Source of the DNA: Candidatus Latescibacterota bacterium
GTDB lineage: Bacteria; Latescibacterota; UBA2968; UBA8231
Direction: 5' to 3'
Assembly (NCBI GenBank): GCA_965248265.1
Contig: CBDFJF010000002.1
Location: 2,112,001-2,176,000 of the forward strand
Length of the DNA: 64,000 nt
Below the pieces are notes generated by a model. That model was not told the origin of the DNA. It searched no databases and was given only the letters and a program-made list of their open reading frames with translations. Made by a program: the position numbers and the translations under genes. Positions 1 to 64,000 of this stretch are shown piece after piece (positions within the stretch are counted from its first letter, which is position 1; each line of letters begins with the position of its first letter).

Positions 1-123
1 AACGCCAAAGAGTTCCCATGTGTTATCTGCGGAGCCCAGGTGGAACTCGGCACGGGCACACAGGGTGCTGGGGGTGAGAGCCAGCAGGAGGGCGCCGGTC
101 ACCAATCCGATGCGTCTTTTCAT
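1..123 (-). CDS. N-terminus of cassette protein D, copy 1 (secreted; truncated by window edge)
   Basis: Hand translation from ATG 123: MKRRIGLVTGALLLALTPSTLCARAEFHLGSADNTW. Signal peptide present; 'ARAEFHLG...W' matches 'ARSEFRLG...W' of 18628..20730; same position after protein B. Confidence 0.8.
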   Translation of the reverse strand, partial: MKRRIGLVTGALLLALTPSTLCARAEFHLGSADNTWELFGV

Positions 124-137
124 AAGTATATCGTTCC

Positions 138-3100
138 TCAGTAAGCCACGGCGATGACTCGGGAGCTCTTGCGACTGCCTTCGGCCGCATCAGCGGAGAC
201 GTCGATCTGACACAGGTAGAGGCCTGGGGGCACCAGGTTTCCTCCGTCGTCGCGACCGTCCCAGGCGATCTCCTGCTTTCCGCTCACGGTCTCGATCTCG
301 AGGCGGCGGACCGGGTCGCCGCCCAGGGTGTAGAGGCGCACGGCGACGGTGCGTGCGGTGGAGACCTTGAACAGTGAAAACCGGATCTGCGCCGCGTCGT
401 TGACGCCGTCGTTGTTGGGCGTGAAGGGATTGGGGGCGATGGCGATGTCGTCGACCAGCTTGCCCGTGTCCTCGGCGAAGATGACCAGGCTGCTGGCCGG
501 GCGCAGCGCGGTGACATCGCCCTCGCCGGCCTCCTGCCAGGGGGCGTCCACCTTGCTGTTGCGCACCGCCACGTGCAGCTGCGTGCTGGGCCCGTAGAGG
601 GCGGCGGCCACGCGCAGGCGCAGCAGCTTCCCGGGGCCGACGACGGAACCGCGCCGGTTGCCCAGGCGACGGTGATCGATCTGATCCAGGGTGTCGCCGA
701 GGCTGTTGAACACGGTCTGCTCCCCCAGGCCGGTGACGATGCGGAAGTAGCGCACTGGCCCCTGCTCCTCCTCCGGTAGCTCCTCGTAGGCGGCCCCATC
801 ATCCACCTCCTCCAGGGTCCCGTCGCTGGCGATCTGGAAGTAGCGCGTGGCGCCCCGCTCCTCCGCGATCAGCTGGGCGTGGCTATGGACGCTCAGCAGC
901 CGGCCGTCCAGCGTGGTGGGGACTTCGTCGCCGGGCTCCAGTATCCGGAAGTATTGCCTGGGAAGCACCGTCGCCTCCACGCTGTTCTGGAGGGCGTCCT
1001 CGGGCAGGTGCAGCAGCAGGGAATCCGCCCGGGTGGTCTCGGTCACCTGGAGGACCTGGCCGTCGGCATCCTGGAGGCCGTCGGCGTGGGGCCGGTCGAA
1101 GATCAGCTCCGGTTCCCCGGCACCGAGCTCCGACTCGGTGCCCACCGCCACGTCGACGACCTGGAGCGCGAGAGCCGGGTTGGCCAGCACCAGAACCTCG
1201 TCGAAGCCCGGACTGGGCTCGAGTTCGTCGTCAAAAGTCTGCACGACGAAATCGGGCTGCACGAAGACCTCGAAGGTGTCCAGGCGTCCCGGCCGGGCCA
1301 GATCGGGCCAGACCTCGGCGCCCAGCCGCTGCGCCACAGGGGTCCGCAGATCGATGCTGAGACGCCTGACGGAGGGCACCGCCTGACGGTCGTGGTTGAC
1401 GAGGCGCACCTGGAACTGCATGAAGCGGCGCAATCCCGGCGACGTGGCCGTCTCGCCCGAGCGCTCGTATTTGCGGCTCCAGGGGCTCCACCCGGGTCCC
1501 ACTACATCCGAAACGTGGATCAGACCTTTGAGTGCGCGCGGCAGGCCGTTATAGGCCTTTTCAGTTAAGGAGCAATTTCCCCCGGTGTTGCAGTAGATGG
1601 TCTCCTCCAACTTCTGAGCGCCGGTGCGCGTGCGAATCTCCACCTCGGAACCGGGGGGCGCGTCGGCTTCCCAGCGGACGGCGCCCAGCGTGAAGCTGCC
1701 GGGCAGCTCGATCAGGTCCGACTCCAGGACCGCCTCGGCGGTAGGGGCGCTGCTGAAGAGCGACATCAGCCCGATTTGGGGGGGCCGAGCGCGGCTCCAG
1801 AATCCGTGTTCGGCCCTGTCTTGGTCGTGGGCGAAGGTGATGAAGTCCAGGTAGCGGACGCGGCGGGTCGGGTCCAGCAGGTCCGCCGTACGGGCGTAGA
1901 ATCCCTGCTCGAAGTTGTTCTCCCGCTCGACGGGAGAGATCTGCTGCCACTGGAGATTGCCCTGGGGGTCCCTGGCGCCGTTCGAGCTGCGGATGAGGTA
2001 GCCCCGCGAGCGCTCGCGTTCGCCGGGTCCCGTGAGTATCCGGAGCTCGTCCAACCACACGGTGCCGCCGAGGTCGATGGTGACCGTGTTTTGCTCCGGA
2101 TGGTTCGGGAGGAAGGTCGACATCGGGTATGAGGTGGGGGCTTCGCCGTCGAACAGCAGCAGAGGATCCCCGGGACCGGAGAGTGTGCCGCCGCCCTCCA
2201 GAAAGCCCACGCCGATGTCGTCTCCCCGGCCCCAGGCCTCCACCTCGGCCAGACGCGGCAGCTCGCGGCGGTAGTACACCTGGCGGCCGCGCCGGTCTTC
2301 CGGCAGCTCGTCATAGGTCTCCTCGTCCACCGGCTCCTCGAAGTCCCCGTCCTTGAGGAAGTAGACGATGTCGCCGCGCTCGCTCGCCGGAAGGGCCTGC
2401 CACTCCTCCTGGCTGACCTCCTCCGCCCGGCCTCCGCGGGTATCGGTGACGAGGATGCGAACAACGTGCATGAGCTTGCCCCTCCACTCCGGGGAGGCCT
2501 CAAATTCATCGGGTAACCTCTTGCTTTCCTCCGACCGAGCGTCCGGGGGCAGGTCCTCACTGACCTGCGCGGCATCGAAGACGAACTCCCGCCTGTCGGT
2601 GTTCGCCCCTTCGAAGGGGATGAAGTTCTGCAGTTGGGTCGGGTCGGTCGGGTAGTAGACGCTCTGTTTCGGCCCCAGGAGCAGGATGTAGCGGTAGAAG
2701 GGATCCCCCAGGCTCTCATCGACGAAGGTCAGCCGCAGTCGCTCGAGAGGCACCGCCCAGCCCAGGTCGATTTCGACCCACCAGTCCTCTTCGGGGGCGT
2801 CCAGGTCGGGCTCCCAGAAGGTGCTCGGGTCGCCGTCGACGATGTTCTCCTTCAACCGGTCGTTCGATCCGGCGCGGCTCACGCCGGGGCGAACGGTGTA
2901 GTCATAGACGAAGTTGTCGCTCCTGTCCGTGATAATGGCGCCGGTGATGTCCCGCTTGAGCGTGCTGTCTATGTTGCTGATGCGCGCCGTCTTCTGCCCC
3001 ACCGCCACCGAGCGAGAGAAGGATTCGCCCTGTAACAAGCTGTATACGGAACGAAAGTCACGAGCCCGCACCCAGCCATTGGTCTCGACGCGGACCAGAT

Positions 3101-3305
3101 GGGTCGGCAAGGTCCAGTCCTGCCAGTGCGAAGCCCGGTCGACGATGACCCGGTCGCCGACTATCCGGTGGCCCTGCGCGTGGAGGGGGAGGGCCCCACC
3201 TGCCAGCAGCAACGGTAAGAGGCAGAGCGCGCGGGCGCACGCCCAGAACGCGTGGAGGCCCGGCCGGCGGCCGACGCTCCCTACCTGCTCTACACTTGCC
3301 TTCAT
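138..3305 (-). CDS. Cassette protein B, copy 1: ~1055-aa secreted protein with discoidin/F5-8C-like modules and C-terminal CHU_C/FlgD-Ig-like domain
   Basis: Start moved to ATG 3305 (ATGA overlap with upstream stop). Signal peptide ending ...LPLHA; NIVDGDPSTFWEP..WWVEIDLG; IRTRTG..WSPWS..SPGLRRFMQFQ; PNPFTPNNDGVND..WDGRDDGGNLVPPGLY..IAVAY. Paralog of 20743..23949. Confidence 0.85.
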   Translation of the reverse strand: MKASVEQVGSVGRRPGLHAFWACARALCLLPLLLAGGALPLHAQGHRIVGDRVIVDRASHWQDWTLPTHLVRVETNGWVRARDFRSVYSLLQGESFSRSVAVGQKTARISNIDSTLKRDITGAIITDRSDNFVYDYTVRPGVSRAGSNDRLKENIVDGDPSTFWEPDLDAPEEDWWVEIDLGWAVPLERLRLTFVDESLGDPFYRYILLLGPKQSVYYPTDPTQLQNFIPFEGANTDRREFVFDAAQVSEDLPPDARSEESKRLPDEFEASPEWRGKLMHVVRILVTDTRGGRAEEVSQEEWQALPASERGDIVYFLKDGDFEEPVDEETYDELPEDRRGRQVYYRRELPRLAEVEAWGRGDDIGVGFLEGGGTLSGPGDPLLLFDGEAPTSYPMSTFLPNHPEQNTVTIDLGGTVWLDELRILTGPGERERSRGYLIRSSNGARDPQGNLQWQQISPVERENNFEQGFYARTADLLDPTRRVRYLDFITFAHDQDRAEHGFWSRARPPQIGLMSLFSSAPTAEAVLESDLIELPGSFTLGAVRWEADAPPGSEVEIRTRTGAQKLEETIYCNTGGNCSLTEKAYNGLPRALKGLIHVSDVVGPGWSPWSRKYERSGETATSPGLRRFMQFQVRLVNHDRQAVPSVRRLSIDLRTPVAQRLGAEVWPDLARPGRLDTFEVFVQPDFVVQTFDDELEPSPGFDEVLVLANPALALQVVDVAVGTESELGAGEPELIFDRPHADGLQDADGQVLQVTETTRADSLLLHLPEDALQNSVEATVLPRQYFRILEPGDEVPTTLDGRLLSVHSHAQLIAEERGATRYFQIASDGTLEEVDDGAAYEELPEEEQGPVRYFRIVTGLGEQTVFNSLGDTLDQIDHRRLGNRRGSVVGPGKLLRLRVAAALYGPSTQLHVAVRNSKVDAPWQEAGEGDVTALRPASSLVIFAEDTGKLVDDIAIAPNPFTPNNDGVNDAAQIRFSLFKVSTARTVAVRLYTLGGDPVRRLEIETVSGKQEIAWDGRDDGGNLVPPGLYLCQIDVSADAAEGSRKSSRVIAVAY

Positions 3306-6016
3306 TGCCCCTGCTCCAGTCCAGCGTAAATGCTGATGAACGTCTGCACCGTGGTGGACGGATCCTCGCCGCGCGGATCGAAGCGTTCCACTGAGAACCC
3401 CGTCGCCATCAACATGCTGTAGCCCTGGTAGGCCGAGTTGGTGGTGACCTGGAGGCCGATGGACCGGGAGTTGAAATCCTCCGCGCGGCCGTTCAAATCC
3501 CGGGAGATGAGGTACTCGACGCCTGCCTGCAGACGGGTATCGGTCAACAGCGGCACGATAGCCAGGCCGGAAAACAGCTCCGTCAGGACGGTGCGGTCCC
3601 CGTCGTCGAAAAGGGTCCGACTGTGGTCTATATACTCGCTTTTCCACCGGGGCACAAGCTCCAGTGGCCCCAGGCGATAGGTATAGGAGGACTTGTTGAT
3701 CAGACCGAAGAAGTAGTCGGATTCGTCCAACCCGTATTCCGTCCGCTCCTGAGCGTTCAGGCGCTGGGAGAAACGGATGAAGTTGAGCTTGCTCTGCACG
3801 AAGAAGGCCCCCCGCTGCCAGTGATGGCCGGCGAAGGACTGGCTGACCCAGGTGTCCCGCGCCAGCAGCGGATCCTTCACTTCCGTGAGACGGCCAAGCA
3901 ACAGGGATTGATCGACCCGCCACTGCCACAGGTCGTCCGGAATGTCGTCGCGAACCGACTGGAGCATCCCGAAGAGACGCAGGCGTCCCCAGCGGGGCCA
4001 GGAGCGCATGAACCGCACCATCCCGTAGTCGCTGTGGTTGCGCCGAGCGGAGGCGATCGATTCGTCCCGCAGGGCCCCGGCCGTGACTTCCAGTTCAGGG
4101 GTCAGATGATATGTGCCGAAGGCGTTGAATCCGCGGTGGTCCCTGGGGTAGGGGTAGTCCGGTTCGTTGTCGTTCTCGAAGTGGTCCACCCAGTAATTGT
4201 GGTTCATGTCCACGCCGAGCAGGAATTCGGGACGGTCGGACTCGAACCGCAGGAACGGCTCCTCGTAGTCGGGAAACGTATTGGGGTTGACCCGGTTGTC
4301 GTTCTGATTGTAGTCGGGGATGAAGTCGCGGTTGCGGTCCCAGCCCGGAAACACGCGGAAGTCCCAGCCGCCCTGCGCGAAGGTGTCATAGCGGCGGAGG
4401 TCGGGTAGGCGGTCCTGGTCGTCGTTGTCGTCCACCAGGTCGTACTTCAACCGGTCGACGTTGTAGGACATGTTGCCGTTCAAGTCGGCGACGAAGCTCT
4501 GCGTATTGTAGAGAGGATCGATGCTGTAGGTCTCCCCGTAGAGGAAGAGCCGGCCGGCCTGTTTGCCGACGTTCAACATCCACGCCGGCCGGGCGCGCTT
4601 GCCGCGGATGCCAGAGGAGCCCTCCTGCTTCTCGGTGATGGGATTGGGGAACTTGCGGTAGCTCCACGACAGGTCGTACTCTCCGTACAGGTCGAAGCCC
4701 AACACGTCGCTCACTCTGAGGCTGCCGCCGACGAGGTGCGTGGCCGTGGGCAGACCGTACTCGAACTCCACTACGGTCAGATTGGAGCCGTCCTTGATGT
4801 TCCCCTCCGCCCGCTCGACCATGAGCAGCGTGTTCTGCTGGTCCGATATGACCCAGATCTGGTAGTCGTTCGCCAGGGTCATACGGAACTCGATCTGGGC
4901 GATCTCGCTGCGGTCCGCATGCGCCCGGGCGACGAAGGAAGGATCGGTGAGGTCGTAGGTCAGGCGGATCTCGTCGTTCCCATTGGCGTCGAGAAAGCCC
5001 TGGCCGGGGACCCCGCCCTGCACGACAGGCTCGAAGCGGATGTCCTTGCCGGTGTCGCGCTGACCGTCCACGTAGGTGATGATGATGTCGGACCCGGCCG
5101 GGAAGAAGGTCGCGCCGCTCTCTTCGTCCTCCGGCGAGTCGTCCCGCAAGACGACCTCGATCCGGGTCACTTGCTGGTTCATGGCCTCCGGGATGGTCCC
5201 GGATATCATGTTGTCCACGAGCTGTTCGTTCTGACTGTTGGACTGGTGGGCATTGGCCATGTGGACTCCCAGCTCCACGAAATCGCCCACCTGCGCCACG
5301 AGGCGACCCCCGATGATGGTCGTGACGTCGGTGCGGGGACGCGGTTCCTCCCGCCAGCCGATGCCCCCCTGGGAGTAGAGGAGGGTGGCGCTGTACTTGT
5401 TGGTCATGAAGTCGAGCTGCACGCCGTTGTACCGGGCCTTCGAGAAGACCAGCGGAGTCAGGGTCGTGCGCAGGTCGCGGCCGACGGTGAGGGCATAGCG
5501 ATACTGACCTTTCGACTCGGAGGCGACGGCGACGCCGCCGAACCATTGGTTCATGCGCGAGGCCTCGACGATGACGTGGCCCGACTCCGTGGGGGTCGTC
5601 TGACTGGCGTTGTAGAGCAGCCAGCCCTGGGTGAGGAGGTTGCCGTAGAGGTCGTAGAACGCATCTCCGGCAGGGTCCTCTACGTAGCCTTGGGCGGGGG
5701 CGGGCTCCCCGACGTAGCGGGAGTACGGGTCCCGAGCGTAGTTGATGGTCTCCCAATTCCGCCACGCGTACTCCGCCTGGAGCTCCTGCGGCGCGTACCA
5801 CCTGCGCATCGTCGGGTTGACCGTCTCCATCAGGACCACGGGCCCCTGGGGTCCGAAGCTGCGAATCCCCGCCTGGGTCTCACCCAGCCGGGCGCCGTAA
5901 TCGACCTGGGCGCCCGCCGTATCGAGGCCGATGACGGAGCCTGCCAGGAGTAGGATAGAGACCAACCTCAACGTCGTGCTCGAGCTCTTCTGTCGGGTCC
6001 GGTGGTCCTCTTTCAT
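3302..6016 (-). CDS. Family A protein (A2, copy 1): 904-aa exported protein with acidic Ca-binding-like block and predicted C-terminal beta-strands (putative outer-membrane protein)
   Basis: Signal peptide then QVDYGARLG; RTTLTPLVFSK; DDNDDQDRLPD..FPGWD..PDYEEPFL..DYPY; C-terminal FISIYAGLE(QGQ). Six paralogs in the window. Confidence 0.85.
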   Translation of the reverse strand: MKEDHRTRQKSSSTTLRLVSILLLAGSVIGLDTAGAQVDYGARLGETQAGIRSFGPQGPVVLMETVNPTMRRWYAPQELQAEYAWRNWETINYARDPYSRYVGEPAPAQGYVEDPAGDAFYDLYGNLLTQGWLLYNASQTTPTESGHVIVEASRMNQWFGGVAVASESKGQYRYALTVGRDLRTTLTPLVFSKARYNGVQLDFMTNKYSATLLYSQGGIGWREEPRPRTDVTTIIGGRLVAQVGDFVELGVHMANAHQSNSQNEQLVDNMISGTIPEAMNQQVTRIEVVLRDDSPEDEESGATFFPAGSDIIITYVDGQRDTGKDIRFEPVVQGGVPGQGFLDANGNDEIRLTYDLTDPSFVARAHADRSEIAQIEFRMTLANDYQIWVISDQQNTLLMVERAEGNIKDGSNLTVVEFEYGLPTATHLVGGSLRVSDVLGFDLYGEYDLSWSYRKFPNPITEKQEGSSGIRGKRARPAWMLNVGKQAGRLFLYGETYSIDPLYNTQSFVADLNGNMSYNVDRLKYDLVDDNDDQDRLPDLRRYDTFAQGGWDFRVFPGWDRNRDFIPDYNQNDNRVNPNTFPDYEEPFLRFESDRPEFLLGVDMNHNYWVDHFENDNEPDYPYPRDHRGFNAFGTYHLTPELEVTAGALRDESIASARRNHSDYGMVRFMRSWPRWGRLRLFGMLQSVRDDIPDDLWQWRVDQSLLLGRLTEVKDPLLARDTWVSQSFAGHHWQRGAFFVQSKLNFIRFSQRLNAQERTEYGLDESDYFFGLINKSSYTYRLGPLELVPRWKSEYIDHSRTLFDDGDRTVLTELFSGLAIVPLLTDTRLQAGVEYLISRDLNGRAEDFNSRSIGLQVTTNSAYQGYSMLMATGFSVERFDPRGEDPSTTVQTFISIYAGLEQGQ

Positions 6017-6038
6017 GGAAACCTCATAGTTCAGAGCG

Positions 6039-8102
6039 CTAGTACGCTATCCCCACCGTGCGCGCGGCTGTGCTGGAGCGATCGTCGCCCTCTATCTCCA
6101 ACCGCACGATGTAGAGTCCCTGGGGCAGCAGGTCGCCGTGGTCGTCTTTCCCGTCCCAGTTGAGGCCGGTGTAGGGGCCGTTGTCTCCGTTCTGTTCGAA
6201 GATCGTCGCTACGCGCCGGCCGCTGATATCGAAGGCCGCGATCCGGATGTCGGCTCCCAACACGGTGAGCACCTCGAACCTCAGACCCAGGAGGTCGTTG
6301 GCCCCATCGTCGTTGGGCGTCAAGACGGGGTTGTCCAGGGTGAAAGCCCCGATCAGTCCGGTGCTGCTCACCCCCGAGCTCAAGACCGTGACTCCGGAAT
6401 CGAAGGCGGCGTCGTCCTCGTCCAGAAGGGCGGCCTCTCCCGACTGGATCCACTGGAATGCGTCGGTCCCCTCGACGGCCCCTCGGCCACTGAAGTCGTT
6501 GCTGTAGGCGAAGATCCGGGTGACGAAGTGGATCTTCAAAATCGTGTCGTCCTCCTGGATGTGAGGAAAACGCACGGTGAACCCCCCATCGGTGATGGAG
6601 GTGATGGCCGCGTCGCCTTCATCGGTGATATCATTCTGCACGGCGAAGGTGTGGTCCAGGAGGCTCTCGCCGCTGGCGTCTGTGATCTCCAGGCGCTCGA
6701 TGCGCTCGACCGGTCCCGGTGTCGACATCTCGAAGCTGTTGAAGCCCTGGACCTCCTGGCCCTGCATTTGTGCGCGCACCGCGTAGACGAAAGAGACATC
6801 GCGGGCGGCTTCCACGTCGCGGGGGAAGATCTCGGCCACCAGGGCATCCGCCAGCGCGGGTCGGGTGAACTCGAAGGAGACTCCGTTGAGGACGTTTGTG
6901 GAGAACAGCTCTTGGCTCGAGAAGTCGACCTGGAACTGGAGGTAGGTCCTCGGTGCCGGAGAGGTGTTGCGGACACCCGTCGAGCTCACGGCTTGGTCGA
7001 TCGAATACGGCGGGGACCACGGGCTCCAGTTGTCCAGGTCGGCCTCTATGGCCCCGCGCTCCCACGGATCGGCCTGTGTCCCGTCGACGGGCAGGGAGCG
7101 GAACTCCTGCCGGGACATCGGCTCGCCCGGGTTGTCGACGGAGAAGGGGATATCCTCCGCGCTCGGGTTGCCCACCTCCCGCCGGTTGTAGACGAAGGGC
7201 GTTTCGTCGCCGCCCGTGCGCGTGCGGATGGTGACGTCCGTCCGCGTCGAGTCTCCCAGGATGGTCCTGTCCAGATGAATCTGTCCCCAGTTGCTCGGTC
7301 TGCCCAGGTCGACGACGGGCGACAGGTACTGGGCGGTCGGGAAGTACCCATCCCCGAAGATCTGGATCTTCTCGATCTCGAAGGGGATGGCCTCCGAGGC
7401 GCGGAGGCGGATGAAGCGGAGGTACCGGGCTGGATCGAAATCGATGGAGGTCACGGGTTCGGGGTTGTTCGTGACCGTCAGGAACGACTCCCAGGTTCCC
7501 AACGCCGGCGTCCCGGCCTCGTTCAGCTGCACACCGTCGTGGACCCGAAGCTCGAAGTTCCTCAGGTAGTCATTCTGGAACGGTGTGGTGGGAGAGGGAA
7601 AGAACGTGTTTCGGGGGAAGAAGCGAATGAGGCGGACACCGACGGTGGCGCCCATGTCCACGGTGATGAGGGTGCCCAGGACGATGTCCCCCTTGCGCTC
7701 GAAGGCCTCCCCATTCGGGTCCTCGGTCAGGAGGCCTTCCAGGAGCTGCGCCAGCAAGCCGGGGGAAAGATCGTTGGACGTCGGCGAAAGGATGCTGCCG
7801 CCCTCCAGGATCAGCTTGGAGGCCAGGTTCTCCTCCCTGTCCAGCTGCAGGGGCAGCAAGGCTTCCGAATGGTCGGGATGGTCGAGCTCGATGCGCCCGC
7901 CGGGAGCGATGCCGATGTCGGTTGTGGTCGGGTCGAGGGCAGGGACGTACTCCGGCGGGGAAGTGTCGACGTCCTGCAGTCTGGAGACCTCGCCCTCCCA
8001 GGTGACGTTGCCGTCCTGGCCAAAGCGCAGCTCCTCGCCCCCCGACAGGGAAGGCGCCAGAAGGGCCGCCATCCCGAGGATGGAGAGAGTCCGTATCCGC
8101 AC
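6039..8102 (-). CDS. Cassette protein C, copy 1: 687-aa secreted protein with discoidin-like module and CHU_C/FlgD-Ig-like C-terminal domain
   Basis: GTG start overlaps upstream TAG; signal peptide; VDMG..IRFFPRN; IRTRTG..WSPWS..YLQFQV; LTPNDDGAND..WDGKDDHGDLLPQGLY..VGIAY. Confidence 0.85.
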   Translation of the reverse strand: MRIRTLSILGMAALLAPSLSGGEELRFGQDGNVTWEGEVSRLQDVDTSPPEYVPALDPTTTDIGIAPGGRIELDHPDHSEALLPLQLDREENLASKLILEGGSILSPTSNDLSPGLLAQLLEGLLTEDPNGEAFERKGDIVLGTLITVDMGATVGVRLIRFFPRNTFFPSPTTPFQNDYLRNFELRVHDGVQLNEAGTPALGTWESFLTVTNNPEPVTSIDFDPARYLRFIRLRASEAIPFEIEKIQIFGDGYFPTAQYLSPVVDLGRPSNWGQIHLDRTILGDSTRTDVTIRTRTGGDETPFVYNRREVGNPSAEDIPFSVDNPGEPMSRQEFRSLPVDGTQADPWERGAIEADLDNWSPWSPPYSIDQAVSSTGVRNTSPAPRTYLQFQVDFSSQELFSTNVLNGVSFEFTRPALADALVAEIFPRDVEAARDVSFVYAVRAQMQGQEVQGFNSFEMSTPGPVERIERLEITDASGESLLDHTFAVQNDITDEGDAAITSITDGGFTVRFPHIQEDDTILKIHFVTRIFAYSNDFSGRGAVEGTDAFQWIQSGEAALLDEDDAAFDSGVTVLSSGVSSTGLIGAFTLDNPVLTPNDDGANDLLGLRFEVLTVLGADIRIAAFDISGRRVATIFEQNGDNGPYTGLNWDGKDDHGDLLPQGLYIVRLEIEGDDRSSTAARTVGIAY

Positions 8103-10120
8103 TATCTCAGCTCCCGATCAGTTTTCAGTTTCTCGAACATCAACTCGGCCATGAACTGCATGTCCTCCTCGGCATCCGCGAGCCGATCCTCTCTGCGGTA
8201 GCGGTGGTAGAGCACGTAGGCGTCGTGCGCCTTGTCTTTCTCGCCCAGCTCCTGGTAGATCTTGGTCAGGAAGAAGTAGACCCGGTAGTCCTCCGGCCAC
8301 AGAGAGCGCAGCCGCTCGAAGAGGCCGGCCGCCTCGCGATGGTGCCCCTGAAGAAAGAGCTGCTTGCCGCGAAGGGCCAGGGAATCGGCAGACCGGGGGT
8401 CCTCCCGCAGGATCCGCTGGAGCACCGCTTCGGCCTCCCCGTCCTGGTGATTGCGCATCAGCGCTTCGGCGAGCGCCGAGCCCGCCTCGAGAACGCCCTT
8501 CTCCTCGAACAGGAATCGGTATGCCTCGATCGCCTCGGGGAGCCGGCCGGCCGCGTCGAAGAGGAGGGCCAGGTGCTGATGGAGCTCCTGGCTCTGCGGG
8601 GCCAGCACCGAAGCCTTGCGATACGCCTCGATGCCGCCCTCCAGATCGCCGCTCTTGACCAGGGCAGCCGCCAGCCCCCGCAGCAGGAGTTCCGTCGAAT
8701 CGGCCCCCGCTGCGATCAGCTCGCGGTAGAGGGCGGCGGCTTCCGCAGTCCGCCCCGACTTCATGTACTGCTCAGAGAGGATCTTGCGGGCCCTGTTCTG
8801 GTCGGGCCAGCGCTCCAGGAGGCGCTCGAAAAGGCTCGCGGCGCGCACATTGTCACCCCCGGCCAGGTAGCGATCGGCCAGGACGTAGTAAGCATCGCGG
8901 TTATCCGGATCCAGGGCGACGGTCTCTTCGAACTCTCGCAGCGCGTTGACCTGCAGGCCGAGCTGCTCGAAGGCAATTCCGAGCCAGTGATGCTGGCGGG
9001 CTCGGCCCGCCTGCCCCGCGCTTGGGGCGCTGAGGCCGGCCGCGAGCACGAGGAAGACGGCGCACGCAGCCAAACCCCGACGCCGGGGAAGGACCGGTAG
9101 CGCCGCAACGCCGGCTGCAGCCAGGATCAGCAGCACCGGAACCCCTGGGGCGCGCGTGGCCGAATCGACGGGGAACAGCAGTGCCTGGGCCGTGAAACAG
9201 GTGACGAACAGGAGCAGGGCGGTCTCCGCCGGACCGCGCCGCGCCCGCAGGCGTGAAACCGCGCCGAGCAGCGCGGCGGGCGCCACGAGGCCGAAGGGGA
9301 AGGCCAGCCCCCGATCCCACATGAGCGCCGAAAGCAGCGCGGAATGCTGGCGCCCGTAATAGGGATCGAGCTCGGCCAGGAACTCGCTTCCCTGCCACAG
9401 GGCGTAGAGTCGACTGAAGGCCGCTCCCGCACCGGCTTCGAGGGGTGCTGCCGGTGTCCACGCCGTCCACAGGAAGGCGGCGACGACGGGAGCCAGGGCG
9501 CCCAGGGCCAGGGAGAGGGGCGCGCGGCCCGTTATCCGCTCTCGTTGCAGCAGGAGCCAGAGCACGGTGCCGAGGACGAAGAGGCAAACCCACCACTCGG
9601 TCAGTACTGCCAACCCCAGCAGCAAACCGGCTAGCCAGAGGCGATCTCCACCGAGGGAGAGGGTGCGCGTCAAGAGGACCAGACCGGCGAGGACGAGAGT
9701 CGTCGCCAGCACCGGGGGCTGCAGCTCCGCGGAAAAGTAGATGGACGGCCCGTAGAGGGCGGCCGCCAGGCCGGCGGCAAGGGCCACCCGGGCAGAGAAG
9801 AGACCGCGCGCCAGCGACCACGCCAGGACACAGTTGCAGGCCCCCAGGAATACCTGGGTACCCCTGATCAGAGCATGATTCCCGGCGGCCGCACCCGAGG
9901 CATCGCCGAGTCCCAGGGCTCCCGCCAGCAGCACGTCGTACATCGACGCAAACCCGGACGGGCCTCCCGCGGCGCGTTCGAGATGGCCGATCGCGTCGGC
10001 GACGGGAACATTCCACAGGATATGGTCTCCGGCCTCGTGGACGTAGGTCCACCGGGTCGTCAAACTCAGGGCGAAGACGGCGGCCGCCTCGGCGACGGGC
10101 CGGTTGTCCTGCACGGGCAA
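8102..10120 (-). CDS. Polytopic membrane protein of GT-C (PMT_2/ArnT-like) type fused to C-terminal TPR repeats, cassette copy 1
   Basis: Many hydrophobic segments, ALYGPSIYF motif, then several TPR-like helical repeats. Paralog of 28853..30931. Confidence 0.75.
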   Translation of the reverse strand: MPVQDNRPVAEAAAVFALSLTTRWTYVHEAGDHILWNVPVADAIGHLERAAGGPSGFASMYDVLLAGALGLGDASGAAAGNHALIRGTQVFLGACNCVLAWSLARGLFSARVALAAGLAAALYGPSIYFSAELQPPVLATTLVLAGLVLLTRTLSLGGDRLWLAGLLLGLAVLTEWWVCLFVLGTVLWLLLQRERITGRAPLSLALGALAPVVAAFLWTAWTPAAPLEAGAGAAFSRLYALWQGSEFLAELDPYYGRQHSALLSALMWDRGLAFPFGLVAPAALLGAVSRLRARRGPAETALLLFVTCFTAQALLFPVDSATRAPGVPVLLILAAAGVAALPVLPRRRGLAACAVFLVLAAGLSAPSAGQAGRARQHHWLGIAFEQLGLQVNALREFEETVALDPDNRDAYYVLADRYLAGGDNVRAASLFERLLERWPDQNRARKILSEQYMKSGRTAEAAALYRELIAAGADSTELLLRGLAAALVKSGDLEGGIEAYRKASVLAPQSQELHQHLALLFDAAGRLPEAIEAYRFLFEEKGVLEAGSALAEALMRNHQDGEAEAVLQRILREDPRSADSLALRGKQLFLQGHHREAAGLFERLRSLWPEDYRVYFFLTKIYQELGEKDKAHDAYVLYHRYRREDRLADAEEDMQFMAELMFEKLKTDRELR

Positions 10121-10125
10121 AGCAG

Positions 10126-12798
10126 CTACTCCAGACCGGCGTAGATGGTGACGAAGAACTGGTTGGTCGTCCTCGATTCTCGTTCCTTGAAGTCCTGGTG
10201 CTCGACCGAGGCCCCCAAGAGGGAGCGCATGCGGTAACCTAGATAGTTGGAATCGGTGATGAACTGCAGCGCCACCGTCAGAGAGTTGAAATCCAGCGCG
10301 TCGTCCTCGAGGTCATTGGAGTACAGGTACTCGACACCCGTCTGGACCTTCGACCCCGACAGGACCCTGGTCTCGACGAGGGTCGCCAGCATCTCGCTGA
10401 CACGCGATTGCCTGACGGCGCTGAAGAGCCCGCGGGTCTGGCGAGTGTACTCGCTCTTCCAGCGGGGCTCGAAGAGGAACCGCCCGATCTGGCGCCGGTA
10501 GCTCACCTTGTCCACCACTCCGAAAAAGTAGTCGATACCGCGAAGACCCAGCTCGTCGCGGCGTTCGCCGGACATGCGCTGGTTGTAGTAACTGTGGCTT
10601 ACCTTGTTGACGACCAGCCATGGACCCTGCTGCAGTGAATGCCCGACGAAGGCCTGACTGATCCACGTGTCCCGCGCCAGGAGGGGATCGGCCAGGCGCA
10701 CGAGCTCGCCGCCGCGCAGGCTGTTGTCGGGGGCCCACTGCAGGAGGAGATCGGGAATGTCGTCCTTCACCTGCTGGCCCATCCAGAACGTCCGCAGGCG
10801 GCCGAAGCGCGGCGAGTCGGAATCGATCGTCACCAGGGCGTAATTGCTGTGGTTCCTCTTGTCATCGGAGATCAGCTCTTCCCGCAGCATGCCAACCGAA
10901 AGGGTGACTTCCGGAGTGACGTCGACGCCGCCGTAGACATTGTATCCCTCGCGGTCTCTCTTGTAGGGAAAGTCGGGTTCCTCGTCGTTCTCGTATTGAT
11001 CCACCCAGAAGTTGTGGTTCATGTCGACGCCGAAGAGGAACTCGGGGCGCTCGACGCCGAAACGCAGGAAGGCCTCTTCGTAGTCGGGGATGTTGTTGGC
11101 GCGTATCCGGTTGTCGTTCTGGTTGAAGTCCGGTACGAAATCGTTGTTCGAGTCCCACCCCGGGAAGGTCTCGTCGTCCCCCTGGAGCCAGTCCTGGCGC
11201 ACCGTGTCCGGGGTGCGGTCGTGGTCGTCGTTGTCGTCCACGAACTCCCACCCGAAGAAACGGAGATCGTCGTAGTCTATGATGCCCCGGCGACCGGTGA
11301 CGTAGGTGGACGTGTTGTAATCCGGGTCCATGCTGTAGACCTCGCCGAAGGCAAACCACGGTTCGCTCTGCTGACTGATGTTCATCATCCAGGCGGGGGC
11401 GCTCTTGGCGCCGTCGATGCCGGAGGTGGAGTGATGGGTTTCCTCATCGGAGTTGGGGTACTTGCGATAGCTCCAGCTGCGGTCGTACTCGCCGTAAAAG
11501 TCGAAGCCGAAGGGGCTGCGGATCTCCAGGCTGGCGCCGGCGACATGGGTGGCCGTCGGCAGTCCGTAGTCGAAGCGCACGGTGCGCAGGTTGGTGAGAT
11601 CGCGGACATTGCCCTCGGCCTGGGTCACGAGGAGCAGCACGGGCTGGTCGTCGTCGTCGGTCTGCTGGTCCGAGGTGACCCATACCTGGTAGTCGTTCCC
11701 CAGCTGGAGCTGCAACTGGACCGAGACGATCTCCGTCTTGGCAAAACTCGCCCGGTCGAGAAAATCGGGACTGTCGAAGTCGTAGATCAGGACCATCTCT
11801 TCAGCGCCGTCGGCGGCGATGAAGCCCTGCCGCACGAAACCGCCCTCGATGACAGGTTCGAAGCCGATCTCGCGGCCCCGCTCCACGGTGCCGTCCTGAT
11901 AGGTGATGATGATGTCGGACCCGGCCGGAAAATAGGCAGCTCCCCCCTCACCGTCTTCGGGCGAATCGTCACGCAGCACGAGCTGGATGAAACCGACGTA
12001 CTCGTTCTGGGCCACGGTCAGCTCCCCGGCGAAGGGGTTCCAGCTCGTCTTGTCGCGCAAAGTGTTCGAGTGGTGGGAGTTGACAGCGTGGACGCCCACC
12101 TTGACGTAGTCGCCAACCATGCCGGTGACCCGCCCGCCGAGCAGCGTGGTGTTGTTCGTGTTCTGGACCTCCCGGTCGGCTGTGGTGTTGCCGCCCTGGC
12201 TACTGATGCGGGAGTACAGCATCGTGGCCTCCATCCGGTCGGTGGCCAGGTCGACCTGCATTCCGTTGAAGCGGGGCTTGGAGAACACCATCGGCGTCAG
12301 CGTCGTGCGCAACCGGTCGCTGATGCTCATGGAGTAGCGGTACTGGCCCTTCTGGTCATGGACGACGACGAGGCCCGAAAACCAGTCGCGGAAGCGGGAG
12401 GACTTGAGCAGCGTGTTGCCGAACTGCTGTGGTGTAGTCTGCGAGTTGTTGAAGATCAGCCAGCCCCGAGTCAGGAAGTTGCCGTAGATGTCGTAGAAGT
12501 AGTCGCCTTCCAGGGACGTCTCCACGTAGCGCTGGTACTGGTCGCGCGCGTAGTTGGTGTACTCCCACTGGCGCCACTGATAGTCGTTGTACAGCTCGTC
12601 CGGCAGGTACCACTTGCGCACCGCCGGGTCGATGGCATTCAGCAGCACCCCGGGCCCCTGGGGCGCGTAGCTGTACTCGTGACCTCGGACCAGGCCCAGA
12701 CGAGAGCCGTAATCCTCCTGTCCTGCCACCGGCAGGAGACCGACGCAAAGCAGGCCGAAGAGACCGAGGCCACCAACCAATCTGTCCTGTAGAGTCAT
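10126..12798 (-). CDS. Family A protein (A1, copy 1)
   Basis: Start moved to ATG 12798 (MTLQDRLVGG..., signal peptide); QEDYGSRLG; conserved acidic block; ends FFVTIYAGLE. Confidence 0.85.
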   Translation of the reverse strand: MTLQDRLVGGLGLFGLLCVGLLPVAGQEDYGSRLGLVRGHEYSYAPQGPGVLLNAIDPAVRKWYLPDELYNDYQWRQWEYTNYARDQYQRYVETSLEGDYFYDIYGNFLTRGWLIFNNSQTTPQQFGNTLLKSSRFRDWFSGLVVVHDQKGQYRYSMSISDRLRTTLTPMVFSKPRFNGMQVDLATDRMEATMLYSRISSQGGNTTADREVQNTNNTTLLGGRVTGMVGDYVKVGVHAVNSHHSNTLRDKTSWNPFAGELTVAQNEYVGFIQLVLRDDSPEDGEGGAAYFPAGSDIIITYQDGTVERGREIGFEPVIEGGFVRQGFIAADGAEEMVLIYDFDSPDFLDRASFAKTEIVSVQLQLQLGNDYQVWVTSDQQTDDDDQPVLLLVTQAEGNVRDLTNLRTVRFDYGLPTATHVAGASLEIRSPFGFDFYGEYDRSWSYRKYPNSDEETHHSTSGIDGAKSAPAWMMNISQQSEPWFAFGEVYSMDPDYNTSTYVTGRRGIIDYDDLRFFGWEFVDDNDDHDRTPDTVRQDWLQGDDETFPGWDSNNDFVPDFNQNDNRIRANNIPDYEEAFLRFGVERPEFLFGVDMNHNFWVDQYENDEEPDFPYKRDREGYNVYGGVDVTPEVTLSVGMLREELISDDKRNHSNYALVTIDSDSPRFGRLRTFWMGQQVKDDIPDLLLQWAPDNSLRGGELVRLADPLLARDTWISQAFVGHSLQQGPWLVVNKVSHSYYNQRMSGERRDELGLRGIDYFFGVVDKVSYRRQIGRFLFEPRWKSEYTRQTRGLFSAVRQSRVSEMLATLVETRVLSGSKVQTGVEYLYSNDLEDDALDFNSLTVALQFITDSNYLGYRMRSLLGASVEHQDFKERESRTTNQFFVTIYAGLE

Positions 12799-12856
12799 CG
12801 ACAGGCTCCCGTGCGAAAAGGCAAGTCCGGCAAGGACAGCCGGACTCCGCTCATTT

Positions 12857-14572
12857 TTACTGTTCTGCGTGCCGCTGTTCCAGCTGCTCGTCAAAGACGG
12901 CGATCCGGCCTTCGTACTGCTCCCGCAACGACCGGAAGAGGGCGTCCGTAAGCTTCTGCTTCTCCTTGGAGCGCATTACATATTCGACCGACTTCCGCGC
13001 CTCGTCGAAGGGCTTTATGCGGCTCTCCGAGTGCTCGAGGACGCGAAAAACAGAATAACTCTCCGGCTCCTCCAGGTAAACCGGACCGACGAGCTCGCCG
13101 ACCGGCGCCGCGAAGGCGGCCTCGGCAAGCTCGGGATAGGCACCGGCGCGGTGGTGATGGATCGTCATCCGACCACCATTCCGGTGTCTGCCGTACGAGG
13201 CGACAAGGGGGTTGGCGCTGAAGATCTCCTCGAAGGAGCCCCCCGCCTCGAGCTCGGCGCGCCAACGCCTGGCCGTGGAGTCGGCCTTGGCGTGTACCTC
13301 CTGGACACGGAGCACCTCCCCCGCCCGAAACTTTTCCTGGTTGTTTTCGTAGTAATCGCGCATTTCCCTTTCGGAGAAGGAAATGCGGTCATCCGATTCG
13401 GTCTTGACGAGGAGGTCGATCATGAAACCCCGGTGCTTGCGGTCGCGCCAATCGAAGAAGCCCTCCTCCTTGACCCAACCCAGGTCGTGCGCGGCCATCA
13501 CGAAGAGCTTCGGAAACAGGAGCCGGTTCTCGGCCACGTGGACGATCATCGAGCTGTCGCCCACGGCCGAGTTTCCCATCTCCTCGCGAACCCGGACGAT
13601 GAAATCTCCCGCCGTTATGGTGTCGCCGTCGGCGAAGGAGTACAGCGGCTGGGCGGCCTCCTCCTCGGTCAGATCCGGGCGGCGCTCCGAATGTCGCTGT
13701 ATCAGGGCCCGGAATCCCTCGGGATGGGAGCGGGCGCCGTACTTCTGTCCGAGGACCTCGGCCTCCTCGTTGGTCCGGCGCCACCACTGTTCTTGCCTGA
13801 CTATCTTGGAGAGATCACCCTCGTAGTCCTGGATGTTGGCTTCCCTGTCCTCTTCGAAGCGGACAATCCACCAGACGCCGGGCGACAGTTTTATGAGCAG
13901 CGGCTCGTTCAGGGAGAGGGAGCGGAACTCGTCGGGCGGTATCCGCAGTTTCTTGAGGCCCGTCAATCCCACCCAGGCAACCTTTCCGGAGTCGTCGGCG
14001 CGGGGGTCGCTCTCCCCGTGTTCCTCGAGCACCTCGGCGAAGGGCCTGCCTTGCTCGATCTGCGCGAGCACGGCGCGGGCCTCCCTCTCGGTGCCCTTGA
14101 GGCGGATGCGGCTGACGAGGCGTTCCCGGTCGAAGCCCATGTCGTGAAAGGCGCTCTCGATCTCGGTGGGGGTGATCGCGATCTTGGAGTTGACGAACTG
14201 ACCCTCGTAACGCAGGTAGAAGCGGTGACGCACGGCCGTCTCCAGCTGGTGCGTGACCACGGAACTGGTGTCCAGGCCGCGGGATCTGGCTTCCTGAACG
14301 AGCAGCTCCTGGTCGATCATGGACTCGAGATAGTCCCGGTCCGCCTCGACCCCCTCCTTGTCGCTGAGCAGGTCCAGCGACACCCGGCCGACGAAGACGT
14401 CGAGTTGAGATGCCGTGATCTCCGTGTCGCCCACCTTGGCGAGGACCGGATCGTCCGGGCCGCAACCGCCGAGGAAGAGGAGCAGCAGCAGAGAGGTCGC
14501 GAAGGGGACGGTGAGTTTTCTGACCTCGCGGCTAGCGCCAGGGGTGAGGCGTGTGACGGGGCAGACGGTCAT
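12857..14572 (-). CDS. SurA/PrsA-like parvulin peptidyl-prolyl isomerase lipoprotein, cassette copy 1
   Basis: Lipobox LFLGG|C; VLAKVGDTEIT (SurA-N-like); two rotamase-like regions (G.PFAEV; AAFAAPVGELVGPV); KPFDE..FRSLREQY tail. Confidence 0.8.
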   Translation of the reverse strand: MTVCPVTRLTPGASREVRKLTVPFATSLLLLLFLGGCGPDDPVLAKVGDTEITASQLDVFVGRVSLDLLSDKEGVEADRDYLESMIDQELLVQEARSRGLDTSSVVTHQLETAVRHRFYLRYEGQFVNSKIAITPTEIESAFHDMGFDRERLVSRIRLKGTEREARAVLAQIEQGRPFAEVLEEHGESDPRADDSGKVAWVGLTGLKKLRIPPDEFRSLSLNEPLLIKLSPGVWWIVRFEEDREANIQDYEGDLSKIVRQEQWWRRTNEEAEVLGQKYGARSHPEGFRALIQRHSERRPDLTEEEAAQPLYSFADGDTITAGDFIVRVREEMGNSAVGDSSMIVHVAENRLLFPKLFVMAAHDLGWVKEEGFFDWRDRKHRGFMIDLLVKTESDDRISFSEREMRDYYENNQEKFRAGEVLRVQEVHAKADSTARRWRAELEAGGSFEEIFSANPLVASYGRHRNGGRMTIHHHRAGAYPELAEAAFAAPVGELVGPVYLEEPESYSVFRVLEHSESRIKPFDEARKSVEYVMRSKEKQKLTDALFRSLREQYEGRIAVFDEQLEQRHAEQ

Positions 14573-14702
14573 TGCAGAGTTGCTTCCGGTGAAGATGAGG
14601 CCCAGCCGGGCAGGACCCCTGCCAGCTTCAGAGTGCGAATCAGTAGGGTCTCGGAGCGCTAAATCAGCCCTCTTAGGAGGGTGGCCGGACCCAGCGGGTC
14701 AC

Positions 14703-14742
14703 AATCTACGCAATTTCGAACGCGTGGGGAACCCCTTTTTTT
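14703..14742 (-). promoter_or_regulatory. Possible sigma70-type promoter for cassette copy 1
   Basis: Minus strand: A-tract, TTCCCC, 17 nt, TAGATT. The -35 match is weak. Confidence 0.3.
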
Positions 14743-14974
14743 ATGGACCCGGCGGGCGCTATCGCGACCCCATCGACATTCCGTCTACGCGTCAGATAGC
14801 GAAGGTCATGATGCTCTGCGTGCGCTTGTCTTTGCCGCGTTGGTGCATGGCTCCTCTCTGCTTGACAGCGCCAATGCGTCCTGGCGATCCTACTCCTTCG
14901 TTGATTGCTACTCAAGGAGAAGCGCCTATGGCACACGTGCGCTTGCTGCAGCAACGGGCAGGGGTCGCCAGCGC

Positions 14975-15064
14975 GCACATCGAGAGGTGGCAGTGTTCCA
15001 TGAGCAGATGGGCATGACAGAAGAAGTCAAAGCTGCCTTCGAGCGGGCGACCTTCCTACAGTGA
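14975..15064 (+). pseudogene. Probable remnant of a TPR-protein C-terminus
   Basis: Reads AHREVAVFHEQMGMTEEVKAAFERATFLQ*, a TPR-like pattern. Its TGA overlaps the GTG at 15061. No credible full gene upstream. Confidence 0.35.
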
Positions 15065-17133
15065 GCATGCGAGCGGTTCTATCACACCTGTCTGGCATGA
15101 GCTGGACGTCTTCGAGCGCCGCTTCCGCCGCTCTCTTTCTTGTGGCCCTGGCGCTGCGGTTGCTGCACGTGTTCGAGGCCAGTCATTCTCCCTATTTCGG
15201 CGAGCTCATTCTCGACGAAGGCGAATATCAGACCCTGGCTCGTGGCTTGTTGGGTGGCGAATGGGAGCAAGCGGCCGACGATACCTACGTGCACGGCGTT
15301 CTCTACCCGGCCCTGTGGGCGCTGGTGATGCTGGTCGGAGGTGGGCCGTTGGCGATGCAGATCGTGCAGGCCGTTCTCAGTGCTTCAACCTGCGTTCTTC
15401 TTCAGCGCGCCGCCCGCCACCTGATGCCGCCGGCTGCCGCCATGGTCTGCGGCCTGCTGGCCGCCGTCTACTGGCCCTTTGTCCTGTACAGCAGCCAGTT
15501 GCTGGCCACAACGCTGGTGTTGTTCCTGGTGGCAGCCACGCTGGCCCTGCTGCTGCGACCGGGCGCGACCACGCCGCTGTGCGTGGTAGGGGCGGGGGGC
15601 TTACTGGCTCTGCTGGCCACGACCCGCGCCAACGCCCTGTTACTTGTGCTGCCGGTGTTCCTGTGGTTGAGACAGTTGGCTCGCCAAGAGGGTCGGACTT
15701 TCTGGCGGGGTGGCGCCATGCTCGCTACCGGTCTGCTGTTGGGATTGGCGCCTTTCGTGGCCTTCAACTGGTCGACGCAGGGTACGGCCGCGCCGTTCGA
15801 AGGGGCCTGGAGTTTCTACATGGGCAACAACGCGGAGGCCGACGGCACTCCGTACGCCCGCCAGGGCCTCGACTGGCAACGCCTGGAGTCGGTCGGTTAC
15901 CGCGACGGCTGGGATGCTACGCCTGCGGATCGAGGCCGCATCTATCTGTCCGATGGAGTGACCTTTCTGGCTCACGAACCGGGGATGGCTCTGGGTCTGG
16001 CGTGGCGCAAACTTCGCCTGTTCTGGAATGCCTTTGAGGTGCCGGTCAGTGTTGACCTGGCCTGGTACGCCCACAACACCTGGCTGGGCCGGCTGCTGCC
16101 CGGATTCGGCCTGCTGGTACCGCTGGCGCTGGTGGGCATGGGAGTCAATCTGAAGCAGTGGCGGGGGCGTTGGGGCTTCGCCCTCGGTGGTGTCCTCGCC
16201 TTCCTGCTCTCCGGCTTGCTGTTCACGGTGTGCGCTCGCTACCGGCTACCCGCTCTCCCGTTTCTGATCCTGTTCGCCGCGGACGCACTTCGGTTGGGCG
16301 CAGGAGCCCTGCGAAGTCGCCAACGCGGGACCGCTGCCCGACTCGGGATAGGCCTGGTGGTGGCGACGGTCTGGGTCCACACCGGCGTCGATGCCGCCGC
16401 CGTCGACCACCTGCGACCGCGGTGGCTCCAGGGCAGCATCCACCTGCGCAAGGGCGAGATCGAGCAGGCCATGGTCGATTTGCGCGCTGCAGCCGAAGAC
16501 CATCCGAAGGATGCCGAAGTGCGCAACAGCCTCGCTGTGGCTCTGGAACGCCAGGACCGGTCGCCAGAGGCTGAGACCGTATACCGGGAGGCTCTGCGTC
16601 TGGCGCCCGATCATGCCAAAGCCTGGCTGAACCTTGGGGATCTGTTGCGTCGCCAGCGACGGCTTCCAGAGGCGGCCGAAGCGATCCAGCGGGCCCTGGC
16701 CGTCGATCCCAGGCCCGGCACCCAGCAGAAGGGACGCGTGCTCCTGGGGCAGGTTCTTCTCGAAGGAGGCCGCCCGGGCCAGGCGCGGGCCACACTGACC
16801 GAGGCTCTAGTTATCCTCGACGGTCGCGATCTTCGCTATGCCCTGGCCAGCGCATGTTACCATCTAGAACTGCCTGACGAGGAGGTGGCCCACCTCGAGC
16901 AGGCGGTGCAGCTGGACTCGTCCTTCGCGCCTGCCTGGCGCAACCTAGGGGTCGTTTACCTGCGCCGGGGAGATCTGGTCACCGCCGAGCAGGCCCTCAA
17001 GCGAGCCGCTTCCCTCGATCCGAGTTCATCCACCGTGTACCGGCACCTGGGAGCATTCTACCAGCGCACGGGGCGCCAGAAGATGGCGCGACAGGCCATC
17101 GAGCGGGCTCGCCGCCTCGAACAACCGTTCTAG
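15061..17133 (+). CDS. GT-C family (GT39/PMT_2-like) membrane glycosyltransferase with C-terminal TPRs
   Basis: ILDEGEY acidic motif after TM1, AAVYWPFVLY, TRAN, FYMGNN, ARYRLP, then multiple TPRs. Start 15061 GTG or a nearby downstream ATG. Confidence 0.8.
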   Translation: MSMRAVLSHLSGMSWTSSSAASAALFLVALALRLLHVFEASHSPYFGELILDEGEYQTLARGLLGGEWEQAADDTYVHGVLYPALWALVMLVGGGPLAMQIVQAVLSASTCVLLQRAARHLMPPAAAMVCGLLAAVYWPFVLYSSQLLATTLVLFLVAATLALLLRPGATTPLCVVGAGGLLALLATTRANALLLVLPVFLWLRQLARQEGRTFWRGGAMLATGLLLGLAPFVAFNWSTQGTAAPFEGAWSFYMGNNAEADGTPYARQGLDWQRLESVGYRDGWDATPADRGRIYLSDGVTFLAHEPGMALGLAWRKLRLFWNAFEVPVSVDLAWYAHNTWLGRLLPGFGLLVPLALVGMGVNLKQWRGRWGFALGGVLAFLLSGLLFTVCARYRLPALPFLILFAADALRLGAGALRSRQRGTAARLGIGLVVATVWVHTGVDAAAVDHLRPRWLQGSIHLRKGEIEQAMVDLRAAAEDHPKDAEVRNSLAVALERQDRSPEAETVYREALRLAPDHAKAWLNLGDLLRRQRRLPEAAEAIQRALAVDPRPGTQQKGRVLLGQVLLEGGRPGQARATLTEALVILDGRDLRYALASACYHLELPDEEVAHLEQAVQLDSSFAPAWRNLGVVYLRRGDLVTAEQALKRAASLDPSSSTVYRHLGAFYQRTGRQKMARQAIERARRLEQPF

Positions 17134-17134
17134 A

Positions 17135-17266
17135 GGAAACAGACAATACCGTTTTGCGGAGGGCGGAGTACTGTTCAGCGCCGGCAACTCTATCATCAAC
17201 GACGTTTTGGGGGATGAGCCCGAGGCCGGCTTCAGCCAGACTCGAACCATGACCCTGCTGCGCTGA
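17135..17266 (+). pseudogene. Orphan fragment ending like a T9SS type-A/FlgD-type C-terminal sorting domain
   Basis: Hand translation GNRQYRFAEGGVLFSAGNSIINDVLGDEPEAGFSQTRTMTLLR*; no start codon of its own ahead of the motif. Confidence 0.4.
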
Positions 17267-17314
17267 GCTTCAACCCCCTCTTCAACCGCATCACCTTCGC
17301 AGAGAGCGCCACAT

Positions 17315-17360
17315 AAAAAAAAGTTGGGCAGGTCAACGAGCGACCTGCCCAACCTTTCTC
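17315..17360 (-). terminator. Rho-independent terminator (likely bidirectional)
   Basis: Perfect 12-bp stem gttgggcaggtc (17323-17334) / gacctgcccaac (17342-17353), 7-nt loop. A8 at 17315-17322 gives U8 on the minus strand; pyrimidine tract on the plus side; lies between convergent genes. Confidence 0.85.
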
Positions 17361-17419
17361 TTCAGGCAACCAAGAAGGATCTCTGCCGGGACAGAAGCCC
17401 TCAGGTTGAGAAGTTTTTC

Positions 17420-18403
17420 TTAGAACTGAGCCTTGATGCGACCCCAGCTCTGATCCTCGACCGCAGTCGGCCAAGCAAGGCTTCTGTCGATCGGTTCGAG
17501 CACGATGTCGACTTCACCAAACGAGCTTGCGCCCGTTCCGGCCGTGGTGGTCCAGTAACCGCCGTCCAGGAAGTCATCCGGGCCGTCATCGCCGGGCGAG
17601 CCGCAGATTATGGTGCAATCCGCGTCCACGAAGGTCTGGGTGATGTGGATGACCTGATTCACATCCAGATCGTCAGTTACCCAGTCAGCGGGACTCGTGG
17701 GCGATTCGATGCTGGTGTCTGAGTACAGGAAGGGCGAAGTCTGGAGCTCATACCAATACGTGCTCTCGCCGTGTTCCTCTCCCGTGAAGGTGTGCTGCAC
17801 CTCGTAGTAGCCATCCAACGCGCCCGAACTCTGATCGTTGACCCAATCGCATCTGATACAAAGGCCCGAGAACATCCACCCGAGGCCTGCATTGGGTCCA
17901 CCACCGATCGGTGGCAAGGTGTAGTTGAAGCTGAAATTGTGCTTCTCACCCGCATCGTTCAGGTCTGCCAGCTCCTGCTGGCTGAGCTGCTCCATCATCA
18001 ACATGGTTTCCATGGCATCATCCCACCACCACCTGGCCGGATCGTCACGAAGAGCGGAGTGATAGTCGTCGAAGACCCTGTAGCCGTAGTAGAGCTTGTT
18101 CTGGGCATCGCTCCAACCGTACAGGAACTCGACGCTGATGTCAGCGGCGTCATTGTTGCCAAAGAAATCCTCAAGACCGCCGAAGCCCTCGATGGGCCGG
18201 ATATGGTCATCGGTGAGGGCGAAAATGCTACGGTCGACCGCCGCCCAATCCGAGAGATCACCGTCGATGGTCGGCTCTAGACCCGGCGGGAAGTGGACTG
18301 CGGGCACTGCCCCCGCTTCGAATCCGGGAGGATTCTGGTGGGCGACCGCCAAAGATGCTGTGGTGAGCAAGCCCACCGCAATGTAAAACAGACTCTTCTT
18401 CAT
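17420..18403 (-). CDS. Secreted 327-aa CBM9/DOMON-like protein with C-terminal 'PTAVEDQSWGRIKAQF' motif
   Basis: Strong RBS (GGAGGAGGAGAAAGAGGA); signal peptide MKKSLF..AVA; PTIDGDLSDW..YYGYRVFDD..WWWDDAME; Cys pairs; SWGxIK tail. Confidence 0.85.
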   Translation of the reverse strand: MKKSLFYIAVGLLTTASLAVAHQNPPGFEAGAVPAVHFPPGLEPTIDGDLSDWAAVDRSIFALTDDHIRPIEGFGGLEDFFGNNDAADISVEFLYGWSDAQNKLYYGYRVFDDYHSALRDDPARWWWDDAMETMLMMEQLSQQELADLNDAGEKHNFSFNYTLPPIGGGPNAGLGWMFSGLCIRCDWVNDQSSGALDGYYEVQHTFTGEEHGESTYWYELQTSPFLYSDTSIESPTSPADWVTDDLDVNQVIHITQTFVDADCTIICGSPGDDGPDDFLDGGYWTTTAGTGASSFGEVDIVLEPIDRSLAWPTAVEDQSWGRIKAQF

Positions 18404-18470
18404 GTATCCTCTTTCTCCTCCTCCTGCTGCCAGGAAAGGTGGGGCGTTACACCTAACAGTTGTACGAAAG

Positions 18471-18512
18471 GTGATGTGAGTCGTTACAGGTGTGATGTGA
18501 GTCGTTACAGGT
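18471..18512. repeat. 21-bp perfect tandem duplication in the 5' leader of 17420..18403
   Basis: gtgatgtgagtcgttacaggt x2. Confidence 0.95.
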
Positions 18513-18558
18513 ACTGAATTGGATCTCCCTAAATCATAGAATTCTGATTTGGCACATC

Positions 18559-18587
18559 AAGTTAATAGAACCGGAAAAGACAATCAA
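18559..18587 (-). promoter_or_regulatory. Sigma70-type promoter for 17420..18403
   Basis: Minus strand TTGATT-17 nt-TAACTT with an upstream A6 tract, in an AT-rich intergenic region. Confidence 0.5.
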
Positions 18588-18627
18588 GCGTTTTTTGACG
18601 CGGAACTACCATCATTCCAACGGCTCC

Positions 18628-20730
18628 TCAGTACGCCAGCGACAGCACCCTCATCGCGGTATCGACGCCCTGGTCCGTGTCGACGGAGACCCTGAGCAGG
18701 TAGGTTCCCGGGGGCACCAGATTCCCGGTGCCATCGCGACCGTCCCAGCTGAGCGCATCGTCGTCGTTGAAACTGTGACTGCTGCTCGTGGCGGCAAGTA
18801 CCTGGCGAAGCAGCCGGCCTGACAAATCGAAGACCTCCACGCTGATCTGCCGGGGCCGATTCAGGTCGCGCACGTCGAACGCAATGGCGACCTCGTCGTT
18901 GATGCCGTCGCCGTTGGGACTGCACACGGGCGAAGAGACCGTGAGTCGCTGCAGGAGATTGCCGCCGAGCGGGGTGCGCACGGACAGGTCATCTCCGAGG
19001 AAGCGGAAAGTGGCGTTGCCGGGTTCCACCTGCTGCTTGAGCTCGGGTTCCTCACTGTCGTAGATCCAGCCGCTGAATTCGGCCCCGAAGCGCAGAACCC
19101 GGGCGTCAAACGCCACCTCGATACGCTTCTGGTCGTCGTTGCTGGGGTCCTGGAGCTTGTCGAATTTCACGATGATGCGATCCGGCAGGATTTCGGGTAC
19201 TGTCTCGGACGCTGAGCGGTCGATGACCTCGTCGCCGCCGACCAGCACCGAGCGCACAGTATCGACCTGAGTACCGGTTAGGATCTCCAGCCGATCGAAG
19301 CCGCGGTTGCCCTGGTTGAGGAAGGGGTTGACCACATAGGTGAACATATGAGGCTCGAAGCTGTCCACCTCGATCGGCCAGATTTCGCCAACCACAGCTG
19401 CGGCCACCGGCGACTCGGCGAACAGCACAGTCAGGTCATCCAGACGGGGCGCCTGCAACAAGGTCGACTCGAAGATGATCTCGAACTGCAGGTAGCGACT
19501 CGGGCCGGGCGACAGAAACCGGGTGCCGTCCCGCCATTCATGTGCCGGGGACTCAGGATCGCGCAGCCCCGCTTCGAAGTCATATACCGGCGACCAGAAG
19601 CTCCAGTTGTCCACATCGTGGGTGCGGTTCTGAGCGTCGATGCCAGCTATGATCCACGCATCTGCGTCCGACTGGGCGAGCAGGCCGGTGCGGCCCGTGG
19701 TCCAGAACAGACTGGGGCTCCTGGTATGACCGGTGCGCGTCCGAATCTGCAGCCGGGTGCCGGGGGGTTGGTCGCCGCCCCAGCGAATCTTGCTGAAGGT
19801 CGCAGCGGTGGAGCCGAAATCGAGGATCTCGGAGCGCCAGACCCGCCGCCGGGGATAGCCATCGGCGTAGACCTCCCACTCGGCTATCTCCCAGGTGCGT
19901 TCGGGGATGAGGGGCCGCAGCGTGATGAAGCGCAGATGGCGATCTACTTCGAGCTCGGTGTCCACGAGGAGGTTTTCGCGCGTCGTGATCAGGACATCCA
20001 GCTGCGGATCGGGCGGCAGCTGGTGGGCGCCTTCATGCCTGAATTCCGAGAATTGACTGTGGCCGGGCCTGATCGTTCCCCTCTTGCTCTGTTTGGGGGC
20101 ATTGTTGTCACCCATCTGGATTTCAAACCACGGCAGATAGTTGGACTCGAGACCCTCGCGGGGGTAGAAGCGGGTACGGGAGAGCGGAACTTCCCTGCCG
20201 AAGGCGAGGGCCCACACCGAGGCGTCGCCCGTCATATTTCCGGTGATCAAGGGGTTTTCCCGCACGACTCTCAGGAGCACGGTCGTGGGATCTCCGTCGT
20301 GGATCGGAGTGAGGTCCTGGGCGTGCCCCCCGACCGCGAAGGTCCCGCCGTTGCCCACCAGGTTACCTTTTTCGGCGATGTTGACCGTTTTGTCGTACCA
20401 CTGAGGTCTCAGGATATTCCCACTCATATCCGGCAGATCGGGTCCCCGATAGAAATACTCCTTCAGGTAGGTGCCGCCGCCCGCCTCATCGATCACTCGA
20501 ACGGACACCTGCCTGCGCTCATCGCCGTCTTCGCCGATGACCACGTAGTTGACTGGGTCACGGTCACAGACCTTGATCGCCTCGGGTAGCCAGTAGGGCA
20601 GATTCCGGCACATACTCGACCACTGGTTTCCCGACTCGCCGCCCAGGCGGAATTCAGACCGTGCCCACGCGCTGCCGGAAATTGTCAACACCAAGACAAC
20701 CGTAGTAACGGTTCGGAGTGAAAGCATCAT
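18628..20730 (-). CDS. Cassette protein D, copy 2: 700-aa secreted protein with CHU_C/FlgD-Ig-like C-terminal domain
   Basis: Signal peptide ..AWA|RSEFRLG; IRTRTG..WSFWS..SPGPSRYLQF; CSPNGDGIND..WDGRDGTGNLVPPGTY..LSLAY. Confidence 0.85.
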   Translation of the reverse strand: MMLSLRTVTTVVLVLTISGSAWARSEFRLGGESGNQWSSMCRNLPYWLPEAIKVCDRDPVNYVVIGEDGDERRQVSVRVIDEAGGGTYLKEYFYRGPDLPDMSGNILRPQWYDKTVNIAEKGNLVGNGGTFAVGGHAQDLTPIHDGDPTTVLLRVVRENPLITGNMTGDASVWALAFGREVPLSRTRFYPREGLESNYLPWFEIQMGDNNAPKQSKRGTIRPGHSQFSEFRHEGAHQLPPDPQLDVLITTRENLLVDTELEVDRHLRFITLRPLIPERTWEIAEWEVYADGYPRRRVWRSEILDFGSTAATFSKIRWGGDQPPGTRLQIRTRTGHTRSPSLFWTTGRTGLLAQSDADAWIIAGIDAQNRTHDVDNWSFWSPVYDFEAGLRDPESPAHEWRDGTRFLSPGPSRYLQFEIIFESTLLQAPRLDDLTVLFAESPVAAAVVGEIWPIEVDSFEPHMFTYVVNPFLNQGNRGFDRLEILTGTQVDTVRSVLVGGDEVIDRSASETVPEILPDRIIVKFDKLQDPSNDDQKRIEVAFDARVLRFGAEFSGWIYDSEEPELKQQVEPGNATFRFLGDDLSVRTPLGGNLLQRLTVSSPVCSPNGDGINDEVAIAFDVRDLNRPRQISVEVFDLSGRLLRQVLAATSSSHSFNDDDALSWDGRDGTGNLVPPGTYLLRVSVDTDQGVDTAMRVLSLAY

Positions 20731-20742
20731 CCAAGCTCCTTG

Positions 20743-23700
20743 TCAATACGCAACGGCGATAACCCGGGTCTGTTTGAGCCCATCGACATCAGCATCGGCG
20801 AGCGCCTCGAGCTGACACAGGTAGAGGCCCGGCGGCACCAGGTGTCCGTTCATGTCCATGCCGTTCCACTCCATGGTCTGCCGTCCACCAAGAAACTCCT
20901 TTTCCTGCTGCCACAAAAGATGACCGCCCAGCGTGTAGATGCGCAGGGCGATCGGGCGCTCGTCGAACACCCGGAACAGGGAGAAGTCGATCTGAGCAAG
21001 GTCGTTGACGCCGTCGTCGTTGGGCGTGAACGGGTTGGGTGCGATCGCGACGTCGTCGATGACACCCGTCGGCTGCGGGGCCCTGATGACGAGGGTCTGC
21101 GCCGGCCGCAGCTCGGTGACATCCTGCTCTCGGGCCACTTGCCAGGCCGCCTCGACACCGCTGTTGCGCACGGCGACGTTGAGGACCGTGGTCGGGAGGT
21201 AAACCTCGGATGTGAAGCGCAGCCGCACCAGCCGCCCAGGGCCGATTTCCCAACCCCGCTCGCGGGAGCGGGGGTATTGGCTAACGAGCAGGTTGCCCAG
21301 CTCGTCATACGCTGACTGATTGCCTACGCTGCTCACCTTGCGGAAGTACCGGATCGGTCCCTTCTCCTCGTCCGGCAGCTCTTCGTACTCGGCCGCAGTG
21401 ACCACGTCGTCGTCGGTGAGCGCATCACCCTCGCCGACCTGACGGAAGTGGATCACCTGGCCGCGCTCTTCGTCGCGCAGCGCACTGTGGCTGTAGAAGG
21501 TCAGCAGAGTCCCACTGAGATCGGTGGGCACCTCGTCAGCGGGGTTCTCATCATCGCCGGGACTGACCAGGCGAAAGTAGGAGCGCTGCAGCAGAGCAGC
21601 CGGGGTACTCTCGAGTACCTCGGGCAGGACCAACCACAGGGAGTCGCCCTGGGACATCACCTGCAATGTGTCGGGGGAGGCAGAGGCAGCATCCAGCAAC
21701 ATGGAGCGGCCATCCTCAACGAACCAGCGGTCGAACAGCTGCACCGGTTGATCGGCGCCCAGCTCGGCTTCCGTGCCCACCGCCAGATCCACCATGCGCA
21801 GGTCGATCGGGGGATCCGAGCGCAGGCGGATCTCGTCGATGCCCGGGCTGACTTCAGGCCGCTGGAGAAAGTCGGGCTGTAGGAACACCTCGAACGTATC
21901 AAGCCGACCCGGAAGCGTCAGTGCGGGCCACACCTCGGCCCCCAGCCCATGCGCCAGCGGTTGCTCCAGATCGACGATGATCTTCTCGAGGACGGGTACC
22001 GTTTCCTGGTCGTGGTTGATGAGGCGGGCCTGAATCTGCAGTTGGCTGCGCAGGCCGGGCGACGTGGCCAGTTCCCCCGAAACCGAGTACCTCTGACTCC
22101 ACGGGTTCCAGCCGGAGCCGATTTCCAGCGACGTGATTATGGGCCCCTTGAAGCTTCGCAACCTGTTGTAATTATTGATCTTGGCCTCTTCGTCCTTGCC
22201 CGTCACCTCGTTCCCCGCTTTGTCGTAGTAGCGGGTGACCTCTACCAGCTGATCGCCCGTGCGAGTGCGGATTTCGACATCGGAGCCGGGGGGGGTCTGT
22301 GCTTCCCAGTGCACGCCGCCCAGGTTGAACAGGCCTTGCACGTCGATGGGCGGGGACTCGAGCACGACTTCGGCAGGAGGTGCCGCTCCTGGGTAGAGGA
22401 ATATTTCACGAATCCGGGGTGAGAACCTGTCCGTGGTTTCACCCTCCGTGGAGTGGGCCAAGAAGAACAACTCAAAGAAACGCACCCGCTGCAGCGGCGT
22501 GAACTGATTCACCAGGAAACGGTGGAAGCCGGTGTCGATGTTGATCTCGTGGTCAGGTGTGCTGAGGACGGTCCACTGCTTCTCTCCCTGGGCGTCGAGG
22601 GTGCCCGTTGAGCCGCGCAGGATATGGCCTCGCGGCGCTCCCCTGGTAGCCATCCGCACCTGCTGCATCCACAGGATGCCCCCCAGGTCCAGCGTCAGGA
22701 CATTCGAGCCGGGCCTCTCGGGGATGATCGCATCCATGACGTTTTCCGATGCCCAGTTGCCGTCGAAGTACTGGGTCTCGTCGCCGGGAAAGGTCGATGC
22801 GATGGAGCCTCCACCGGCGGCCAGTTGGATGCCGACCTCATCCCCCCAACCCCATACTTTGATCTCGGCCAGCCGGGGGCGCTCGCGCCGGTAGTACTCC
22901 AAGCGACCTCGGCGGTCTTGTGCCAGTTTCAAGTAGGTCGCTTCGTCCTCGACAGGCTCCTCGAAGTCGCCATCGCGCAGGAAATAGACGATGTCGCCCC
23001 TGTCGTCGACCGGCAAAGCCTGCCACTCCTCCTCGGAGATCTGCTGTGCCCGGCCCATGCGCGAGCTGGATACGAAGATGCGGATCGTCTCCAGCATGCG
23101 GCCGGTCCACTCGACGTCGGCGGTCGGGTTGCCGTTGTAGGCGCCCGCTGGGGCGTCCGAATCTTCCACCGCGAATGTGTTGCTCTCGGGTTCCACCGTC
23201 ATCGCCTCGAGCGGCAACGCCCCGCCGAGCCGCGAGCTGTCGAAGACGAACACCCGCTGATCGGTGTTGATCCCCTCGAAGGGGATGAAAACGTTAGAGT
23301 TGATACCGCTGCCCTCATCGCGGAAGAGGGTTTGCTCCTCGGAGACGAGCATGACGAAGCGGAAAAAGGGATCGCCGTCACCCTCTTCCGCGAAATCGAG
23401 ACGAACCCGTTCCACGGCTACAGGCCGGCCCAGATCGACCTCGATCCACCAGTTCTCAGGCGGGTCGTCGAAGTTGGGCTCCCAGTAGGTGGTATCGACG
23501 CCGTCGAAGATGTTATCTGCCAGATGGGAATTGGAGCCCACACGGCTGATGCCGGGACGCACGAAGTAGCTGTAAATCGGGTCGTCGTTGCGATCGGTCG
23601 CCGGCTGTCCCAGCGCATCGAGGAGGCGTGTGCTGTCCATGTTGGCAATCCGCGGGAGGGGGCGGGTCACGATGACAGACCTGGTGAAGCTCCTGTCGCT

Positions 23701-23949
23701 GAGCACATCGGAGACCCCGCGGAAATGCCGCGACCGCACGGCACCGTCTTCCACGACCGTCAGATAGGTGGGCCTGTTCCAATTCCTCCAGTGCGAATCG
23801 AAATCCACCACAACCTGGTCATCATCGACGCGGGCGCCCTGAGTCTGCTGGGCGAGGGAAGGGCCGTTGGCGGTGAGGATGATAGTTGAGAGGAGGAGAA
23901 TGGGCAGGAGAGATGAGGCACAGGTGCGCCTGAAGCGTGTCTCAATCAT
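20743..23949 (-). CDS. Cassette protein B, copy 2 (~1068 aa)
   Basis: Start moved to ATG 23949 behind GGAGGA. Collinear with 138..3305; ends PNPFTPNDDGVND..VPPGLY..IAVAY. Confidence 0.85.
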   Translation of the reverse strand: MIETRFRRTCASSLLPILLLSTIILTANGPSLAQQTQGARVDDDQVVVDFDSHWRNWNRPTYLTVVEDGAVRSRHFRGVSDVLSDRSFTRSVIVTRPLPRIANMDSTRLLDALGQPATDRNDDPIYSYFVRPGISRVGSNSHLADNIFDGVDTTYWEPNFDDPPENWWIEVDLGRPVAVERVRLDFAEEGDGDPFFRFVMLVSEEQTLFRDEGSGINSNVFIPFEGINTDQRVFVFDSSRLGGALPLEAMTVEPESNTFAVEDSDAPAGAYNGNPTADVEWTGRMLETIRIFVSSSRMGRAQQISEEEWQALPVDDRGDIVYFLRDGDFEEPVEDEATYLKLAQDRRGRLEYYRRERPRLAEIKVWGWGDEVGIQLAAGGGSIASTFPGDETQYFDGNWASENVMDAIIPERPGSNVLTLDLGGILWMQQVRMATRGAPRGHILRGSTGTLDAQGEKQWTVLSTPDHEINIDTGFHRFLVNQFTPLQRVRFFELFFLAHSTEGETTDRFSPRIREIFLYPGAAPPAEVVLESPPIDVQGLFNLGGVHWEAQTPPGSDVEIRTRTGDQLVEVTRYYDKAGNEVTGKDEEAKINNYNRLRSFKGPIITSLEIGSGWNPWSQRYSVSGELATSPGLRSQLQIQARLINHDQETVPVLEKIIVDLEQPLAHGLGAEVWPALTLPGRLDTFEVFLQPDFLQRPEVSPGIDEIRLRSDPPIDLRMVDLAVGTEAELGADQPVQLFDRWFVEDGRSMLLDAASASPDTLQVMSQGDSLWLVLPEVLESTPAALLQRSYFRLVSPGDDENPADEVPTDLSGTLLTFYSHSALRDEERGQVIHFRQVGEGDALTDDDVVTAAEYEELPDEEKGPIRYFRKVSSVGNQSAYDELGNLLVSQYPRSRERGWEIGPGRLVRLRFTSEVYLPTTVLNVAVRNSGVEAAWQVAREQDVTELRPAQTLVIRAPQPTGVIDDVAIAPNPFTPNDDGVNDLAQIDFSLFRVFDERPIALRIYTLGGHLLWQQEKEFLGGRQTMEWNGMDMNGHLVPPGLYLCQLEALADADVDGLKQTRVIAVAY

Positions 23950-23971
23950 TTCGTAATCCTCCAAAGGTTCG

Positions 23972-26662
23972 CTACTCCAGTCCAGCGTACACCGTGATAA
24001 ACGATTGCACCGTGGTCGAGGCCTCTCGGCCACGCGGGTCAGTTCGCTCCCACACAGCGCCTACGAGCGCTCTGATGGAGTACCCTTGATAAGCCGACTC
24101 CGTGAGAAACTGGAATCCCAGGTTCAAAGAAGTGAGATCGTGATCTGGGCCGTCGAGATCCTCGGACCACAGGTACTCGATGCCGGACTGCAGCGTCGTG
24201 GCGCCGAGCAACCGCATGCGGACCAGGCCGGATACCAACTCGGTGAGGGTCGTTCGCTCCTGCGCGGCAAACAGGTCACGGCTCTGGTCGATGAATTCAC
24301 TCTTCCAGCGCGGCTCCAATTCCAGCCGTCCCAGGGAGAAGAGGTAGCTCGCCTTGTTGAGAATGCCGAAGTAGTAATCCTGTTCCGCAAGTCCGAGCTC
24401 CCGTCGCTGGTCGCGGTCGAGCCGCTGGTGGAAATAGACCCAGTTGACCTTGCTCATTAAGAAGAAGGAGCGTCCGCGCCAGGTGTGGCCGCCGAAGAGA
24501 TGGTTGATCCACGCATCCCGCGCCAGCAAAGGATCGTCCACCTCGGTAAGGGCGCCTCTGTCCAGGAGGCTTTCGGGGGCCCATTGCAGCAGTGGATCGG
24601 GGATGTCGTCCTTCACCAGCTGGGCCATCTCGAACAACCGCACACGGCCCCAGCGGGGCCAGGATCGCTCCAAGGTCAGCATGGCATAGGTGCTGTGATT
24701 GCGCCGGTTTGAAGCAATCAGCTCTTCGCGCAGGGCGCCAATCTTGAGATCCGCTCCGGGTATAAGGGCTATCCTGGAGAAGACGTTGAAGCCACGGTGG
24801 TCCTTGCGGTACGGATAGTCGGGCTCGTTGTCGTTTTCGTAGAGATCGACCCAGAAGTTGTGGTTCATGTCCACCCCGAAGAGGAACTCGGGGCGATCTG
24901 CGCCAAAGCGCAAGAAAGGCTCCTCGTAGTCCGGGATGGTGTTGGGAAGGATGCGGTTGTTGTTGCGGTTGACGTCCGGGAGGAAGTCGTAGTCGCGATC
25001 CCACCCTGGAAACACATTCTGGTCGACGAATTTTCCGGCCTGGGTGTCGGAGCGGGTCAGGTCGGGGAACCGATCCTGATCGTCGTTGTCTTCGACGAAA
25101 TCGAACCGCCGGCGCTCATCGGCATAATCGACGTTGCCGGTGACGTGGGTCATGAACGTAGTGGTACTATAGAGGGGATCGATGCTGTAGAACTCGCTGA
25201 ACAGGAACAAGGACGACATCTGCTTCGAGACATTCAGCATCCAGGCAGGAGACCGGCGCTGGCCACTGATACCCGAGGAAGTTTTGTGGTCGTCCAGCTG
25301 CGGATTCGGGTACTTGCGGTAATTCCAGTTCAGGTCGTACTCGCCGTAGAGGTCAAATCCGCCGACATCGCTCAGTCTGACGGTGCCGCCGATTATGTGC
25401 GTGGCCGTCGGCAACCCGTACTCGAAACTGACCAGCTGCACATTCGAGAAGTCCTGGACGTTGCCTTCGGCCCGCTCCACGAGAAGTGGTACGAGGTCCT
25501 GCCGGTCCGAAGTCATCCAGATCTGGTAGTCATTGGCCAGCACCAGGCGAAATTCGACATCGACGATCTCACTGCGATCGGCATGGGCCCGGGAGATGAA
25601 CTCGGGCCTGCTGAAGTCGTAGATCAGCACGATTTCTTCATCGCCGTCGGCGGTGAAGAACCCGGGTCCCGGCACGCCGCCGGCGACGATAGGCTCGAAG
25701 CGGAGATTCTTCCCGCGGTCCTCGGCGCCATCCCGGTAGGTGATTATGACGTCCGAGCCAGCAGGGAAGAAGGCCGGCCCTCCGGTTCCATCCTCAGGCG
25801 AGTCGTCCCGGAGCGAAATCTGGATCAGGGACACGACCCCGTTTTGATCTTCGACGAGTGAACCGGTGATCGTGCTGTTCGCCAGTCTGCTGTTGAGGCT
25901 GTGGCTCTGGTGGGCATTGACGATGTGGACGCCCGTCTCCACGAAATCGCCCAACTGCGCCGTGAAGCGGCCCCCAGAAATGACGGTTATGTCCGTTTTG
26001 GGACGCTCGTCATCTCTGCCCGGCACGCCGCCCTGTGAGTAGATGATGGAACCTTTGTACTTGTCGCTCATCACGTCGAGCTGCACCCCGGCAAAGCGCG
26101 GCTTGGACCACACCAGGGGCGTGAAGGTGGTGCGTAGATCCGAACCGACCGTCATCGCGTATCGGTATTGACCTTTGGATTCACTTGCGATCGCCACACC
26201 GCTGAACCACGTAGACATCCTGGTGCCCGTGAACACGACGTGGCCGGCTTCCGCGGGTGTTTCCTGGCTGGTGTTGTAGATCAGCCATCCCCGGGGCATG
26301 AGGTTGCCGTAGAGGTCGTAGAAGTAGCTGCCATCCAGTGCTTCCACGCGCCCCGACTCCTCGTCAAAACCGACGTAACGCTGGTAGGGTTGACGAGCAT
26401 GGGAGGTCGTCTCCCATTGGCGCCAGCGATATTCCTCGAAAACTTCTTCAGGCAAGTACCACTTGCGCACCATCGGGTCGATCGCGCCCGTCGTCTGTAC
26501 AACGCCCTGGGGATGGAGCATCCGGTCGCCCCCCTGCGTCAGGCCGAGGCGGGCGCCGTAGTCGGGTTGGCCTGACACCATCCCCGCCCAACCGGCCATG
26601 GTGATGGCGAGAAACAGGATGCTGCTGTGGTTCCGCGACTGGCTTCTAAACCTCATGGACAT
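23972..26662 (-). CDS. Family A protein (A2, copy 2)
   Basis: ATG 26662 (or 26656); QPDYGARLG; shares A2-specific GHV..RM..WF.GVA.ASESKGQYRYA with 3302..6016; ends FITVYAGLE. Confidence 0.85.
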   Translation of the reverse strand: MSMRFRSQSRNHSSILFLAITMAGWAGMVSGQPDYGARLGLTQGGDRMLHPQGVVQTTGAIDPMVRKWYLPEEVFEEYRWRQWETTSHARQPYQRYVGFDEESGRVEALDGSYFYDLYGNLMPRGWLIYNTSQETPAEAGHVVFTGTRMSTWFSGVAIASESKGQYRYAMTVGSDLRTTFTPLVWSKPRFAGVQLDVMSDKYKGSIIYSQGGVPGRDDERPKTDITVISGGRFTAQLGDFVETGVHIVNAHQSHSLNSRLANSTITGSLVEDQNGVVSLIQISLRDDSPEDGTGGPAFFPAGSDVIITYRDGAEDRGKNLRFEPIVAGGVPGPGFFTADGDEEIVLIYDFSRPEFISRAHADRSEIVDVEFRLVLANDYQIWMTSDRQDLVPLLVERAEGNVQDFSNVQLVSFEYGLPTATHIIGGTVRLSDVGGFDLYGEYDLNWNYRKYPNPQLDDHKTSSGISGQRRSPAWMLNVSKQMSSLFLFSEFYSIDPLYSTTTFMTHVTGNVDYADERRRFDFVEDNDDQDRFPDLTRSDTQAGKFVDQNVFPGWDRDYDFLPDVNRNNNRILPNTIPDYEEPFLRFGADRPEFLFGVDMNHNFWVDLYENDNEPDYPYRKDHRGFNVFSRIALIPGADLKIGALREELIASNRRNHSTYAMLTLERSWPRWGRVRLFEMAQLVKDDIPDPLLQWAPESLLDRGALTEVDDPLLARDAWINHLFGGHTWRGRSFFLMSKVNWVYFHQRLDRDQRRELGLAEQDYYFGILNKASYLFSLGRLELEPRWKSEFIDQSRDLFAAQERTTLTELVSGLVRMRLLGATTLQSGIEYLWSEDLDGPDHDLTSLNLGFQFLTESAYQGYSIRALVGAVWERTDPRGREASTTVQSFITVYAGLE

Positions 26663-26675
26663 GGACTCACCAAGT

Positions 26676-28856
26676 TCAGTATACAATGCTGACGGGCCGC
26701 ATCGTGGTGCTGGAGCGGGCGTCGCCGTCCACCTCGATGCGAATCAGATAGACCCCGGGCGGCACGAGGTTGTCGTGAGCATCCCGGCCATCCCAGGCCA
26801 GGCCAGGGAAACGGGTGGCGTCGTAGGTCCCATTGGCGCCATCGTGCGCCAACAACTGTGCGTGATGGTTTCCACTCAGATCGAAAACGTCGACGTTGAT
26901 GTCTGCGGCGCCGACGACCGTCAACACGTCAAAACGCAGCGCCATCGTTTCATTGACGTCGTCGCCGTTCGGGGTGAACGCCGCACCCAGCTCGAAGGTG
27001 CCGATCAAGTCGGTCTGGGTCACGGAAGGACTCAGGACGGTAGTGCCGGTGGGGAATGCTCTATCGTCAGCATCCAAGTCTGCCGCATTGCCCCCGACGA
27101 CGCCCTGAAAAGCCTCCTCCTCAGTGTCGGCTGCACCCCTCAAGAGCGCGCGGCCATCGTAGGTATTGCTGTAGGTGAGAACACGGTCGAGGAAGTGGAT
27201 CTTGAGCAGGTCGTCATGTTCGAGGACGCGTGGAAACTGCAGGGTAAACCCCTCCCGGGAAAGGGCGGTGATGGCGACACTATCCTCAACGGTGGCGCCG
27301 CTCTGAATCTCCTCCACGGTGATACCGTCCTGAACCAGGAAGGTATGGTCGACGATATGCTGACCACCGGCGCTGATTATTTCGATGCGCTCGATCTTGA
27401 GCACCCGATTGGGGGTGCGAATCTCGAAATGGTCAAAACCACGCACATCGTCGGCGCGCATGTCCGCCCTCACGGCGTAGATGAAGGGGATGTCCTCGGC
27501 GGGGCGCACTTGGCGTGGGAAGACTTCAGCGATCAATTCGGCGGCGAGCGCCGGCGACACGTCTACCGAGAGGTTGCGCAACACACGCGCGGATTGGGGA
27601 TCCGAGGTTTGGAAATCCACACTGAACTGGAAGTACTGGCGGGGGCCCGGAGAGAGCACGGGGGTGCCCGCCTCGCTGGCACCCGCTATCGGGTCATAGG
27701 GCGCCGTCCATGGACTCCAGTTCTGGGTGTCATCCTTGAACGATCCGCGCTCCCAAATGTCGTTGTCGCCACCCTCCTCGGGCAGGGACAGGTATTCCCT
27801 TCTCAACATCGGTTCGCCGGGATTGTCCGTGGAGGTTTCTATCTCCCTGGCATTGGGATCACCGACTCGCTTGCGGGTAAAGGTGAAGGGTGAATCATCG
27901 GTACCCGACCGCGTGCGGATCTGCATATCCGAGACCGAGGGGTCGCCGACGAGCTCCTGCACCCAGCGCAGCTGGCCCCAATTGAAGAGCTTGTTCAGGT
28001 CGATGACCGGCGAGATGTAGTGAGCCTCCGCGAAGAAACCGGCACCGAAGACCTGGAACTTGTGGATCTCGAATGGGATGGTAGAGGTATTGTCCAGGCG
28101 GATGTGTCTGACGAAACGCGGAGGGTCGACGTCGATGACGACGATGGCATCCCTGTTGTTTACGCGCTCGTGGAGGGCCAGTCCCCAATCCGGGCCGCCC
28201 CTCGAATTGAGCGTCACGCCGTCATTCACGAACAACTTGAAGTCGCGCAGGAAGTCATTTTCGAACGGTTCACTGGGCAACGGGTACAGCGTGTTGCGCG
28301 GAAAGAAGACTATGCGGTTGATGGCGGCGCGCGTGCCCAGATCCGTATCGAGATGTATCCCTGTCTTTCCAGCGACCGTGAAGGCCGTGCTGGTCTCCTC
28401 ATCGTCCGAAATCAGGCCCGGGTATACCGACTCTTTCACTCCTGCCGCAAACGCATTCGGCGAATCGATACCGCCGCCCCGGCTCGCGCTCGTCGTGGCC
28501 ACGTTCTCCCCTTCGACAGCCCGGTGAGGATGCAGAGCATCGGGATATTCCTCCGTATCGATATCTATGAGGTTTCCTCCCGGAGCGGCATATAGTTGAC
28601 GGCGGGGCGGGATCGCGATCCCCGAGGAGGTCAGATCCGAGCGGTATTCCGCCGCTACCGTGCCGATCTCGTCAATGCTCTCCACGTTGCCGACGACCTG
28701 GCCCGTCCAAGTAATGTGTCCCCCCTGGCCAAACCGGAGACGCTCGGCCGACCAGGCGCTGGTGTAGGCGAGGAAGAAGAGCACGATCACCAAACCGAGC
28801 GTGACGGCAGACCTGGCCGCCCAGCGCATCGCATAGCGAGCAACCTGTGTTGTCAA
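26676..28856 (-). CDS. Cassette protein C, copy 2 (~726 aa)
   Basis: LRFGQ.G..TW.G N-terminus as in 6039..8102; FFPRN; IRTRSG..WSPW; FTPNGDDVN..WDGRD..VPPGVY..VSIVY. TTG start overlaps upstream TGA. Confidence 0.85.
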   Translation of the reverse strand: MTTQVARYAMRWAARSAVTLGLVIVLFFLAYTSAWSAERLRFGQGGHITWTGQVVGNVESIDEIGTVAAEYRSDLTSSGIAIPPRRQLYAAPGGNLIDIDTEEYPDALHPHRAVEGENVATTSASRGGGIDSPNAFAAGVKESVYPGLISDDEETSTAFTVAGKTGIHLDTDLGTRAAINRIVFFPRNTLYPLPSEPFENDFLRDFKLFVNDGVTLNSRGGPDWGLALHERVNNRDAIVVIDVDPPRFVRHIRLDNTSTIPFEIHKFQVFGAGFFAEAHYISPVIDLNKLFNWGQLRWVQELVGDPSVSDMQIRTRSGTDDSPFTFTRKRVGDPNAREIETSTDNPGEPMLRREYLSLPEEGGDNDIWERGSFKDDTQNWSPWTAPYDPIAGASEAGTPVLSPGPRQYFQFSVDFQTSDPQSARVLRNLSVDVSPALAAELIAEVFPRQVRPAEDIPFIYAVRADMRADDVRGFDHFEIRTPNRVLKIERIEIISAGGQHIVDHTFLVQDGITVEEIQSGATVEDSVAITALSREGFTLQFPRVLEHDDLLKIHFLDRVLTYSNTYDGRALLRGAADTEEEAFQGVVGGNAADLDADDRAFPTGTTVLSPSVTQTDLIGTFELGAAFTPNGDDVNETMALRFDVLTVVGAADINVDVFDLSGNHHAQLLAHDGANGTYDATRFPGLAWDGRDAHDNLVPPGVYLIRIEVDGDARSSTTMRPVSIVY

Positions 28857-30931
28857 GGTGCCATCTCCATGGTTTTTCTCAACATCAGATTGCTCTCCTC
28901 CTCCATGCGCTGTTCCATATCTGCCCTGCGCCTCTCCAGGCGGTAGCGTTCGTACAGCTTCATGATCTCCTCAGCCTCCGCATGCCGGCCCTGCTCGCGA
29001 TAGATCGCGCTCAGGTAGAAGTACGTCTGGTGTACCTCGGTTTGCAGTCGACGCAGGCGCTCGAGATACACCAGGGCTTCCTCGAACTGGCGCCGCTCGT
29101 AAAGCAGCCTGCCCAGGTGAGCCAGGGCCAACTCGGAGTCCGGATTGACCCCGGAGAGGATGTTCCGCAGCAGGGACTCGGCTTCCGTTGGTCGTCCCGC
29201 CTCGACGTGCAGTCGAGCGAGTCGCAGACCGGCTTGCTCGCTCCACTCCGGATCAGCGAGGAGCCGGAGGTAGGCCTCGGCAGCGTCAGCGCGCCGCTCC
29301 TCCTGGATGTACAGAAGGGCCGCGAGATAGCGCACTTCGCCATTTTCAGGTTGCCGGGTCAACAACTTCTCGTAGGCACGGATGGCGCCTGGTCGATCTT
29401 TGGTCAGTAGACGGGCTTGCGCCAGCCGCGGCAGGGCGAAATCCGCATCGATGGCAGTCAGCTCTTCGTACGTCTCCACCGCTTCCACAAAGCGCTCTGA
29501 AGCCATGTAAGCCGCGGCGAGGTCTTTGACGGCCCCGGTGTGATTGGGCCAGCGTCGCAGCAGCTTCTCATAGACGGCAACTGCCCGGTCGGAGTCGTTT
29601 CCCTTGCTATAGACGGTGGCCAGGGACAGGTAGGAATCGATGCGGTCACTCCCATGGCGTACCGCTGATTCGTACTCACTCTGAGTGTTGATCGTCATAC
29701 CTCGCCGCGCGTAAGCCTCACCTCGCCAGTGATGCTGCTCGGCGACGACGGACGGGGCTCCCTGGTAAAAGTTGAGCCCGATGAACAACACCAGGAAAGC
29801 GCTCAGACTCAACCGGCGCTCCTTCCGGTTCGCACCGAGCCAGGTGGATACTCCGGCCGCGGCGATCAGGAGAAGGATCGGCACGATCACAGCGCGACCG
29901 GCTGCGTCCGCTTCGAAGAACATCGCTGTCACCCCCGTGGTGCCAACGAACAGGAGCAGGAAAGTCTCCGCCGGCGAACGAGCAGGATCGCGCAGGCGCG
30001 GATCGCGGAGGCGCGGATCGCGGAGGCGCGGATCGCGGAGGCGCGGATCGCGGAGGCGCGGATCGCGGAGGCGAGAGCCGACGCCGACCAGGGCCAGAGG
30101 TCCGACGATGCCGAAAGGAAAGGCCAATCCCCACACCCACATCAGCGCCGCGAGCAGCGACGAATAACGGCTGGCGTAGTACGGATCTTCTACCAGGACC
30201 TCGTGACCGCGCCAGAAATCGTACAGCCCTGCAGCGCTCACGGATACATCCTGCAGCGGCCACCGCCAGCCATGAGACCACATACCCAGCAGGGCGACGG
30301 CCACAAACCCGAGCAGCATACTGGTAGCTCCGTCCCTCAGCCGCGCGTAGCGCCACATCCACCACGCCGCAATCGGCGCAAACAACAGAAGATGAGCGCC
30401 ACTGAGGGTGGCACAACCGAATAGCACGCCGGCTACCCAGAATCTCCATCCCCGCGGTTGCTGCGTCAGGGCCGATACTGCAACCCGCAGTGCCAGCAGG
30501 CTGAAAAAGATGGCCAGCACCGTCGGCTGCAAGGCGCCATCGAAGTAGATGAAGGGTCCATAAAGGGCACATGCAAGGCCCGTGATCAGTGCGACACGAT
30601 GACTGACCAGACTCCGCGCCAGACTCCACAACAACAGGCAGTTGAGCGCCCCGATAACGGTCTGAAGGTCTCTGACTTGAGCCAAGTCCTCGCCGAAGAG
30701 GCGGAAAACGGAGTGGAGAAACAGCGCGTACAGAGAGGCCGGGGTCTCCTCCGTATGCACAGCCCAGGGCAGCTTTTGCTGGGCCAGGTCCACATACGAC
30801 TCAGCGGATCCCACTACAACGTCGAATAGAGGGTCCTGCCCCATCTGATCGAGGTAGATCTGCCTCGACAGGAGAGCCACCGCGCCGATGACGGCGACTT
30901 GAGCGGCGTTCTTTTTCAGTTCCGGAGCCAA
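28853..30931 (-). CDS. GT-C-like membrane protein + TPR, cassette copy 2, with an in-frame (RLRDP)6 insertion
   Basis: ALYGPFIYF and GLAFPFG shared with 8102..10120; TPR C-terminus. Confidence 0.75.
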   Translation of the reverse strand: MAPELKKNAAQVAVIGAVALLSRQIYLDQMGQDPLFDVVVGSAESYVDLAQQKLPWAVHTEETPASLYALFLHSVFRLFGEDLAQVRDLQTVIGALNCLLLWSLARSLVSHRVALITGLACALYGPFIYFDGALQPTVLAIFFSLLALRVAVSALTQQPRGWRFWVAGVLFGCATLSGAHLLLFAPIAAWWMWRYARLRDGATSMLLGFVAVALLGMWSHGWRWPLQDVSVSAAGLYDFWRGHEVLVEDPYYASRYSSLLAALMWVWGLAFPFGIVGPLALVGVGSRLRDPRLRDPRLRDPRLRDPRLRDPRLRDPARSPAETFLLLFVGTTGVTAMFFEADAAGRAVIVPILLLIAAAGVSTWLGANRKERRLSLSAFLVLFIGLNFYQGAPSVVAEQHHWRGEAYARRGMTINTQSEYESAVRHGSDRIDSYLSLATVYSKGNDSDRAVAVYEKLLRRWPNHTGAVKDLAAAYMASERFVEAVETYEELTAIDADFALPRLAQARLLTKDRPGAIRAYEKLLTRQPENGEVRYLAALLYIQEERRADAAEAYLRLLADPEWSEQAGLRLARLHVEAGRPTEAESLLRNILSGVNPDSELALAHLGRLLYERRQFEEALVYLERLRRLQTEVHQTYFYLSAIYREQGRHAEAEEIMKLYERYRLERRRADMEQRMEEESNLMLRKTMEMAP
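29985..30074. repeat. 15-bp coding VNTR, 6 units
   Basis: ggatcgcggaggcgc repeated (first unit ggatcgcgcaggcgc); encodes RLRDP x6 on the minus strand. Confidence 0.95.
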
Positions 30932-30934
30932 CGT

Positions 30935-33652
30935 TTATTCCAGACCGGCAAAGACGGTGATGAAGAACCGGTTCGTGGTCCTGGACTTCTGTCTTTTGAA
31001 ATCGCGTCTCTCCATCACGGACCCAACCAGTGTCGTCAGTTTGTATCCCAGATAATCCGACGAATTGGCAAACTGAAACCCCCAGGACAGCGAGTCGAAA
31101 TCCAGGGCATCGTCGTCGAAGTCATTGAAGTAGGCGTACTCGATACCCATCTGCAGGAGGGTAGCCCTCAGAATCGTGGTTTCCAGCAGTCCAGAGAAAA
31201 TCTCCGTCAGAGCCGTGCGTTTGGCGGTGCCGGCGGCGGGCTTCAGCAGACCGCGAGACTGCTTGATGAACTCACTTTTCCAACGGGGCACGACTGTGAA
31301 GGCGCCGAGACGCCAGCGGTAGCTGGCTTTGTCGATCACACCGAAGAAGAAGTCCGAAGAGTCGAGTCCCAGCTGCTCACGACGCTGTCTGTTCAGCTGG
31401 CGGTAGTGGATGTAGCTGACCTTGTTCATCACAAACCAGGGGCCGGTCTGCAGCGTATGGCCCCCGAAAAACTGATTCACCCAGGTATCCTGTCCCAACA
31501 GGGGATCCTCCACCCTGACCAGCTCGCCACCGCGGAGCGTGTTGTCCGGTGCCCACTGCAACAGCGGGTTGGGGATGTTGTCTTCGACTTTCTGGGTCAT
31601 GTTGAAGAGGCGCAGGCGACCGATACGGGGGGTGTCGAGGTCGAGGGTCATGACGGCGTAATTGCTGTGGTTGCGCTTGTTGGCGGAGATCAGCTCCTCA
31701 CGCAGAGCGCCCACGGTCAATTTGATTTCAGGGGTTATGTTGGCTCCGCCGTAAATGTTGTAGCCCTCGTGGTCCTTGCGATACGGGTAATCGGGCTCCT
31801 CGTCGTTCTCGTACTGATCGATCCAGAAGTTGTGATTGAGGTCGACACCGAAGAGAAACTCGGGCCGGTCCACGCCGAAGCGGAGGAAGGGTTCCTCGAA
31901 GTCGGGCTCGGAGTTTGAGCGCGTGATGGTGTCATTCTGGTTGAAGTCCGGGATGAAGTCGTTGTTCTGATCCCAGCCCGGGAAGACTTGAGCATCACCC
32001 GAGCGCCAGTCGCGGCGCACGGTGTCGGGCCGGATGTCCTGGTCGTCGTTGTCCTCGACCATCTCCACCACATGGTTGCGTTCGCTGGTGTAGTCTATCC
32101 GTCCATCCGGCGCAGCGACGAAGGTGCGTGTGTTGTATCGCGGGTCCATACTGTAGAATTCGCTGAAGAAGAAGAACGGGGCGGCCTGGTGCGCTACGTT
32201 TACCATCCACGCGGGCGCGCTCTCATCGCCCCCGATGCCGGAAGTGGCCTCGTGCTTGTCCTTGCCGAGTTTCGGGTATTTGCGGTAGCTCCAGCTCCGG
32301 TCATACTCGGCGTAGAGGTCGAAACCGAGGAATTCGCGTACTTCGAGGGAGGCTCCCGCGACATGGGTGGCGGTGGGCAATCCGTAGCTGAAGCGGAGGG
32401 TCGTCAAGTTGGTGATGTCCTTGACGTTGCCTTCCGCCTGGGTCACCAGTAGCAGCGCCGGTCGCCGTTCGATGTCCGTCTGTCGGTCCGAGGTCATCCA
32501 GACCTGGTAGTCGTTGCCTATTTGCAGGTCGAAATCGACGCCGACGATCTGGTCTTTGGAAAGGCTCAGATCTGCGAGGTTATTGTCGTTCCGATAGCGC
32601 TCGATGTTCTGCAGGTAATCGACGCCGTCGAAATCGTAGAGCAAGCGGATCTCCTCGGCGCCGTCGGCCGCGAGGAACCCCTGGCGCACGAAACCGCCGT
32701 CGATGACGGGTTCGAACTGAAAATCCGTGCCGCGCAGGACGGTGCCATCCTCATAAGTGATGATGATGTCCGTGCCGGCCGGGAAGAAGGCCGCCCCACC
32801 TTCGCCGTCTTCGGGTGAGTCGTCCCGCAACACGATCTGGATCAAGCCGATGGTCTGATTCTGATCCACGGTCAGGGCGCCGGCAAAAGGGGTCCAGTCG
32901 ACTTTGTCCGACAGGGTACTGCCTTGATGTGAGTTGACCATATGGGCCCCGAGCTTGACGAAGCTGCCCAACTGCGCTGTGAAGCGGCCCCCAAGCAGGC
33001 TGGTGAGGTTGGTGGTGCGCGACTCTCCGGTGCCTGTTGAGGAGCCACCGGGATCGCTGATACGGGAAAAGAGCAACGTCGCTTCGTAGCGATCGGCAGC
33101 CAGGTCGAACTGGATGCCGTCGAACATCGGCTTGGAAAAGACCATCGGTGTCAGCGTTGTGCGCAACCGATTGGAGATGCTCATCGCGTAGTGATACTGG
33201 CCCTTTTGGTCAGAAGCCACGAGGAGCCCGGAAAACCAGTCCTGGAAGCGCTCGGGTTTGACCAGGGTGTTGCCGAACTGCTGTGGGGAAGTCTGGGCGT
33301 TGTTGTAGATCAACCAGCCGCGGGTGACGAAGTTGCCGTAGAGATCGTAGAAGTAATCTCCCTCGAGGATGTTGGAAACGTAGCGCTGGTAGGGACTGCT
33401 GGCGTAGTTCGTGTACTCCCACTGCCGCCACCGGTGCTCCTCGAACAGCTCCTGAGGCACGTACCAGCGGCGCACGGCTGGATCGACGGCGTTGAGCATG
33501 ACGCCCGGTCCCTGTGGGTCGAAGCTGAGTGCCCCGCCCTGCCGCACTCCCAGACGTGACCCGTAGTCTGTCTGACCTGAAGCCGCCGTGTAGGCCATGA
33601 GCAGGTTGAGCACTGATATGCAGAAATACAGCGGGAGCCTGACGCTCATCAA
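30935..33652 (-). CDS. Family A protein (A1, copy 2)
   Basis: AAGGAAGG RBS; QTDYGSRLG; A1-specific NN.QT.PQQFGNTL shared with 10126..12798; ends FFITVFAGLE. Confidence 0.85.
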   Translation of the reverse strand: MMSVRLPLYFCISVLNLLMAYTAASGQTDYGSRLGVRQGGALSFDPQGPGVMLNAVDPAVRRWYVPQELFEEHRWRQWEYTNYASSPYQRYVSNILEGDYFYDLYGNFVTRGWLIYNNAQTSPQQFGNTLVKPERFQDWFSGLLVASDQKGQYHYAMSISNRLRTTLTPMVFSKPMFDGIQFDLAADRYEATLLFSRISDPGGSSTGTGESRTTNLTSLLGGRFTAQLGSFVKLGAHMVNSHQGSTLSDKVDWTPFAGALTVDQNQTIGLIQIVLRDDSPEDGEGGAAFFPAGTDIIITYEDGTVLRGTDFQFEPVIDGGFVRQGFLAADGAEEIRLLYDFDGVDYLQNIERYRNDNNLADLSLSKDQIVGVDFDLQIGNDYQVWMTSDRQTDIERRPALLLVTQAEGNVKDITNLTTLRFSYGLPTATHVAGASLEVREFLGFDLYAEYDRSWSYRKYPKLGKDKHEATSGIGGDESAPAWMVNVAHQAAPFFFFSEFYSMDPRYNTRTFVAAPDGRIDYTSERNHVVEMVEDNDDQDIRPDTVRRDWRSGDAQVFPGWDQNNDFIPDFNQNDTITRSNSEPDFEEPFLRFGVDRPEFLFGVDLNHNFWIDQYENDEEPDYPYRKDHEGYNIYGGANITPEIKLTVGALREELISANKRNHSNYAVMTLDLDTPRIGRLRLFNMTQKVEDNIPNPLLQWAPDNTLRGGELVRVEDPLLGQDTWVNQFFGGHTLQTGPWFVMNKVSYIHYRQLNRQRREQLGLDSSDFFFGVIDKASYRWRLGAFTVVPRWKSEFIKQSRGLLKPAAGTAKRTALTEIFSGLLETTILRATLLQMGIEYAYFNDFDDDALDFDSLSWGFQFANSSDYLGYKLTTLVGSVMERRDFKRQKSRTTNRFFITVFAGLE

Positions 33653-33705
33653 TTAACCTTCCTTTGCCAATATCGTGACAGCCGGAGGTAGCCGTTCTGC
33701 GAGTC

Positions 33706-35343
33706 CTACCCCAAGCGTTCTTCGAATATCTCGATGCGCTCCTCGTATTTATCGCGCAAGCTCCTGATGAACGCGATGGTGAGTTCCTGCTTGCGCTCCT
33801 CGGTGATCAAGTAACGTGCCTGTTGTTCCACTTTTTCGAATGGCCGAATATGGCTGTCGATGCGCTCGACGACACGTAAGAGCGAGTAGGCTTTGTGGTG
33901 CTTGACCCAGACAGGGCCCACCAGCTCGCCTTCCTGTGCGGCAAGGGTCGGCTCGATCAGCTCGGGCATGGCGCCGGCCCTTACCTTATGTACTCGCAGC
34001 TCACCTCCCAAGGCCCTTTTGCCATGGGTGTGCACGTCTTTCCGGGTCAGCAGTTCGGCGATCGTGGTGCCTTCCTCAAGTAACCGACGCCACTCTCTGG
34101 CCTCGGCCTCGCCGGCTGTATACACCTCACGCACGACCGCTTCCTCGAAGGCGCGGAAGCGCTCGCGGTTGGCGTCGTAGTAGGAGCGTACGTCTACATC
34201 TCGGATATCGAGCTGGTTGTCCACCTCATACCCCATCAGGTCTTTCACCAGCAGCTCGTCATGTTTGCGCTGGCGCCAATCGATTAATTCCTCCTCATCC
34301 TCCCAGCCCTCGTCGCGCGCAGCTGCGGCGAATAGCCACTTGTGTAATACCACTCTGTCTGCCAGATCGACGACCTGAGTGCTGTCTTCGAGGGGTATGT
34401 GGTGCCCGATCGCCTGTAGGCCCTTCAGGCACTCACCTGCGTCAATGTGACCACCATTGAAGCTGTAGAAGGGCTGTCCCGCCTGCTCCGGGGCCAGCTC
34501 CACTTTCTGCAGGTTCTCGTGTCCGATCAGAACGCGCAGACCCGGCATCAGGCGAACACCATACCTGTGGGTGAGAAGCTCGACCTGTTCCTGCTTCCGG
34601 AGCCAGACTTTCTCCTGGTAGGCACGTCGCTCGATCCGCTCCCGATGAGTGAAGAGATCCGCATCCCGATCCTCGACGAACTGGATGACTTGCCACAGCT
34701 GTGGTGAAATCTTGTTGATGGCGAACTCCCCCGTGGGAAGGGAAGTGAAAACCCGACGCTGGATGGACCACCGCCTGGCGTCCATGAGACTGATCCAGCC
34801 GAGCTCTCCGTCGCGGGTCAACTCGTCGTTGGTAGCGAAGCGCTGCGCCATCTCTTCGAAGGGAGAACCGGAATTCAGCTCTTTTGCGATCTGTTCCGCC
34901 TCGGTTTCGCTGCGCACCATTACGCGTCTCAACCGCCGTTCGCGGTCCAGACCCGTCTCCTTGAAAATGCGTTCGATGTCCTCCTCAGTGACCTCCACCT
35001 GGGGGCCGATGGTCCGGAATTCATACATCTGGGCCAGGCGCCCCTGGATCGTCTGCCGGAGATCGTACAGGAATGCCTCGTCCTCATGCAGACCCCGAGC
35101 CCGAGCCTCCACGATGAGCATCTGATGATCTAGGGCTGAGTTGAGGTGGTCGAGGTCGGCTTCCCGGCCCTTTTCCGTCGAGCGAACGGTCTCTGGCAAA
35201 CGCGCCACGAAACGCTCGAGATCGGCCACCGTGATCTGATTGTCGCCGAGGCGGGCGAGTACCGGGCTGTCATCGGAACCGCAGCCGGATAGGGTGACCA
35301 GTAGCAGAGAAATGATGAATCTCAGAGAAATGATGAATCTCAA
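33706..35343 (-). CDS. SurA/PrsA-like PPIase lipoprotein, cassette copy 2
   Basis: TTG 35343 behind GGAAGG; lipobox TLSG|C; PVLARLGDNQIT; GELVGPV; RPFE..FIRSLRDKY. Confidence 0.8.
   Translation of the reverse strand: MRFIISLRFIISLLLVTLSGCGSDDSPVLARLGDNQITVADLERFVARLPETVRSTEKGREADLDHLNSALDHQMLIVEARARGLHEDEAFLYDLRQTIQGRLAQMYEFRTIGPQVEVTEEDIERIFKETGLDRERRLRRVMVRSETEAEQIAKELNSGSPFEEMAQRFATNDELTRDGELGWISLMDARRWSIQRRVFTSLPTGEFAINKISPQLWQVIQFVEDRDADLFTHRERIERRAYQEKVWLRKQEQVELLTHRYGVRLMPGLRVLIGHENLQKVELAPEQAGQPFYSFNGGHIDAGECLKGLQAIGHHIPLEDSTQVVDLADRVVLHKWLFAAAARDEGWEDEEELIDWRQRKHDELLVKDLMGYEVDNQLDIRDVDVRSYYDANRERFRAFEEAVVREVYTAGEAEAREWRRLLEEGTTIAELLTRKDVHTHGKRALGGELRVHKVRAGAMPELIEPTLAAQEGELVGPVWVKHHKAYSLLRVVERIDSHIRPFEKVEQQARYLITEERKQELTIAFIRSLRDKYEERIEIFEERLG
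35305..35342. repeat. 18-bp tandem duplication in signal-peptide codons
   Basis: cagagaaatgatgaatct x2, giving LRFIIS-LRFIIS. Confidence 0.95.
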
Positions 35344-35511
35344 GGTACCTTCCAATATGGCGATCGGATTGCATGGAACTGGCAAACAAAGTAGCCAATT
35401 TCACTTCTGTTTCCGAGCAAAAAATATGGTGTGGTGGTGTGATTCTGAGGCTGCGGGCTATGTTCTCGACCGAACCTGCCGCAGTGCTCTCAGCTTTCGA
35501 GGCCTCGTGAC

Positions 35512-36465
35512 TTGGTAACCCTGCAAACAAGACATTCCCTATCACTGATCATTGGCGTGCTGGCAGTAGGCGGCATGACAGCTGCTGAGCCGGAGGCCGG
35601 CGGAGCCGCCATAGGCCAGGAGAGCACCCAGGGGGTCTGGTTGCTTCGACAAGGGCGTCCGAGGGAAGCACTGACCCTTCTGAAACAGGCCGCGGAGAGA
35701 GAGCCGACTGATCCCCAAATCCACTACAATCTGGGCGTCGCCCACGCCAGGCTGAGAGACTTCGCGAAAGCGGTGAAGGCCTTCGCGCGTGCCGTAGATC
35801 TGGCACCGCAACATCCAGACGCGCATTTCGCCCTGGCCGTCGTCATGGGAGTTGAGCACCGCCAGACCGAGGCAGCCGCCCACTTCGAAAAGGCGGCAGC
35901 GCTGGCGCCACAGCGGGCGGATTACCATTTCCGCCTCGGCAAAGTCCGCAAGGCTCTGGGCCAGGTCGAAGAGGCCCTGACGGCTTTCGCGACGGCGATC
36001 GAACTGGATTCGACGCATGTGGAAGCCCACTATCTGCGAGCCGACTTACTGGCCTTGAGCAACCGACCTGAAACAGCCGAGGAGGGGTACCGGCGCGCAC
36101 TCGAAATCGACGGGCAGCGCGCCGACGTCCTACTGGGTTTGGGCACGGTCTGCGTGCAACAGGGGAAATACCTGCAGGCCGCCAAAGCGCTGATTCGTGC
36201 CGTCGAACTGGAACCGCGCAATACCGCTGCCCTTTACCTTTTGAGCCAAGCGTACCTGCACCTTGGCCTGCCAAGCGAGCGTGAGCAGGCTTTGGAGGCC
36301 TTCCAACGGCTGAGCTCGGCCCAGTGGTTTTACAAGCAGGGCGACCTCTACGCCCGGCGCGGAGCGCTCGCAGCGGCGCGAAAGGCATTGGGGGAGGCCC
36401 TGGTGCTTGATCCGGACCACGCCGAGGCGCGGGAAAGGTTGTCGCAGCTGGGAGCAGAGCCATGA
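35512..36465 (+). CDS. Exported TPR-repeat protein
   Basis: Hydrophobic N-terminus; repeated TPRs (IHYNLGVAH, YHFRLGKV). Stop overlaps next ATG (ATGA). Confidence 0.85.
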   Translation: MVTLQTRHSLSLIIGVLAVGGMTAAEPEAGGAAIGQESTQGVWLLRQGRPREALTLLKQAAEREPTDPQIHYNLGVAHARLRDFAKAVKAFARAVDLAPQHPDAHFALAVVMGVEHRQTEAAAHFEKAAALAPQRADYHFRLGKVRKALGQVEEALTAFATAIELDSTHVEAHYLRADLLALSNRPETAEEGYRRALEIDGQRADVLLGLGTVCVQQGKYLQAAKALIRAVELEPRNTAALYLLSQAYLHLGLPSEREQALEAFQRLSSAQWFYKQGDLYARRGALAAARKALGEALVLDPDHAEARERLSQLGAEP

Positions 36466-38150
36466 AGGGACACTTTCAATTTTCCGTAGCGCTTCTGATC
36501 CTGTTCTCAGTCTGTTCGTCGTCGGAGGCGAAGGAGGGGGGGAGCGCTGGGACCGCGGTCGCGCCGCGCCGCTTTACGGAGGTGGGTGCGGATCTGGGTT
36601 TAACGCGACTCCACACTGGTGGCACCGATGAAAAGGGCTATATCGTCGAGGCCAAGGGGGGAGGAGCCGCCTGGTTGGACTTCGACGGCGACGGAGCTCT
36701 GGACATCTACTGGGCTAACGGGTCGACGCTGGACGACGCGCAAGGAGCTGGCAACGCCCTTTATCGCAACGCAGGCGACGGTTTCGTCGATGTGGCCATG
36801 GCGCTGGGCGCAGAGGGAAGGGGCTGGTCGATGGGTGCCGTCAGCGCCGACTACGACAACGACGGAGATGCGGATGTATATGTCACCAACCTGCAAGACA
36901 ACATTCTCTACCGCAATGACGGCGATGCTGGTTTCCAGGAAGTGGGTGGAGAGGCCGGTGCCGCTGCCGCCATCTGGAGCACGGGCGCGGCCTTCGGAGA
37001 TTACGACAGGGATGGGGATGTCGATCTCTACGTAGCTTCCTACGCGGAGTTCGACCCCGGGCAGATCCCGCACCTGGGAGCCTTGTGGAAGGGGGTGAGG
37101 GTGTTCGTCGGGCCGATGGGCCTGGTGCCAGAAGCGGATAGATTCTACCGCAACGACGACGGCCGCTTCGTTGACATCACCGGGGAGGCCGGCCTGGCGC
37201 AGCGGCAACCGGGTTACGGCTTCGGCGTGCTCTTCGTCGACTACGACGACGACGGGGACGCCGATCTCTTCGTCGCCAACGATTCCAGCCCCAACTTTCT
37301 CTACCGCAACGACGGCGACGGAACCTTCGCAGAGGTGGGGCTGCAGGCTCAGGTGGCGTACGGGGGGATGGGAATGCCGCAGGCCGGCATGGGTGTGGCC
37401 TGGGGCGATTTTGACGGTGATACACGTGCCGACATTTTCGCGACCCACTTCGAGGATGACTACAACACACTGTATCGCAACGAGGGTGGGGGCCTGTTCG
37501 TCGATGCTACGGTCGGGGCCGGATTGGGCAGGGCCAGTTTTCACTACGTGAGCTTCGGCAGTGGGTTCTTCGACTGGGACAACGACGGCGATCTGGACCT
37601 GCTGGTGGCCAACGGCCATGTCTATCCCCAGATAGAGCGTTCGGGTAGTGGCATCAGTTACGCCCAGCCCGACCAGCTCTTCGACAATCGCGGTGGGGGG
37701 CGTTTCGAAATGCTGCTGCCGGGAGCCGGAGACAGTCTGGGCACGGCCAGGGTGAGCCGCGGGAGTGCCATCGCCGACTACGACAACGACGGCGATCTGG
37801 ATATGCTCATCGCCCACCTCAACGACCGGCCGGCGCTTTGGCGCAACGACGTGGGAAACAGGCAGAACTGGCTGGGTGTGAAGTTAAATGGCAGTAGAAG
37901 CAATCGGGGCGGAATCGGCGCCCGGCTGCGCCTGACGGCGGGAGGCCGGGTGCAGGTCCGCGATGTTATCTGCGGGAGCAGTTTTCTCTCCAGCGAGGAC
38001 CCGCGGGCGCACTTTGGACTGGGCCAAATCGCCACGGTGGATTCACTCGAGGTGCGCTGGCCGAGCGGGACTGTCCAGGTGTTGAGAGACGTGGGGATCA
38101 ATCAGTACCTGGTTGTGGAGGAGGGCGAATACCCCGAGCCTAGCCACTGA
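36462..38150 (+). CDS. CRTAC1 family protein (FG-GAP/VCBS repeats + ASPIC/UnbV domain)
   Basis: Repeated DYDNDGDxD..V.N..LYRN units; C-terminal N.GGIGAR..SFLS..HFGLG..VRWPSG. Confidence 0.9.
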   Translation: MKGHFQFSVALLILFSVCSSSEAKEGGSAGTAVAPRRFTEVGADLGLTRLHTGGTDEKGYIVEAKGGGAAWLDFDGDGALDIYWANGSTLDDAQGAGNALYRNAGDGFVDVAMALGAEGRGWSMGAVSADYDNDGDADVYVTNLQDNILYRNDGDAGFQEVGGEAGAAAAIWSTGAAFGDYDRDGDVDLYVASYAEFDPGQIPHLGALWKGVRVFVGPMGLVPEADRFYRNDDGRFVDITGEAGLAQRQPGYGFGVLFVDYDDDGDADLFVANDSSPNFLYRNDGDGTFAEVGLQAQVAYGGMGMPQAGMGVAWGDFDGDTRADIFATHFEDDYNTLYRNEGGGLFVDATVGAGLGRASFHYVSFGSGFFDWDNDGDLDLLVANGHVYPQIERSGSGISYAQPDQLFDNRGGGRFEMLLPGAGDSLGTARVSRGSAIADYDNDGDLDMLIAHLNDRPALWRNDVGNRQNWLGVKLNGSRSNRGGIGARLRLTAGGRVQVRDVICGSSFLSSEDPRAHFGLGQIATVDSLEVRWPSGTVQVLRDVGINQYLVVEEGEYPEPSH

Positions 38151-40081
38151 CAAGTTGTAGCACCAGTGCGTACAGCGCCATCACGCCCTGCGGCACCCAC
38201 TCGCCGATGATGAGCCCGAGAAAAAAGGGGCGCAGGGCCTTGAAGAGCCGCGGTCCCCCGTATTTGAGGGCTGCGCTCTTGATCGCCCAAGCGAGCAAAA
38301 TGCTGAGGAACATTTTGTTGGCGGCGACGCTGATGGGGAAGGCGATCGGGTGAAAGGGCCACCAGACGAAGCGGTGCCGGGCGACAGGCACCGAGTCCGG
38401 CGTGGCCCCAGTACTCCCAGCTGGGCTCCGTCATCGTCCCGAGCCGCCCCGCGGCATCCTCCCAGGGCCGCAGCGTCTGGCCGCGGAAGTACCATGACGT
38501 GTTCAGCCCCCCGTGCTCGTAGGCCAGATCGAGCACCAGCCACACGGCACTGAACAGCGTTACAACGACGGCAATCAACATGCTCCAAAAGAGCAGCCGC
38601 CGCCCTTGCTGTACCGTCTCCTCGATCACCTTGAGCCCGTTGGCCGCCGAGGTCATCACCAGCAGGATCATGTCACTGGCCCAGGCATACGTGAAACCCA
38701 GGGCGATGATGCCGCCCGGCTGCAAGGCGCGGGTGCCGAGGCCGCCGACGATGGCGTCCGAGGCGACGATGGGGATCAGGAACTGGGCGACGCCACCTTC
38801 GGCGATGATGCGGGTAATCCCCAGATAGATGATGAAGGCGATGAACAGGTAGAGGGGAGTGATCCAGGCCGGCATGCCCGCGCGCCACATCCAGAAGGCC
38901 ATGAACCCCAGGCTGCCGAGCGTCGCCAGCACGGCGGCGCGATACGACATGATCTCGCCGACGTCATCTTCGCCCTCGCGCTTGAGTCCGATGGTGTGGC
39001 GCAGCACCAGCAGGAGATGGTGACGGGCGTTCCACAGGCCTACCCCCACGAGGGCGACGAAGGCGCCCAGGCCCTCGAAGGCGAAGGTGGACTCCTGCGA
39101 CCACGAGCTCCACAAGGGGTCTTGCTCGCGGGGGCCTTGCAGGGTGGATAAGATCTGGTAACCCACATAGACGACGAAGAAGAAGCACAGCCCGAGGCTG
39201 ATGTCGCGGCGGATGAAGTAGGCGAAACCGATCATCATGAAGCTGATGCCCATGCGGATGCCGACGGTCTCGCGGAAGAAGTAGAAGTAGGTGCCGCCGA
39301 CATGGATGTAGTCGATGGGGAAGTGGCGGGCGAGGCCGTTGTTCATGTTGATGATGAACGGAACGATGAACCCGGCCCAGAACAACCAGTTTCTGAACAG
39401 CGGTTTGATCAGGGAGGGTCTTCGACCCTCATCGTCCAGGATCATGGCGATGGGCAGCTGGATCATCGGGTAGGACAGGCGCTCGTGGTTGATCCACTGC
39501 TTGCGCAGGATGACGACGATGGCAATCATGGCGATGTAGAGGGACAGCATCAGGGGCAGCCACTGGAGCAGAGCCGGCAGCCACAGGCCCCAGGCCACGG
39601 AGACGCCGCTGCGGCCCTCGTAGAAATCCTTGAGCAGCTCGCCGTCCTTGGTGGGGATGGCCCAGTCGGGGACGAGAGGCAGGATCACCTCCGTCCAGTT
39701 GTTCTCGGGCGAGGCGTAGTAAGCGAGGGTGGTGATCTCGGGCAGGAACGGGCCGACGAAAGCCGATGTAGTGACGGCCGAACCGACCGTCCACATGACG
39801 AAGATCTGTGTCAGCTCAGCTGGCCTCAGCATCCAGCTGCGCCGTACCAGCCCCACGGCCGGGTTCACGATCAGCGCCATCATGAACAGCATGATATTGG
39901 CGCCAATGGTGTAGTACCAAACGGCGAAGGCAAAGCCGCCCAGCACCATATCGCAGTACTGAAAGCCAGCACCCACGATTAAGCAACCGAGAGAGCCGAC
40001 GGCGAGGCCGCGGTAGCTACAACCTGAGCCGGAGGGCGAGTGGATCACGCCGCCTGGCACGCCGTGCCCACTGCGAGGCAC
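38140..40081 (-). pseudogene. DUF6785/DUF6784-like (OPT-like peptide transporter) membrane protein, frameshifted near the C-terminus
   Basis: YYASPEN, KQWINHERLSYP. Frame breaks at ~38386; WWPFHPI..RPFFLGLI continues in another frame to TAG at 38140. Confidence 0.75.
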
Positions 40082-40087
40082 CTTACA

Positions 40088-41746
40088 TCACTCTTTCTTG
40101 GGCTCTTCAAGGTCAATTAACTGATTCACCCCAACAGCACCCATTTCGAGCAGGTTTCCATTGGGAAGAGTGGCCACGATCCTGTCGATGACGGTGCGAC
40201 GTCCGAGACCGAAGTGTACGACCAGATCATTCTGGGAAAGGTAGCTGGAACCACTCTTCACGTCGGCAATCTGAGCTAGCTCACCGGCGACTACCCTAAC
40301 TCGCGTACCGATTCCCGAACGATTGCTGGCTGTACCCACAACACGCACCTTGATCCAGTTGTTGCGGTTGCCGCCATCGTTCCTGAAAAGCTGTGGTTTA
40401 TCGTTGCTAGTCGTGACCAGTATGTCGATATCGCCGTCATCGTCATAATCTCCGAAGGCCGCACCGCGACTCGACGCCTTGCGTGAAAAGTCCCCTCCCA
40501 CGTGGTCGGTGACCTCCTCGAAAGTGCCGCTCGTCAGGTTTTTGAAAAGGTGATTCGTCTGTTCGTACGTGGTCTCGGGATGAAATGACTCGACGTTGTA
40601 TTCGACATGTCCATTGGCGATGAAAAGATCCTTGTAGCCGTCGTTGTCATAGTCGAAAAAGCACGTGCCCCAACCCAACGAAGGGAGGGTTTTCTCGCCC
40701 GTTCGGGAGACATAGGAAACATCCGAGAAAAAACCATCACCATCATTGTGATATAGCGTTGCTGTCTGGTCCTGAAAATTGGTGACTACGATGTCCAGAA
40801 ATTCATCGTTGTCGTAATCTCCAAAGTCGACACCCATACCGCTCTCCATCTCGCCGTTCTCACTCAGAGCGACTCCACCATGGTAGGCTGTATCGGAAAA
40901 AGTGCCATCGCCGTTATTGTGGAAGAGGTAGTTCTCGTTGGTGTCATTGGCGACGTAAAAATCGAGATAGCCGTCGTTGTCGTAGTCGCCCCAAACAACA
41001 CCAAGTCCTCGGCCGCGCGGTTTGTGCACTCCCGCTTCGGTAGTGATGTCGGTGAAGGTGTCGTCTCCAGTGTCGTTTCCATTGTTTCGATAGAGCACAT
41101 CTGCGGACCCGGAAAAATCCTGTGGTCTGCAATACGTCAAGATCCCTCTGATCTCGCACGTTTTGTTTTTCTCGAGGGCGAACTGAACGTAGTTGGTGAC
41201 GTAGAGGTCCAGGTCACCATCCCTGTCAAAATCCGCGAAAGCGCAGGAAGCTCCCCAGCGCCCGTCTCCTACGCCGGCACGGTCGGTGACATCGGCAAAG
41301 GTGCCATCACCATTGTTGGAGTAGAGGATGTTGCTGCCGAAATTGGTCACGGACAGGTCGAGATAGCCATCGTTGTCGGTGTCTCCTCCGCAAACTCCAA
41401 CACCGTAAGCGGCGTCGCCGACGCCAGCAGATTTTGTCACATCAGTGAAGGTCGCGTCGCCCTCGTTGCGATACAGGGCATTCGTCGGCGGGGTGTTGGA
41501 CTGAAAACCGGGCAGATCGGCCCCATTCACGAAGTAAATATCCAGATCGGCATCGTTGTCGTAGTCGAGGAAGGCTGCGCCGGACCCCAGCTCTTCGACA
41601 AAATAGAACCTTCCACTTCTGCCATCGGTGTGCTTGAAATGGATGCCGGATGCCGCGGTGACATCGGTGAATGTCGGTGTTTGGGCAAAAAGCATCGTAC
41701 ACATACAGCAGAACATGATGAGGACAAGCAGAGCGTAACGGATCAT
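40088..41746 (-). CDS. CRTAC1 family protein (FG-GAP + ASPIC/UnbV)
   Basis: FTDVT..SGI; DYDNDG repeats; NRSGIGTRV..SYLSQ..HFGLG. Confidence 0.9.
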   Translation of the reverse strand: MIRYALLVLIMFCCMCTMLFAQTPTFTDVTAASGIHFKHTDGRSGRFYFVEELGSGAAFLDYDNDADLDIYFVNGADLPGFQSNTPPTNALYRNEGDATFTDVTKSAGVGDAAYGVGVCGGDTDNDGYLDLSVTNFGSNILYSNNGDGTFADVTDRAGVGDGRWGASCAFADFDRDGDLDLYVTNYVQFALEKNKTCEIRGILTYCRPQDFSGSADVLYRNNGNDTGDDTFTDITTEAGVHKPRGRGLGVVWGDYDNDGYLDFYVANDTNENYLFHNNGDGTFSDTAYHGGVALSENGEMESGMGVDFGDYDNDEFLDIVVTNFQDQTATLYHNDGDGFFSDVSYVSRTGEKTLPSLGWGTCFFDYDNDGYKDLFIANGHVEYNVESFHPETTYEQTNHLFKNLTSGTFEEVTDHVGGDFSRKASSRGAAFGDYDDDGDIDILVTTSNDKPQLFRNDGGNRNNWIKVRVVGTASNRSGIGTRVRVVAGELAQIADVKSGSSYLSQNDLVVHFGLGRRTVIDRIVATLPNGNLLEMGAVGVNQLIDLEEPKKE

Positions 41747-43128
41747 TTGCTTTCAGTGCCGCTCTGGTTGTGAATGGTCCTCTGTATCTCGAGATACTCA
41801 GGCTGGCCGGGTTCGAGCTCGAGCGCCTTGGCGATGGCAGCTACTGCGTCGTCGTGCTTTCGGTTTTGGTGATAGGCGTGAGCGAGTGTAGCCCAATAGG
41901 GGCCAATCGGGTCCAATTCAACAGCTCTGCGGGCAAGCGCCATGGCCTCATCCAGCCGCTGACCCTGCTGGAGATAGTACCATGCGAGGGCATTGCAAGC
42001 CGGCGCAAAGTCCGGTTGGAGAGCGACTGTCCTTTCGAAGGACTGAATCGCGGCGTCGGTCTGCGCTTGTTTTTGGTAACTCCATCCAAGCTGATAGTGT
42101 GCCACCGCGAAATCGGGCTGCAATTCAACGGCTCGCTGCAGGTTAATCTGTGCGTCGGTCAACCGAGAAAGCCCCATATAGGCGGCTCCGAGTCCATAGT
42201 AGGGGTAAGCATCCGTCGGGCTCACAGCCACGAGTTGCTCGAATTCCTCTGCGGCCACGGTGAAATCCTGCAACTGAAGCGCCGTGGAGCCCAGCATGCG
42301 ACGAACCTCTACCGACTCCGGCTTCAGCTCGAGGTAGGCGCGATAACTTTGAACGGCGTCTTCCCATTCCTTCTGTTGAAACGCAATGGCGCCGACTTTG
42401 GCATGAGCAGGCGCGAACTCGGCATCCATGTCGAGCGCTCGTTGGTAGGCATTATTGGCTTCCCGTAAATCGCCTTTCTTGAGGGACTGCTCTCCCTCGA
42501 TGAACCGTTGCTGCGCTTTGATGGATTGGAAGGCCTTCAAGCGCCGTCTGCCTTCGTCTTGATTGCCCAAACGGAAATGTGCATTGGCCAGTTGATAGTA
42601 GGCGCCCGTATTGGTGGGATCGAGGTCAATCGCTTGTTCGTACTCGGGGATTGCTTCCGAAAAGTTTCCCTGCTGGGCGAGCAAAATACCCAATTTGTAG
42701 TGGGGTAAGGATCGGTCCGGGTCGATCTGGATGGCATGTCGATACTGTGCCAGCGCTTGTTCAAAGAGCCCTCGGCGCGCGAAGATCACACCCAGGTTGT
42801 AGTGGGCTTGAAGCAAGTTGGGCTGGAGCTGCAGGGCACGGGTATAGGATTCAATCGCCTCGTCGAGTTGGCCGATCTTGGAGTAGACGGTGCCCAGTTG
42901 TACATGCGCTGTGACATTTCGAGGGTCAATGTTCAAGGCCCGCGTCAGGTATTCGATCGCTTCGGGGAAATTGTTCTGTTTCCTGGATCGCTCCGCGGCT
43001 TCGATATGGGCCTGTACTTCCGATTCCGAATGGACAGGCCAGGCGCAGAACAACAGGAGCAGGTGAATGCTCCAGGTGACGCGCGACGCTTGTTGCCATG
43101 TCAAAACCATCCGAATGTCCCGGGCCAC
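41743..43128 (-). CDS. Exported TPR-repeat protein
   Basis: Canonical TPRs (AHYNLGVIF, PHYKLGILL, AYYQLANAH); hydrophobic N-terminus; ATGA overlap with the CRTAC1 gene. Confidence 0.9.
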   Translation of the reverse strand: MARDIRMVLTWQQASRVTWSIHLLLLFCAWPVHSESEVQAHIEAAERSRKQNNFPEAIEYLTRALNIDPRNVTAHVQLGTVYSKIGQLDEAIESYTRALQLQPNLLQAHYNLGVIFARRGLFEQALAQYRHAIQIDPDRSLPHYKLGILLAQQGNFSEAIPEYEQAIDLDPTNTGAYYQLANAHFRLGNQDEGRRRLKAFQSIKAQQRFIEGEQSLKKGDLREANNAYQRALDMDAEFAPAHAKVGAIAFQQKEWEDAVQSYRAYLELKPESVEVRRMLGSTALQLQDFTVAAEEFEQLVAVSPTDAYPYYGLGAAYMGLSRLTDAQINLQRAVELQPDFAVAHYQLGWSYQKQAQTDAAIQSFERTVALQPDFAPACNALAWYYLQQGQRLDEAMALARRAVELDPIGPYWATLAHAYHQNRKHDDAVAAIAKALELEPGQPEYLEIQRTIHNQSGTESK

Positions 43129-43144
43129 ATTGTACGCTTTGAGG

Positions 43145-45086
43145 TCACACGTTCACCTGCACTAGTTCAACGAGCGCCATCACGCCGCTGGGCATCCAAT
43201 CACCCATGATGAGGCCCAGAAAGAACGGACGCAGCTTGCGGAAGAGGCGTGGTCCTCCATAGCGAATCGCGGCGCTCTTCAGTATCCAGGCGACCAACAC
43301 ACTGATGAACATCTTGCCCATGGCAAAACTCACGGGAAAGCCGATCGGATGGAACGGCCACCAGAGGAAGCGGTGGCGGGCGAACATGAGCAGGGCCATG
43401 ACCACCGCACCGAGTGCCGTATGGCCCCAATAAGCCAGGTTCGGCTCGGTGTTGGTACCCATGCGCGCGGCGGCGTCCTCCCAGGGATAAAAACCCTGAT
43501 CCTTGAAGTAATGAGAGGTGTTGAATCCGCCGTGCTCATAGGATACATCCAGCATCATGCCGATGCCGCTGCACAGAGTCACGATCAGCCCGGCTATCAT
43601 ACTCCAGAACAGGAGGCGCCGACGGCGTCTGACGGTCTCTTCGATAACCTTGAGGCCGTTGGCCGCCGACACCATCACCAGAATGATCAGGTCGCTGGCC
43701 CAGGCATAAGTGAAAACCGAACGCGACGATACCGCCCGGCTCCAGGGCGCGCGTCCCGACACCGCCGACGATGACATCTGTGGCGATGATGGGTGGGAAA
43801 AACCAGGGCATGCCGCCCTCGGCGACGATTCTGGTGATACCGAGGTAGATGATGAAGGCGATGAGGATGAAGAGGGGAGCGATCCAGGCCGGCAACCCGA
43901 CACTCCACATCCACAGGGACATGAAGCTGAGGCTGCAGACAGCGGCGATGGCGGCAAAGCGGTAGGACATGATCTCGCCCGAGTCGTCTTCGGTGCCCAG
44001 ACCGATGGTGCGGCGCGCTACGCGCACGAGATGGTGACGGGCGTTCCACAGCCCGACGCCGACCAGCGCAACGAAGGCCCCCAGCCCCTGAAAGGCGAAG
44101 GACGAGGGTCCGTACTTCGACCACGGACTGATGATCGGGTCGAACTTGCCGCCTCCCTGGATCGTGGACACGATCTGGTAGCACACGTAGATGGCAAAGA
44201 AGAAGCACAACCCCAGCGTCACGTCGCGGCGGATGAAGTAGGCGAAACCGATCATCATGAAGCTGATGCCCATGCGAACCCTGACCGACTCGCGAAAGAT
44301 GTAGAAGTAGCCGCCGCTGATGTAGATGGGGTCGATGGGGAAGTAGCGGGCCAAGCCGTTGTGCATGCCGATGATGAAGGGCAGGGCGAACCCCAACCAG
44401 AACAACCAGTTCTTGAACAGCGGCTTGATCAGTCCCGGTCGCTGCGAGTCATCGTCCTGAATCATGGCGATGGGCAGCTGCATCATCGGGTAGACGAGCC
44501 GCTCGTGGTCGACCCACTGCTTGCGCAGGATGACGACGATGGAGATCATGGCCACGTGGAGGCTCAGTATGAGCGGCAACCAATGCAACAGGGGCGGCAG
44601 CCACAGTCCCCAGGGCACGGCGCCGTCGCTGCGGCCTTCGTAGAAGTCCTGCAACAACTCCGCGTCTTTGGAGGGAATGGCCCAGTCCGGCGCATGGGGA
44701 AGTACGAGTTCGCCCCAGTTGTTTTCGGGCGAGGCGTAGTAGGCGAGACTGGTGATTTGGGGCAGGAGCGGTGAGACGAAGCCGGATACGGTGACGGCCG
44801 AACCGACAATCCACATCACGTAGACCTGGGTCAATTCTGCAGGCGTCAGCATCCAGCTGCGGCGCATCAGACCCAGGGCCGGATTCACGAACAGCGCCAT
44901 CAGGAACAGCATGATGTTGGCGCCGATGGTGAAATGCCACCCTGAGAACGAGCCCGTGCGCAAAACCATGGAGCTGTACTGGAATCCGGCACCGACGACG
45001 AGGCACCCGAGGAGGCCGATGGCAAAGCCCCGCAGGCTGCAACCGGAGCCTGATCGCGAAACGTCGTTTACGGATGGAGCGGTCAC
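43145..45086 (-). pseudogene. DUF6785/DUF6784-like membrane protein with a +1 frameshift (or sequencing error)
   Basis: Extra T in GGTTTTCAC (A4 at 43713-43716). Removing it restores GFTYAWASD as in the paralog at 38140..40081 and gives a full-length ORF. Confidence 0.75.
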
Positions 45087-45303
45087 GGAGTCAACGCCTG
45101 ATCACCCTACTCTCCAAAGAACACCTTACCTTGTCTCATAGATCCTCTCCTCTGATCAGGCTGCGCTCCTCGCGCGACGTGCACTGAGCCAGTTGAACAG
45201 TCAGCATGATAACAGAGCCCCTCGGTCCGGACCAGTCCTCGTCTGGAACGAGTGTTGGGCAAGACCGAACGACTTGAGTTGACTCGGTAGAAAGGGATTG
45301 GCG

Positions 45304-46089
45304 ATGAAGATCACCTTCCTAGGGACTTGCGCCGGTACGGAGCCAATGGCCGGCAGACGACACAGCTCGTTCGTGGTCGAGCACGGCGGGGGACTCTATT
45401 GGTTCGACGCGGGAGAGAGCTGCGCCTATACAGCCCATCTGCTCGGGATCGATTTGCTCGCTACAAGGGCGATTTTCATCAGCCACCGGCACATCGACCA
45501 CATCGGGGGATTACCCAATCTGCTGTGGACGATCCGCAAGCTCAACACCCGCTCGGAGCTCGAGCCGAAGCCATGGCATGACATGACCCTACCGGTGTTC
45601 CTTCCCGACATGGGCACCTGGAAGGCAGTGTGGGAGCTGTTGAATCGGTACGCGGACTTCACTTTTACGATTGAACCTTCCCGGCCGCAGGACGGGTTGG
45701 TATTCGAAGGAGACGGACTGAAGGTTGTCGCGGCGCACAACCGCCACCTGGGCGAACCGGCCGAAGGCGAGCCCTGGGAGTCTTTCTCCTACCGCATCGA
45801 GGCAGAGGACGGCAAGCGCGTCGTATTCTCGGGTGACGTGGCAGACACATCGGAGTTGCAACCGCTTCTAGGTGGCGCCGACCTCGTGCTCATGGAGACC
45901 GGCCATCACACGGTCCAGGATGTATGTGTCTACCTGCGCGATTCCGGCCTGGCTCCCGACCAGCTGGGGTTCATCCATCACGGCAGGGCGATTCTTGCCG
46001 ATCCTGACGGGGAACTGAGGAAAGCCAAAAGCATACTCGGCGATGGAGTTTTCCTGGCAGAAGACGGCATGGTGCTCGAGTTGGATTGA
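45304..46089 (+). CDS. MBL-fold metallo-hydrolase (RNase Z-like)
   Basis: MKITFLGT; DAGE; SHRHIDH (HxHxDH); FSGD; later His. ATG 45304 chosen for RBS spacing. Confidence 0.85.
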   Translation: MKITFLGTCAGTEPMAGRRHSSFVVEHGGGLYWFDAGESCAYTAHLLGIDLLATRAIFISHRHIDHIGGLPNLLWTIRKLNTRSELEPKPWHDMTLPVFLPDMGTWKAVWELLNRYADFTFTIEPSRPQDGLVFEGDGLKVVAAHNRHLGEPAEGEPWESFSYRIEAEDGKRVVFSGDVADTSELQPLLGGADLVLMETGHHTVQDVCVYLRDSGLAPDQLGFIHHGRAILADPDGELRKAKSILGDGVFLAEDGMVLELD

Positions 46090-46204
46090 CGCCATGGTCC
46101 AGTAAACTACATACTGTAATCGAGGACGCTTCGATGACGGAAGCAACACCTGACGGCTACGCCTGCCGAAGGTGCACAACGCACCCATCTACGGACCAAG
46201 AGAG

Positions 46205-48082
46205 ATGATCTCAATCACCGCGACCCAGATTGCCGACCCGCCACGATGGGCAGCGCTGCAACGGCGCCTGTTCTCCGTCATGGAGGAAGCTGCCAGGATA
46301 ACGGTCGACAAATACACCGACGACGAGGGCATACCCTACTTCGCCGACGATGTCGACGATATCTACGAGCGCTTCTATAGCTGGCCACTGTTCTACTCGG
46401 TAGGCGCCAGCGACGACATGCTGCGGTTGTCCGCCCGGGAGTACGAAGTGATCACCCGCTCCAACGGGGAGGATGCGCAGAACCCGCACTTTCCGTGGCT
46501 GTTCCCGCAGCTCCACAATGAGTATTACAGCCTGACCGTTCCGGAGGGACAGGCCGCATCGTGGATACCCGGCCAGCGGATCATCACCGACTGGCACCAC
46601 ATGGGCGAGGGCAACGAGTTGTTCTACAACATTGGGATGGCTGACCCCGCGACTCCCGGGCACGCGGAGAGATCGGAGCGCTTCGCCGCCATGATGATCG
46701 GCGAAGACCCGGGGGCCGACAACTACGATTACGGCCTAAATCAATTTCGGTCCGTGTACACAGACGCACGGGGCCCCATCTACGAAGTCAACCTCGAGCA
46801 GGCAAAGGGTTTCCTCCACGGCGGCAGCCCCACGATGCCCGATTGGGCGCCTCAGCCGATGGGAGTGCGTGTGGGGTTGTATCCGGCCGTCAAAGACGCG
46901 GAGCCGGACTGGTACGACCGCCCCGAGCGGGCCACCCACATACTCGACACCTTCAATCGGCTCGTCATGCCGGGCGACATCCCTCACAATATGGGTGCCG
47001 CCGGGCTGGTCACCAACGCCTACCTGCACACGGGCGACGAGCGCTACAAGCAGTGGGTGCTGCGCTACGTAGAAGGCTGGATCGACCGCATGAAAGTCAA
47101 CGGCGGCATCATGCCCGACAACATCGGGCCGACCGGCAAGGTCGGTGAACACCGGAACGGTCAGTGGTGGGGTGGTTGGTACGGTTGGAACTGCTACAAG
47201 GGTATCAACATCGGTCTGACCTCGATGACGATCGCCGCGGAGTGCGCTCACCTGCTCAGCGGTGACGACGCGTTCCTCGAGGTGATTCGATCGCAGATGA
47301 AGGTGCTGTTCGAGAATTCGCGGACCCTCGACAACGGGCAGCTGGTGGTTTCCTGGCGGTACGGTCCCGATGGATGGTTCGATTACCAGCCGATGTCTAA
47401 CAAGTGGCTGCCGCACGTGTACCACGCTTCGATGGCCGACGTAGACCGCCAGATGATGGAGCGGGTGCGCGAAGGTGATGCGGGGCGCGATTGGTCCGAG
47501 CTCGGCAGTGGCAAATGGGCATTCTTCCAATACCACAGCGGAAAGTTTCCGAACTGGCCGGAGAAGCTCATGGAGTTCGGGTTGGCGCAGGCCGAGGATG
47601 CCCTGGCACGCGTCAGGGCGGAGTCGCGCGAGCCAGATCAGATGATAACCGAAAACAGCGGCATCCCGAATCCGGTAAGCATGGAGGTCTTGACGCAGGT
47701 GATGCTCGGATCACCGGGCACGGTCTACAACGGCGGTCTGTTGAGGGCGACAGTGCGCTACTTCGATCCGGAACGATCCCGTGCCGGTCTTCCTGAAGAC
47801 GTGGCGGCGCTGGTAGACGGGCTCGGTCCGGACCGTGCCGGAGTCCACCTCGTGAACCTCAGCCATCACGAGACGCGCCGGATCGTGGTGCAGGCCGGGG
47901 CCTTCGGTGAACATCGCTTCAACAACGTGAAGTACGTCGACGCGGACGGTGACAGGGGTGTCGAAGTTGCGGCGAAGCATCTCGAGGTGGTGTTGCCACC
48001 GGGCACTGCAATCCACCTCAGCTGCGGTCTCGAGCGCTTCGCCCACAAGCCCAGCTACGCATTCCCCTGGCATGGCGAGTGA
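46205..48082 (+). CDS. Conserved-looking hypothetical cytoplasmic protein (~625 aa), possibly an alpha/alpha-toroid enzyme
   Basis: Long ORF with coding-like composition; DDIYE..WPLFY, DWHHMGEG, PDNIG..G..WWGGWYGW; no signal peptide. Confidence 0.7.
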   Translation: MISITATQIADPPRWAALQRRLFSVMEEAARITVDKYTDDEGIPYFADDVDDIYERFYSWPLFYSVGASDDMLRLSAREYEVITRSNGEDAQNPHFPWLFPQLHNEYYSLTVPEGQAASWIPGQRIITDWHHMGEGNELFYNIGMADPATPGHAERSERFAAMMIGEDPGADNYDYGLNQFRSVYTDARGPIYEVNLEQAKGFLHGGSPTMPDWAPQPMGVRVGLYPAVKDAEPDWYDRPERATHILDTFNRLVMPGDIPHNMGAAGLVTNAYLHTGDERYKQWVLRYVEGWIDRMKVNGGIMPDNIGPTGKVGEHRNGQWWGGWYGWNCYKGINIGLTSMTIAAECAHLLSGDDAFLEVIRSQMKVLFENSRTLDNGQLVVSWRYGPDGWFDYQPMSNKWLPHVYHASMADVDRQMMERVREGDAGRDWSELGSGKWAFFQYHSGKFPNWPEKLMEFGLAQAEDALARVRAESREPDQMITENSGIPNPVSMEVLTQVMLGSPGTVYNGGLLRATVRYFDPERSRAGLPEDVAALVDGLGPDRAGVHLVNLSHHETRRIVVQAGAFGEHRFNNVKYVDADGDRGVEVAAKHLEVVLPPGTAIHLSCGLERFAHKPSYAFPWHGE

Positions 48083-48110
48083 AGGCCAGGAGATCCGTCG
48101 GGAGGACACC

Positions 48111-49667
48111 ATGAGAAAGCCACGGCTGATCTACTACAACGACGGCCACCACTACCACGGCAAAAGGGTCGACCCCCCGTTGAGCCTGAGGAAGCTCTAC
48201 TGGCCCGTCGACGAAGTGGTAGGCACCGGCGTGGAGATGCTGGTGTTTGGGATGGGCTACGGAGATGTCTACTTCCATCAGAGCAGGATCGGCAGGACCA
48301 TCGGCGAGGCCAAGGAAGTGTGGGAGAGCTTCATCGATTGGCGGATCATGCGCATGGTCCGGGAAGCCAAGGAGAAGTACGATACGGACCAGATCCACGA
48401 GGTTGTCAGGCGAGGACGGCACCTGGGCATGCCTGTGGTCGCCAGTCTAAAAATGAACAACGGCCATGCGCCTGGGGCGAACCGCTGCGGCTGGCTCAGG
48501 TGGAACAAGGGCAAAGAGGTCTGCCTTGACGAGCCACCCCAGGAGTGGTGTTACGACTACACCAACACCGATGTCATCGAGTACAAACAAGCCCTGATCC
48601 GGGAAATGCTGGAGGACTACGAAACGGATGGGATCGAGCTTGACTTCATGTTCACCCCTGTGTTCTTCCGCAAGGCTGAGGTGGAGAAGGGCACCCTGGT
48701 GATGAACAAGTTCGTCGCCGACGTGAGGCAAATGGCAAACGAAATTGGCGCGAAGCAAGGGCGTGACATCACCGTGATGGCGCGGGTCTACCACCGGCGA
48801 GATGCCAACCTCGAGATAGGTCTCGACGTCGAGACGTGGCTCAAGGAACGCAGCGTGGACCTCGTGGTCGGCCAAGTCAAGCCAGTATCCCTCTTAGAAA
48901 CGGGTGATACACAAGGCCGCTGGATGGCCGACGCCGCCAACGCCGCTGGCGGGGCCGCCTACCTCCGGCCACCTCTGCTGGTGTACGACGAGCGCACGAT
49001 CTTCGCACATCCCGAGATGTACCGGGCCCTCAGGCAGGCCCTCGACTATCAAGGCTTTGCGGGGATGTACTTGGGGTACCTACCGTGGCCCTTTAGTCAT
49101 ACCGAATACCAGATCCTCAGGGAGGTAGCATATCCTGAGGTGATCGCCCGCCACGACAAGCGGTACATCCTGCAGCCCCGCGAGGCGCAGGTACAAGCCC
49201 GAGCGCTGCCAGCCAAGCTCGAGGAGGGCGAGACGGCGCGTATCGACATTCTCGTCGGCGACGACCTGGATAGCGCGCGCAACGAACACGAGATGCGCAA
49301 GCCGGTGCTGACGATACGGTTTGCCGAGTTCTGCGTGGAAGACGACATCGAAATACGATTCAATGGGGAAGTGCTGCCCTTCGAGGATGCGGAGATCACG
49401 GACGAGCGGGCTACCCGCATATTGGGGAGGTTGCGTACACCCGGGGTGGAAGCCCCCGACACCATCGGTGGTTTCTGGTTCCGCTACAGACTCGACCTCG
49501 ACCTGCTTAAGCAAGGCGACAACACCCTTGAGGTCGAAGTCAGGAGCTTCGAGAAGACCGCGGGCTTCGACCGTACGGTCAGCGGTGTCGAGGTACAGAC
49601 GCGCTTCAGGGACTTCGTGCGGCCTGAGGGCCTCAGCATCGGGCGCATGCCGCCGACGGCGCAGTAG
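48111..49667 (+). CDS. Glycoside hydrolase-like TIM-barrel protein (GHL10/DUF187-like)
   Basis: GGAGG RBS + ATG 48111; RLIYYNDG; DYTN..V..EMLEDY..DGIELDF; C-terminal beta-sandwich (LKQGDNTLEV). Confidence 0.7.
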   Translation: MRKPRLIYYNDGHHYHGKRVDPPLSLRKLYWPVDEVVGTGVEMLVFGMGYGDVYFHQSRIGRTIGEAKEVWESFIDWRIMRMVREAKEKYDTDQIHEVVRRGRHLGMPVVASLKMNNGHAPGANRCGWLRWNKGKEVCLDEPPQEWCYDYTNTDVIEYKQALIREMLEDYETDGIELDFMFTPVFFRKAEVEKGTLVMNKFVADVRQMANEIGAKQGRDITVMARVYHRRDANLEIGLDVETWLKERSVDLVVGQVKPVSLLETGDTQGRWMADAANAAGGAAYLRPPLLVYDERTIFAHPEMYRALRQALDYQGFAGMYLGYLPWPFSHTEYQILREVAYPEVIARHDKRYILQPREAQVQARALPAKLEEGETARIDILVGDDLDSARNEHEMRKPVLTIRFAEFCVEDDIEIRFNGEVLPFEDAEITDERATRILGRLRTPGVEAPDTIGGFWFRYRLDLDLLKQGDNTLEVEVRSFEKTAGFDRTVSGVEVQTRFRDFVRPEGLSIGRMPPTAQ

Positions 49668-50540
49668 CTAGCGTAATCCTTCCGGCAGACCGTAGGGCTT
49701 ACCGATTCCCCTTGTCTGCACCGGCCAGCTCGCGCCGCCCAGATTCCGGAACTTATCGTGTTCGCCGCACAGCCACAGAAACATTTCCGCGATTCTCACG
49801 GCCGGACGAAGCTGCTCGGCCAGCGCGGCGACGGGACTTCGGTAGTTGGCGCTCGCGAAATCGAAGTCATCTTCCCTGACCCAGTCCCGCGCCGGCGGCG
49901 TCGTGCGCCAATAGTTGTACTTGAGCAGGTTGCGCGTGCCGGTCGCCGTGGCCTTGCCGCGTCGATGCCAGATCTGGTACACGGTCAAAAAAATTGAACC
50001 GGCCGGCGCCGCCGTCGGCATGGCCCCGGCGATACTCCCCAGATGCGCCATGAAACGGGCGGCGTTTCGGATCAGGTGCGAACCTGGAACCACGTCCGTC
50101 GGGCCCAGCTCAACCGGCGTGTCCTGCGGGTAATAGAAGACCTGCAGATAGTTCAGCTCGTGTGAGAAATCGAAATTCCCGTCAACGTGCCATCCCTGGT
50201 TCGCAAAAGGGGCTTCCTCACGGTGATTGGCCACCCACACGGGCAGGTGAAAGTTCGGTCCCAGCAGCGACCGGACCGCCCCCGCCGCCTCGCGGTTCAA
50301 GATCACGTTCTCCATGAACCAATCCTGCTCGAGGATGTCATCGGGGGAGAACGATTTCTGGCCGTGCGGACGCGTCCCGTGTTCGACGTTGTGGTCGCAG
50401 TAGTCCAGCGTTTTCTGGTTGATGTCATCGGCGACGACGCTTTCCAGCATGATGAACCCGTTCCTGCAGAAATCGAGCACCGCCGAGTCCGTCAGCGTCG
50501 GCCCACAGTCGTGGCGTTCCCGGGTCGTGGTCCCCGTCAT
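49668..50540 (-). CDS. Phytanoyl-CoA dioxygenase (PhyH) family Fe(II)/2OG oxygenase
   Basis: F..NGF; WHVDG; GPT.VVPGSH; WHRRG..R. ATGA overlap with upstream gene. Confidence 0.85.
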   Translation of the reverse strand: MTGTTTRERHDCGPTLTDSAVLDFCRNGFIMLESVVADDINQKTLDYCDHNVEHGTRPHGQKSFSPDDILEQDWFMENVILNREAAGAVRSLLGPNFHLPVWVANHREEAPFANQGWHVDGNFDFSHELNYLQVFYYPQDTPVELGPTDVVPGSHLIRNAARFMAHLGSIAGAMPTAAPAGSIFLTVYQIWHRRGKATATGTRNLLKYNYWRTTPPARDWVREDDFDFASANYRSPVAALAEQLRPAVRIAEMFLWLCGEHDKFRNLGGASWPVQTRGIGKPYGLPEGLR

Positions 50541-50911
50541 CGTGATCTCCAGCGCTCGAGGATGAACTCGAATCCGAGCCCGTGCGGTTCGTCCGGCGAC
50601 ACCGCCAGCAAGGCCATGTTCGGAAAACTGATGATGCGCCAACCATCGCGCAGCGCCCCCAGCACGGTCTTGTACGGCCAGTCCGCCGGGTCCGGAGGAC
50701 CTTCATTCAGCTCGCCGTCTTCGAGCAGCATCATGCCGATGACGTTGCCTTCAACCGAGCTGTTGTGCACCTGGAGGTACAGGAGATCCTGCCGCTTGTG
50801 ATGGTCCGACATCAGTTCGGCGATGCCGTCGCGCAGCTCTTCGGCGGTGAGCGTGCCGGCGGTGAGTTTGGCCGCCAGCGCGTTTGTGATGTCGCATGGT
50901 CTGTCAGTCAT
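50537..50911 (-). CDS. Small hypothetical protein (~124 aa), translationally coupled to the PhyH gene
   Basis: RQDLLYL..WPYKTVLGALRDGWRIISFP..EFILER; stop overlaps next ATG. Confidence 0.65.
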   Translation of the reverse strand: MTDRPCDITNALAAKLTAGTLTAEELRDGIAELMSDHHKRQDLLYLQVHNSSVEGNVIGMMLLEDGELNEGPPDPADWPYKTVLGALRDGWRIISFPNMALLAVSPDEPHGLGFEFILERWRSR

Positions 50912-51088
50912 CTCGAGATTCCGTCCGCCGACGCCGTCCTGCACCAGTGCCGGTTGGTATCAACGGCATGCGCTGTCCTCTCGGTTCGTTTGTGGCATGA
51001 CGGAAATCATACTCGGCTCGAGCACGCCGGTCCAGGGGCTCGAGATCGAGATGAGAGGGCTTCGGTATGAGAGGTCCTGCCGATCGGC

Positions 51089-51101
51089 TATACTTTGCAC
51101 C
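51089..51101 (+). promoter_or_regulatory. -10 box directly upstream of ATG (possible leaderless promoter)
   Basis: TATACT at 51089-51094, 7 nt before ATG 51102; no Shine-Dalgarno. Confidence 0.45.
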
Positions 51102-52457
51102 ATGGACGACGTCTACGACTATATCGACGGTCAGCGCGAACAGGCTCTAGACCAGCTGTTCGAGCTGATCGCGCAACCGAGCATCAGTGCCACCGGGGAG
51201 GGCATCCCGGCGTGCGTCGAGCTACTCCGTCGGTTGATGGAGGCTTCGGGCGCGGACGTCCAGGTTTTTTCGGGCGCGGGTCCTCCCATGCTGTACGGCG
51301 AAGTGCTCTCTCCCGGCGCCGAGCGGACCATACTCGTCTACGGGCACTACGATGTGCAACCGCCCGATCCCCTGGATGAATGGATCACTCCACCCTTCGA
51401 TCCGACTGTCAGAGACGGCAAGATCTACGCCCGCGGCAGCGGCGACAACAAGGGTCAGCTGTTCGCCCAGCTCAAGGGTGTCGAGGCTGTATTGCGCAGT
51501 CGCGGCAAGCTGCCCGTGAACGTGAAGTTTCTCTTCGAGGGTGGAGAAGAGATCGGCAGCCCCGACATCCCCACCTTCGTCGGCGAGCACCTTGATCTGC
51601 TCGCCTGCGATCTGGTCTGCTGCGCCGACAACCACCACTCCTATGGCCCGCGCCCGGAAGTGATCTTTGGTGTGCGCGGCATACTCTACCTCGAGCTCAC
51701 CGCCCACGGTCCCAGCTTCGACAGACACTCCGGTAATTTCGGCGGGCTCGTCAACAGTCCCAACGAACGCCTGGCGCGCCTCGTTCCCCGACTGAAGGAC
51801 GAGCACAATCGCATCCTCATCCCCGGTTTCTACGACGACGTGCAGCCCCCGTCCGCCCTCGACCTGGCGGCGCTGGAGGAACTGCCTCTGGACGAAGCAA
51901 CGCTGGCGCAGGAGCTCGGCATCAACCGGATTGCCGGCGATCCGAAGATTCCCTTTCTGCAAAAGCGTTTGCTGCAGCCGACGCTCAATGTCAACGGCTT
52001 CTGGGGTGGTTACACCGGCCCCGGCATGAAGACGATCATCCCGCACCAGGCGACGATGAAAATCGACATGCGCCTCGTCGAGCGGCAATCGCCCGACGAC
52101 ATCTACGAAAAATTCACTGCCTATCTGGGTGAGCTGGGTTGCGGCGACGTGGGCGTGACGAGCCACGGGCGTATGTTGCCCTGGCGCACGCCATTAGACC
52201 ATCCCGGGGGTGCCGCGGTGGTTCGCGCCGTGGCAGCCGGTTTTGGCGCACCGCCGTACCGGGTCCCGAGTATCGGCGGCAGTCTACCCATGGCCGCGTT
52301 CAAACAGATACCCGGTGCCGGGATCTTCCTGATACCCTATGGTCAACACGACGAGAACAATCACTCTCCCAACGAGTGCTTCGCCGTAGAGAACTTTTTC
52401 AAGGGTATGTGCACCATGGCCAACCTGATCGTAGAGATCGGCACAGAGGGAGACTGA
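51102..52457 (+). CDS. M20 family metallo-dipeptidase
   Basis: YGHYDVQP, RGSGDNKGQ, EEIGS, HSG.FGG, HSPNE. Start moved to ATG 51102. Confidence 0.9.
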   Translation: MDDVYDYIDGQREQALDQLFELIAQPSISATGEGIPACVELLRRLMEASGADVQVFSGAGPPMLYGEVLSPGAERTILVYGHYDVQPPDPLDEWITPPFDPTVRDGKIYARGSGDNKGQLFAQLKGVEAVLRSRGKLPVNVKFLFEGGEEIGSPDIPTFVGEHLDLLACDLVCCADNHHSYGPRPEVIFGVRGILYLELTAHGPSFDRHSGNFGGLVNSPNERLARLVPRLKDEHNRILIPGFYDDVQPPSALDLAALEELPLDEATLAQELGINRIAGDPKIPFLQKRLLQPTLNVNGFWGGYTGPGMKTIIPHQATMKIDMRLVERQSPDDIYEKFTAYLGELGCGDVGVTSHGRMLPWRTPLDHPGGAAVVRAVAAGFGAPPYRVPSIGGSLPMAAFKQIPGAGIFLIPYGQHDENNHSPNECFAVENFFKGMCTMANLIVEIGTEGD

Positions 52458-52466
52458 CAACACGGT

Positions 52467-53372
52467 ATGAGCGCATTCCCGACCGACGAGATGGACGCAA
52501 TTGCTGAGCAGTTCGAGGGCCGTTTCGGCTTCTACGTGGAAGACCTGAACACCGGCATCAACCACGGGCACGATGCCGACAGACGGTTTCCGACCGCCAG
52601 TGTCTGCAAAATACCGGTGATGGTCGAATTGTTCCGGCAGTCCGAGGAGGGTGCGCTCGATCTGAGTGAGCGCCGCCGTCTCGAACCGACCATCTCCAGG
52701 CACGGCACCGGCACTCTCAGCATGCTCAACGATGACCCCGAGCTGACCCTCAACGACTACGCCCGCCTGATGCTCGCGGTCAGCGACAACATGGCGACGG
52801 ACATGGTCATGGCTGCCGTCGGGCTCGACAACGTCAACGCCACGATGCAGCGCATGGGATTTCCCGACACGACGACGCCATTGACGATGAGCAATTGGCA
52901 CTACCTCATCGTCGGTATGGGCGACGTGCCCCAGACCCTCGAGAACAACGAGGCGATGCACCGACGTCTCGCGAGGCGGGAGCTCGACCACGACGGCATC
53001 GCCTACCGGGATGTACGCGGCAACAACATGACCACGCCACGGGAGATCGCGACGCTGTGCAAGCGTATCCACGAGCGCCAGGTCGTATCCGGCAAGGCAT
53101 GCGACGCCATGATGGAGCTGCTGCTGAGCTGTACCGACCGGAGTATGATTCCCCTCCATCTGAACTGGCGTGAGCTGAGAATCGCCCACAAGGTCGGTTT
53201 CAGTACCCGCATCAAGGCCGACACCGGCATCATCTGCTTGCCGACGGGTCCGCTGGCCATCGCCGGCATGACTCTGGTGGAGGATGAGCACGTCGACTCC
53301 GGCAAGGAGACGATTGCGGAGTTGGCGCGGTTGGCCGTAGAGGCGTTTTCGCCGGAGAGCGTCGCCGCTTAG
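52467..53372 (+). CDS. Serine hydrolase of the class A beta-lactamase-like family
   Basis: SVCK (SxxK), SDN, HKVG (KTG variant), TTPRE; no signal peptide. Confidence 0.85.
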   Translation: MSAFPTDEMDAIAEQFEGRFGFYVEDLNTGINHGHDADRRFPTASVCKIPVMVELFRQSEEGALDLSERRRLEPTISRHGTGTLSMLNDDPELTLNDYARLMLAVSDNMATDMVMAAVGLDNVNATMQRMGFPDTTTPLTMSNWHYLIVGMGDVPQTLENNEAMHRRLARRELDHDGIAYRDVRGNNMTTPREIATLCKRIHERQVVSGKACDAMMELLLSCTDRSMIPLHLNWRELRIAHKVGFSTRIKADTGIICLPTGPLAIAGMTLVEDEHVDSGKETIAELARLAVEAFSPESVAA

Positions 53373-54124
53373 GACGCCTTTTCCTGCATGAGTTCCCCCA
53401 GGTTGCGAAGGTATTCATCCTGGGCTCGCTGGTCGAGCTTGGCACGTGTTGAATAATAGATCCCGCCCATCGCACGACGCGGCCGCGCGCTGCGGTTGGC
53501 GCCGGCACGGTGGATGGTGAGGCAGTGGTGCACGGTCAGATCGCCCGGCCCGACGGTGACGGCCACTTCGTTGGCATCATCTTCGTCAGACCAGTCCGTC
53601 ATGCCCTGTGAAAAACCCAACACACCCGATTGGCCATGTGAGCGCAGACCACGGCGGTGCGAGCCCGCCACGTAGCGAATGCAACCGTTATCCTGATTGA
53701 TCTCATCCAGCGCCAGCCACATGTTGACGGCTTCATTGGGCACGAGACAGAAATAGAACCCGTCCTGGTGTGCGGGCGTGGGCGAACTTTGTGCCGGCGG
53801 CTTGTTGAACCATTGCTGATTCTGCGGCTCGATTGGGCCGTCCAACAGCAACTCACCCAATTCAATGAACCTCTCGTCCTCCATGTACTGCTTGAAGTAG
53901 TGGTCGTGGGCATTCATGTGCTCGAGCTGCTTAAGCGTGTCGGGATGATCCCCCACCTCATAAAAAACGCTCGTCGCCGGCAGCCCGGGCACAACATCCT
54001 CTACGTACCGCGCCATCTGCCCATGAAGGGCGGCCACTTCGTCGGCTGTAAAAAAACCGGGAATGACGGTGTATCCATCTCGGTCAAACGTCTGTTTGGT
54101 TGCTTGTCGATCGTAGGTTGACAT
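53369..54124 (-). CDS. Phytanoyl-CoA dioxygenase (PhyH) family oxygenase
   Basis: FDRDGY, FNKPP, HQDG, WLALD..NGC...GSH, H.AGAN.S...R; AAGGAGG RBS. Confidence 0.9.
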   Translation of the reverse strand: MSTYDRQATKQTFDRDGYTVIPGFFTADEVAALHGQMARYVEDVVPGLPATSVFYEVGDHPDTLKQLEHMNAHDHYFKQYMEDERFIELGELLLDGPIEPQNQQWFNKPPAQSSPTPAHQDGFYFCLVPNEAVNMWLALDEINQDNGCIRYVAGSHRRGLRSHGQSGVLGFSQGMTDWSDEDDANEVAVTVGPGDLTVHHCLTIHRAGANRSARPRRAMGGIYYSTRAKLDQRAQDEYLRNLGELMQEKAS

Positions 54125-54186
54125 CTGCCTCCTTACAGGTCAATGCCGGTCCATTCATTGGTAACGCCCCAGTTGGCTACTGCCGC

Positions 54187-54202
54187 CAGGGATCGATCCC
54201 TG
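54187..54202. promoter_or_regulatory. Perfect 16-bp palindrome, candidate transcription-factor operator
   Basis: cagggatcgatccctg, upstream of the PhyH gene start at 54124. Confidence 0.45.
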
Positions 54203-54317
54203 ATTACGCCGCCGCTCGCCCTCATCGAGTGACCCCTTTGGGCCCGGCCGTCGGAAACCGCGAACAAGAGGAAGCAGCGACTGAGCTAGACGCGATGTCG
54301 CGTCGCCTGGCCGGCAC

Positions 54318-55937
54318 TTACAGTCTTTCCTCGAAGACCTCGACGCCGTATTTCTGGCGCAACCCGCGTATGAACTCGACGTATTTCAAGCCCGATCGGG
54401 AGCGGGTAATGTACGCCCCGGCACGCCGCTCCGAGAACGCGTTGAACGGCTTCGTCGTAGCGGGGAGCCGCTCGCGGACCACTAGTATGGTGTAGCCCTC
54501 CTTCACTCTGACCGGGCCGGCCACCTCGCCGATCGCCAACTCCTTAGCGATATCCCAACGACCGGGGAACACGGCCTCGCCATACTTGGTCAACTTGATT
54601 CTCCCACCATGCCCCGCCGCCGTCTCGCGGATGGTGTACAGAGACGCGAGCTCGGCCGGATCGGCACCCGCGTCGATCTGCGCGCGCAGCTCCTCCGCCC
54701 TGTCTTTGAACATCACCAGGATTTCCGTGGCGACGATGGTCTCGAGAGTCTGGAACTTCTCGGGGTGCTGCGCATAGAAGTTGCGCGCTTCCTCGACGGT
54801 GGGCTCGGGAATGAGGTCATCCACGCTCTGCTTGCGCACCCAGCTCACCAGCAGATCCTCTCGCTCGTCTTTCATCGCCGCCTCGATAGCCGGGTGGACG
54901 TCGAGTCCGAGGCGAAGGCCCTCTTCGAGAAACAGCCGCAAGGGCAGAATGTCCTTCACGAGAGAGTCGACGTTGTCTGCGTTTGAGAAGTCCGCTCTGG
55001 GTACCAGGGCGCGCAGATTTCCGAATGTCACTCGCCCTCCCGCGAAAGTGCACAGGACCTGATCGTCGAACTGGGAGCTGTCCGCGACGTCCCTTGCGAA
55101 CGCCTGCGACAGTTGTGCGATGGTCGGCTCAATCAACTCGGGCTCGTAGGCCTGGAACAGGGAGTCCGCGACGGTCAGGGCTCGCTCCTTCACCTTCCGC
55201 TCCAGGACTTCCCCCCTGACTATGTCCTTCACCTCCGCCAGCCGTACAGGCATTTCGTCCAGAATCTTGATCACTGCCCACTTGCCGTGAAACGCCAGGG
55301 ACTCTGACAGCTCACCGACTGCCAGTTTGAAAACCGGGTCTCTGATAGGCTCCGCGGCGGTATCCTTGAGATGATAAACGCCGGCGTCTCCGCCCTGGTC
55401 CCGCGTCTCGTGTTCTGACCGCTCTCTTGCGAGCTGGGCGAAAGGGACCCCCTCTTCCAGCTCCTCCAAGACCTGCGCTGCTTGTGCTCGCGTCGGCACG
55501 AGAATGATGGCCAACCTGAGGGCGCGATCTCTGTCGGTCGCGTGGAAGTGCTGGAGGAGCTCTTCCGCAGAGACACTGACTTTGCGTTGAATCTCCTGGT
55601 TGGCATAGCGCCTAGAAATCTGCCTTTCCCTGAATTGCAGCAACTTTTTTCGGAAGCCGGGTTCCCGGTCGATGCCCAGGCTAGTCGCCTCCATCAACAG
55701 GACAGTCTTGTCGACGAGGCTGCGCAGGAGAGCGCTATCGGTCTGAGCATCCTCGGCCGTCGCTTCGACGAGCCGCGCCTTGAACTGCTCGAAATCGGCT
55801 ATCGTGACGGCGCGGCCACCGACCTTCGCCAGAACGGTGGAGGGGGAGGAATCGGCCCTCACCTGCTCTGATGGGAATCCCGACAAGGCCAGAACCACCG
55901 CGAGGCCGCGAAGGCGCGTTGCAGATTTACGAAGCAT
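54318..55937 (-). CDS. SurA/PrsA-like PPIase associated with cassette copy 3
   Basis: VLAKVGGRAVT; G.PFAQLARERS..GGD.G; GEVAGPV; KPF..FIRGLRQKY. ATG 55937; no lipobox Cys. Confidence 0.8.
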   Translation of the reverse strand: MLRKSATRLRGLAVVLALSGFPSEQVRADSSPSTVLAKVGGRAVTIADFEQFKARLVEATAEDAQTDSALLRSLVDKTVLLMEATSLGIDREPGFRKKLLQFRERQISRRYANQEIQRKVSVSAEELLQHFHATDRDRALRLAIILVPTRAQAAQVLEELEEGVPFAQLARERSEHETRDQGGDAGVYHLKDTAAEPIRDPVFKLAVGELSESLAFHGKWAVIKILDEMPVRLAEVKDIVRGEVLERKVKERALTVADSLFQAYEPELIEPTIAQLSQAFARDVADSSQFDDQVLCTFAGGRVTFGNLRALVPRADFSNADNVDSLVKDILPLRLFLEEGLRLGLDVHPAIEAAMKDEREDLLVSWVRKQSVDDLIPEPTVEEARNFYAQHPEKFQTLETIVATEILVMFKDRAEELRAQIDAGADPAELASLYTIRETAAGHGGRIKLTKYGEAVFPGRWDIAKELAIGEVAGPVRVKEGYTILVVRERLPATTKPFNAFSERRAGAYITRSRSGLKYVEFIRGLRQKYGVEVFEERL

Positions 55938-56047
55938 GGTTATTTCAGTCCTCAAGCGTTTGCTTTCCATTTCCCGGCACGGATCTAGGATACACCAAGG
56001 AAGTGGTACCTCCAAAGCGAATCGCTCCCCGTGCCATTAAAACATTG

Positions 56048-57991
56048 CTACATATATCCCAGGATCCGTCCCTTGTCCACGGTGAGCGAGTAAATTGCAC
56101 CCCACATGCCCCCTACTACCACCTGTCCAAGGATCAATCCCAGAAAGAACGGTTTCAGCCCCTGAAACAGCTTGCCTCCCCCCACCTGCAGGATAATCGC
56201 CTTCAGCAACCAGGCGAGAAAGGCGGAGAACCAGATCGTGCTCGTCAGCCATCCCACTGCGATCACCATCCCGATGGGGTGCAGAGGCCACCAGTGCCAG
56301 CGGTACTGCGCCCACATCAAGAACCACTCGATCGCTCCGCCGATTCCCTTGAACAGCCATCCCCTCATGTTGGCGTCGGGCAGCTTCTCGATCGTCGGAC
56401 CTATGTGGGGCCAGCCATGGATGCCAGCCACTGCGAGCTGGGCCAGATTGATGGCACCGTGGCTGTAGGCCATATGAAGCGACATAAACAGAGATGCTCC
56501 GAGGCTGGCGATCAGAGCGATCATCAAGCCCCAGAACAGGCGGGTCTTGCTACCCCGTATGCTCTCGGCCAACTTGAGCCCGTTGGTGACGGCAACCATG
56601 GGCGAGGTGCGCGACTCTCCCTGCCAGATGAAGGTAAAGGTGAGGGCTACCAGCCCCTTGGCTCCCAGCATCGACGTCCCGAACCCCGATATGATGAAAT
56701 AGGCCGGCACGATCGGGCTGCGGGCCGTCGGCACACCTGCCGTTGCCACGACCCGGGCGACGAGCGCGAAGAAAATGAGGCTGACGATGACGAGCACCGG
56801 GACGAACACGAGAGGCACGCCCGAGCGCCACAGCCATATGCAGACGATGACGAAGCTGACGAGAAACCCGAAAACGGCAGTTCGGTAGCGCAACAGCTCC
56901 TCACTGTCATCCACGCCGCGCGACGGATTCCACGCCGTGTTCAGTACATCGCGAATGTGGCCGCGGGCACTCCACAATCCGAAGAGGATGAAGACGATGA
57001 CGGCGCCTGTCTGCTGATGGGTCAAATCTGCCGCGATCGGGTATGACTCGTACTTGCTCAGTCTTTCGGTGCTGGCGATACCCAGTACGTTGAAAATCCC
57101 TTCCTGCACCCTGCACAGGACGTAGAAGAACCAGACACTGAAGGTGAGCTCGAGACTTGCTAGATAGAAGAAGCCGATGTAGGCGAAGTTGACAATCAAA
57201 CCCAGCCTCACTGTGTCGCGAAACAGGTTGAAGGCGCCCCCTATGTGCGGGTCCGGGAGGAACGGCCAGACGAAGCTGAGCCCTTTCATGCTGAAGAACA
57301 CGAACGGCACGGCGAACCCCACCCACATGATCTTCCGCTTGAACAGCGGAGCAATTTGCGATGTCGTGCTGCTGTCGTCCTCGAGCATGCCCTGTGGCAG
57401 CTGCATCATCGGATAGGCCAGCCGCTCGTGCACCGACCACTGCCGGTGCAGGATGGCGCTCACGCAGATGAGCATGAAACCCATGACGACGATGAGGCCG
57501 AGCCAGTATGCCATCGGCTCCACCCAGGTCTCCCACGGAATCGAGGCTCCTTGCGGCAACCCTTCGTAGTATCCCTTGATCGCCTCGAGATCCTGCGGCA
57601 CCATCCACGTCGGTATGTGATCGTGAAAGAGCTCCTCGAACCTGTTCTCCGGAGAGGCATAGTAGTACGGGTAGAGGATCGTTCCGATAAGGAAGAACAT
57701 GAGACCCCAGGTGGGCACCGTGACCGCCATGAGGAGCATGCAGTAGATGAGTACGAGGTCGGCCTTCGACAACTGGAAGCGGCGGCCGAGATAGCCGACG
57801 ATGATGTTGACGAAGAGGATGCAGGCGAAAAAGAAGATGGCCCCCGGAGAAGAGGGATTGTAGCCGATCAGGAAGTACTCGTATACGACCCCGAAGGGGG
57901 CGACGATACCGACGGCCAGGCACAGAGCCGCGCCTAGAGCGAGCCCCTTGAGGCTGAAGGAAGAGTTTGTCACGCTATCGGTCGAGGACAT
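56048..57991 (-). CDS. Intact DUF6785/DUF6784-like (OPT-like) polytopic membrane protein
   Basis: YYASPEN, RQWSVHERLAYP, WWPLHPIG, KPFFLGLILG; 647 aa uninterrupted. Confidence 0.85.
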   Translation of the reverse strand: MSSTDSVTNSSFSLKGLALGAALCLAVGIVAPFGVVYEYFLIGYNPSSPGAIFFFACILFVNIIVGYLGRRFQLSKADLVLIYCMLLMAVTVPTWGLMFFLIGTILYPYYYASPENRFEELFHDHIPTWMVPQDLEAIKGYYEGLPQGASIPWETWVEPMAYWLGLIVVMGFMLICVSAILHRQWSVHERLAYPMMQLPQGMLEDDSSTTSQIAPLFKRKIMWVGFAVPFVFFSMKGLSFVWPFLPDPHIGGAFNLFRDTVRLGLIVNFAYIGFFYLASLELTFSVWFFYVLCRVQEGIFNVLGIASTERLSKYESYPIAADLTHQQTGAVIVFILFGLWSARGHIRDVLNTAWNPSRGVDDSEELLRYRTAVFGFLVSFVIVCIWLWRSGVPLVFVPVLVIVSLIFFALVARVVATAGVPTARSPIVPAYFIISGFGTSMLGAKGLVALTFTFIWQGESRTSPMVAVTNGLKLAESIRGSKTRLFWGLMIALIASLGASLFMSLHMAYSHGAINLAQLAVAGIHGWPHIGPTIEKLPDANMRGWLFKGIGGAIEWFLMWAQYRWHWWPLHPIGMVIAVGWLTSTIWFSAFLAWLLKAIILQVGGGKLFQGLKPFFLGLILGQVVVGGMWGAIYSLTVDKGRILGYM

Positions 57992-58129
57992 TGCTCGTAA
58001 TCATCAACGGCGCGCCGTTTGCCGTCAATCTTGCTCTGTCAGTCGTTGTCCATCGTCAGGCTCGAGGATGTGGGTCGAGACGGCGGTACCGGCTTGTGGG
58101 AGCACGAACTTCCACTGTATCTTCTCGGC

Positions 58130-60916
58130 GTGAACCCCGCCAGGACATTCTCCGTCGTCGCCGGAATGTGGTTGGTTAGCGCTGCCACCTGGGCCGGCAC
58201 GCAGGATTACGGCGCCCGCTTCGGCACCCAGCGGGGCGGCGAAGTCAGCTGGGAGCCGGGCGGCCCCGGCGTCCTCTTCGACGCTCTTACCCCGTCTTTA
58301 CACCATTGGTACATACCCCAGGAGTTATACGCCGAGTACCGGTGGCGGCAGTGGGAGTACACCAACTACGCCCGCTACCCGGCCGAGCGCTACGTGAATA
58401 CGCTCTTGGAGGGGGACTATTTCTACGATTTCTACGGCGATTTGGTGAGCCGCGGCTGGCTGATCTACGACTGGCGGCAGGACCAGCCCAAGCAGGATGG
58501 CAGCAGCCTATTCAAGACCAGCGAGTTCGAGCGGTGGTTCACCTCCGTCACGATTGGCAGCGACGAAAAAGGCCAGAACGCCTACGCCATCACCGTGGGC
58601 AACCGCATCCGCACCACCCTGACGCCGATGACGTTTTCCAAACCTACCTTTAACGGCGTGCAGGCGGACCTCCTCTCCGACAAATACGCCCTCACCGTGC
58701 TCGCATCGCGAATCAGCAATCCGCTGGCCGGAACGCTGATGGCGCCGCAGCGCCAGACGAACTCGACGAGTATGTTCGCCGGGCGCGCCACGGCGCAGGT
58801 AGGTGACTTCATCACCATCGGCGGCACCCTGGTGAATGCCCGCAACTCGAATGCTGCCCTCGATATGTTCGACGGCAACTTCGTGGCGGGAAATCTGACC
58901 GCCGGGCAGAGCGGCACGCAGGTGTCCGCCATCGCCGTCCTTCTCAGCGACGACTCGCCGGAGGATGGGAGAGGCGGTGCGGCGCTGTTCGCTCACGACA
59001 TCCGCATCACCAGCCGCGATTTCGACACCGGCGATGAGACGCTGTGGACGCTCGAGCAGGTGGTCCGCCCGGACGCGGAGTGGCCGGCGGTGTTCGGTGG
59101 CTTCGAGCGCGATGGATTCCTGGCCGCTGACGGCGACGAACGCGTCATCCTGAATTACGACTTCACCGACCCCGACTACATCGGCCCCGACGTGACCAGT
59201 ATCGTCGATGTGGAGTTCGACTACGTTCTGGCCAACGACTTCAAGATCGAGATGTGGTCGAACAAGCAGACCGGCCGTGGAGCGGTGCCGCTGCCACCGC
59301 TGACCGCCGACGTCATCGACGAGCGGGATCCGGCCTTGCTGCTCGTCAAGCGCGCCGCCGGCAACGTGGAGGACATCTCGAATATCCAGCTGGTGAGGTT
59401 CGATTACGGGCTGCCCACGGCGAGCGTCGTCGCCGGGTTCACGCTCGAGGGCAAGAATATCTGGGGAATCGATTTCTACAGCGAGTGGGATCGCAATTTC
59501 CGCTACTCCCAGTATCCCAATGCGGCCCTGTTCCACGCCAATGAGGGCCACGAGATATCGCGGCAAACCGCCGACGCCCGCTACCTCACCATCTCCAAGC
59601 AACAGGATCCGTTCTTCGCCTACGGTGAGGCCTACGACATCGACTTCGACTACGCCACCAGCGTCTTCATCGTGGACACGAGCGGAGACACCGAGTACGA
59701 CTCGCCTGGCGGGTTTGTCTACGAATTCGTGGAGGACAACGACGATCAGGACGCGCTGCCCGATTGGGTCCGCGCCGGCTCGCAGGCGGGCGATACGGAC
59801 ATCTTTCCCGGATGGGACGAGAACAACGACTTCATCTCGGATTTCAACCAGAACGACAACAGGGCGGTGCCCAACGCCTTGCCGGACTACGAGGAGCCCT
59901 TTCTGCGTTACGACGTGGACCGGCCGGAGTTTCTTTTCGGCATCGATCTGAACAACAACGGCTGGATCGACCGCTTCGAAGACGACGAGCTGCCGGACTA
60001 TCCGTACAAGGGTGACCGCAAGGGCTACAACGCCTTCGTGGGTACCCATCTGATGCCGGAGATGCGGGTGATGGTGGGTCGCACGGATGAGCGCATGCTC
60101 TCAGATGATGGCGCCAATGTTACCAACTACGGACTGCTCACGTTTGACAAGAGTTATCCCGGGCTGGGTCGGCTGCGCGCCTTCGACATGCTGAAGCGGG
60201 CGTCGGACACGATCCCGGACGACCGGCTGCAGGCGTCGGCCGTCCTCGGCGAGATCAACCGGCCGGTGGTGGCCGACATTCTGCCGGCACAGGACACGTG
60301 GATCAACACGGCCTGGTTGCAGTTCGACTACACTGCCATCCCCCAGATGAAGGTGGTGAACAAGCTGAAGTACGAGCTCTTCAACCATACCGACGGCGAT
60401 CCGCGCGATCTCACGAACCGGCCCATGGCCGCTTCGCCGAGCACGTTCGGGCTGATCAACAAGGTGGAGTACGACTTCGACCTCGGCCCCCTGGTGCTGC
60501 GGTCAAGGCTGAAGAGCGAGTATCTGCGGCGGGACTCGTTGGTGCTGGAAGAGGACGACCAGAACCACTGGCTGGGAATCGCCATGCTCACCGCCTCGTT
60601 CCCCTATCTGTCTCACAGCACCATCGCCACAGGTCTGGAACTGGCTCAGTTCGCCGATCGGACAGCGGACGAAGACGAGATGGTGGAACTCGGTCAGGTG
60701 GGAGCGACGGGGGATGAGCGCTCCCTGAACCTCGCGCTGCAGATGACGAACCAGTCGAGCTATGAGGGGTACCTGCTGACAACCCAGGTCGGCCTGCGCG
60801 TAGCGCGCATCTTCGCAGAGCGGGTGCGGGGGACGGATACGGGCGGGTTCGAGAAGGTGAGCAAGGGCCGCACGGAAACCACCAGCTTCATCGCCGTATA
60901 CGCCGGAATACAGTGA
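58130..60916 (+). CDS. Family A protein, cassette copy 3
   Basis: GTG 58130 gives a signal peptide; QDYGARFG; RTTLTPMTFSKP; acidic block; ends FIAVYAGIQ. Confidence 0.85.
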   Translation: MNPARTFSVVAGMWLVSAATWAGTQDYGARFGTQRGGEVSWEPGGPGVLFDALTPSLHHWYIPQELYAEYRWRQWEYTNYARYPAERYVNTLLEGDYFYDFYGDLVSRGWLIYDWRQDQPKQDGSSLFKTSEFERWFTSVTIGSDEKGQNAYAITVGNRIRTTLTPMTFSKPTFNGVQADLLSDKYALTVLASRISNPLAGTLMAPQRQTNSTSMFAGRATAQVGDFITIGGTLVNARNSNAALDMFDGNFVAGNLTAGQSGTQVSAIAVLLSDDSPEDGRGGAALFAHDIRITSRDFDTGDETLWTLEQVVRPDAEWPAVFGGFERDGFLAADGDERVILNYDFTDPDYIGPDVTSIVDVEFDYVLANDFKIEMWSNKQTGRGAVPLPPLTADVIDERDPALLLVKRAAGNVEDISNIQLVRFDYGLPTASVVAGFTLEGKNIWGIDFYSEWDRNFRYSQYPNAALFHANEGHEISRQTADARYLTISKQQDPFFAYGEAYDIDFDYATSVFIVDTSGDTEYDSPGGFVYEFVEDNDDQDALPDWVRAGSQAGDTDIFPGWDENNDFISDFNQNDNRAVPNALPDYEEPFLRYDVDRPEFLFGIDLNNNGWIDRFEDDELPDYPYKGDRKGYNAFVGTHLMPEMRVMVGRTDERMLSDDGANVTNYGLLTFDKSYPGLGRLRAFDMLKRASDTIPDDRLQASAVLGEINRPVVADILPAQDTWINTAWLQFDYTAIPQMKVVNKLKYELFNHTDGDPRDLTNRPMAASPSTFGLINKVEYDFDLGPLVLRSRLKSEYLRRDSLVLEEDDQNHWLGIAMLTASFPYLSHSTIATGLELAQFADRTADEDEMVELGQVGATGDERSLNLALQMTNQSSYEGYLLTTQVGLRVARIFAERVRGTDTGGFEKVSKGRTETTSFIAVYAGIQ

Positions 60917-63228
60917 TGGAAGCGATACGGACGAAGCTCTTCACCATCTCCCACGCGCCGCGCCTCGGCGCCGGAGCCGCTGGAGTACTCATAGTTGTGA
61001 CGGGTTGGCTGGCGGCGGCGCAGGCCGAGACCCAGTCGGTGATCGTGGGCGGTGATGCGGGTGAGATCTGGCGTCAGGAAGGGGCGGCATCGTGCGACCG
61101 CTGCAGGAAGATCGATGCCATCGTAATCCGGGGAGCCCACTCTGTGGAGCGGACGAATGCTCCCGGTGGGGTCATCGATTTCGACCTGGAGAACCGGGCA
61201 AACTGGATCTTTCCGCAGCGGGCGGACACGACTCAGAACATCATGCTCGCACTGGAGCGGCGTGGCGGAGGCATGACCACGCCGACCTTCGGCTTTCGCG
61301 ATCTCGAGGAGAGCTTTTCCCTCATGATCGACAACAAGGGGACTACTGCCCTCGAGGTGCGGGCGGACGAGCCCGGGCAGAGCGCCAACGCCTTCGGCAT
61401 GATCATCCAGTTCGACCTGGGAGCCATCTTCGGCATCAATCGAATCAAGTTCTTTCCCCGCAACGCCGACCCCGGTTATCCCGCACCACTTCATCCGTAT
61501 CAGAGGGATTTCCTCAAGGGTTTCGAGATCTTCGTAAACGACGGGGCGCCGGAGAACGAGCGCGACAACATCCTCATCTTCGAGAATCTCGAGGAGGGAT
61601 TCGTACCCCAGAACGAGGACGCGGTCGTGGACCTGCAGTTCGAGCCGCGGTTCGTCCGACACCTGAGACTCAAATCGCTCACCACCACTGAATTCGAGGT
61701 CGCCGAATTCCAGATTTTTGCCCGTGGCTTCGTGCCCGAAGCCACCTACGTGTCCAATGTCTTCGATTTCGATGAGCCTGCCCTGCTGGGGAACATCCGC
61801 TGGGTTCTCGAGCACGTGGGGGATCCTTTCCTCTCGTCGGCGCGAATCCGCACCCGCACAGGTGTCGATCCGCAACCGATCGTGTATCCCCGCGTGGGAC
61901 TGCAGCCATCGGGCCGCATCGCGCTCCAGTTCACACGGGGTGGGACGAGGTCGGAGGAGGTCCCGATCGAAGCCCTGTGGAAGAGGGCGGACGACGTCGA
62001 AGACACCGAACTGAAAACCATCGTTGAGACCGTCCTCGACAATCCCGACGTCGACGGCAGAGAGGCTCTCCTCTTTTTCAGCGAGCTGCCGCAGGTTCAG
62101 AGGCTGGGGCTGGAGATCGATCGGGATTACTACTCGGGCATCGCCGGCAGCGAGAAGAGGAATCTGAAGGACGACCTGACCGGCTGGAGCGACTGGTCCG
62201 CTCCCTATTCGCTGCCCGGAATCATGAGTGAGGATTCACTGGGGGTTCTGGGAACTGGGGTACCGATCACCTCGCCGAGCCCGCGGCGCTACTTCCAATT
62301 CATGGTGGAGTTTGCCAACGGCTCCTTCGACGCCGCCACCGGACTCGGGGGACTGGCTTTCGATCTGTCCAGACCGGCGTTTACGGATTCCCTCATCGCC
62401 GAGATCGTGCCGCGCACGGCACGCGTGGGCGAGACCACATCCTTTACCTACGCCGTCCTGAACCGACCTGGCCCTCGCGGCATCGGTTTCGATCAGCTCG
62501 AAATCGACACCCCTCTGCGCACATCCCAGGTGCGCCAGGTCGTCATCGCCGGGTCGGACGGATCTGAGCAGCGGGCCGATTTCTCCGGCCGCCTGCTCAG
62601 CGATGACGCCCTGCCCCTCAGTGACGGCGATATCTCCATTACCGAGGTGCGGGACGACGGCCTGGTCATCTCCTTTCCGCTGGTGCAGGACGATGCCAGC
62701 CTGATCACGGTCGATTTCGACAATGCCGTCCTGCGCTTCGGCACCCAGTTCACGGCGCGGGCGCGCAATGCCGACAATCCGGCCGTGGGGCAATCCGTCA
62801 TCGCCGGCAATGCGGCGGATCTCACCACGAACGATCTGGTCGATCCGGATGTGCAGCCGATCGGCAGTCTCAACTCGAGGAATCTGTCGGTGGTCGTGCC
62901 GATTACCCGGGACCTGCTCGTGAATGTCGAAGCCGACCCACCCGTCTTCACGCCGAACAACGACGGCATCAACGATGCGTCTCTCATCCGCTACGACATC
63001 ACGAACATCGGCGCCCCGACGCCGGTGGAGATAGAGATCTACGACCTCTCGGGACGGTTGATCAAACGCGGCGAAGAGTCACGGATCAGCGGACGCCATG
63101 CCTGGTCGTGGGATGGCACCGATTCCGGCGGTGAGCTGGCACCGCCCGGCAACTACCTGTTCTCCGTTTCCCTGGACGCCGGTCCCAGGATTTCGACTTC
63201 CGTCGGCATCGTCGCCGTCGTGTACTGA
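60913..63228 (+). CDS. Cassette protein C-like, copy 3 (771 aa)
   Basis: FDLG..IKFFPRN; IRTRTG..WSDWS..SPSPRRYFQF; FTPNNDGIND..WDGTD..PPGNY..VAVVY; overlaps upstream stop. Confidence 0.85.
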   Translation: MMEAIRTKLFTISHAPRLGAGAAGVLIVVTGWLAAAQAETQSVIVGGDAGEIWRQEGAASCDRCRKIDAIVIRGAHSVERTNAPGGVIDFDLENRANWIFPQRADTTQNIMLALERRGGGMTTPTFGFRDLEESFSLMIDNKGTTALEVRADEPGQSANAFGMIIQFDLGAIFGINRIKFFPRNADPGYPAPLHPYQRDFLKGFEIFVNDGAPENERDNILIFENLEEGFVPQNEDAVVDLQFEPRFVRHLRLKSLTTTEFEVAEFQIFARGFVPEATYVSNVFDFDEPALLGNIRWVLEHVGDPFLSSARIRTRTGVDPQPIVYPRVGLQPSGRIALQFTRGGTRSEEVPIEALWKRADDVEDTELKTIVETVLDNPDVDGREALLFFSELPQVQRLGLEIDRDYYSGIAGSEKRNLKDDLTGWSDWSAPYSLPGIMSEDSLGVLGTGVPITSPSPRRYFQFMVEFANGSFDAATGLGGLAFDLSRPAFTDSLIAEIVPRTARVGETTSFTYAVLNRPGPRGIGFDQLEIDTPLRTSQVRQVVIAGSDGSEQRADFSGRLLSDDALPLSDGDISITEVRDDGLVISFPLVQDDASLITVDFDNAVLRFGTQFTARARNADNPAVGQSVIAGNAADLTTNDLVDPDVQPIGSLNSRNLSVVVPITRDLLVNVEADPPVFTPNNDGINDASLIRYDITNIGAPTPVEIEIYDLSGRLIKRGEESRISGRHAWSWDGTDSGGELAPPGNYLFSVSLDAGPRISTSVGIVAVVY

Positions 63229-63236
63229 CCCTGACC

Positions 63237-64000
63237 ATGAGAGCGCTCGCTTTGGCATCGATCGCCAGCTGCAGACGCAGACACTCGCCGAGAGCTTGGG
63301 GCGTGCTCGCTCCCGTGTGCGTGCTCGCGGCGATGCTGTACGTTGTCGATGGACTCGATGCTCAATCGTACGGCGCCCGCAGCGTACAGCGCGGCGGCAC
63401 GGTGAGCTTCGATCCGATCGGCCGCGGAGTGCTGTTCGGTGCCCTCGACCCCACAGTGCAGCGCTGGTACGTGCCGCAGGAGCTGTTCGTCGAGTACCAG
63501 TGGAACCAGAGACAGTACTCCAACTACGCCCGCGATCGCTACCAGCGCTATGTCGGCAGAGTTCGCGAAGGGGACCACTTCTACGATTTCTTCGGCGACT
63601 ACATCAGCCACGGCTGGCTCATCTACGACTGGAGACAGGCGCAGCCCGCTGAAGAGGGCAGTGCCCTGTTCAAGGGTGAGCAGTTCAATGGTTGGTTCAG
63701 CAACGTCACCGTCAGCAGCGACAGGAGAGGAGACGAGTCCTACGCCATCACGGTGGGTAATAAGATTCGCACGACCTTGACGCCGATGACGTTTTCGAAA
63801 CCCTCCTTCAACGGCATTCAGGCAGACCTCGTCTCCGACCGCTACGCCCTCACCGTGCTGGCATCGCGCATCAGCGATCCAATCACCGACCCAGTTCCAC
63901 GGGCGCGACGCAGGACGAACTCAACCAGCCTCGTCGGCACTCGCGCCGAAATCGACGTCAGCGATCGGATCACCCTGGGCGGCACTTTCGTCGACGCCCG
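63237..64000 (+). CDS. Family A protein, second in copy 3 (truncated by window edge)
   Basis: Hand translation from ATG 63237: ..AQSYGAR..RWYVPQEL..NYARDRYQRYV..GWLIYDWRQ..RTTLTPMTFSKP. Not listed in the ORF track, presumably because it is open-ended. Confidence 0.85.
   Translation, partial: MRALALASIASCRRRHSPRAWGVLAPVCVLAAMLYVVDGLDAQSYGARSVQRGGTVSFDPIGRGVLFGALDPTVQRWYVPQELFVEYQWNQRQYSNYARDRYQRYVGRVREGDHFYDFFGDYISHGWLIYDWRQAQPAEEGSALFKGEQFNGWFSNVTVSSDRRGDESYAITVGNKIRTTLTPMTFSKPSFNGIQADLVSDRYALTVLASRISDPITDPVPRARRRTNSTSLVGTRAEIDVSDRITLGGTFVDA

Follow-up and report, generated by a model that had tools for sequence, protein, structure and literature searches.

A conserved multi-copy cassette of predicted outer-membrane barrels and secreted beta-sandwich proteins in Latescibacterota

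The window analysed here is a 64-kb stretch of DNA from a Candidatus Latescibacterota bacterium. Its first part carries two minus-strand cassettes (1-14572 and 17420-35385), for which the open-reading-frame listing and all-against-all BLASTP agree on an identical gene order, as a preliminary description had proposed. Each cassette was taken there to hold seven genes; the number is eight, since D is followed by s, which encodes a secreted protein. The features of this region are as follows.

33706..35385, minus strand: P of copy 2, 559 aa, lipoprotein parvulin-type PPIase/chaperone (Rotamase_2)
30935..33652, minus strand: A1 of copy 2, 905 aa, predicted large outer-membrane beta-barrel (AF2, Foldseek)
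28853..30931, minus strand: G of copy 2, 692 aa, polytopic PMT_2 (GT-C-like) protein with C-terminal TPR
26676..28856, minus strand: C of copy 2, 726 aa, predicted secreted multi-beta-sandwich protein with CHU_C/FlgD-Ig-like C-terminal domain
23972..26686, minus strand: A2 of copy 2, 904 aa, second barrel paralogue (BLASTP, A2 clade in the tree)
20743..24033, minus strand: B of copy 2, ~1070 aa, secreted, F5/8-type-C (discoidin) and CHU_C C-terminal domain; probable start an ATG near 23949
18628..20730, minus strand: D of copy 2, 700 aa, secreted relative of C with CHU_C/FlgD-Ig C-terminal domain
17420..18403, minus strand: s of copy 2, 327 aa, secreted, the eighth gene
17323..17353, no strand assigned: hairpin with a 12-bp stem (terminator-like scan)
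15061..17133, plus strand: extra PMT_2-like/TPR paralogue, 690 aa, between the cassettes (TPR families)
12857..14572, minus strand: P of copy 1, 571 aa (Rotamase_2, lipobox LGGC)
10126..12894, minus strand: A1 of copy 1, up to 922 aa (BLASTP, tree)
8102..10120, minus strand: G of copy 1, 672 aa, PMT_2 and TPR
6039..8102, minus strand: C of copy 1, 687 aa, CHU_C at cutoff, 43% identical to C of copy 2
3302..6016, minus strand: A2 of copy 1, 904 aa (BLASTP, tree)
138..3305, minus strand: B of copy 1, 1055 aa, its ATG overlapping the A2 stop (ATGA)
1..123, minus strand: D of copy 1, first 41 codons only, the rest cut by the window edge; N-terminus matching the D family

Gene by gene, the two copies pair at 36-62% protein identity (A1 62%, A2 59%, B 47%, C 43%, G 37% and PPIase 36%), with E-values from 0.0 to 4e-99 that place the likeness far above chance; A1 and A2 share 47-50% identity. 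The motifs by which the barrels were originally paired are found in the translations, NN.QT.PQQFGNTL in both A1 proteins and ASESKGQYRYA in both A2 proteins. Gene junctions overlap (TTGA at G/C of copy 2, ATGA at A2/B of copy 1, TAGTG at G/C of copy 1) or leave gaps of 3-53 nt, an arrangement that would imply co-transcription. The copies had been called diverged yet intact; their divergence and gene pairing hold, D of copy 1 being visible only up to the window edge. An old, conserved duplication is supported by the tree, in which copy 1 has orthologues in other genomes closer to it than copy 2. The hairpin, lying between the convergent s and extra G paralogue genes, likely marks the end of cassette 2.

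That all products are exported or membrane-bound was claimed at the outset. Lipoboxes in the PPIases (LSGC in copy 2, LGGC in copy 1) and hydrophobic leaders in A, B, C, D and s are in keeping with this, the N-termini having been judged by eye.

Beyond the span covered by the preliminary description, a rearranged third variant of the cassette is present at 54318-64000, comprising a minus arm (54318..57991) and a plus arm (58019..64000).

54318-56015, minus strand: PPIase
56048-57991, minus strand: DUF6785/DUF6784 polytopic membrane protein
58019-60916, plus strand: A-like barrel
60913-63228, plus strand: C-like protein
63237-64000, plus strand: second A-like barrel, cut by the window end

Its proteins are 38-42% identical to A and 29-33% to C of the cassettes, and the C-like protein matches CHU_C (31.6 bits) and FlgD_ig (33.7 bits).

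For comparison across genomes, 74 related loci were picked by A similarity; there are several per genome, nearly all in Latescibacterota genomes, and among named records the cassette is almost confined to this little-studied phylum. Absence of synteny elsewhere had been set beforehand as a possible refutation. The gene set is instead kept across the 74 loci, with B in 65, C in 64, G in 62, D in 56, s in 52 (usually as the last gene) and P in 46. B adjoins A in 59 loci, A adjoins G in 58 and A (A2) adjoins s in 34, while the DUF6785-type protein is next to P in 16. P, A1, G, C, A2, B, D and s make up a conserved envelope cassette present in several copies, and a DUF6785 membrane protein is often encoded upstream of it. 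The commonest order is P-B-A1-G-C-D-A2-s, the full string P-B-A-G-C-D-A-s being present in 19 of the 74 loci; the order in the window is a minority arrangement. One deep clade has a single barrel with three cargo proteins. Contigs OZ244561.1 and OZ220690.1 hold six and five loci, respectively, among the top 80 of 477 confirmed matches. A literature search for the system and its components turned up no account of it.

Pfam, NCBIfam and PDB sequence searches returned no match for A1 or A2, which bears out the view that A belongs to no described family. Both model as large beta-barrels, consistent with the two outer-membrane components first envisaged. The A proteins, ~900 aa long, contain an Asp-rich insert and, at the N-terminus, a conserved region of 120 aa. 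The AF2 model of A1 from copy 2 is of moderate confidence (pLDDT 65, pTM 0.62) and displays ~24 long antiparallel strands over residues 143-905; residues 22-142, the most conserved stretch, are unmodelled. Foldseek matched this model only to large barrels, all with TM-scores of 0.32 or less, the top matches being 6r2q_B, 8h1s and 5iv9; the partner-holding barrels MtrB (E 1.8e-8) and LptD are among them, and plain porins also occur. In the MtrB-MtrA/MtrC and LptD-LptE pairs a wide barrel encloses another protein, with which the adjacency of A2 and s may be compared. Unlike those pairs, the TM-scores of A are low, A has no OstA/LptD match, no LptE family match was obtained and no cassette protein carries CxxCH haem motifs. 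A1-type and A2-type barrels fall into separate clades that follow position in the cassette, so that both are kept and are not redundant.

B, C and D are mutually related by BLASTP (C and D at 24-29% identity, E 1e-35), as expected for the three related surface subunits proposed earlier. All three consist of beta-sandwich domains in series, some of them discoidin-like, and have a C-terminal CHU_C/FlgD-Ig domain, which Pfam lists as its type IX secretion signal domain and which represents the type B sorting-domain family of that system. The preliminary assertion that the cassette matches no type IX system overlooked these C-termini. In the window, B, C and D score about at or below cutoff with CHU_C and FlgD_ig: CHU_C gives 27.8 bits for B of copy 2 and 27.0 for C of copy 1 (cutoff 27), and FlgD_ig gives 27.3 bits for B of copy 1. 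CHU_C reaches the Pfam cutoff in three of six window proteins and seven of 14 orthologues, with up to 46.5 bits across the whole profile. The D family profile matches FlgD (3osv; E 1.5e-7), as do the last 80 residues of C from copy 2 (E 3.3e-6), although the FlgD-Ig fold also occurs in secretion-unrelated proteins such as FlgD and C5a peptidase. Window proteins score at most 19 bits against the NCBIfam type B sorting model (cutoff 35). The AF2 model of C from copy 2 is all-beta (pLDDT 84), and its Foldseek matches are Ig/Fn3 adhesins, S-layer proteins, including archaeal 7ptp, and the discoidin domain of galactose oxidase. Judged by their C-termini, B, C and D could be exported as cargo by a type IX system whose genes lie elsewhere, rather than belonging to a self-contained secretion machine; no type IX core gene lies within the window or the examined flanks.

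The parvulin assignment of P is secure, with Rotamase_2 scores of 41.8 bits (copy 2) and 54.5 bits (copy 1) against a cutoff of 27. PrsA/PpiD-type NCBIfam matches in copy 2 and SurA_N_3 in copy 1 (22.8 bits) are below cutoff. P resembles SurA, PpiD and PrsA in its Rotamase_2 domain, its SurA_N-like N-terminal part (sub-cutoff) and its envelope location. It differs in being lipid-anchored and encoded once per cassette, not once in the whole genome, which points to clients of its own.

G was correctly recognized as a glycosyltransferase/TPR protein in so far as Pfam matches a PMT_2 membrane domain with TPRs C-terminal to it, the arrangement of PMT_2/TPR membrane glycosyltransferases. Copy 2 gives 35.6 bits for PMT_2 (N-terminal half alone 38.6; cutoff 26.1) and matches many TPR families, and copy 1 gives 28.7 bits (N-terminal half 30.3) together with TPR; the gene in copy 2 holds a 15-nt tandem repeat of 5.9 units (29985-30073). 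Relatives of this type include bacterial ArnT/PMT-like GT-C enzymes and the eukaryotic TMTC O-mannosyltransferases, which act on cadherin domains; the clients of G are likely to be chains of Ig-like domains. The role in glycosylation carried over from GT-C enzymes is insecure here. In contrast to what is expected of those enzymes, cassette G proteins do not consistently have the acidic residue of the first loop, which is missing from six of 23 aligned sequences, so that G may be a non-catalytic scaffold. Only the extra paralogue at 15061..17133 has the canonical first-loop Asp-Glu pair, and its PMT_2 score (17.2 bits) is sub-cutoff.

We tentatively favour, at a probability of about 0.4, a dedicated outer-membrane surface-display complex, with export perhaps via a type IX system encoded elsewhere. 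All cassette products would leave the cytoplasm by Sec. Lipoprotein P and the periplasmic TPR arm of inner-membrane G would then hold clients and pass them on, G doubtfully adding sugars, while the paralogous barrels A1 and A2 would insert into the outer membrane. There they may act as fixed partners of B, C and D, as an anchor and possibly a conduit, engaged through the C-terminal CHU_C/FlgD-Ig domain much as PorP/SprF barrels hold the type B cargo of type IX systems. The cargo might cross the outer membrane through the A barrels themselves or by way of the type IX system. Ligands, probably glycans, would be bound at the cell surface by CBM9-like s and by the discoidin-like domains that B, C and D carry.

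This display complex is favoured by positional orthology, tight junctions, co-occurrence over 74 loci and position-specific barrel clades, by a barrel model for A with partner-holding matches (MtrB, LptD) and the SlpA anchor, and by a C model resembling adhesins and S-layer proteins together with the CHU_C matches. Among the closest known systems are those of type IX type B with PorP/SprF (PG1035-PorP-PorE of Porphyromonas and SprB-SprF of Flavobacterium). They share with the cassette Sec-exported beta-sandwich surface proteins, CHU_C-matching C-terminal domains, cargo genes adjoining barrel genes, a TPR-containing partner and an FCB host. PorE carries TPRs, and PorP/SprF is about one third of the size of A. 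Latescibacterota is a member of the FCB group, and type IX secretion may exist in FCB phyla besides Bacteroidota (PMC11285876). Type B sorting-domain proteins attach to PorP-like barrels for surface anchorage (PMC9143113) and type B cargo genes are often linked with cognate shuttle genes (PMC12618676).

Several points weigh against a display complex. A does not resemble PorP/SprF in sequence and consists of two conserved paralogues of ~900 aa; the cassette adds the parvulin lipoprotein, the PMT_2/TPR membrane protein and s, has no type IX core genes in the flanks examined and falls short of the NCBIfam type B model. Barrels and cargo are not 1:1, there being two barrels per three cargo proteins, or one per three in the deep clade. 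The A model is moderate and its TM-scores low, the CHU_C/FlgD_ig scores are marginal, the FlgD-Ig domain occurs in proteins unrelated to secretion and some G proteins are without the first-loop acidic residue.

Nutrient capture, in a functional analogue of SusCD polysaccharide-utilisation loci, is an unlikely alternative but the best of those considered. A1 and A2 would be uptake channels, B, C and D surface glycan binders, P and G assembly factors and s a metal-dependent, possibly oxidative, accessory. As with SusCD loci of Bacteroidota, there are many paralogous loci per genome, three in the window alone, combining barrels with surface carbohydrate-binding-type domains. The discoidin domains of B are above cutoff (F5_F8_type_C 30.8 bits in copy 2 and 30.1 in copy 1; cutoff 28.2), and C has its galactose oxidase match. 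Alignment of s reveals an invariant His directly after the leader, at the predicted mature N-terminus, a second invariant His and an invariant C-terminal motif; the two His residues resemble those of histidine-brace copper sites. CBM9_1 matches s weakly in seven of 28 sequences, and the A2-s adjacency is reminiscent of a barrel paired with a lid or plug protein. SusCD loci encode a TonB-dependent receptor, a SusD-like lipoprotein, glycoside hydrolases and sensors. By contrast, Pfam finds no Plug/TonB-dependent-receptor match in A, in which no TonB box was recognised either; s is no lipoprotein, and the Pfam searches linked no SusD-like lipoprotein, glycoside hydrolase or sensor to the cassette. 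Neither the cassettes nor their flanks contain a conserved carbohydrate-active enzyme or regulator, other flanking families occurring in no more than eight of the 74 loci. Moreover, the paralogous cassettes share one architecture, whereas polysaccharide-utilisation loci acquire differing enzymes.

Rather improbable is an envelope-architecture module, in which SlpA-like giant barrels A1 and A2 bear a regular surface layer of B, C and D with a structural or protective role and not ligand capture. Deinococcus SlpA and its S-layer deinoxanthin-binding complex (7zgx, 8agd, 8ae1), likewise very large, occupy Foldseek ranks 2-4 for A (E 2.6e-8 to 1e-7), but at TM-scores of just 0.16-0.18. SlpA_C has sub-cutoff matches in eight of 18 distant A relatives (best 30.2 bits, cutoff 35) and none in 40 core A sequences, and Pfam and NCBIfam detect no SLH or other wall-binding domain in A, which differs from SlpA in having no SLH domain or stalk. 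The 7ptp match of C would suit such a layer, and G could glycosylate its subunits; Tannerella type-IX-secreted S-layer proteins are glycosylated. Several divergent cassettes per genome would be unusual for a single lattice.

Less probable still is a reading in which B, C and D are plain cargo of a type IX system with its genes elsewhere and A a set of general porins sharing the operon but physically uncoupled. The CHU_C and FlgD_ig domains, the porins among the fold matches of A and a Por_Secre_tail reading frame (28.4 bits, cutoff 27) flanking five related loci, which implies type A-like sorting domains in these genomes, speak for it. The very tight conserved linkage, the overlapping junctions, the two position-specific barrel clades over dozens of loci and the nature of A, whose 900-aa length, conserved N-terminal region and Asp-rich insert set it apart from general porins, speak against it.

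The ORF listing and all-against-all BLASTP bear out the claim of the preliminary description that two cassettes lie on the minus strand with identical gene order and with short or overlapping gene junctions; the overlaps include TTGA, ATGA and TAGTG. Seven genes had been recognized: P (a PPIase lipoprotein), A1 and A2 (together A; large predicted outer-membrane barrels), G (a PMT_2/TPR membrane protein) and B, C and D (secreted beta-sandwich proteins with a CHU_C/FlgD-Ig C-terminal domain). These genes and their order stand, but the cassette has an eighth member, s, which follows D in copy 2, and a homologue of which is the last cassette gene in most of the related loci.

Features discussed in the text. 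Coordinates are window positions; cassette genes without a remark are from the ORF listing.
33706-35385, minus strand: P copy 2
30935-33652, minus strand: A1 copy 2
28853-30931, minus strand: G copy 2
26676-28856, minus strand: C copy 2
23972-26686, minus strand: A2 copy 2
20743-24033, minus strand: B copy 2
18628-20730, minus strand: D copy 2
17420-18403, minus strand: s copy 2, secreted protein of 327 aa, after D
17323-17353: strong hairpin downstream of s copy 2
15061-17133, plus strand: extra PMT_2-like/TPR gene between the two cassettes, transcribed away from copy 1
12857-14572, minus strand: P copy 1
10126-12894, minus strand: A1 copy 1
8102-10120, minus strand: G copy 1
6039-8102, minus strand: C copy 1
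3302-6016, minus strand: A2 copy 1
138-3305, minus strand: B copy 1
123-1, minus strand: D copy 1, first 41 codons only, the rest beyond the window edge
54318-64000, both strands: third, rearranged cassette variant

Between copies 1 and 2 the identity is 62% for A1, 59% for A2, 47% for B, 43% for C, 37% for G and 36% for P. A1 and A2 share only 47-50% with one another, which is below the between-copy values of either barrel, so that the positional orthology proposed earlier holds. The set is conserved, co-oriented and tightly packed, and all of its products appear to leave the cytoplasm, as judged by eye from their N-termini. The 64-kb window holds six barrel genes in all, and its GC content ranges from 55 to 69% in 2-kb windows.

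A contig scan with the A alignment gave at least 625 pattern matches, of which at least 477 were confirmed; the best 80 of the 477 make up 74 loci, which were therefore picked through A, many of them cut by contig ends and several from the same genome. Nearly all are from genome bins of Latescibacterota, a phylum found widely in sediments, sponges and waters, of which we know no cultured member; several are labelled Gemmatimonadota or Gemmatimonadaceae, one Woeseia and one no more than 'uncultured bacterium'. Carriers of the cassette include the complete Latescibacterota chromosomes OZ244561.1, OZ220690.1 and OZ247580.1. Homologues of B were present in 65 of the 74 loci, of C in 64, of G in 62, of D in 56, of s in 52 and of P in 46. 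The commonest order is P-B-A-G-C-D-A-s, found entire in 19/74, with A-G-C-D-A-s in 31/74 and B-A-G in 50/74. All or part of the window's order, P-A-G-C-A-B(-D-s), is also seen in the loci L051, L054, L055, L001 and L052, the closest relatives of copy 1 among the best 80 of 477 matches. With up to six loci per genome among the same best 80 of 477, the cassette is among the most repeated multi-gene units of Latescibacterota genomes.

The third variant has two divergent arms. The minus-strand arm encodes a PPIase and a membrane protein of the DUF6785/DUF6784 type; the plus-strand arm encodes an A-like barrel, then a C-like protein, then another A-like barrel, which runs off the window end. The position of G is taken here by the DUF6785 protein, for which a PDB sequence search gave no match. 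Homologues of this protein occur in 21 of the 74 loci, and a DUF6785-PPIase pair lies upstream of 16/74 related cassettes.

Neither Pfam nor NCBIfam matched the barrels at E up to 0.01, none of 40 family members matched in a Pfam scan at E up to 1 and the A profile found nothing among PDB sequences. The model of A (pLDDT 65, pTM 0.62, from a 40-sequence alignment) consists of about 24 long antiparallel strands in residues 143-905, with a small beta domain inserted at about 270-410; two conserved parts, residues 22-142 at the N-terminus and the Asp-rich residues 535-625, are unmodelled. Foldseek returned only large outer-membrane barrels, all with low TM-scores, including MtrB, Deinococcus SlpA, LptD, TonB-dependent receptors and ushers (the last at 0.15-0.21, normalized to the query). 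A word-based search gave 894 related proteins. Among 1.84 billion cluster representatives, a search with the A profile gave 326 at E up to 1e-30 and 977 at E up to 0.001; even so, the family has no name, Pfam model or solved relative. Every name returned, even for distant relatives, was 'hypothetical protein', and the records were labelled Latescibacterota or Gemmatimonadota, with a few from Ignavibacteria, Bacteroidota, Bacillota and Pirellulaceae. In the protein atlas the whole of A lies near uncharacterised clusters only, the nearest named one being DUF6029 at 0.89, which is a lead only and was absent from the Pfam scans of 40 A sequences; the N-terminal region gave nothing above 0.81, the chance level. 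A search for longer, fused forms of A found none, which is weak evidence.

A tree of 114 A proteins, those with less than 85% coverage or with X residues having been left out, resolves two types: A1, whose downstream neighbour is G, and A2, whose downstream neighbour is s or B. The four cassette barrels of the window each fall in the expected clade, and single-barrel cassettes form a deeper one. From these position-specific clades we infer that the duplication of the two cassettes and the A1/A2 split are old and have been maintained.

On the strength of its PPIC-type rotamase domain, P is assigned to the parvulin PPIases; Rotamase_2 scored 41.8, 54.5 and 72.4 bits in three window PPIases (cutoff 27) and the lipobox of P was read by eye. 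PMT_2 was matched by G at 38.6 bits in copy 2 and 30.3 bits in copy 1 (cutoff 26.1) and above cutoff in 7/14 N-terminal halves scanned. Besides this GT-C membrane domain G has a long TPR region, and its profile matched TPR proteins only among PDB sequences. GT-C enzymes have one or more conserved acidic residues in the first extracytoplasmic loop. When 23 G proteins were aligned, with some uncertainty in the loop itself, most had a single such residue and six had none, and the canonical Asp-Glu pair was confined to the extra paralogue at 15061-17133. Since the acidic residue is missing from those six, it is doubtful that G glycosylates. Copy 2 of G also has a 15-nt tandem repeat at 29985-30073 (5.9 copies, 98% match) which encodes RDPRL units inserted in a loop; none of the other 22 G proteins in the alignment has it.

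The model of C (pLDDT 84) is a string of beta-sandwich domains similar to Ig/Fn3 adhesins and S-layer proteins as well as to the galactose oxidase discoidin domain, and B carries an F5/8-type-C domain that scores above cutoff. B, C and D have their middle region in common, and also a C-terminal domain some 85 aa long; the latter matches FlgD (E 3e-6, 1.5e-7) and shows a weak match to the PorU C-terminal domain. CHU_C (PF13585, cutoff 27), Pfam's 'type IX secretion signal domain', reached 27.8, 27.0 and 31.6 in three of six window proteins and 18.7, 23.9 and 24.9 in the others; it was above cutoff in 7/14 orthologues, the best at 46.5 bits. FlgD_ig scored about equally on these domains, and the NCBIfam type B model TIGR04131 gave 19 bits at most on cassette proteins (cutoff 35). 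Those parts of the cassette that can be named belong to known kinds, and the C-terminal domain would link it to type IX-style surface display.

The s family had no match in an NCBIfam scan and its profile none among PDB sequences, and CBM9_1 was weakly matched in 7/28 members. An invariant His stands directly after an AxA-type leader-peptidase site in all 28 sequences (that of the window and 27 homologues), so that mature s would begin with His. Another His, at position 115, is invariant too, as are the acidic residues D112, D128, D129 and E132, which form a cluster, and a GESTYxYE motif; together these features resemble histidine-brace copper sites. At the C-terminus the family has a further invariant motif, SWGxIK followed by two to five residues.

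The preliminary description had matched the cassette to no known secretion or assembly system. This stands for chaperone-usher, curli and SusCD systems, whose families had no matches, and has to be narrowed with respect to type IX-style display, to which the C-terminal domain would tie the cassette. The nearest worked-out parallel is type B cargo, which is anchored by PorP/SprF barrels (PMC9143113; PMC12618676). The cognate barrel of that cargo is PorP/SprF, whereas the adjacent A barrels have no Pfam family and none of 34 window proteins scanned matched PorP/SprF. Type IX core genes (SprA/Sov, PorK-N, PorV and PorU) were not seen in the 64-kb window or in the 22-kb flanks examined. An ORF of about 225 aa with Por_Secre_tail (28.4 bits, cutoff 27) and FlgD_ig lies at L033:3924-4598 on the minus strand, with four similar ones at other related loci; type A-like sorting domains thus occur in these Latescibacterota genomes. 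Latescibacterota belong to the FCB group, and one paper allows type IX systems in FCB phyla besides Bacteroidota, in a list that does not include Latescibacterota (PMC11285876).

In the likeliest reading, A1 and A2 would be fixed outer-membrane partners for B, C and D. P and the TPR arm of G may chaperone the assembly, and the exposed discoidin-like and CBM9-like domains would bind ligands, probably glycans. A bolder reading, to which we give a probability of about one in five, is that the cassette encodes a self-contained, hitherto undescribed and type IX-independent export and display system of the Latescibacterota outer membrane. The barrels would then translocate the lectin-like proteins with the C-terminal domain as well as hold them, with P and G, the latter as a GT-C-derived TPR scaffold, in their service, and s would add a histidine-brace metal centre at the surface. 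A complex prediction that paired residues 143-905 of A1 with the C-terminal 127 residues of C, from separate alignments, scored 0.01 against a mark of 0.32, which speaks neither for nor against binding. Anchoring or export by the barrels of proteins whose C-terminal domain is type B-like would, if true, widen the known modes of FCB surface display.

A locus for uptake, resembling a polysaccharide-utilisation locus, is a tentative but real possibility, in keeping with the many cassettes per genome, the lectin-type domains, the adjoining of A2 and s and the metal-site-like invariants of s. SusCD loci, however, comprise a TonB-dependent receptor (Plug plus barrel) and a SusD-like lipoprotein, neither of which was found here with Pfam or NCBIfam, and no linked enzymes or regulators were found. 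Such a locus would be a non-TonB counterpart to polysaccharide-utilisation loci. Whether display or uptake is true, thousands of 'hypothetical proteins' would gain an annotation.

That the cassette is an SlpA-like surface-layer module is improbable. The fold matches of A and C suggest it and SlpA_C was detected, below cutoff in every case, in 8/18 distant A relatives; but an SlpA-type barrel combines SlpA_C with an N-terminal SLH domain, and SlpA_C was found in 0/40 core A sequences and SLH in none of the searches. Porins merely co-located with type IX cargo are unlikely, since the barrel clades are position-specific and the junctions overlap.

Three further candidates were ruled out because Pfam and NCBIfam gave no family matches: chaperone-usher systems, whose pili depend on usher and PapD-like chaperone families that no window protein matched in Pfam, LptD/BamA and curli. 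An Mtr-like electron conduit was ruled out for want of haem motifs; MtrCAB has multihaem CxxCH partners, whereas A, B, C, D and s of the cassette carry no CxxCH.

Nothing found among family models, solved structures, source annotations and papers describes the cassette as a unit, the A barrels, s or the N-terminal portions of B, C and D. Literature on the Latescibacteria envelope, type IX secretion and DUF6785, judged partly by titles and the starts of abstracts, yielded no description of the cassette, and 'secretion system', 'outer membrane', 'FlgD', 'adhesi' and 'discoidin' are all absent from the text of PMC12993501.

Several neighbours of the cassettes deserve mention. At 45298-54124 there are ordinary genes for a metallo-beta-lactamase-fold protein, two PhyH-family dioxygenases, an M20 peptidase and a class A beta-lactamase-family protein (Beta-lactamase2, 167.9 bits), the last with a similar gene near cassettes in three related loci. 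Two big plus-strand ORFs at 46172-49667 (636 and 572 aa) are without a Pfam match, and homologues of each adjoin two or three related cassettes. FG-GAP genes flank the related cassettes in 15/74 loci and TPR genes in 17/74; no other flanking family occurred in more than 8/74, and these were ordinary (phosphodiesterase, two-component system, solute-binding proteins). Beside the cassettes, 35512-45086 holds a second repeated module, in which FG-GAP/UnbV_ASPIC, TPR and DUF6785 proteins are each encoded twice (the FG-GAP/UnbV_ASPIC pair at 41% identity). One DUF6785/DUF6784 gene of this module (43145-45086, minus strand) is seemingly broken into the overlapping ORFs 43536-45086 and 43145-43957, which lie in different frames and jointly match the intact 659-aa paralogue at 38102-40081 (67-71% identity), suggesting either a frameshift or an error of assembly.

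Follow-up and report, generated by a model that had tools for sequence, protein, structure and literature searches.

Gene E is the conserved last gene of an eight-gene Latescibacterota envelope operon, and its product ends in a short tail, PTAVEDQSWGRIKAQF, which recurs across the genome far above chance and strictly at the C-terminus. We infer, with good support, that this tail is a lineage-wide sorting tag. The whole reading, in which E closes an operon built on the large barrel A, the tail serves as a docking or address tag, and the A-barrel operon is the best candidate for its reader, seems to us to have slightly the better chance of being right. The features of the window, i.e., the whole 64,000-nucleotide stretch that was analyzed, are collected in Table 1.

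Table 1. Features of gene E, of its operon and of the second operon copy in the window
Feature	Position	Strand	Remark
Gene E, 327 aa	17420..18403	-	stop codon 17420-17422
C-terminal tail of E, PTAVEDQSWGRIKAQF	17423..17470	-	last 16 residues, one instance of the tag
Sec signal peptide of E (predicted), residues 1-21	18341..18403	-	...SLAVA/H, read from sequence
His22 codon, predicted first mature residue of E	18338..18340	-	family-wide conservation
Ribosome-binding site of E, GGAGGAGGAG	18415..18424	-	11 nt before ATG, read from sequence
Tandem 21-nt repeats upstream of E, two exact copies	18471..18512	.	third copy, 67%, at 18434-18454
Intrinsic-terminator-like hairpin and T8 downstream of E	17315..17353	-	12 pairs, 8 G-C; hairpin itself 17323-17353
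GT-C/TPR protein, 690 aa	15061..17133	+	convergent neighbor of E
D, 700 aa, weak T9SS-type C-terminal domain (CHU_C/FlgD_ig)	18628..20730	-	directly upstream of E
big, 1096 aa, F5/8 type C domain and CHU_C-type C-terminal domain	20743..24033	-	
A, 904 aa, predicted large outer-membrane beta-barrel	23972..26686	-	no Pfam/NCBIfam family
D-type protein, 726 aa	26676..28856	-	
GT-C-like membrane domain and TPR protein	28853..30931	-	
Second A barrel	30935..33652	-	same operon as E
SurA/PrsA-like PPIase	33706..35385	-	first operon gene
Second operon copy	138..14572	-	D and E genes just left of the window
Second copy, PPIase	12857-14572	-	
Second copy, A	10126-12894	-	
Second copy, TPR/PMT_2	8102-10120	-	
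Second copy, D	6039-8102	-	
Second copy, A	3302-6016	-	
Second copy, big	138-3929	-	

By ORF call and translation E is a real gene, whose precursor begins with MKKSLFYIAVGLLTTASLAVA directly followed by HQNPP and ends in the tail. The original prediction had described a secreted, tailed protein encoded downstream of and co-oriented with cassette copy 2, with its own ribosome-binding site and terminator, and these statements all stood; the gap to the D gene is 224 nt. The terminator hairpin also faces the convergent gene. A promoter of its own, likewise claimed for E, was borne out only weakly, by one sigma-70-like match at 18533-18560, with 0.6 expected in shuffles. The 21-nt tandem repeats upstream are unique in the genome and are possibly an operator. 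High expression and a role as "major subunit" had also been proposed. The first stays conjectural: the RNA-library contigs that are 90-95% alike to the E coding sequence, present in 4/4 runs from 4 studies, indicate the presence of an orthologue and cannot rank expression; the second found no support. The longest contig match covers 17469-18404, its likeness ending at the E start codon, and these contigs do not give transcript ends. The RNA-library sources matching E were all contigs and made up a small share.

The tag follows the consensus T-x-V-E-x-x-[ST]-W-[GA]-x-[IVL]-K. In an alignment of 36 tails, every sequence has the W and the K, T(-7) and G are conserved to at least 90%, and the 2-10 residues after the K are mostly polar and vary in length and chemistry. 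A search of 64,563 six-frame ORFs (8.6 M residues) for the pattern [ST]WG.[IVLM]K gave 40 matches, 37 of them within 15 residues of a stop. A profile built from the 36 tails finds 41 sites in the genome at E<=0.001, and a simple rule assigns a signal-peptide-like N-terminus to 33 of the 41 ORFs. The carriers, about 160-480 aa long, belong to at least 14 unrelated families. Pfam matches were obtained for 20 of the 32 non-E tail proteins scanned, among them Exo_endo_phos, FGE-sulfatase, META, PD40, CHRD, VWA, LTXXQ, DUF3179, CBM96, PKD, and Peptidase_S9. LTXXQ/Spy-like, META, and TolB-like PD40 families are usually thought periplasmic, which fits tethering in the envelope and not necessarily surface display. 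The tail contains neither a hydrophobic helix nor a folded domain, no model in Pfam or NCBIfam picks it up, and no published description of it surfaced in the parts of the literature reached by searches on the motif and on Latescibacteria secretion or sorting.

The body of E is predicted to be a Sec-exported, CBM9/DOMON-like beta-sandwich of about 305 residues. Its AF2 model (pLDDT 68.7, pTM 0.75) matched the solved CBM9 beta-sandwich fold in Foldseek, with 1i82_A (E 2.1e-7, probability 1.00, TM 0.70 on target) and 7nwn as top hits, and 7nwo also among them. PF06452 CBM9_1 matches 4 of 16 E-family members (best E 7.4e-6) and occurs in 13%, 37%, and 94% of the members of Atlas clusters; for E itself no Pfam family is matched at E<=0.01 or even at E<=1. 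The CBM9 of Thermotoga maritima Xyn10A (PDB 1i82) and the DOMON-like EbdC (2ivf_C) and NxrC (7b04_C) share this fold, but E is a free-standing, exported protein and no glycoside hydrolase module, and it combines a sorting-like tail with an N-terminal His that is conserved. CBM9 modules characteristically use a pair of Trp to bind the reducing ends of glucans and xylans. His22 is H in 16/16 aligned E-family sequences and in 131 of 154 homologues, where it is preceded by A in 109, G in 16, and S in 3. A predicted mature N-terminal His following such a cleavage site is a likeness to copper proteins with a histidine brace (LPMO, CopC-like), in which the brace is completed by a second conserved His. 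In 128/154 homologues there is an internal His (D-x-D-H-S-G-G), at the position of Gln139 in the E studied here. Beyond the CBM9-like body the conserved region measures 16 aa, and the tail stands at the end of 117/154 homologues. Overall identity in the E-family alignment is 24-86%, yet T313, W320, and K324 are invariant; thus, divergence of the body leaves the tail intact.

The tail-bearing gene belongs with the cassette, as had been claimed. The operon comprises a SurA-like PPIase, two A barrels, a GT-C/TPR protein, 2-3 surface proteins with T9SS-type C-terminal and F5/8-type lectin domains, and E, and it exists in many paralogous copies inside glycan-utilization islands. All 11 full-length E paralogues in the genome adjoin D, big, or A genes. 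In A-centered loci from other Latescibacterota MAGs, gathered with the A-family alignment as query, E lies within 10 kb in 49/75 and the tail is present on 51/51 E ORFs, the commonest gene order being PPI-big-A-TPR-D-D-A-E. The copy left of the window was predicted to hold an E-like gene after D, and it does: G000:C2:2108808-2109839(-) directly follows a D-type gene and ends in ...TSVESQSWGRIKSQF, and is in turn directly followed by a paralogue of the GT-C/TPR gene that converges on E. The A barrel has 13 strong paralogues in the genome and no match to TonB-dependent receptors or any other family in Pfam or NCBIfam. Its AF2 model, a poor one (pLDDT 58.6), shows long antiparallel strands, and its Foldseek hits, all with low TM scores, are SlpA/SDBC, MtrB, LptD, and FimD. 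A co-fold of the 45 C-terminal residues of E with A (904 aa, alignment A3), run without controls, scored 0.00 against a mark of 0.32 and speaks neither for nor against binding.

The distribution of the tail was compared across 168 Latescibacterota genomes grouped in families f1-f14. The tail had been called widespread in the phylum, and 94 genomes have a match. It is present in f1 (75/75), f5 (3/3), f6 (3/3), f7 (1/1), f8 (1/1), f9 (2/2), f11 (1/1), and f12 (5/6), is rare or missing in f10 (1/13), f13 (0/1), and f14 (0/5), and is found in none of the 53 genomes of f3 and f4. Strong matches to A are seen in the tail-bearing families and in 0/53 genomes of f3 and f4. Among the matches listed, PorU scores over the cut-off in every family except f2, f3, and f4, with only partial PorU-like matches in f3 and f4. 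On these matches, tails appear confined to families that have both a genuine PorU and close homologues of A. No tail-rich genome lacking the cassette was found within the phylum, and tails and close A homologues are co-distributed by family. This co-distribution is not independent evidence, since the gene that carries the tail most often, E, is part of the operon; E-like ORFs account for most tails in small genomes (4/5 in G006), though only for a minority in G030. In f10, distant relatives of A and E are encoded but lack the tail, which means that operons of this type can function in its absence. Three of five loci labeled Gemmatimonadetes/Woeseia (G169, G171, G172) share coordinates with genomes of the Latescibacterota set. 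One match came from a Woeseia-labeled genome, and one Atlas cluster points to the tail in Poribacteria.

That the tail is an address-like sorting signal, as originally proposed, is an argument we uphold: it is strictly terminal, it stands on unrelated Sec-exported families, and it fills the slot of a type IX secretion (T9SS) C-terminal domain. The source genome has 88 hits to this domain (CTD), three PorU over the cut-off, SprA, and a PorV-like gene, and the neighboring D and big proteins have weak CTD matches. Among E homologues, sequence comparison indicates that tail and CTD alternate. Longer homologues have the CTD in place of the tail, at least 10 of 11 scanned long homologues with a CTD-like end carry FlgD_ig/Por_Secre_tail there, and P0050 consists of E plus a T9SS-type CTD and nothing else. 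The type A CTD (TIGR04183/PF18962, FlgD_ig-like; read by PorV/PorU) resembles the tail in lying at the extreme C-terminus of Sec-exported, unrelated families, and the two co-occur in the genome. In contrast, the tail has 16-25 residues and no domain fold, against about 70-100 residues for the CTD, and its carriers are small, whereas CTD-bearing frames are mostly much longer.

T9SS itself (SprA/PorV/PorU or an adaptor) might read the tail as a minimal alternative to the CTD of about 80 residues, with the cassette as one user, which we consider unlikely but far from negligible. The replacement in E homologues and the confinement of tails to families with PorU over the cut-off speak for it. When genes lying up to 6 kb from the 37 non-E tail genes were clustered, the largest cluster spanned 12 neighborhoods and was joined by T9SS-CTD proteins, and many of the 36 aligned tails end in basic residues, as T9SS CTDs do. 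However, the T9SS-positive families f10, f13, and f14 (19 genomes) are almost tail-less, which means that T9SS is not sufficient; the Ig-like sandwich that defines T9SS domains is impossible with 16 residues, and TIGR04183, TIGR04131, PF18962, and PF13860 have no match in E. The replacement weighs differently on the idea that the tail is a shared functional peptide and not a sorting signal, either an amphipathic helix or strand for oligomerization or membrane-surface association or a tag for periplasmic PDZ proteases or quality control. Here the exchange with a T9SS sorting domain points to placement instead, and unrelated folds keep T(-7), [ST], W, G, and K at the same spacing, which speaks for a single shared partner and against a generic membrane helix. 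Known protease C-degrons are unlike the variable ends after the K. AF2 does draw E residues 314-326, with low confidence, as a helix that has W/I/F on a single face. The carriers are small proteins of one domain, some from usually periplasmic families, and the reader search gave none; on balance we regard this explanation as rather improbable.

The neighborhood clustering revealed no exosortase- or sortase-type gene linked to the tail. Two families recurring in six neighborhoods each were discarded as readers: the DUF6785+DUF6784 membrane proteins have about 34 tblastn matches genome-wide and an unnamed family of about 480 aa has more than 60, many far from tails in both cases. The GT-C/TPR protein was rejected as well. 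It would bind the tail via its TPR and glycosylate a conserved Thr, Ser, or Trp; TPR domains are established binders of C-terminal peptides elsewhere (PEX5/PTS1, Hop/EEVD), E has a GT-C/TPR gene next to it in the two operon copies and at many loci, and the N-terminal half of the protein weakly matches PMT_2. Yet the GT-C domain query, made with a single protein, matches 29/31 tail-less f4 genomes and had no match in tail-positive f5 (0/3), f7, f8, f11, f12 (0/6), G098, G099, G106, and G107, leaving this possibility very slim. Slimmer still, to the point of being barely credible, is E as the polymerizing major subunit of a fiber assembled by the cassette, with the tail as donor strand. E is small, with a strong ribosome site and its own terminator, and the FimD usher is among the low-scoring structural neighbors of A, but the tail is also carried by at least 14 unrelated families far from cassettes, and a CBM9-like jelly roll is no pilin fold. 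The suggestion that the adjacent cassette could recognize the tail is still a conjecture: the co-distribution of A and tail and the fixed place of E in the cassette favor it, and the distribution of GT-C/TPR does not fit. Of the 41 tail ORFs, only about 10 have an A gene no more than 20 kb away, and about 30, some three quarters, are far from any cassette, so most tail-bearing clients are unlinked to the proposed A reader.

In the docking-tag reading that we prefer, tail-bearing proteins would first be exported by Sec. The tail would then serve these small soluble proteins as a short address or docking peptide, by which they are placed at or anchored to the outer membrane or cell surface, a job akin to that of the T9SS CTD in longer E homologues. 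Its reader would be sought in a T9SS-positive envelope, with the A-barrel operon as the best candidate by co-inheritance, and E may be the operon's built-in client, e.g., a sugar-binding lid or partner held at the A barrel. A bolder version, which we think doubtful, is that the PPIase/A-barrel operon is an unrecognized outer-membrane display or export machine of Latescibacterota, perhaps also of Poribacteria-like phyla, that recognizes the SWGxIK tail, with E as resident client and other tail proteins docked at or passed through A.

Short C-terminal tags determine the placement of bacterial exported proteins, and behind each known tag a dedicated machine came to light (sortase, exosortase, rhombosortase, T9SS). 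In the present case dozens of proteins per genome bear the tag, in candidate phyla of uncultured glycan degraders. Its most conserved carrier is fixed in one operon built on giant uncharacterized outer-membrane barrels, which offers a handle on the reader, and the co-inheritance of tag, barrel, and T9SS within the phylum leaves a short, testable list of reader candidates. Like the tripartite signals (PEP-CTERM/exosortase, LPXTG/sortase, GlyGly-CTERM/rhombosortase), the tail is a short, lineage-restricted C-terminal motif on unrelated exported proteins, but the 36 aligned tails have no transmembrane helix or basic cluster after the motif. Nor does it agree with the beta-signal of outer-membrane proteins, which has an aromatic last residue and alternating hydrophobic ones: E ends in F, but most of the 36 tails have polar or basic ends of variable length. 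The operon resembles SusC/SusD of Bacteroidota PULs, LptD/LptE, MtrB/MtrA, and Slam in combining a large barrel with a small exported partner, along with surface binding proteins, many paralogous copies, and a location in glycan-utilization islands. It differs in that A does not match TonB-dependent receptors and E has no lipobox, and the A-E partnership is putative. This abundant, unannotated operon may be a polysaccharide-capture route of Latescibacterota, and a display or export machine of this kind, if real, would add a new protein-placement route beside T9SS and possibly be the phylum's counterpart of the SusC/SusD glycan-capture complexes.

The target ORF is real, as originally predicted: it encodes an exported protein of 327 aa (E) with a typical Sec signal peptide (MKKSLFYIAVGLLTTASLAVA, then HQNPP), a C-terminal SWGxIK-type tail (PTAVEDQSWGRIKAQF in the ORF translation), a ribosome site (GGAGGAGGAG, 11 nt 5' of the ATG) and, 3' of the gene, a 12-bp terminator-like hairpin (17323-17353), after which the coding strand has T8. 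The promoter of its own that had also been claimed is less certain, as there is one weak sigma-70-like match (18533-18560) where 0.6 are expected by chance, and the promoter type of the phylum may differ. The upstream 700-aa gene has the same orientation and ends 224 nt away. Two exact tandem 21-nt repeats (18471-18512) are situated 68-110 nt 5' of the E start codon, with a third copy (67%) at 18434-18454; the repeat has no other occurrence in the genome at up to three mismatches and may serve as operator of a local regulator.

The tail is a strictly terminal, uncatalogued tag common to many unrelated exported proteins, and its occurrence is beyond chance. Six-frame translation of the 7.3-Mb genome gives 64,563 ORFs of 60 aa or more, in which [ST]WG.[IVLM]K occurs 40 times, 37 of them within 15 residues of the stop codon. 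A regular-expression scan yielded 41 tail ORFs (about 160-480 aa), 33 of which have a signal-peptide-like N-terminus by a simple rule; a looser expression yielded 49, a few of them doubtful. An alignment of 36 tails gave the consensus T-A-V-E-x-x-S-W-G-x-[IVL]-K-A, then 2-10 variable, often basic residues, in which W and K are invariant, G and the T seven residues before W are at least 90% conserved, and no hydrophobic segment was found. The profile built from it hits 41 sites at E<=0.001 in the source genome. Pfam families were matched by 20 of the 32 scanned carriers other than E, including Exo_endo_phos, FGE-sulfatase, META (2), PD40 propellers (2), CHRD, VWA, LTXXQ (2), DUF3179, CBM96, DUF1554, TIMP-like, PKD, Peptidase_S9 and others. 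Literature searches by tail motif strings found nothing relevant, and abstracts on Latescibacteria with T9SS or sorting held nothing on the tail.

In three of four RNA-library runs, contigs matched only the 34 bases coding for the tail end (17419-17452, three differences) before continuing into unrelated sequence, so other genes in those communities bear near-identical tail-coding DNA.

E is a fixed end member of an outer-membrane operon, present in the window in two copies on the minus strand. A, its predicted barrel, had no family match and only unnamed clusters in the Atlas; in its model, which is poor, the strands are long and antiparallel, and the structures that resemble it, at low TM scores, are the large barrels SlpA, MtrB, LptD and FimD. 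Both surface proteins, D and "big", carry a weak C-terminal domain of T9SS type, accompanied in "big" by an F5/8 type C domain. The E of the second copy ends in ...SVESQSWGRIKSQF. The genome holds 13 strong A paralogues and 11 full-length E paralogues, all 11 adjoining a D, big or A gene. Whether a tail gene also closes other cassette copies was answered affirmatively by 75 loci centred on A homologues, mostly from Candidatus Latescibacterota MAGs: 49 have an E ORF within 10 kb, usually last, the commonest order is PPI-big-A-TPR-D-D-A-E, and every E ORF (51/51) carries the tail.

Cassette genes in and beside the window
Feature	Position	Strand	Remark
PPIase	33706-35385	-	copy with target
A	30935-33652	-	copy with target
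GT-C/TPR	28853-30931	-	copy with target
D	26676-28856	-	copy with target
A	23972-26686	-	copy with target
big	20743-24033	-	copy with target
D	18628-20730	-	copy with target
E	17420-18403	-	copy with target
Second operon copy	138-14572	-	D and E just left of window
Third cassette	54318-63998		crosses right end of window
PPIase	54318-56015	-	third cassette
DUF6785+DUF6784 family	56048-57991	-
A	58019-60916	+	third cassette
D-type gene	60913-63228	+	third cassette
Another A	from 63237		third cassette

The third cassette has a different arrangement; beyond its last listed A gene are two more A genes and an E paralogue (G000:C2:2185086-2186093, ending ...DSWANIKASFRK). The membrane-protein family of about 650 aa, with DUF6785 and DUF6784 in two scanned copies, has some 34 tblastn matches across the genome, a good number of which adjoin cassettes, sulfatase-rich islands and tail genes, and may be an inner-membrane transporter of these glycan loci.

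Target E matches no Pfam or NCBIfam model, and a word-indexed search found six relatives only, all six ending in the tail, while a 16-sequence profile reached 1,926 representative clusters at E<=0.001. PF06452 (CBM9_1) matches 4/16 family members, and the AF2 model (pLDDT 68.7, pTM 0.75; tail a low-confidence helix) resembles CBM9 modules (1i82, 7nwn), BACUNI_03838 and the DOMON-like haem subunits EbdC and NxrC, so that E is a CBM9/DOMON-like beta-sandwich. His22 (18338-18340) comes first after the predicted cleavage site, and His occupies this place in 131 of 154 family proteins, with A, G or S before it in 128 of the 131. A second His, within D-x-D-H-S-G-G, is found in 128/154 (Gln139 in the target), and several Asp/Glu positions are near-invariant. 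This pattern suggests a possible metal site, perhaps histidine-brace-like, using the N-terminal His.

The phylogenetic profiling of tail against A proposed with the original prediction was carried out in 168 genomes of one phylum, which, being related, are not independent samples; strong A matches occur in the tail-bearing families f1, f5-f9, f11 and f12. Tails are restricted to lineages in which a T9SS and the close A family are both present, and the tail is co-inherited with A barrels on a T9SS background. The match is partly built in, since E is the most frequent carrier of the tail and itself belongs to the operon; by coordinates, five small genomes were mixed, with 4/5 tails on E ORFs in G006 and most on other ORFs in G030.

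Tail, A and PorU by GTDB family group
Group	Tail	A	PorU
f1	75/75	75/75 strong	over cut-off
f5, f6, f7, f8, f9, f11	3/3, 3/3, 1/1, 1/1, 2/2, 1/1	same counts, strong	over cut-off
f12	5/6	5/6 strong	over cut-off
f2	1/3 (one weak hit)	0/3	1/3 weak (1.6e-60), none listed over cut-off
f3	0/22	0/22	partial only, ~1e-60 to 1e-71
f4	0/31	0/31	partial only, ~1e-61 to 1e-83
f10	1/13	13/13 weak (about 1e-16 to 1e-71)	over cut-off
f13	0/1	1/1 weak (2.8e-47)	over cut-off
f14	0/5	1/5 weak (8.1e-21)	over cut-off

Group f10 has only distant A-like barrels, and its E-like CBM9 genes (12 loci, L110-L121; genomes G011, G015, G018, G022) lack the N-terminal His as well as the tail, the proteins starting ...ALERPD(V/I)EFKIFQFP and ending in a PKD-like domain.

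We lean slightly towards the tail being a docking or address peptide by which small exported proteins would be placed or tethered at the surface or the outer membrane; in the case of E, a sugar-binding module would be kept at the barrels of the operon. That the A operon itself reads the tail is a tentative proposal: only about 10 of the 41 tail ORFs have an A gene within 20 kb, so an operon-encoded reader, if any, must act in trans on most clients, and neighbourhood clustering gave no specific reader candidate. Direct reading by the T9SS is a little less probable, as f10, f13 and f14 (19 genomes) are almost tail-less despite PorU, and the T9SS alone is therefore not sufficient. The GT-C/TPR protein could be imagined to glycosylate the tail, as its gene adjoins E and TPR domains elsewhere bind C-terminal peptides, but this is very unlikely: with a single-protein query, the GT-C domain matches 29/31 genomes of the tail-less f4 but none in tail-positive f5, f7, f8, f11 and f12, nor genomes G098, G099, G106 and G107, for which reason the protein also ranks low as a reader.

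The tail might instead be a shared non-sorting peptide, structural or a protease tag, which we consider improbable. W[GASN]x[IVLMF]K stands within 12 residues of the end in 117/154 E homologues. Eleven long homologues have an end like the T9SS C-terminal domain in place of the tail (FlgD_ig/Por_Secre_tail at the C-terminus in at least ten), P0050 consisting of the E body and that domain alone, and the tail thus takes the position that a known domain for surface sorting has elsewhere. That E is a fibre subunit is scarcely credible beside its CBM9-like fold.

A 422-aa protein (L034:4900-6168(-), equal to G000:C2:3911900-3913171) combines CarboxypepD_reg, a FlgD_ig/Por_Secre_tail-like domain that is internal (residues 96-172), and a SWGxIK-type tail (...ESETWGRIKASFSR), the sole case seen here of such a sorting-type domain and the tail together.

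What is new is that the tail gene has a conserved operon around it, that the E family is its best-conserved carrier and that there is three-way co-inheritance in one phylum. The body of E has a CBM9-type fold in the model, while only part of the family matches CBM9 by sequence. In position and kind of carrier, the tail is like the T9SS C-terminal domain and PEP-CTERM-type tags; unlike the former, it lacks a folded domain of some 80 aa and matches none of the models, and unlike the latter it has no helix plus basic cluster. Nor is it a general OMP beta-signal, by the 36-tail alignment.
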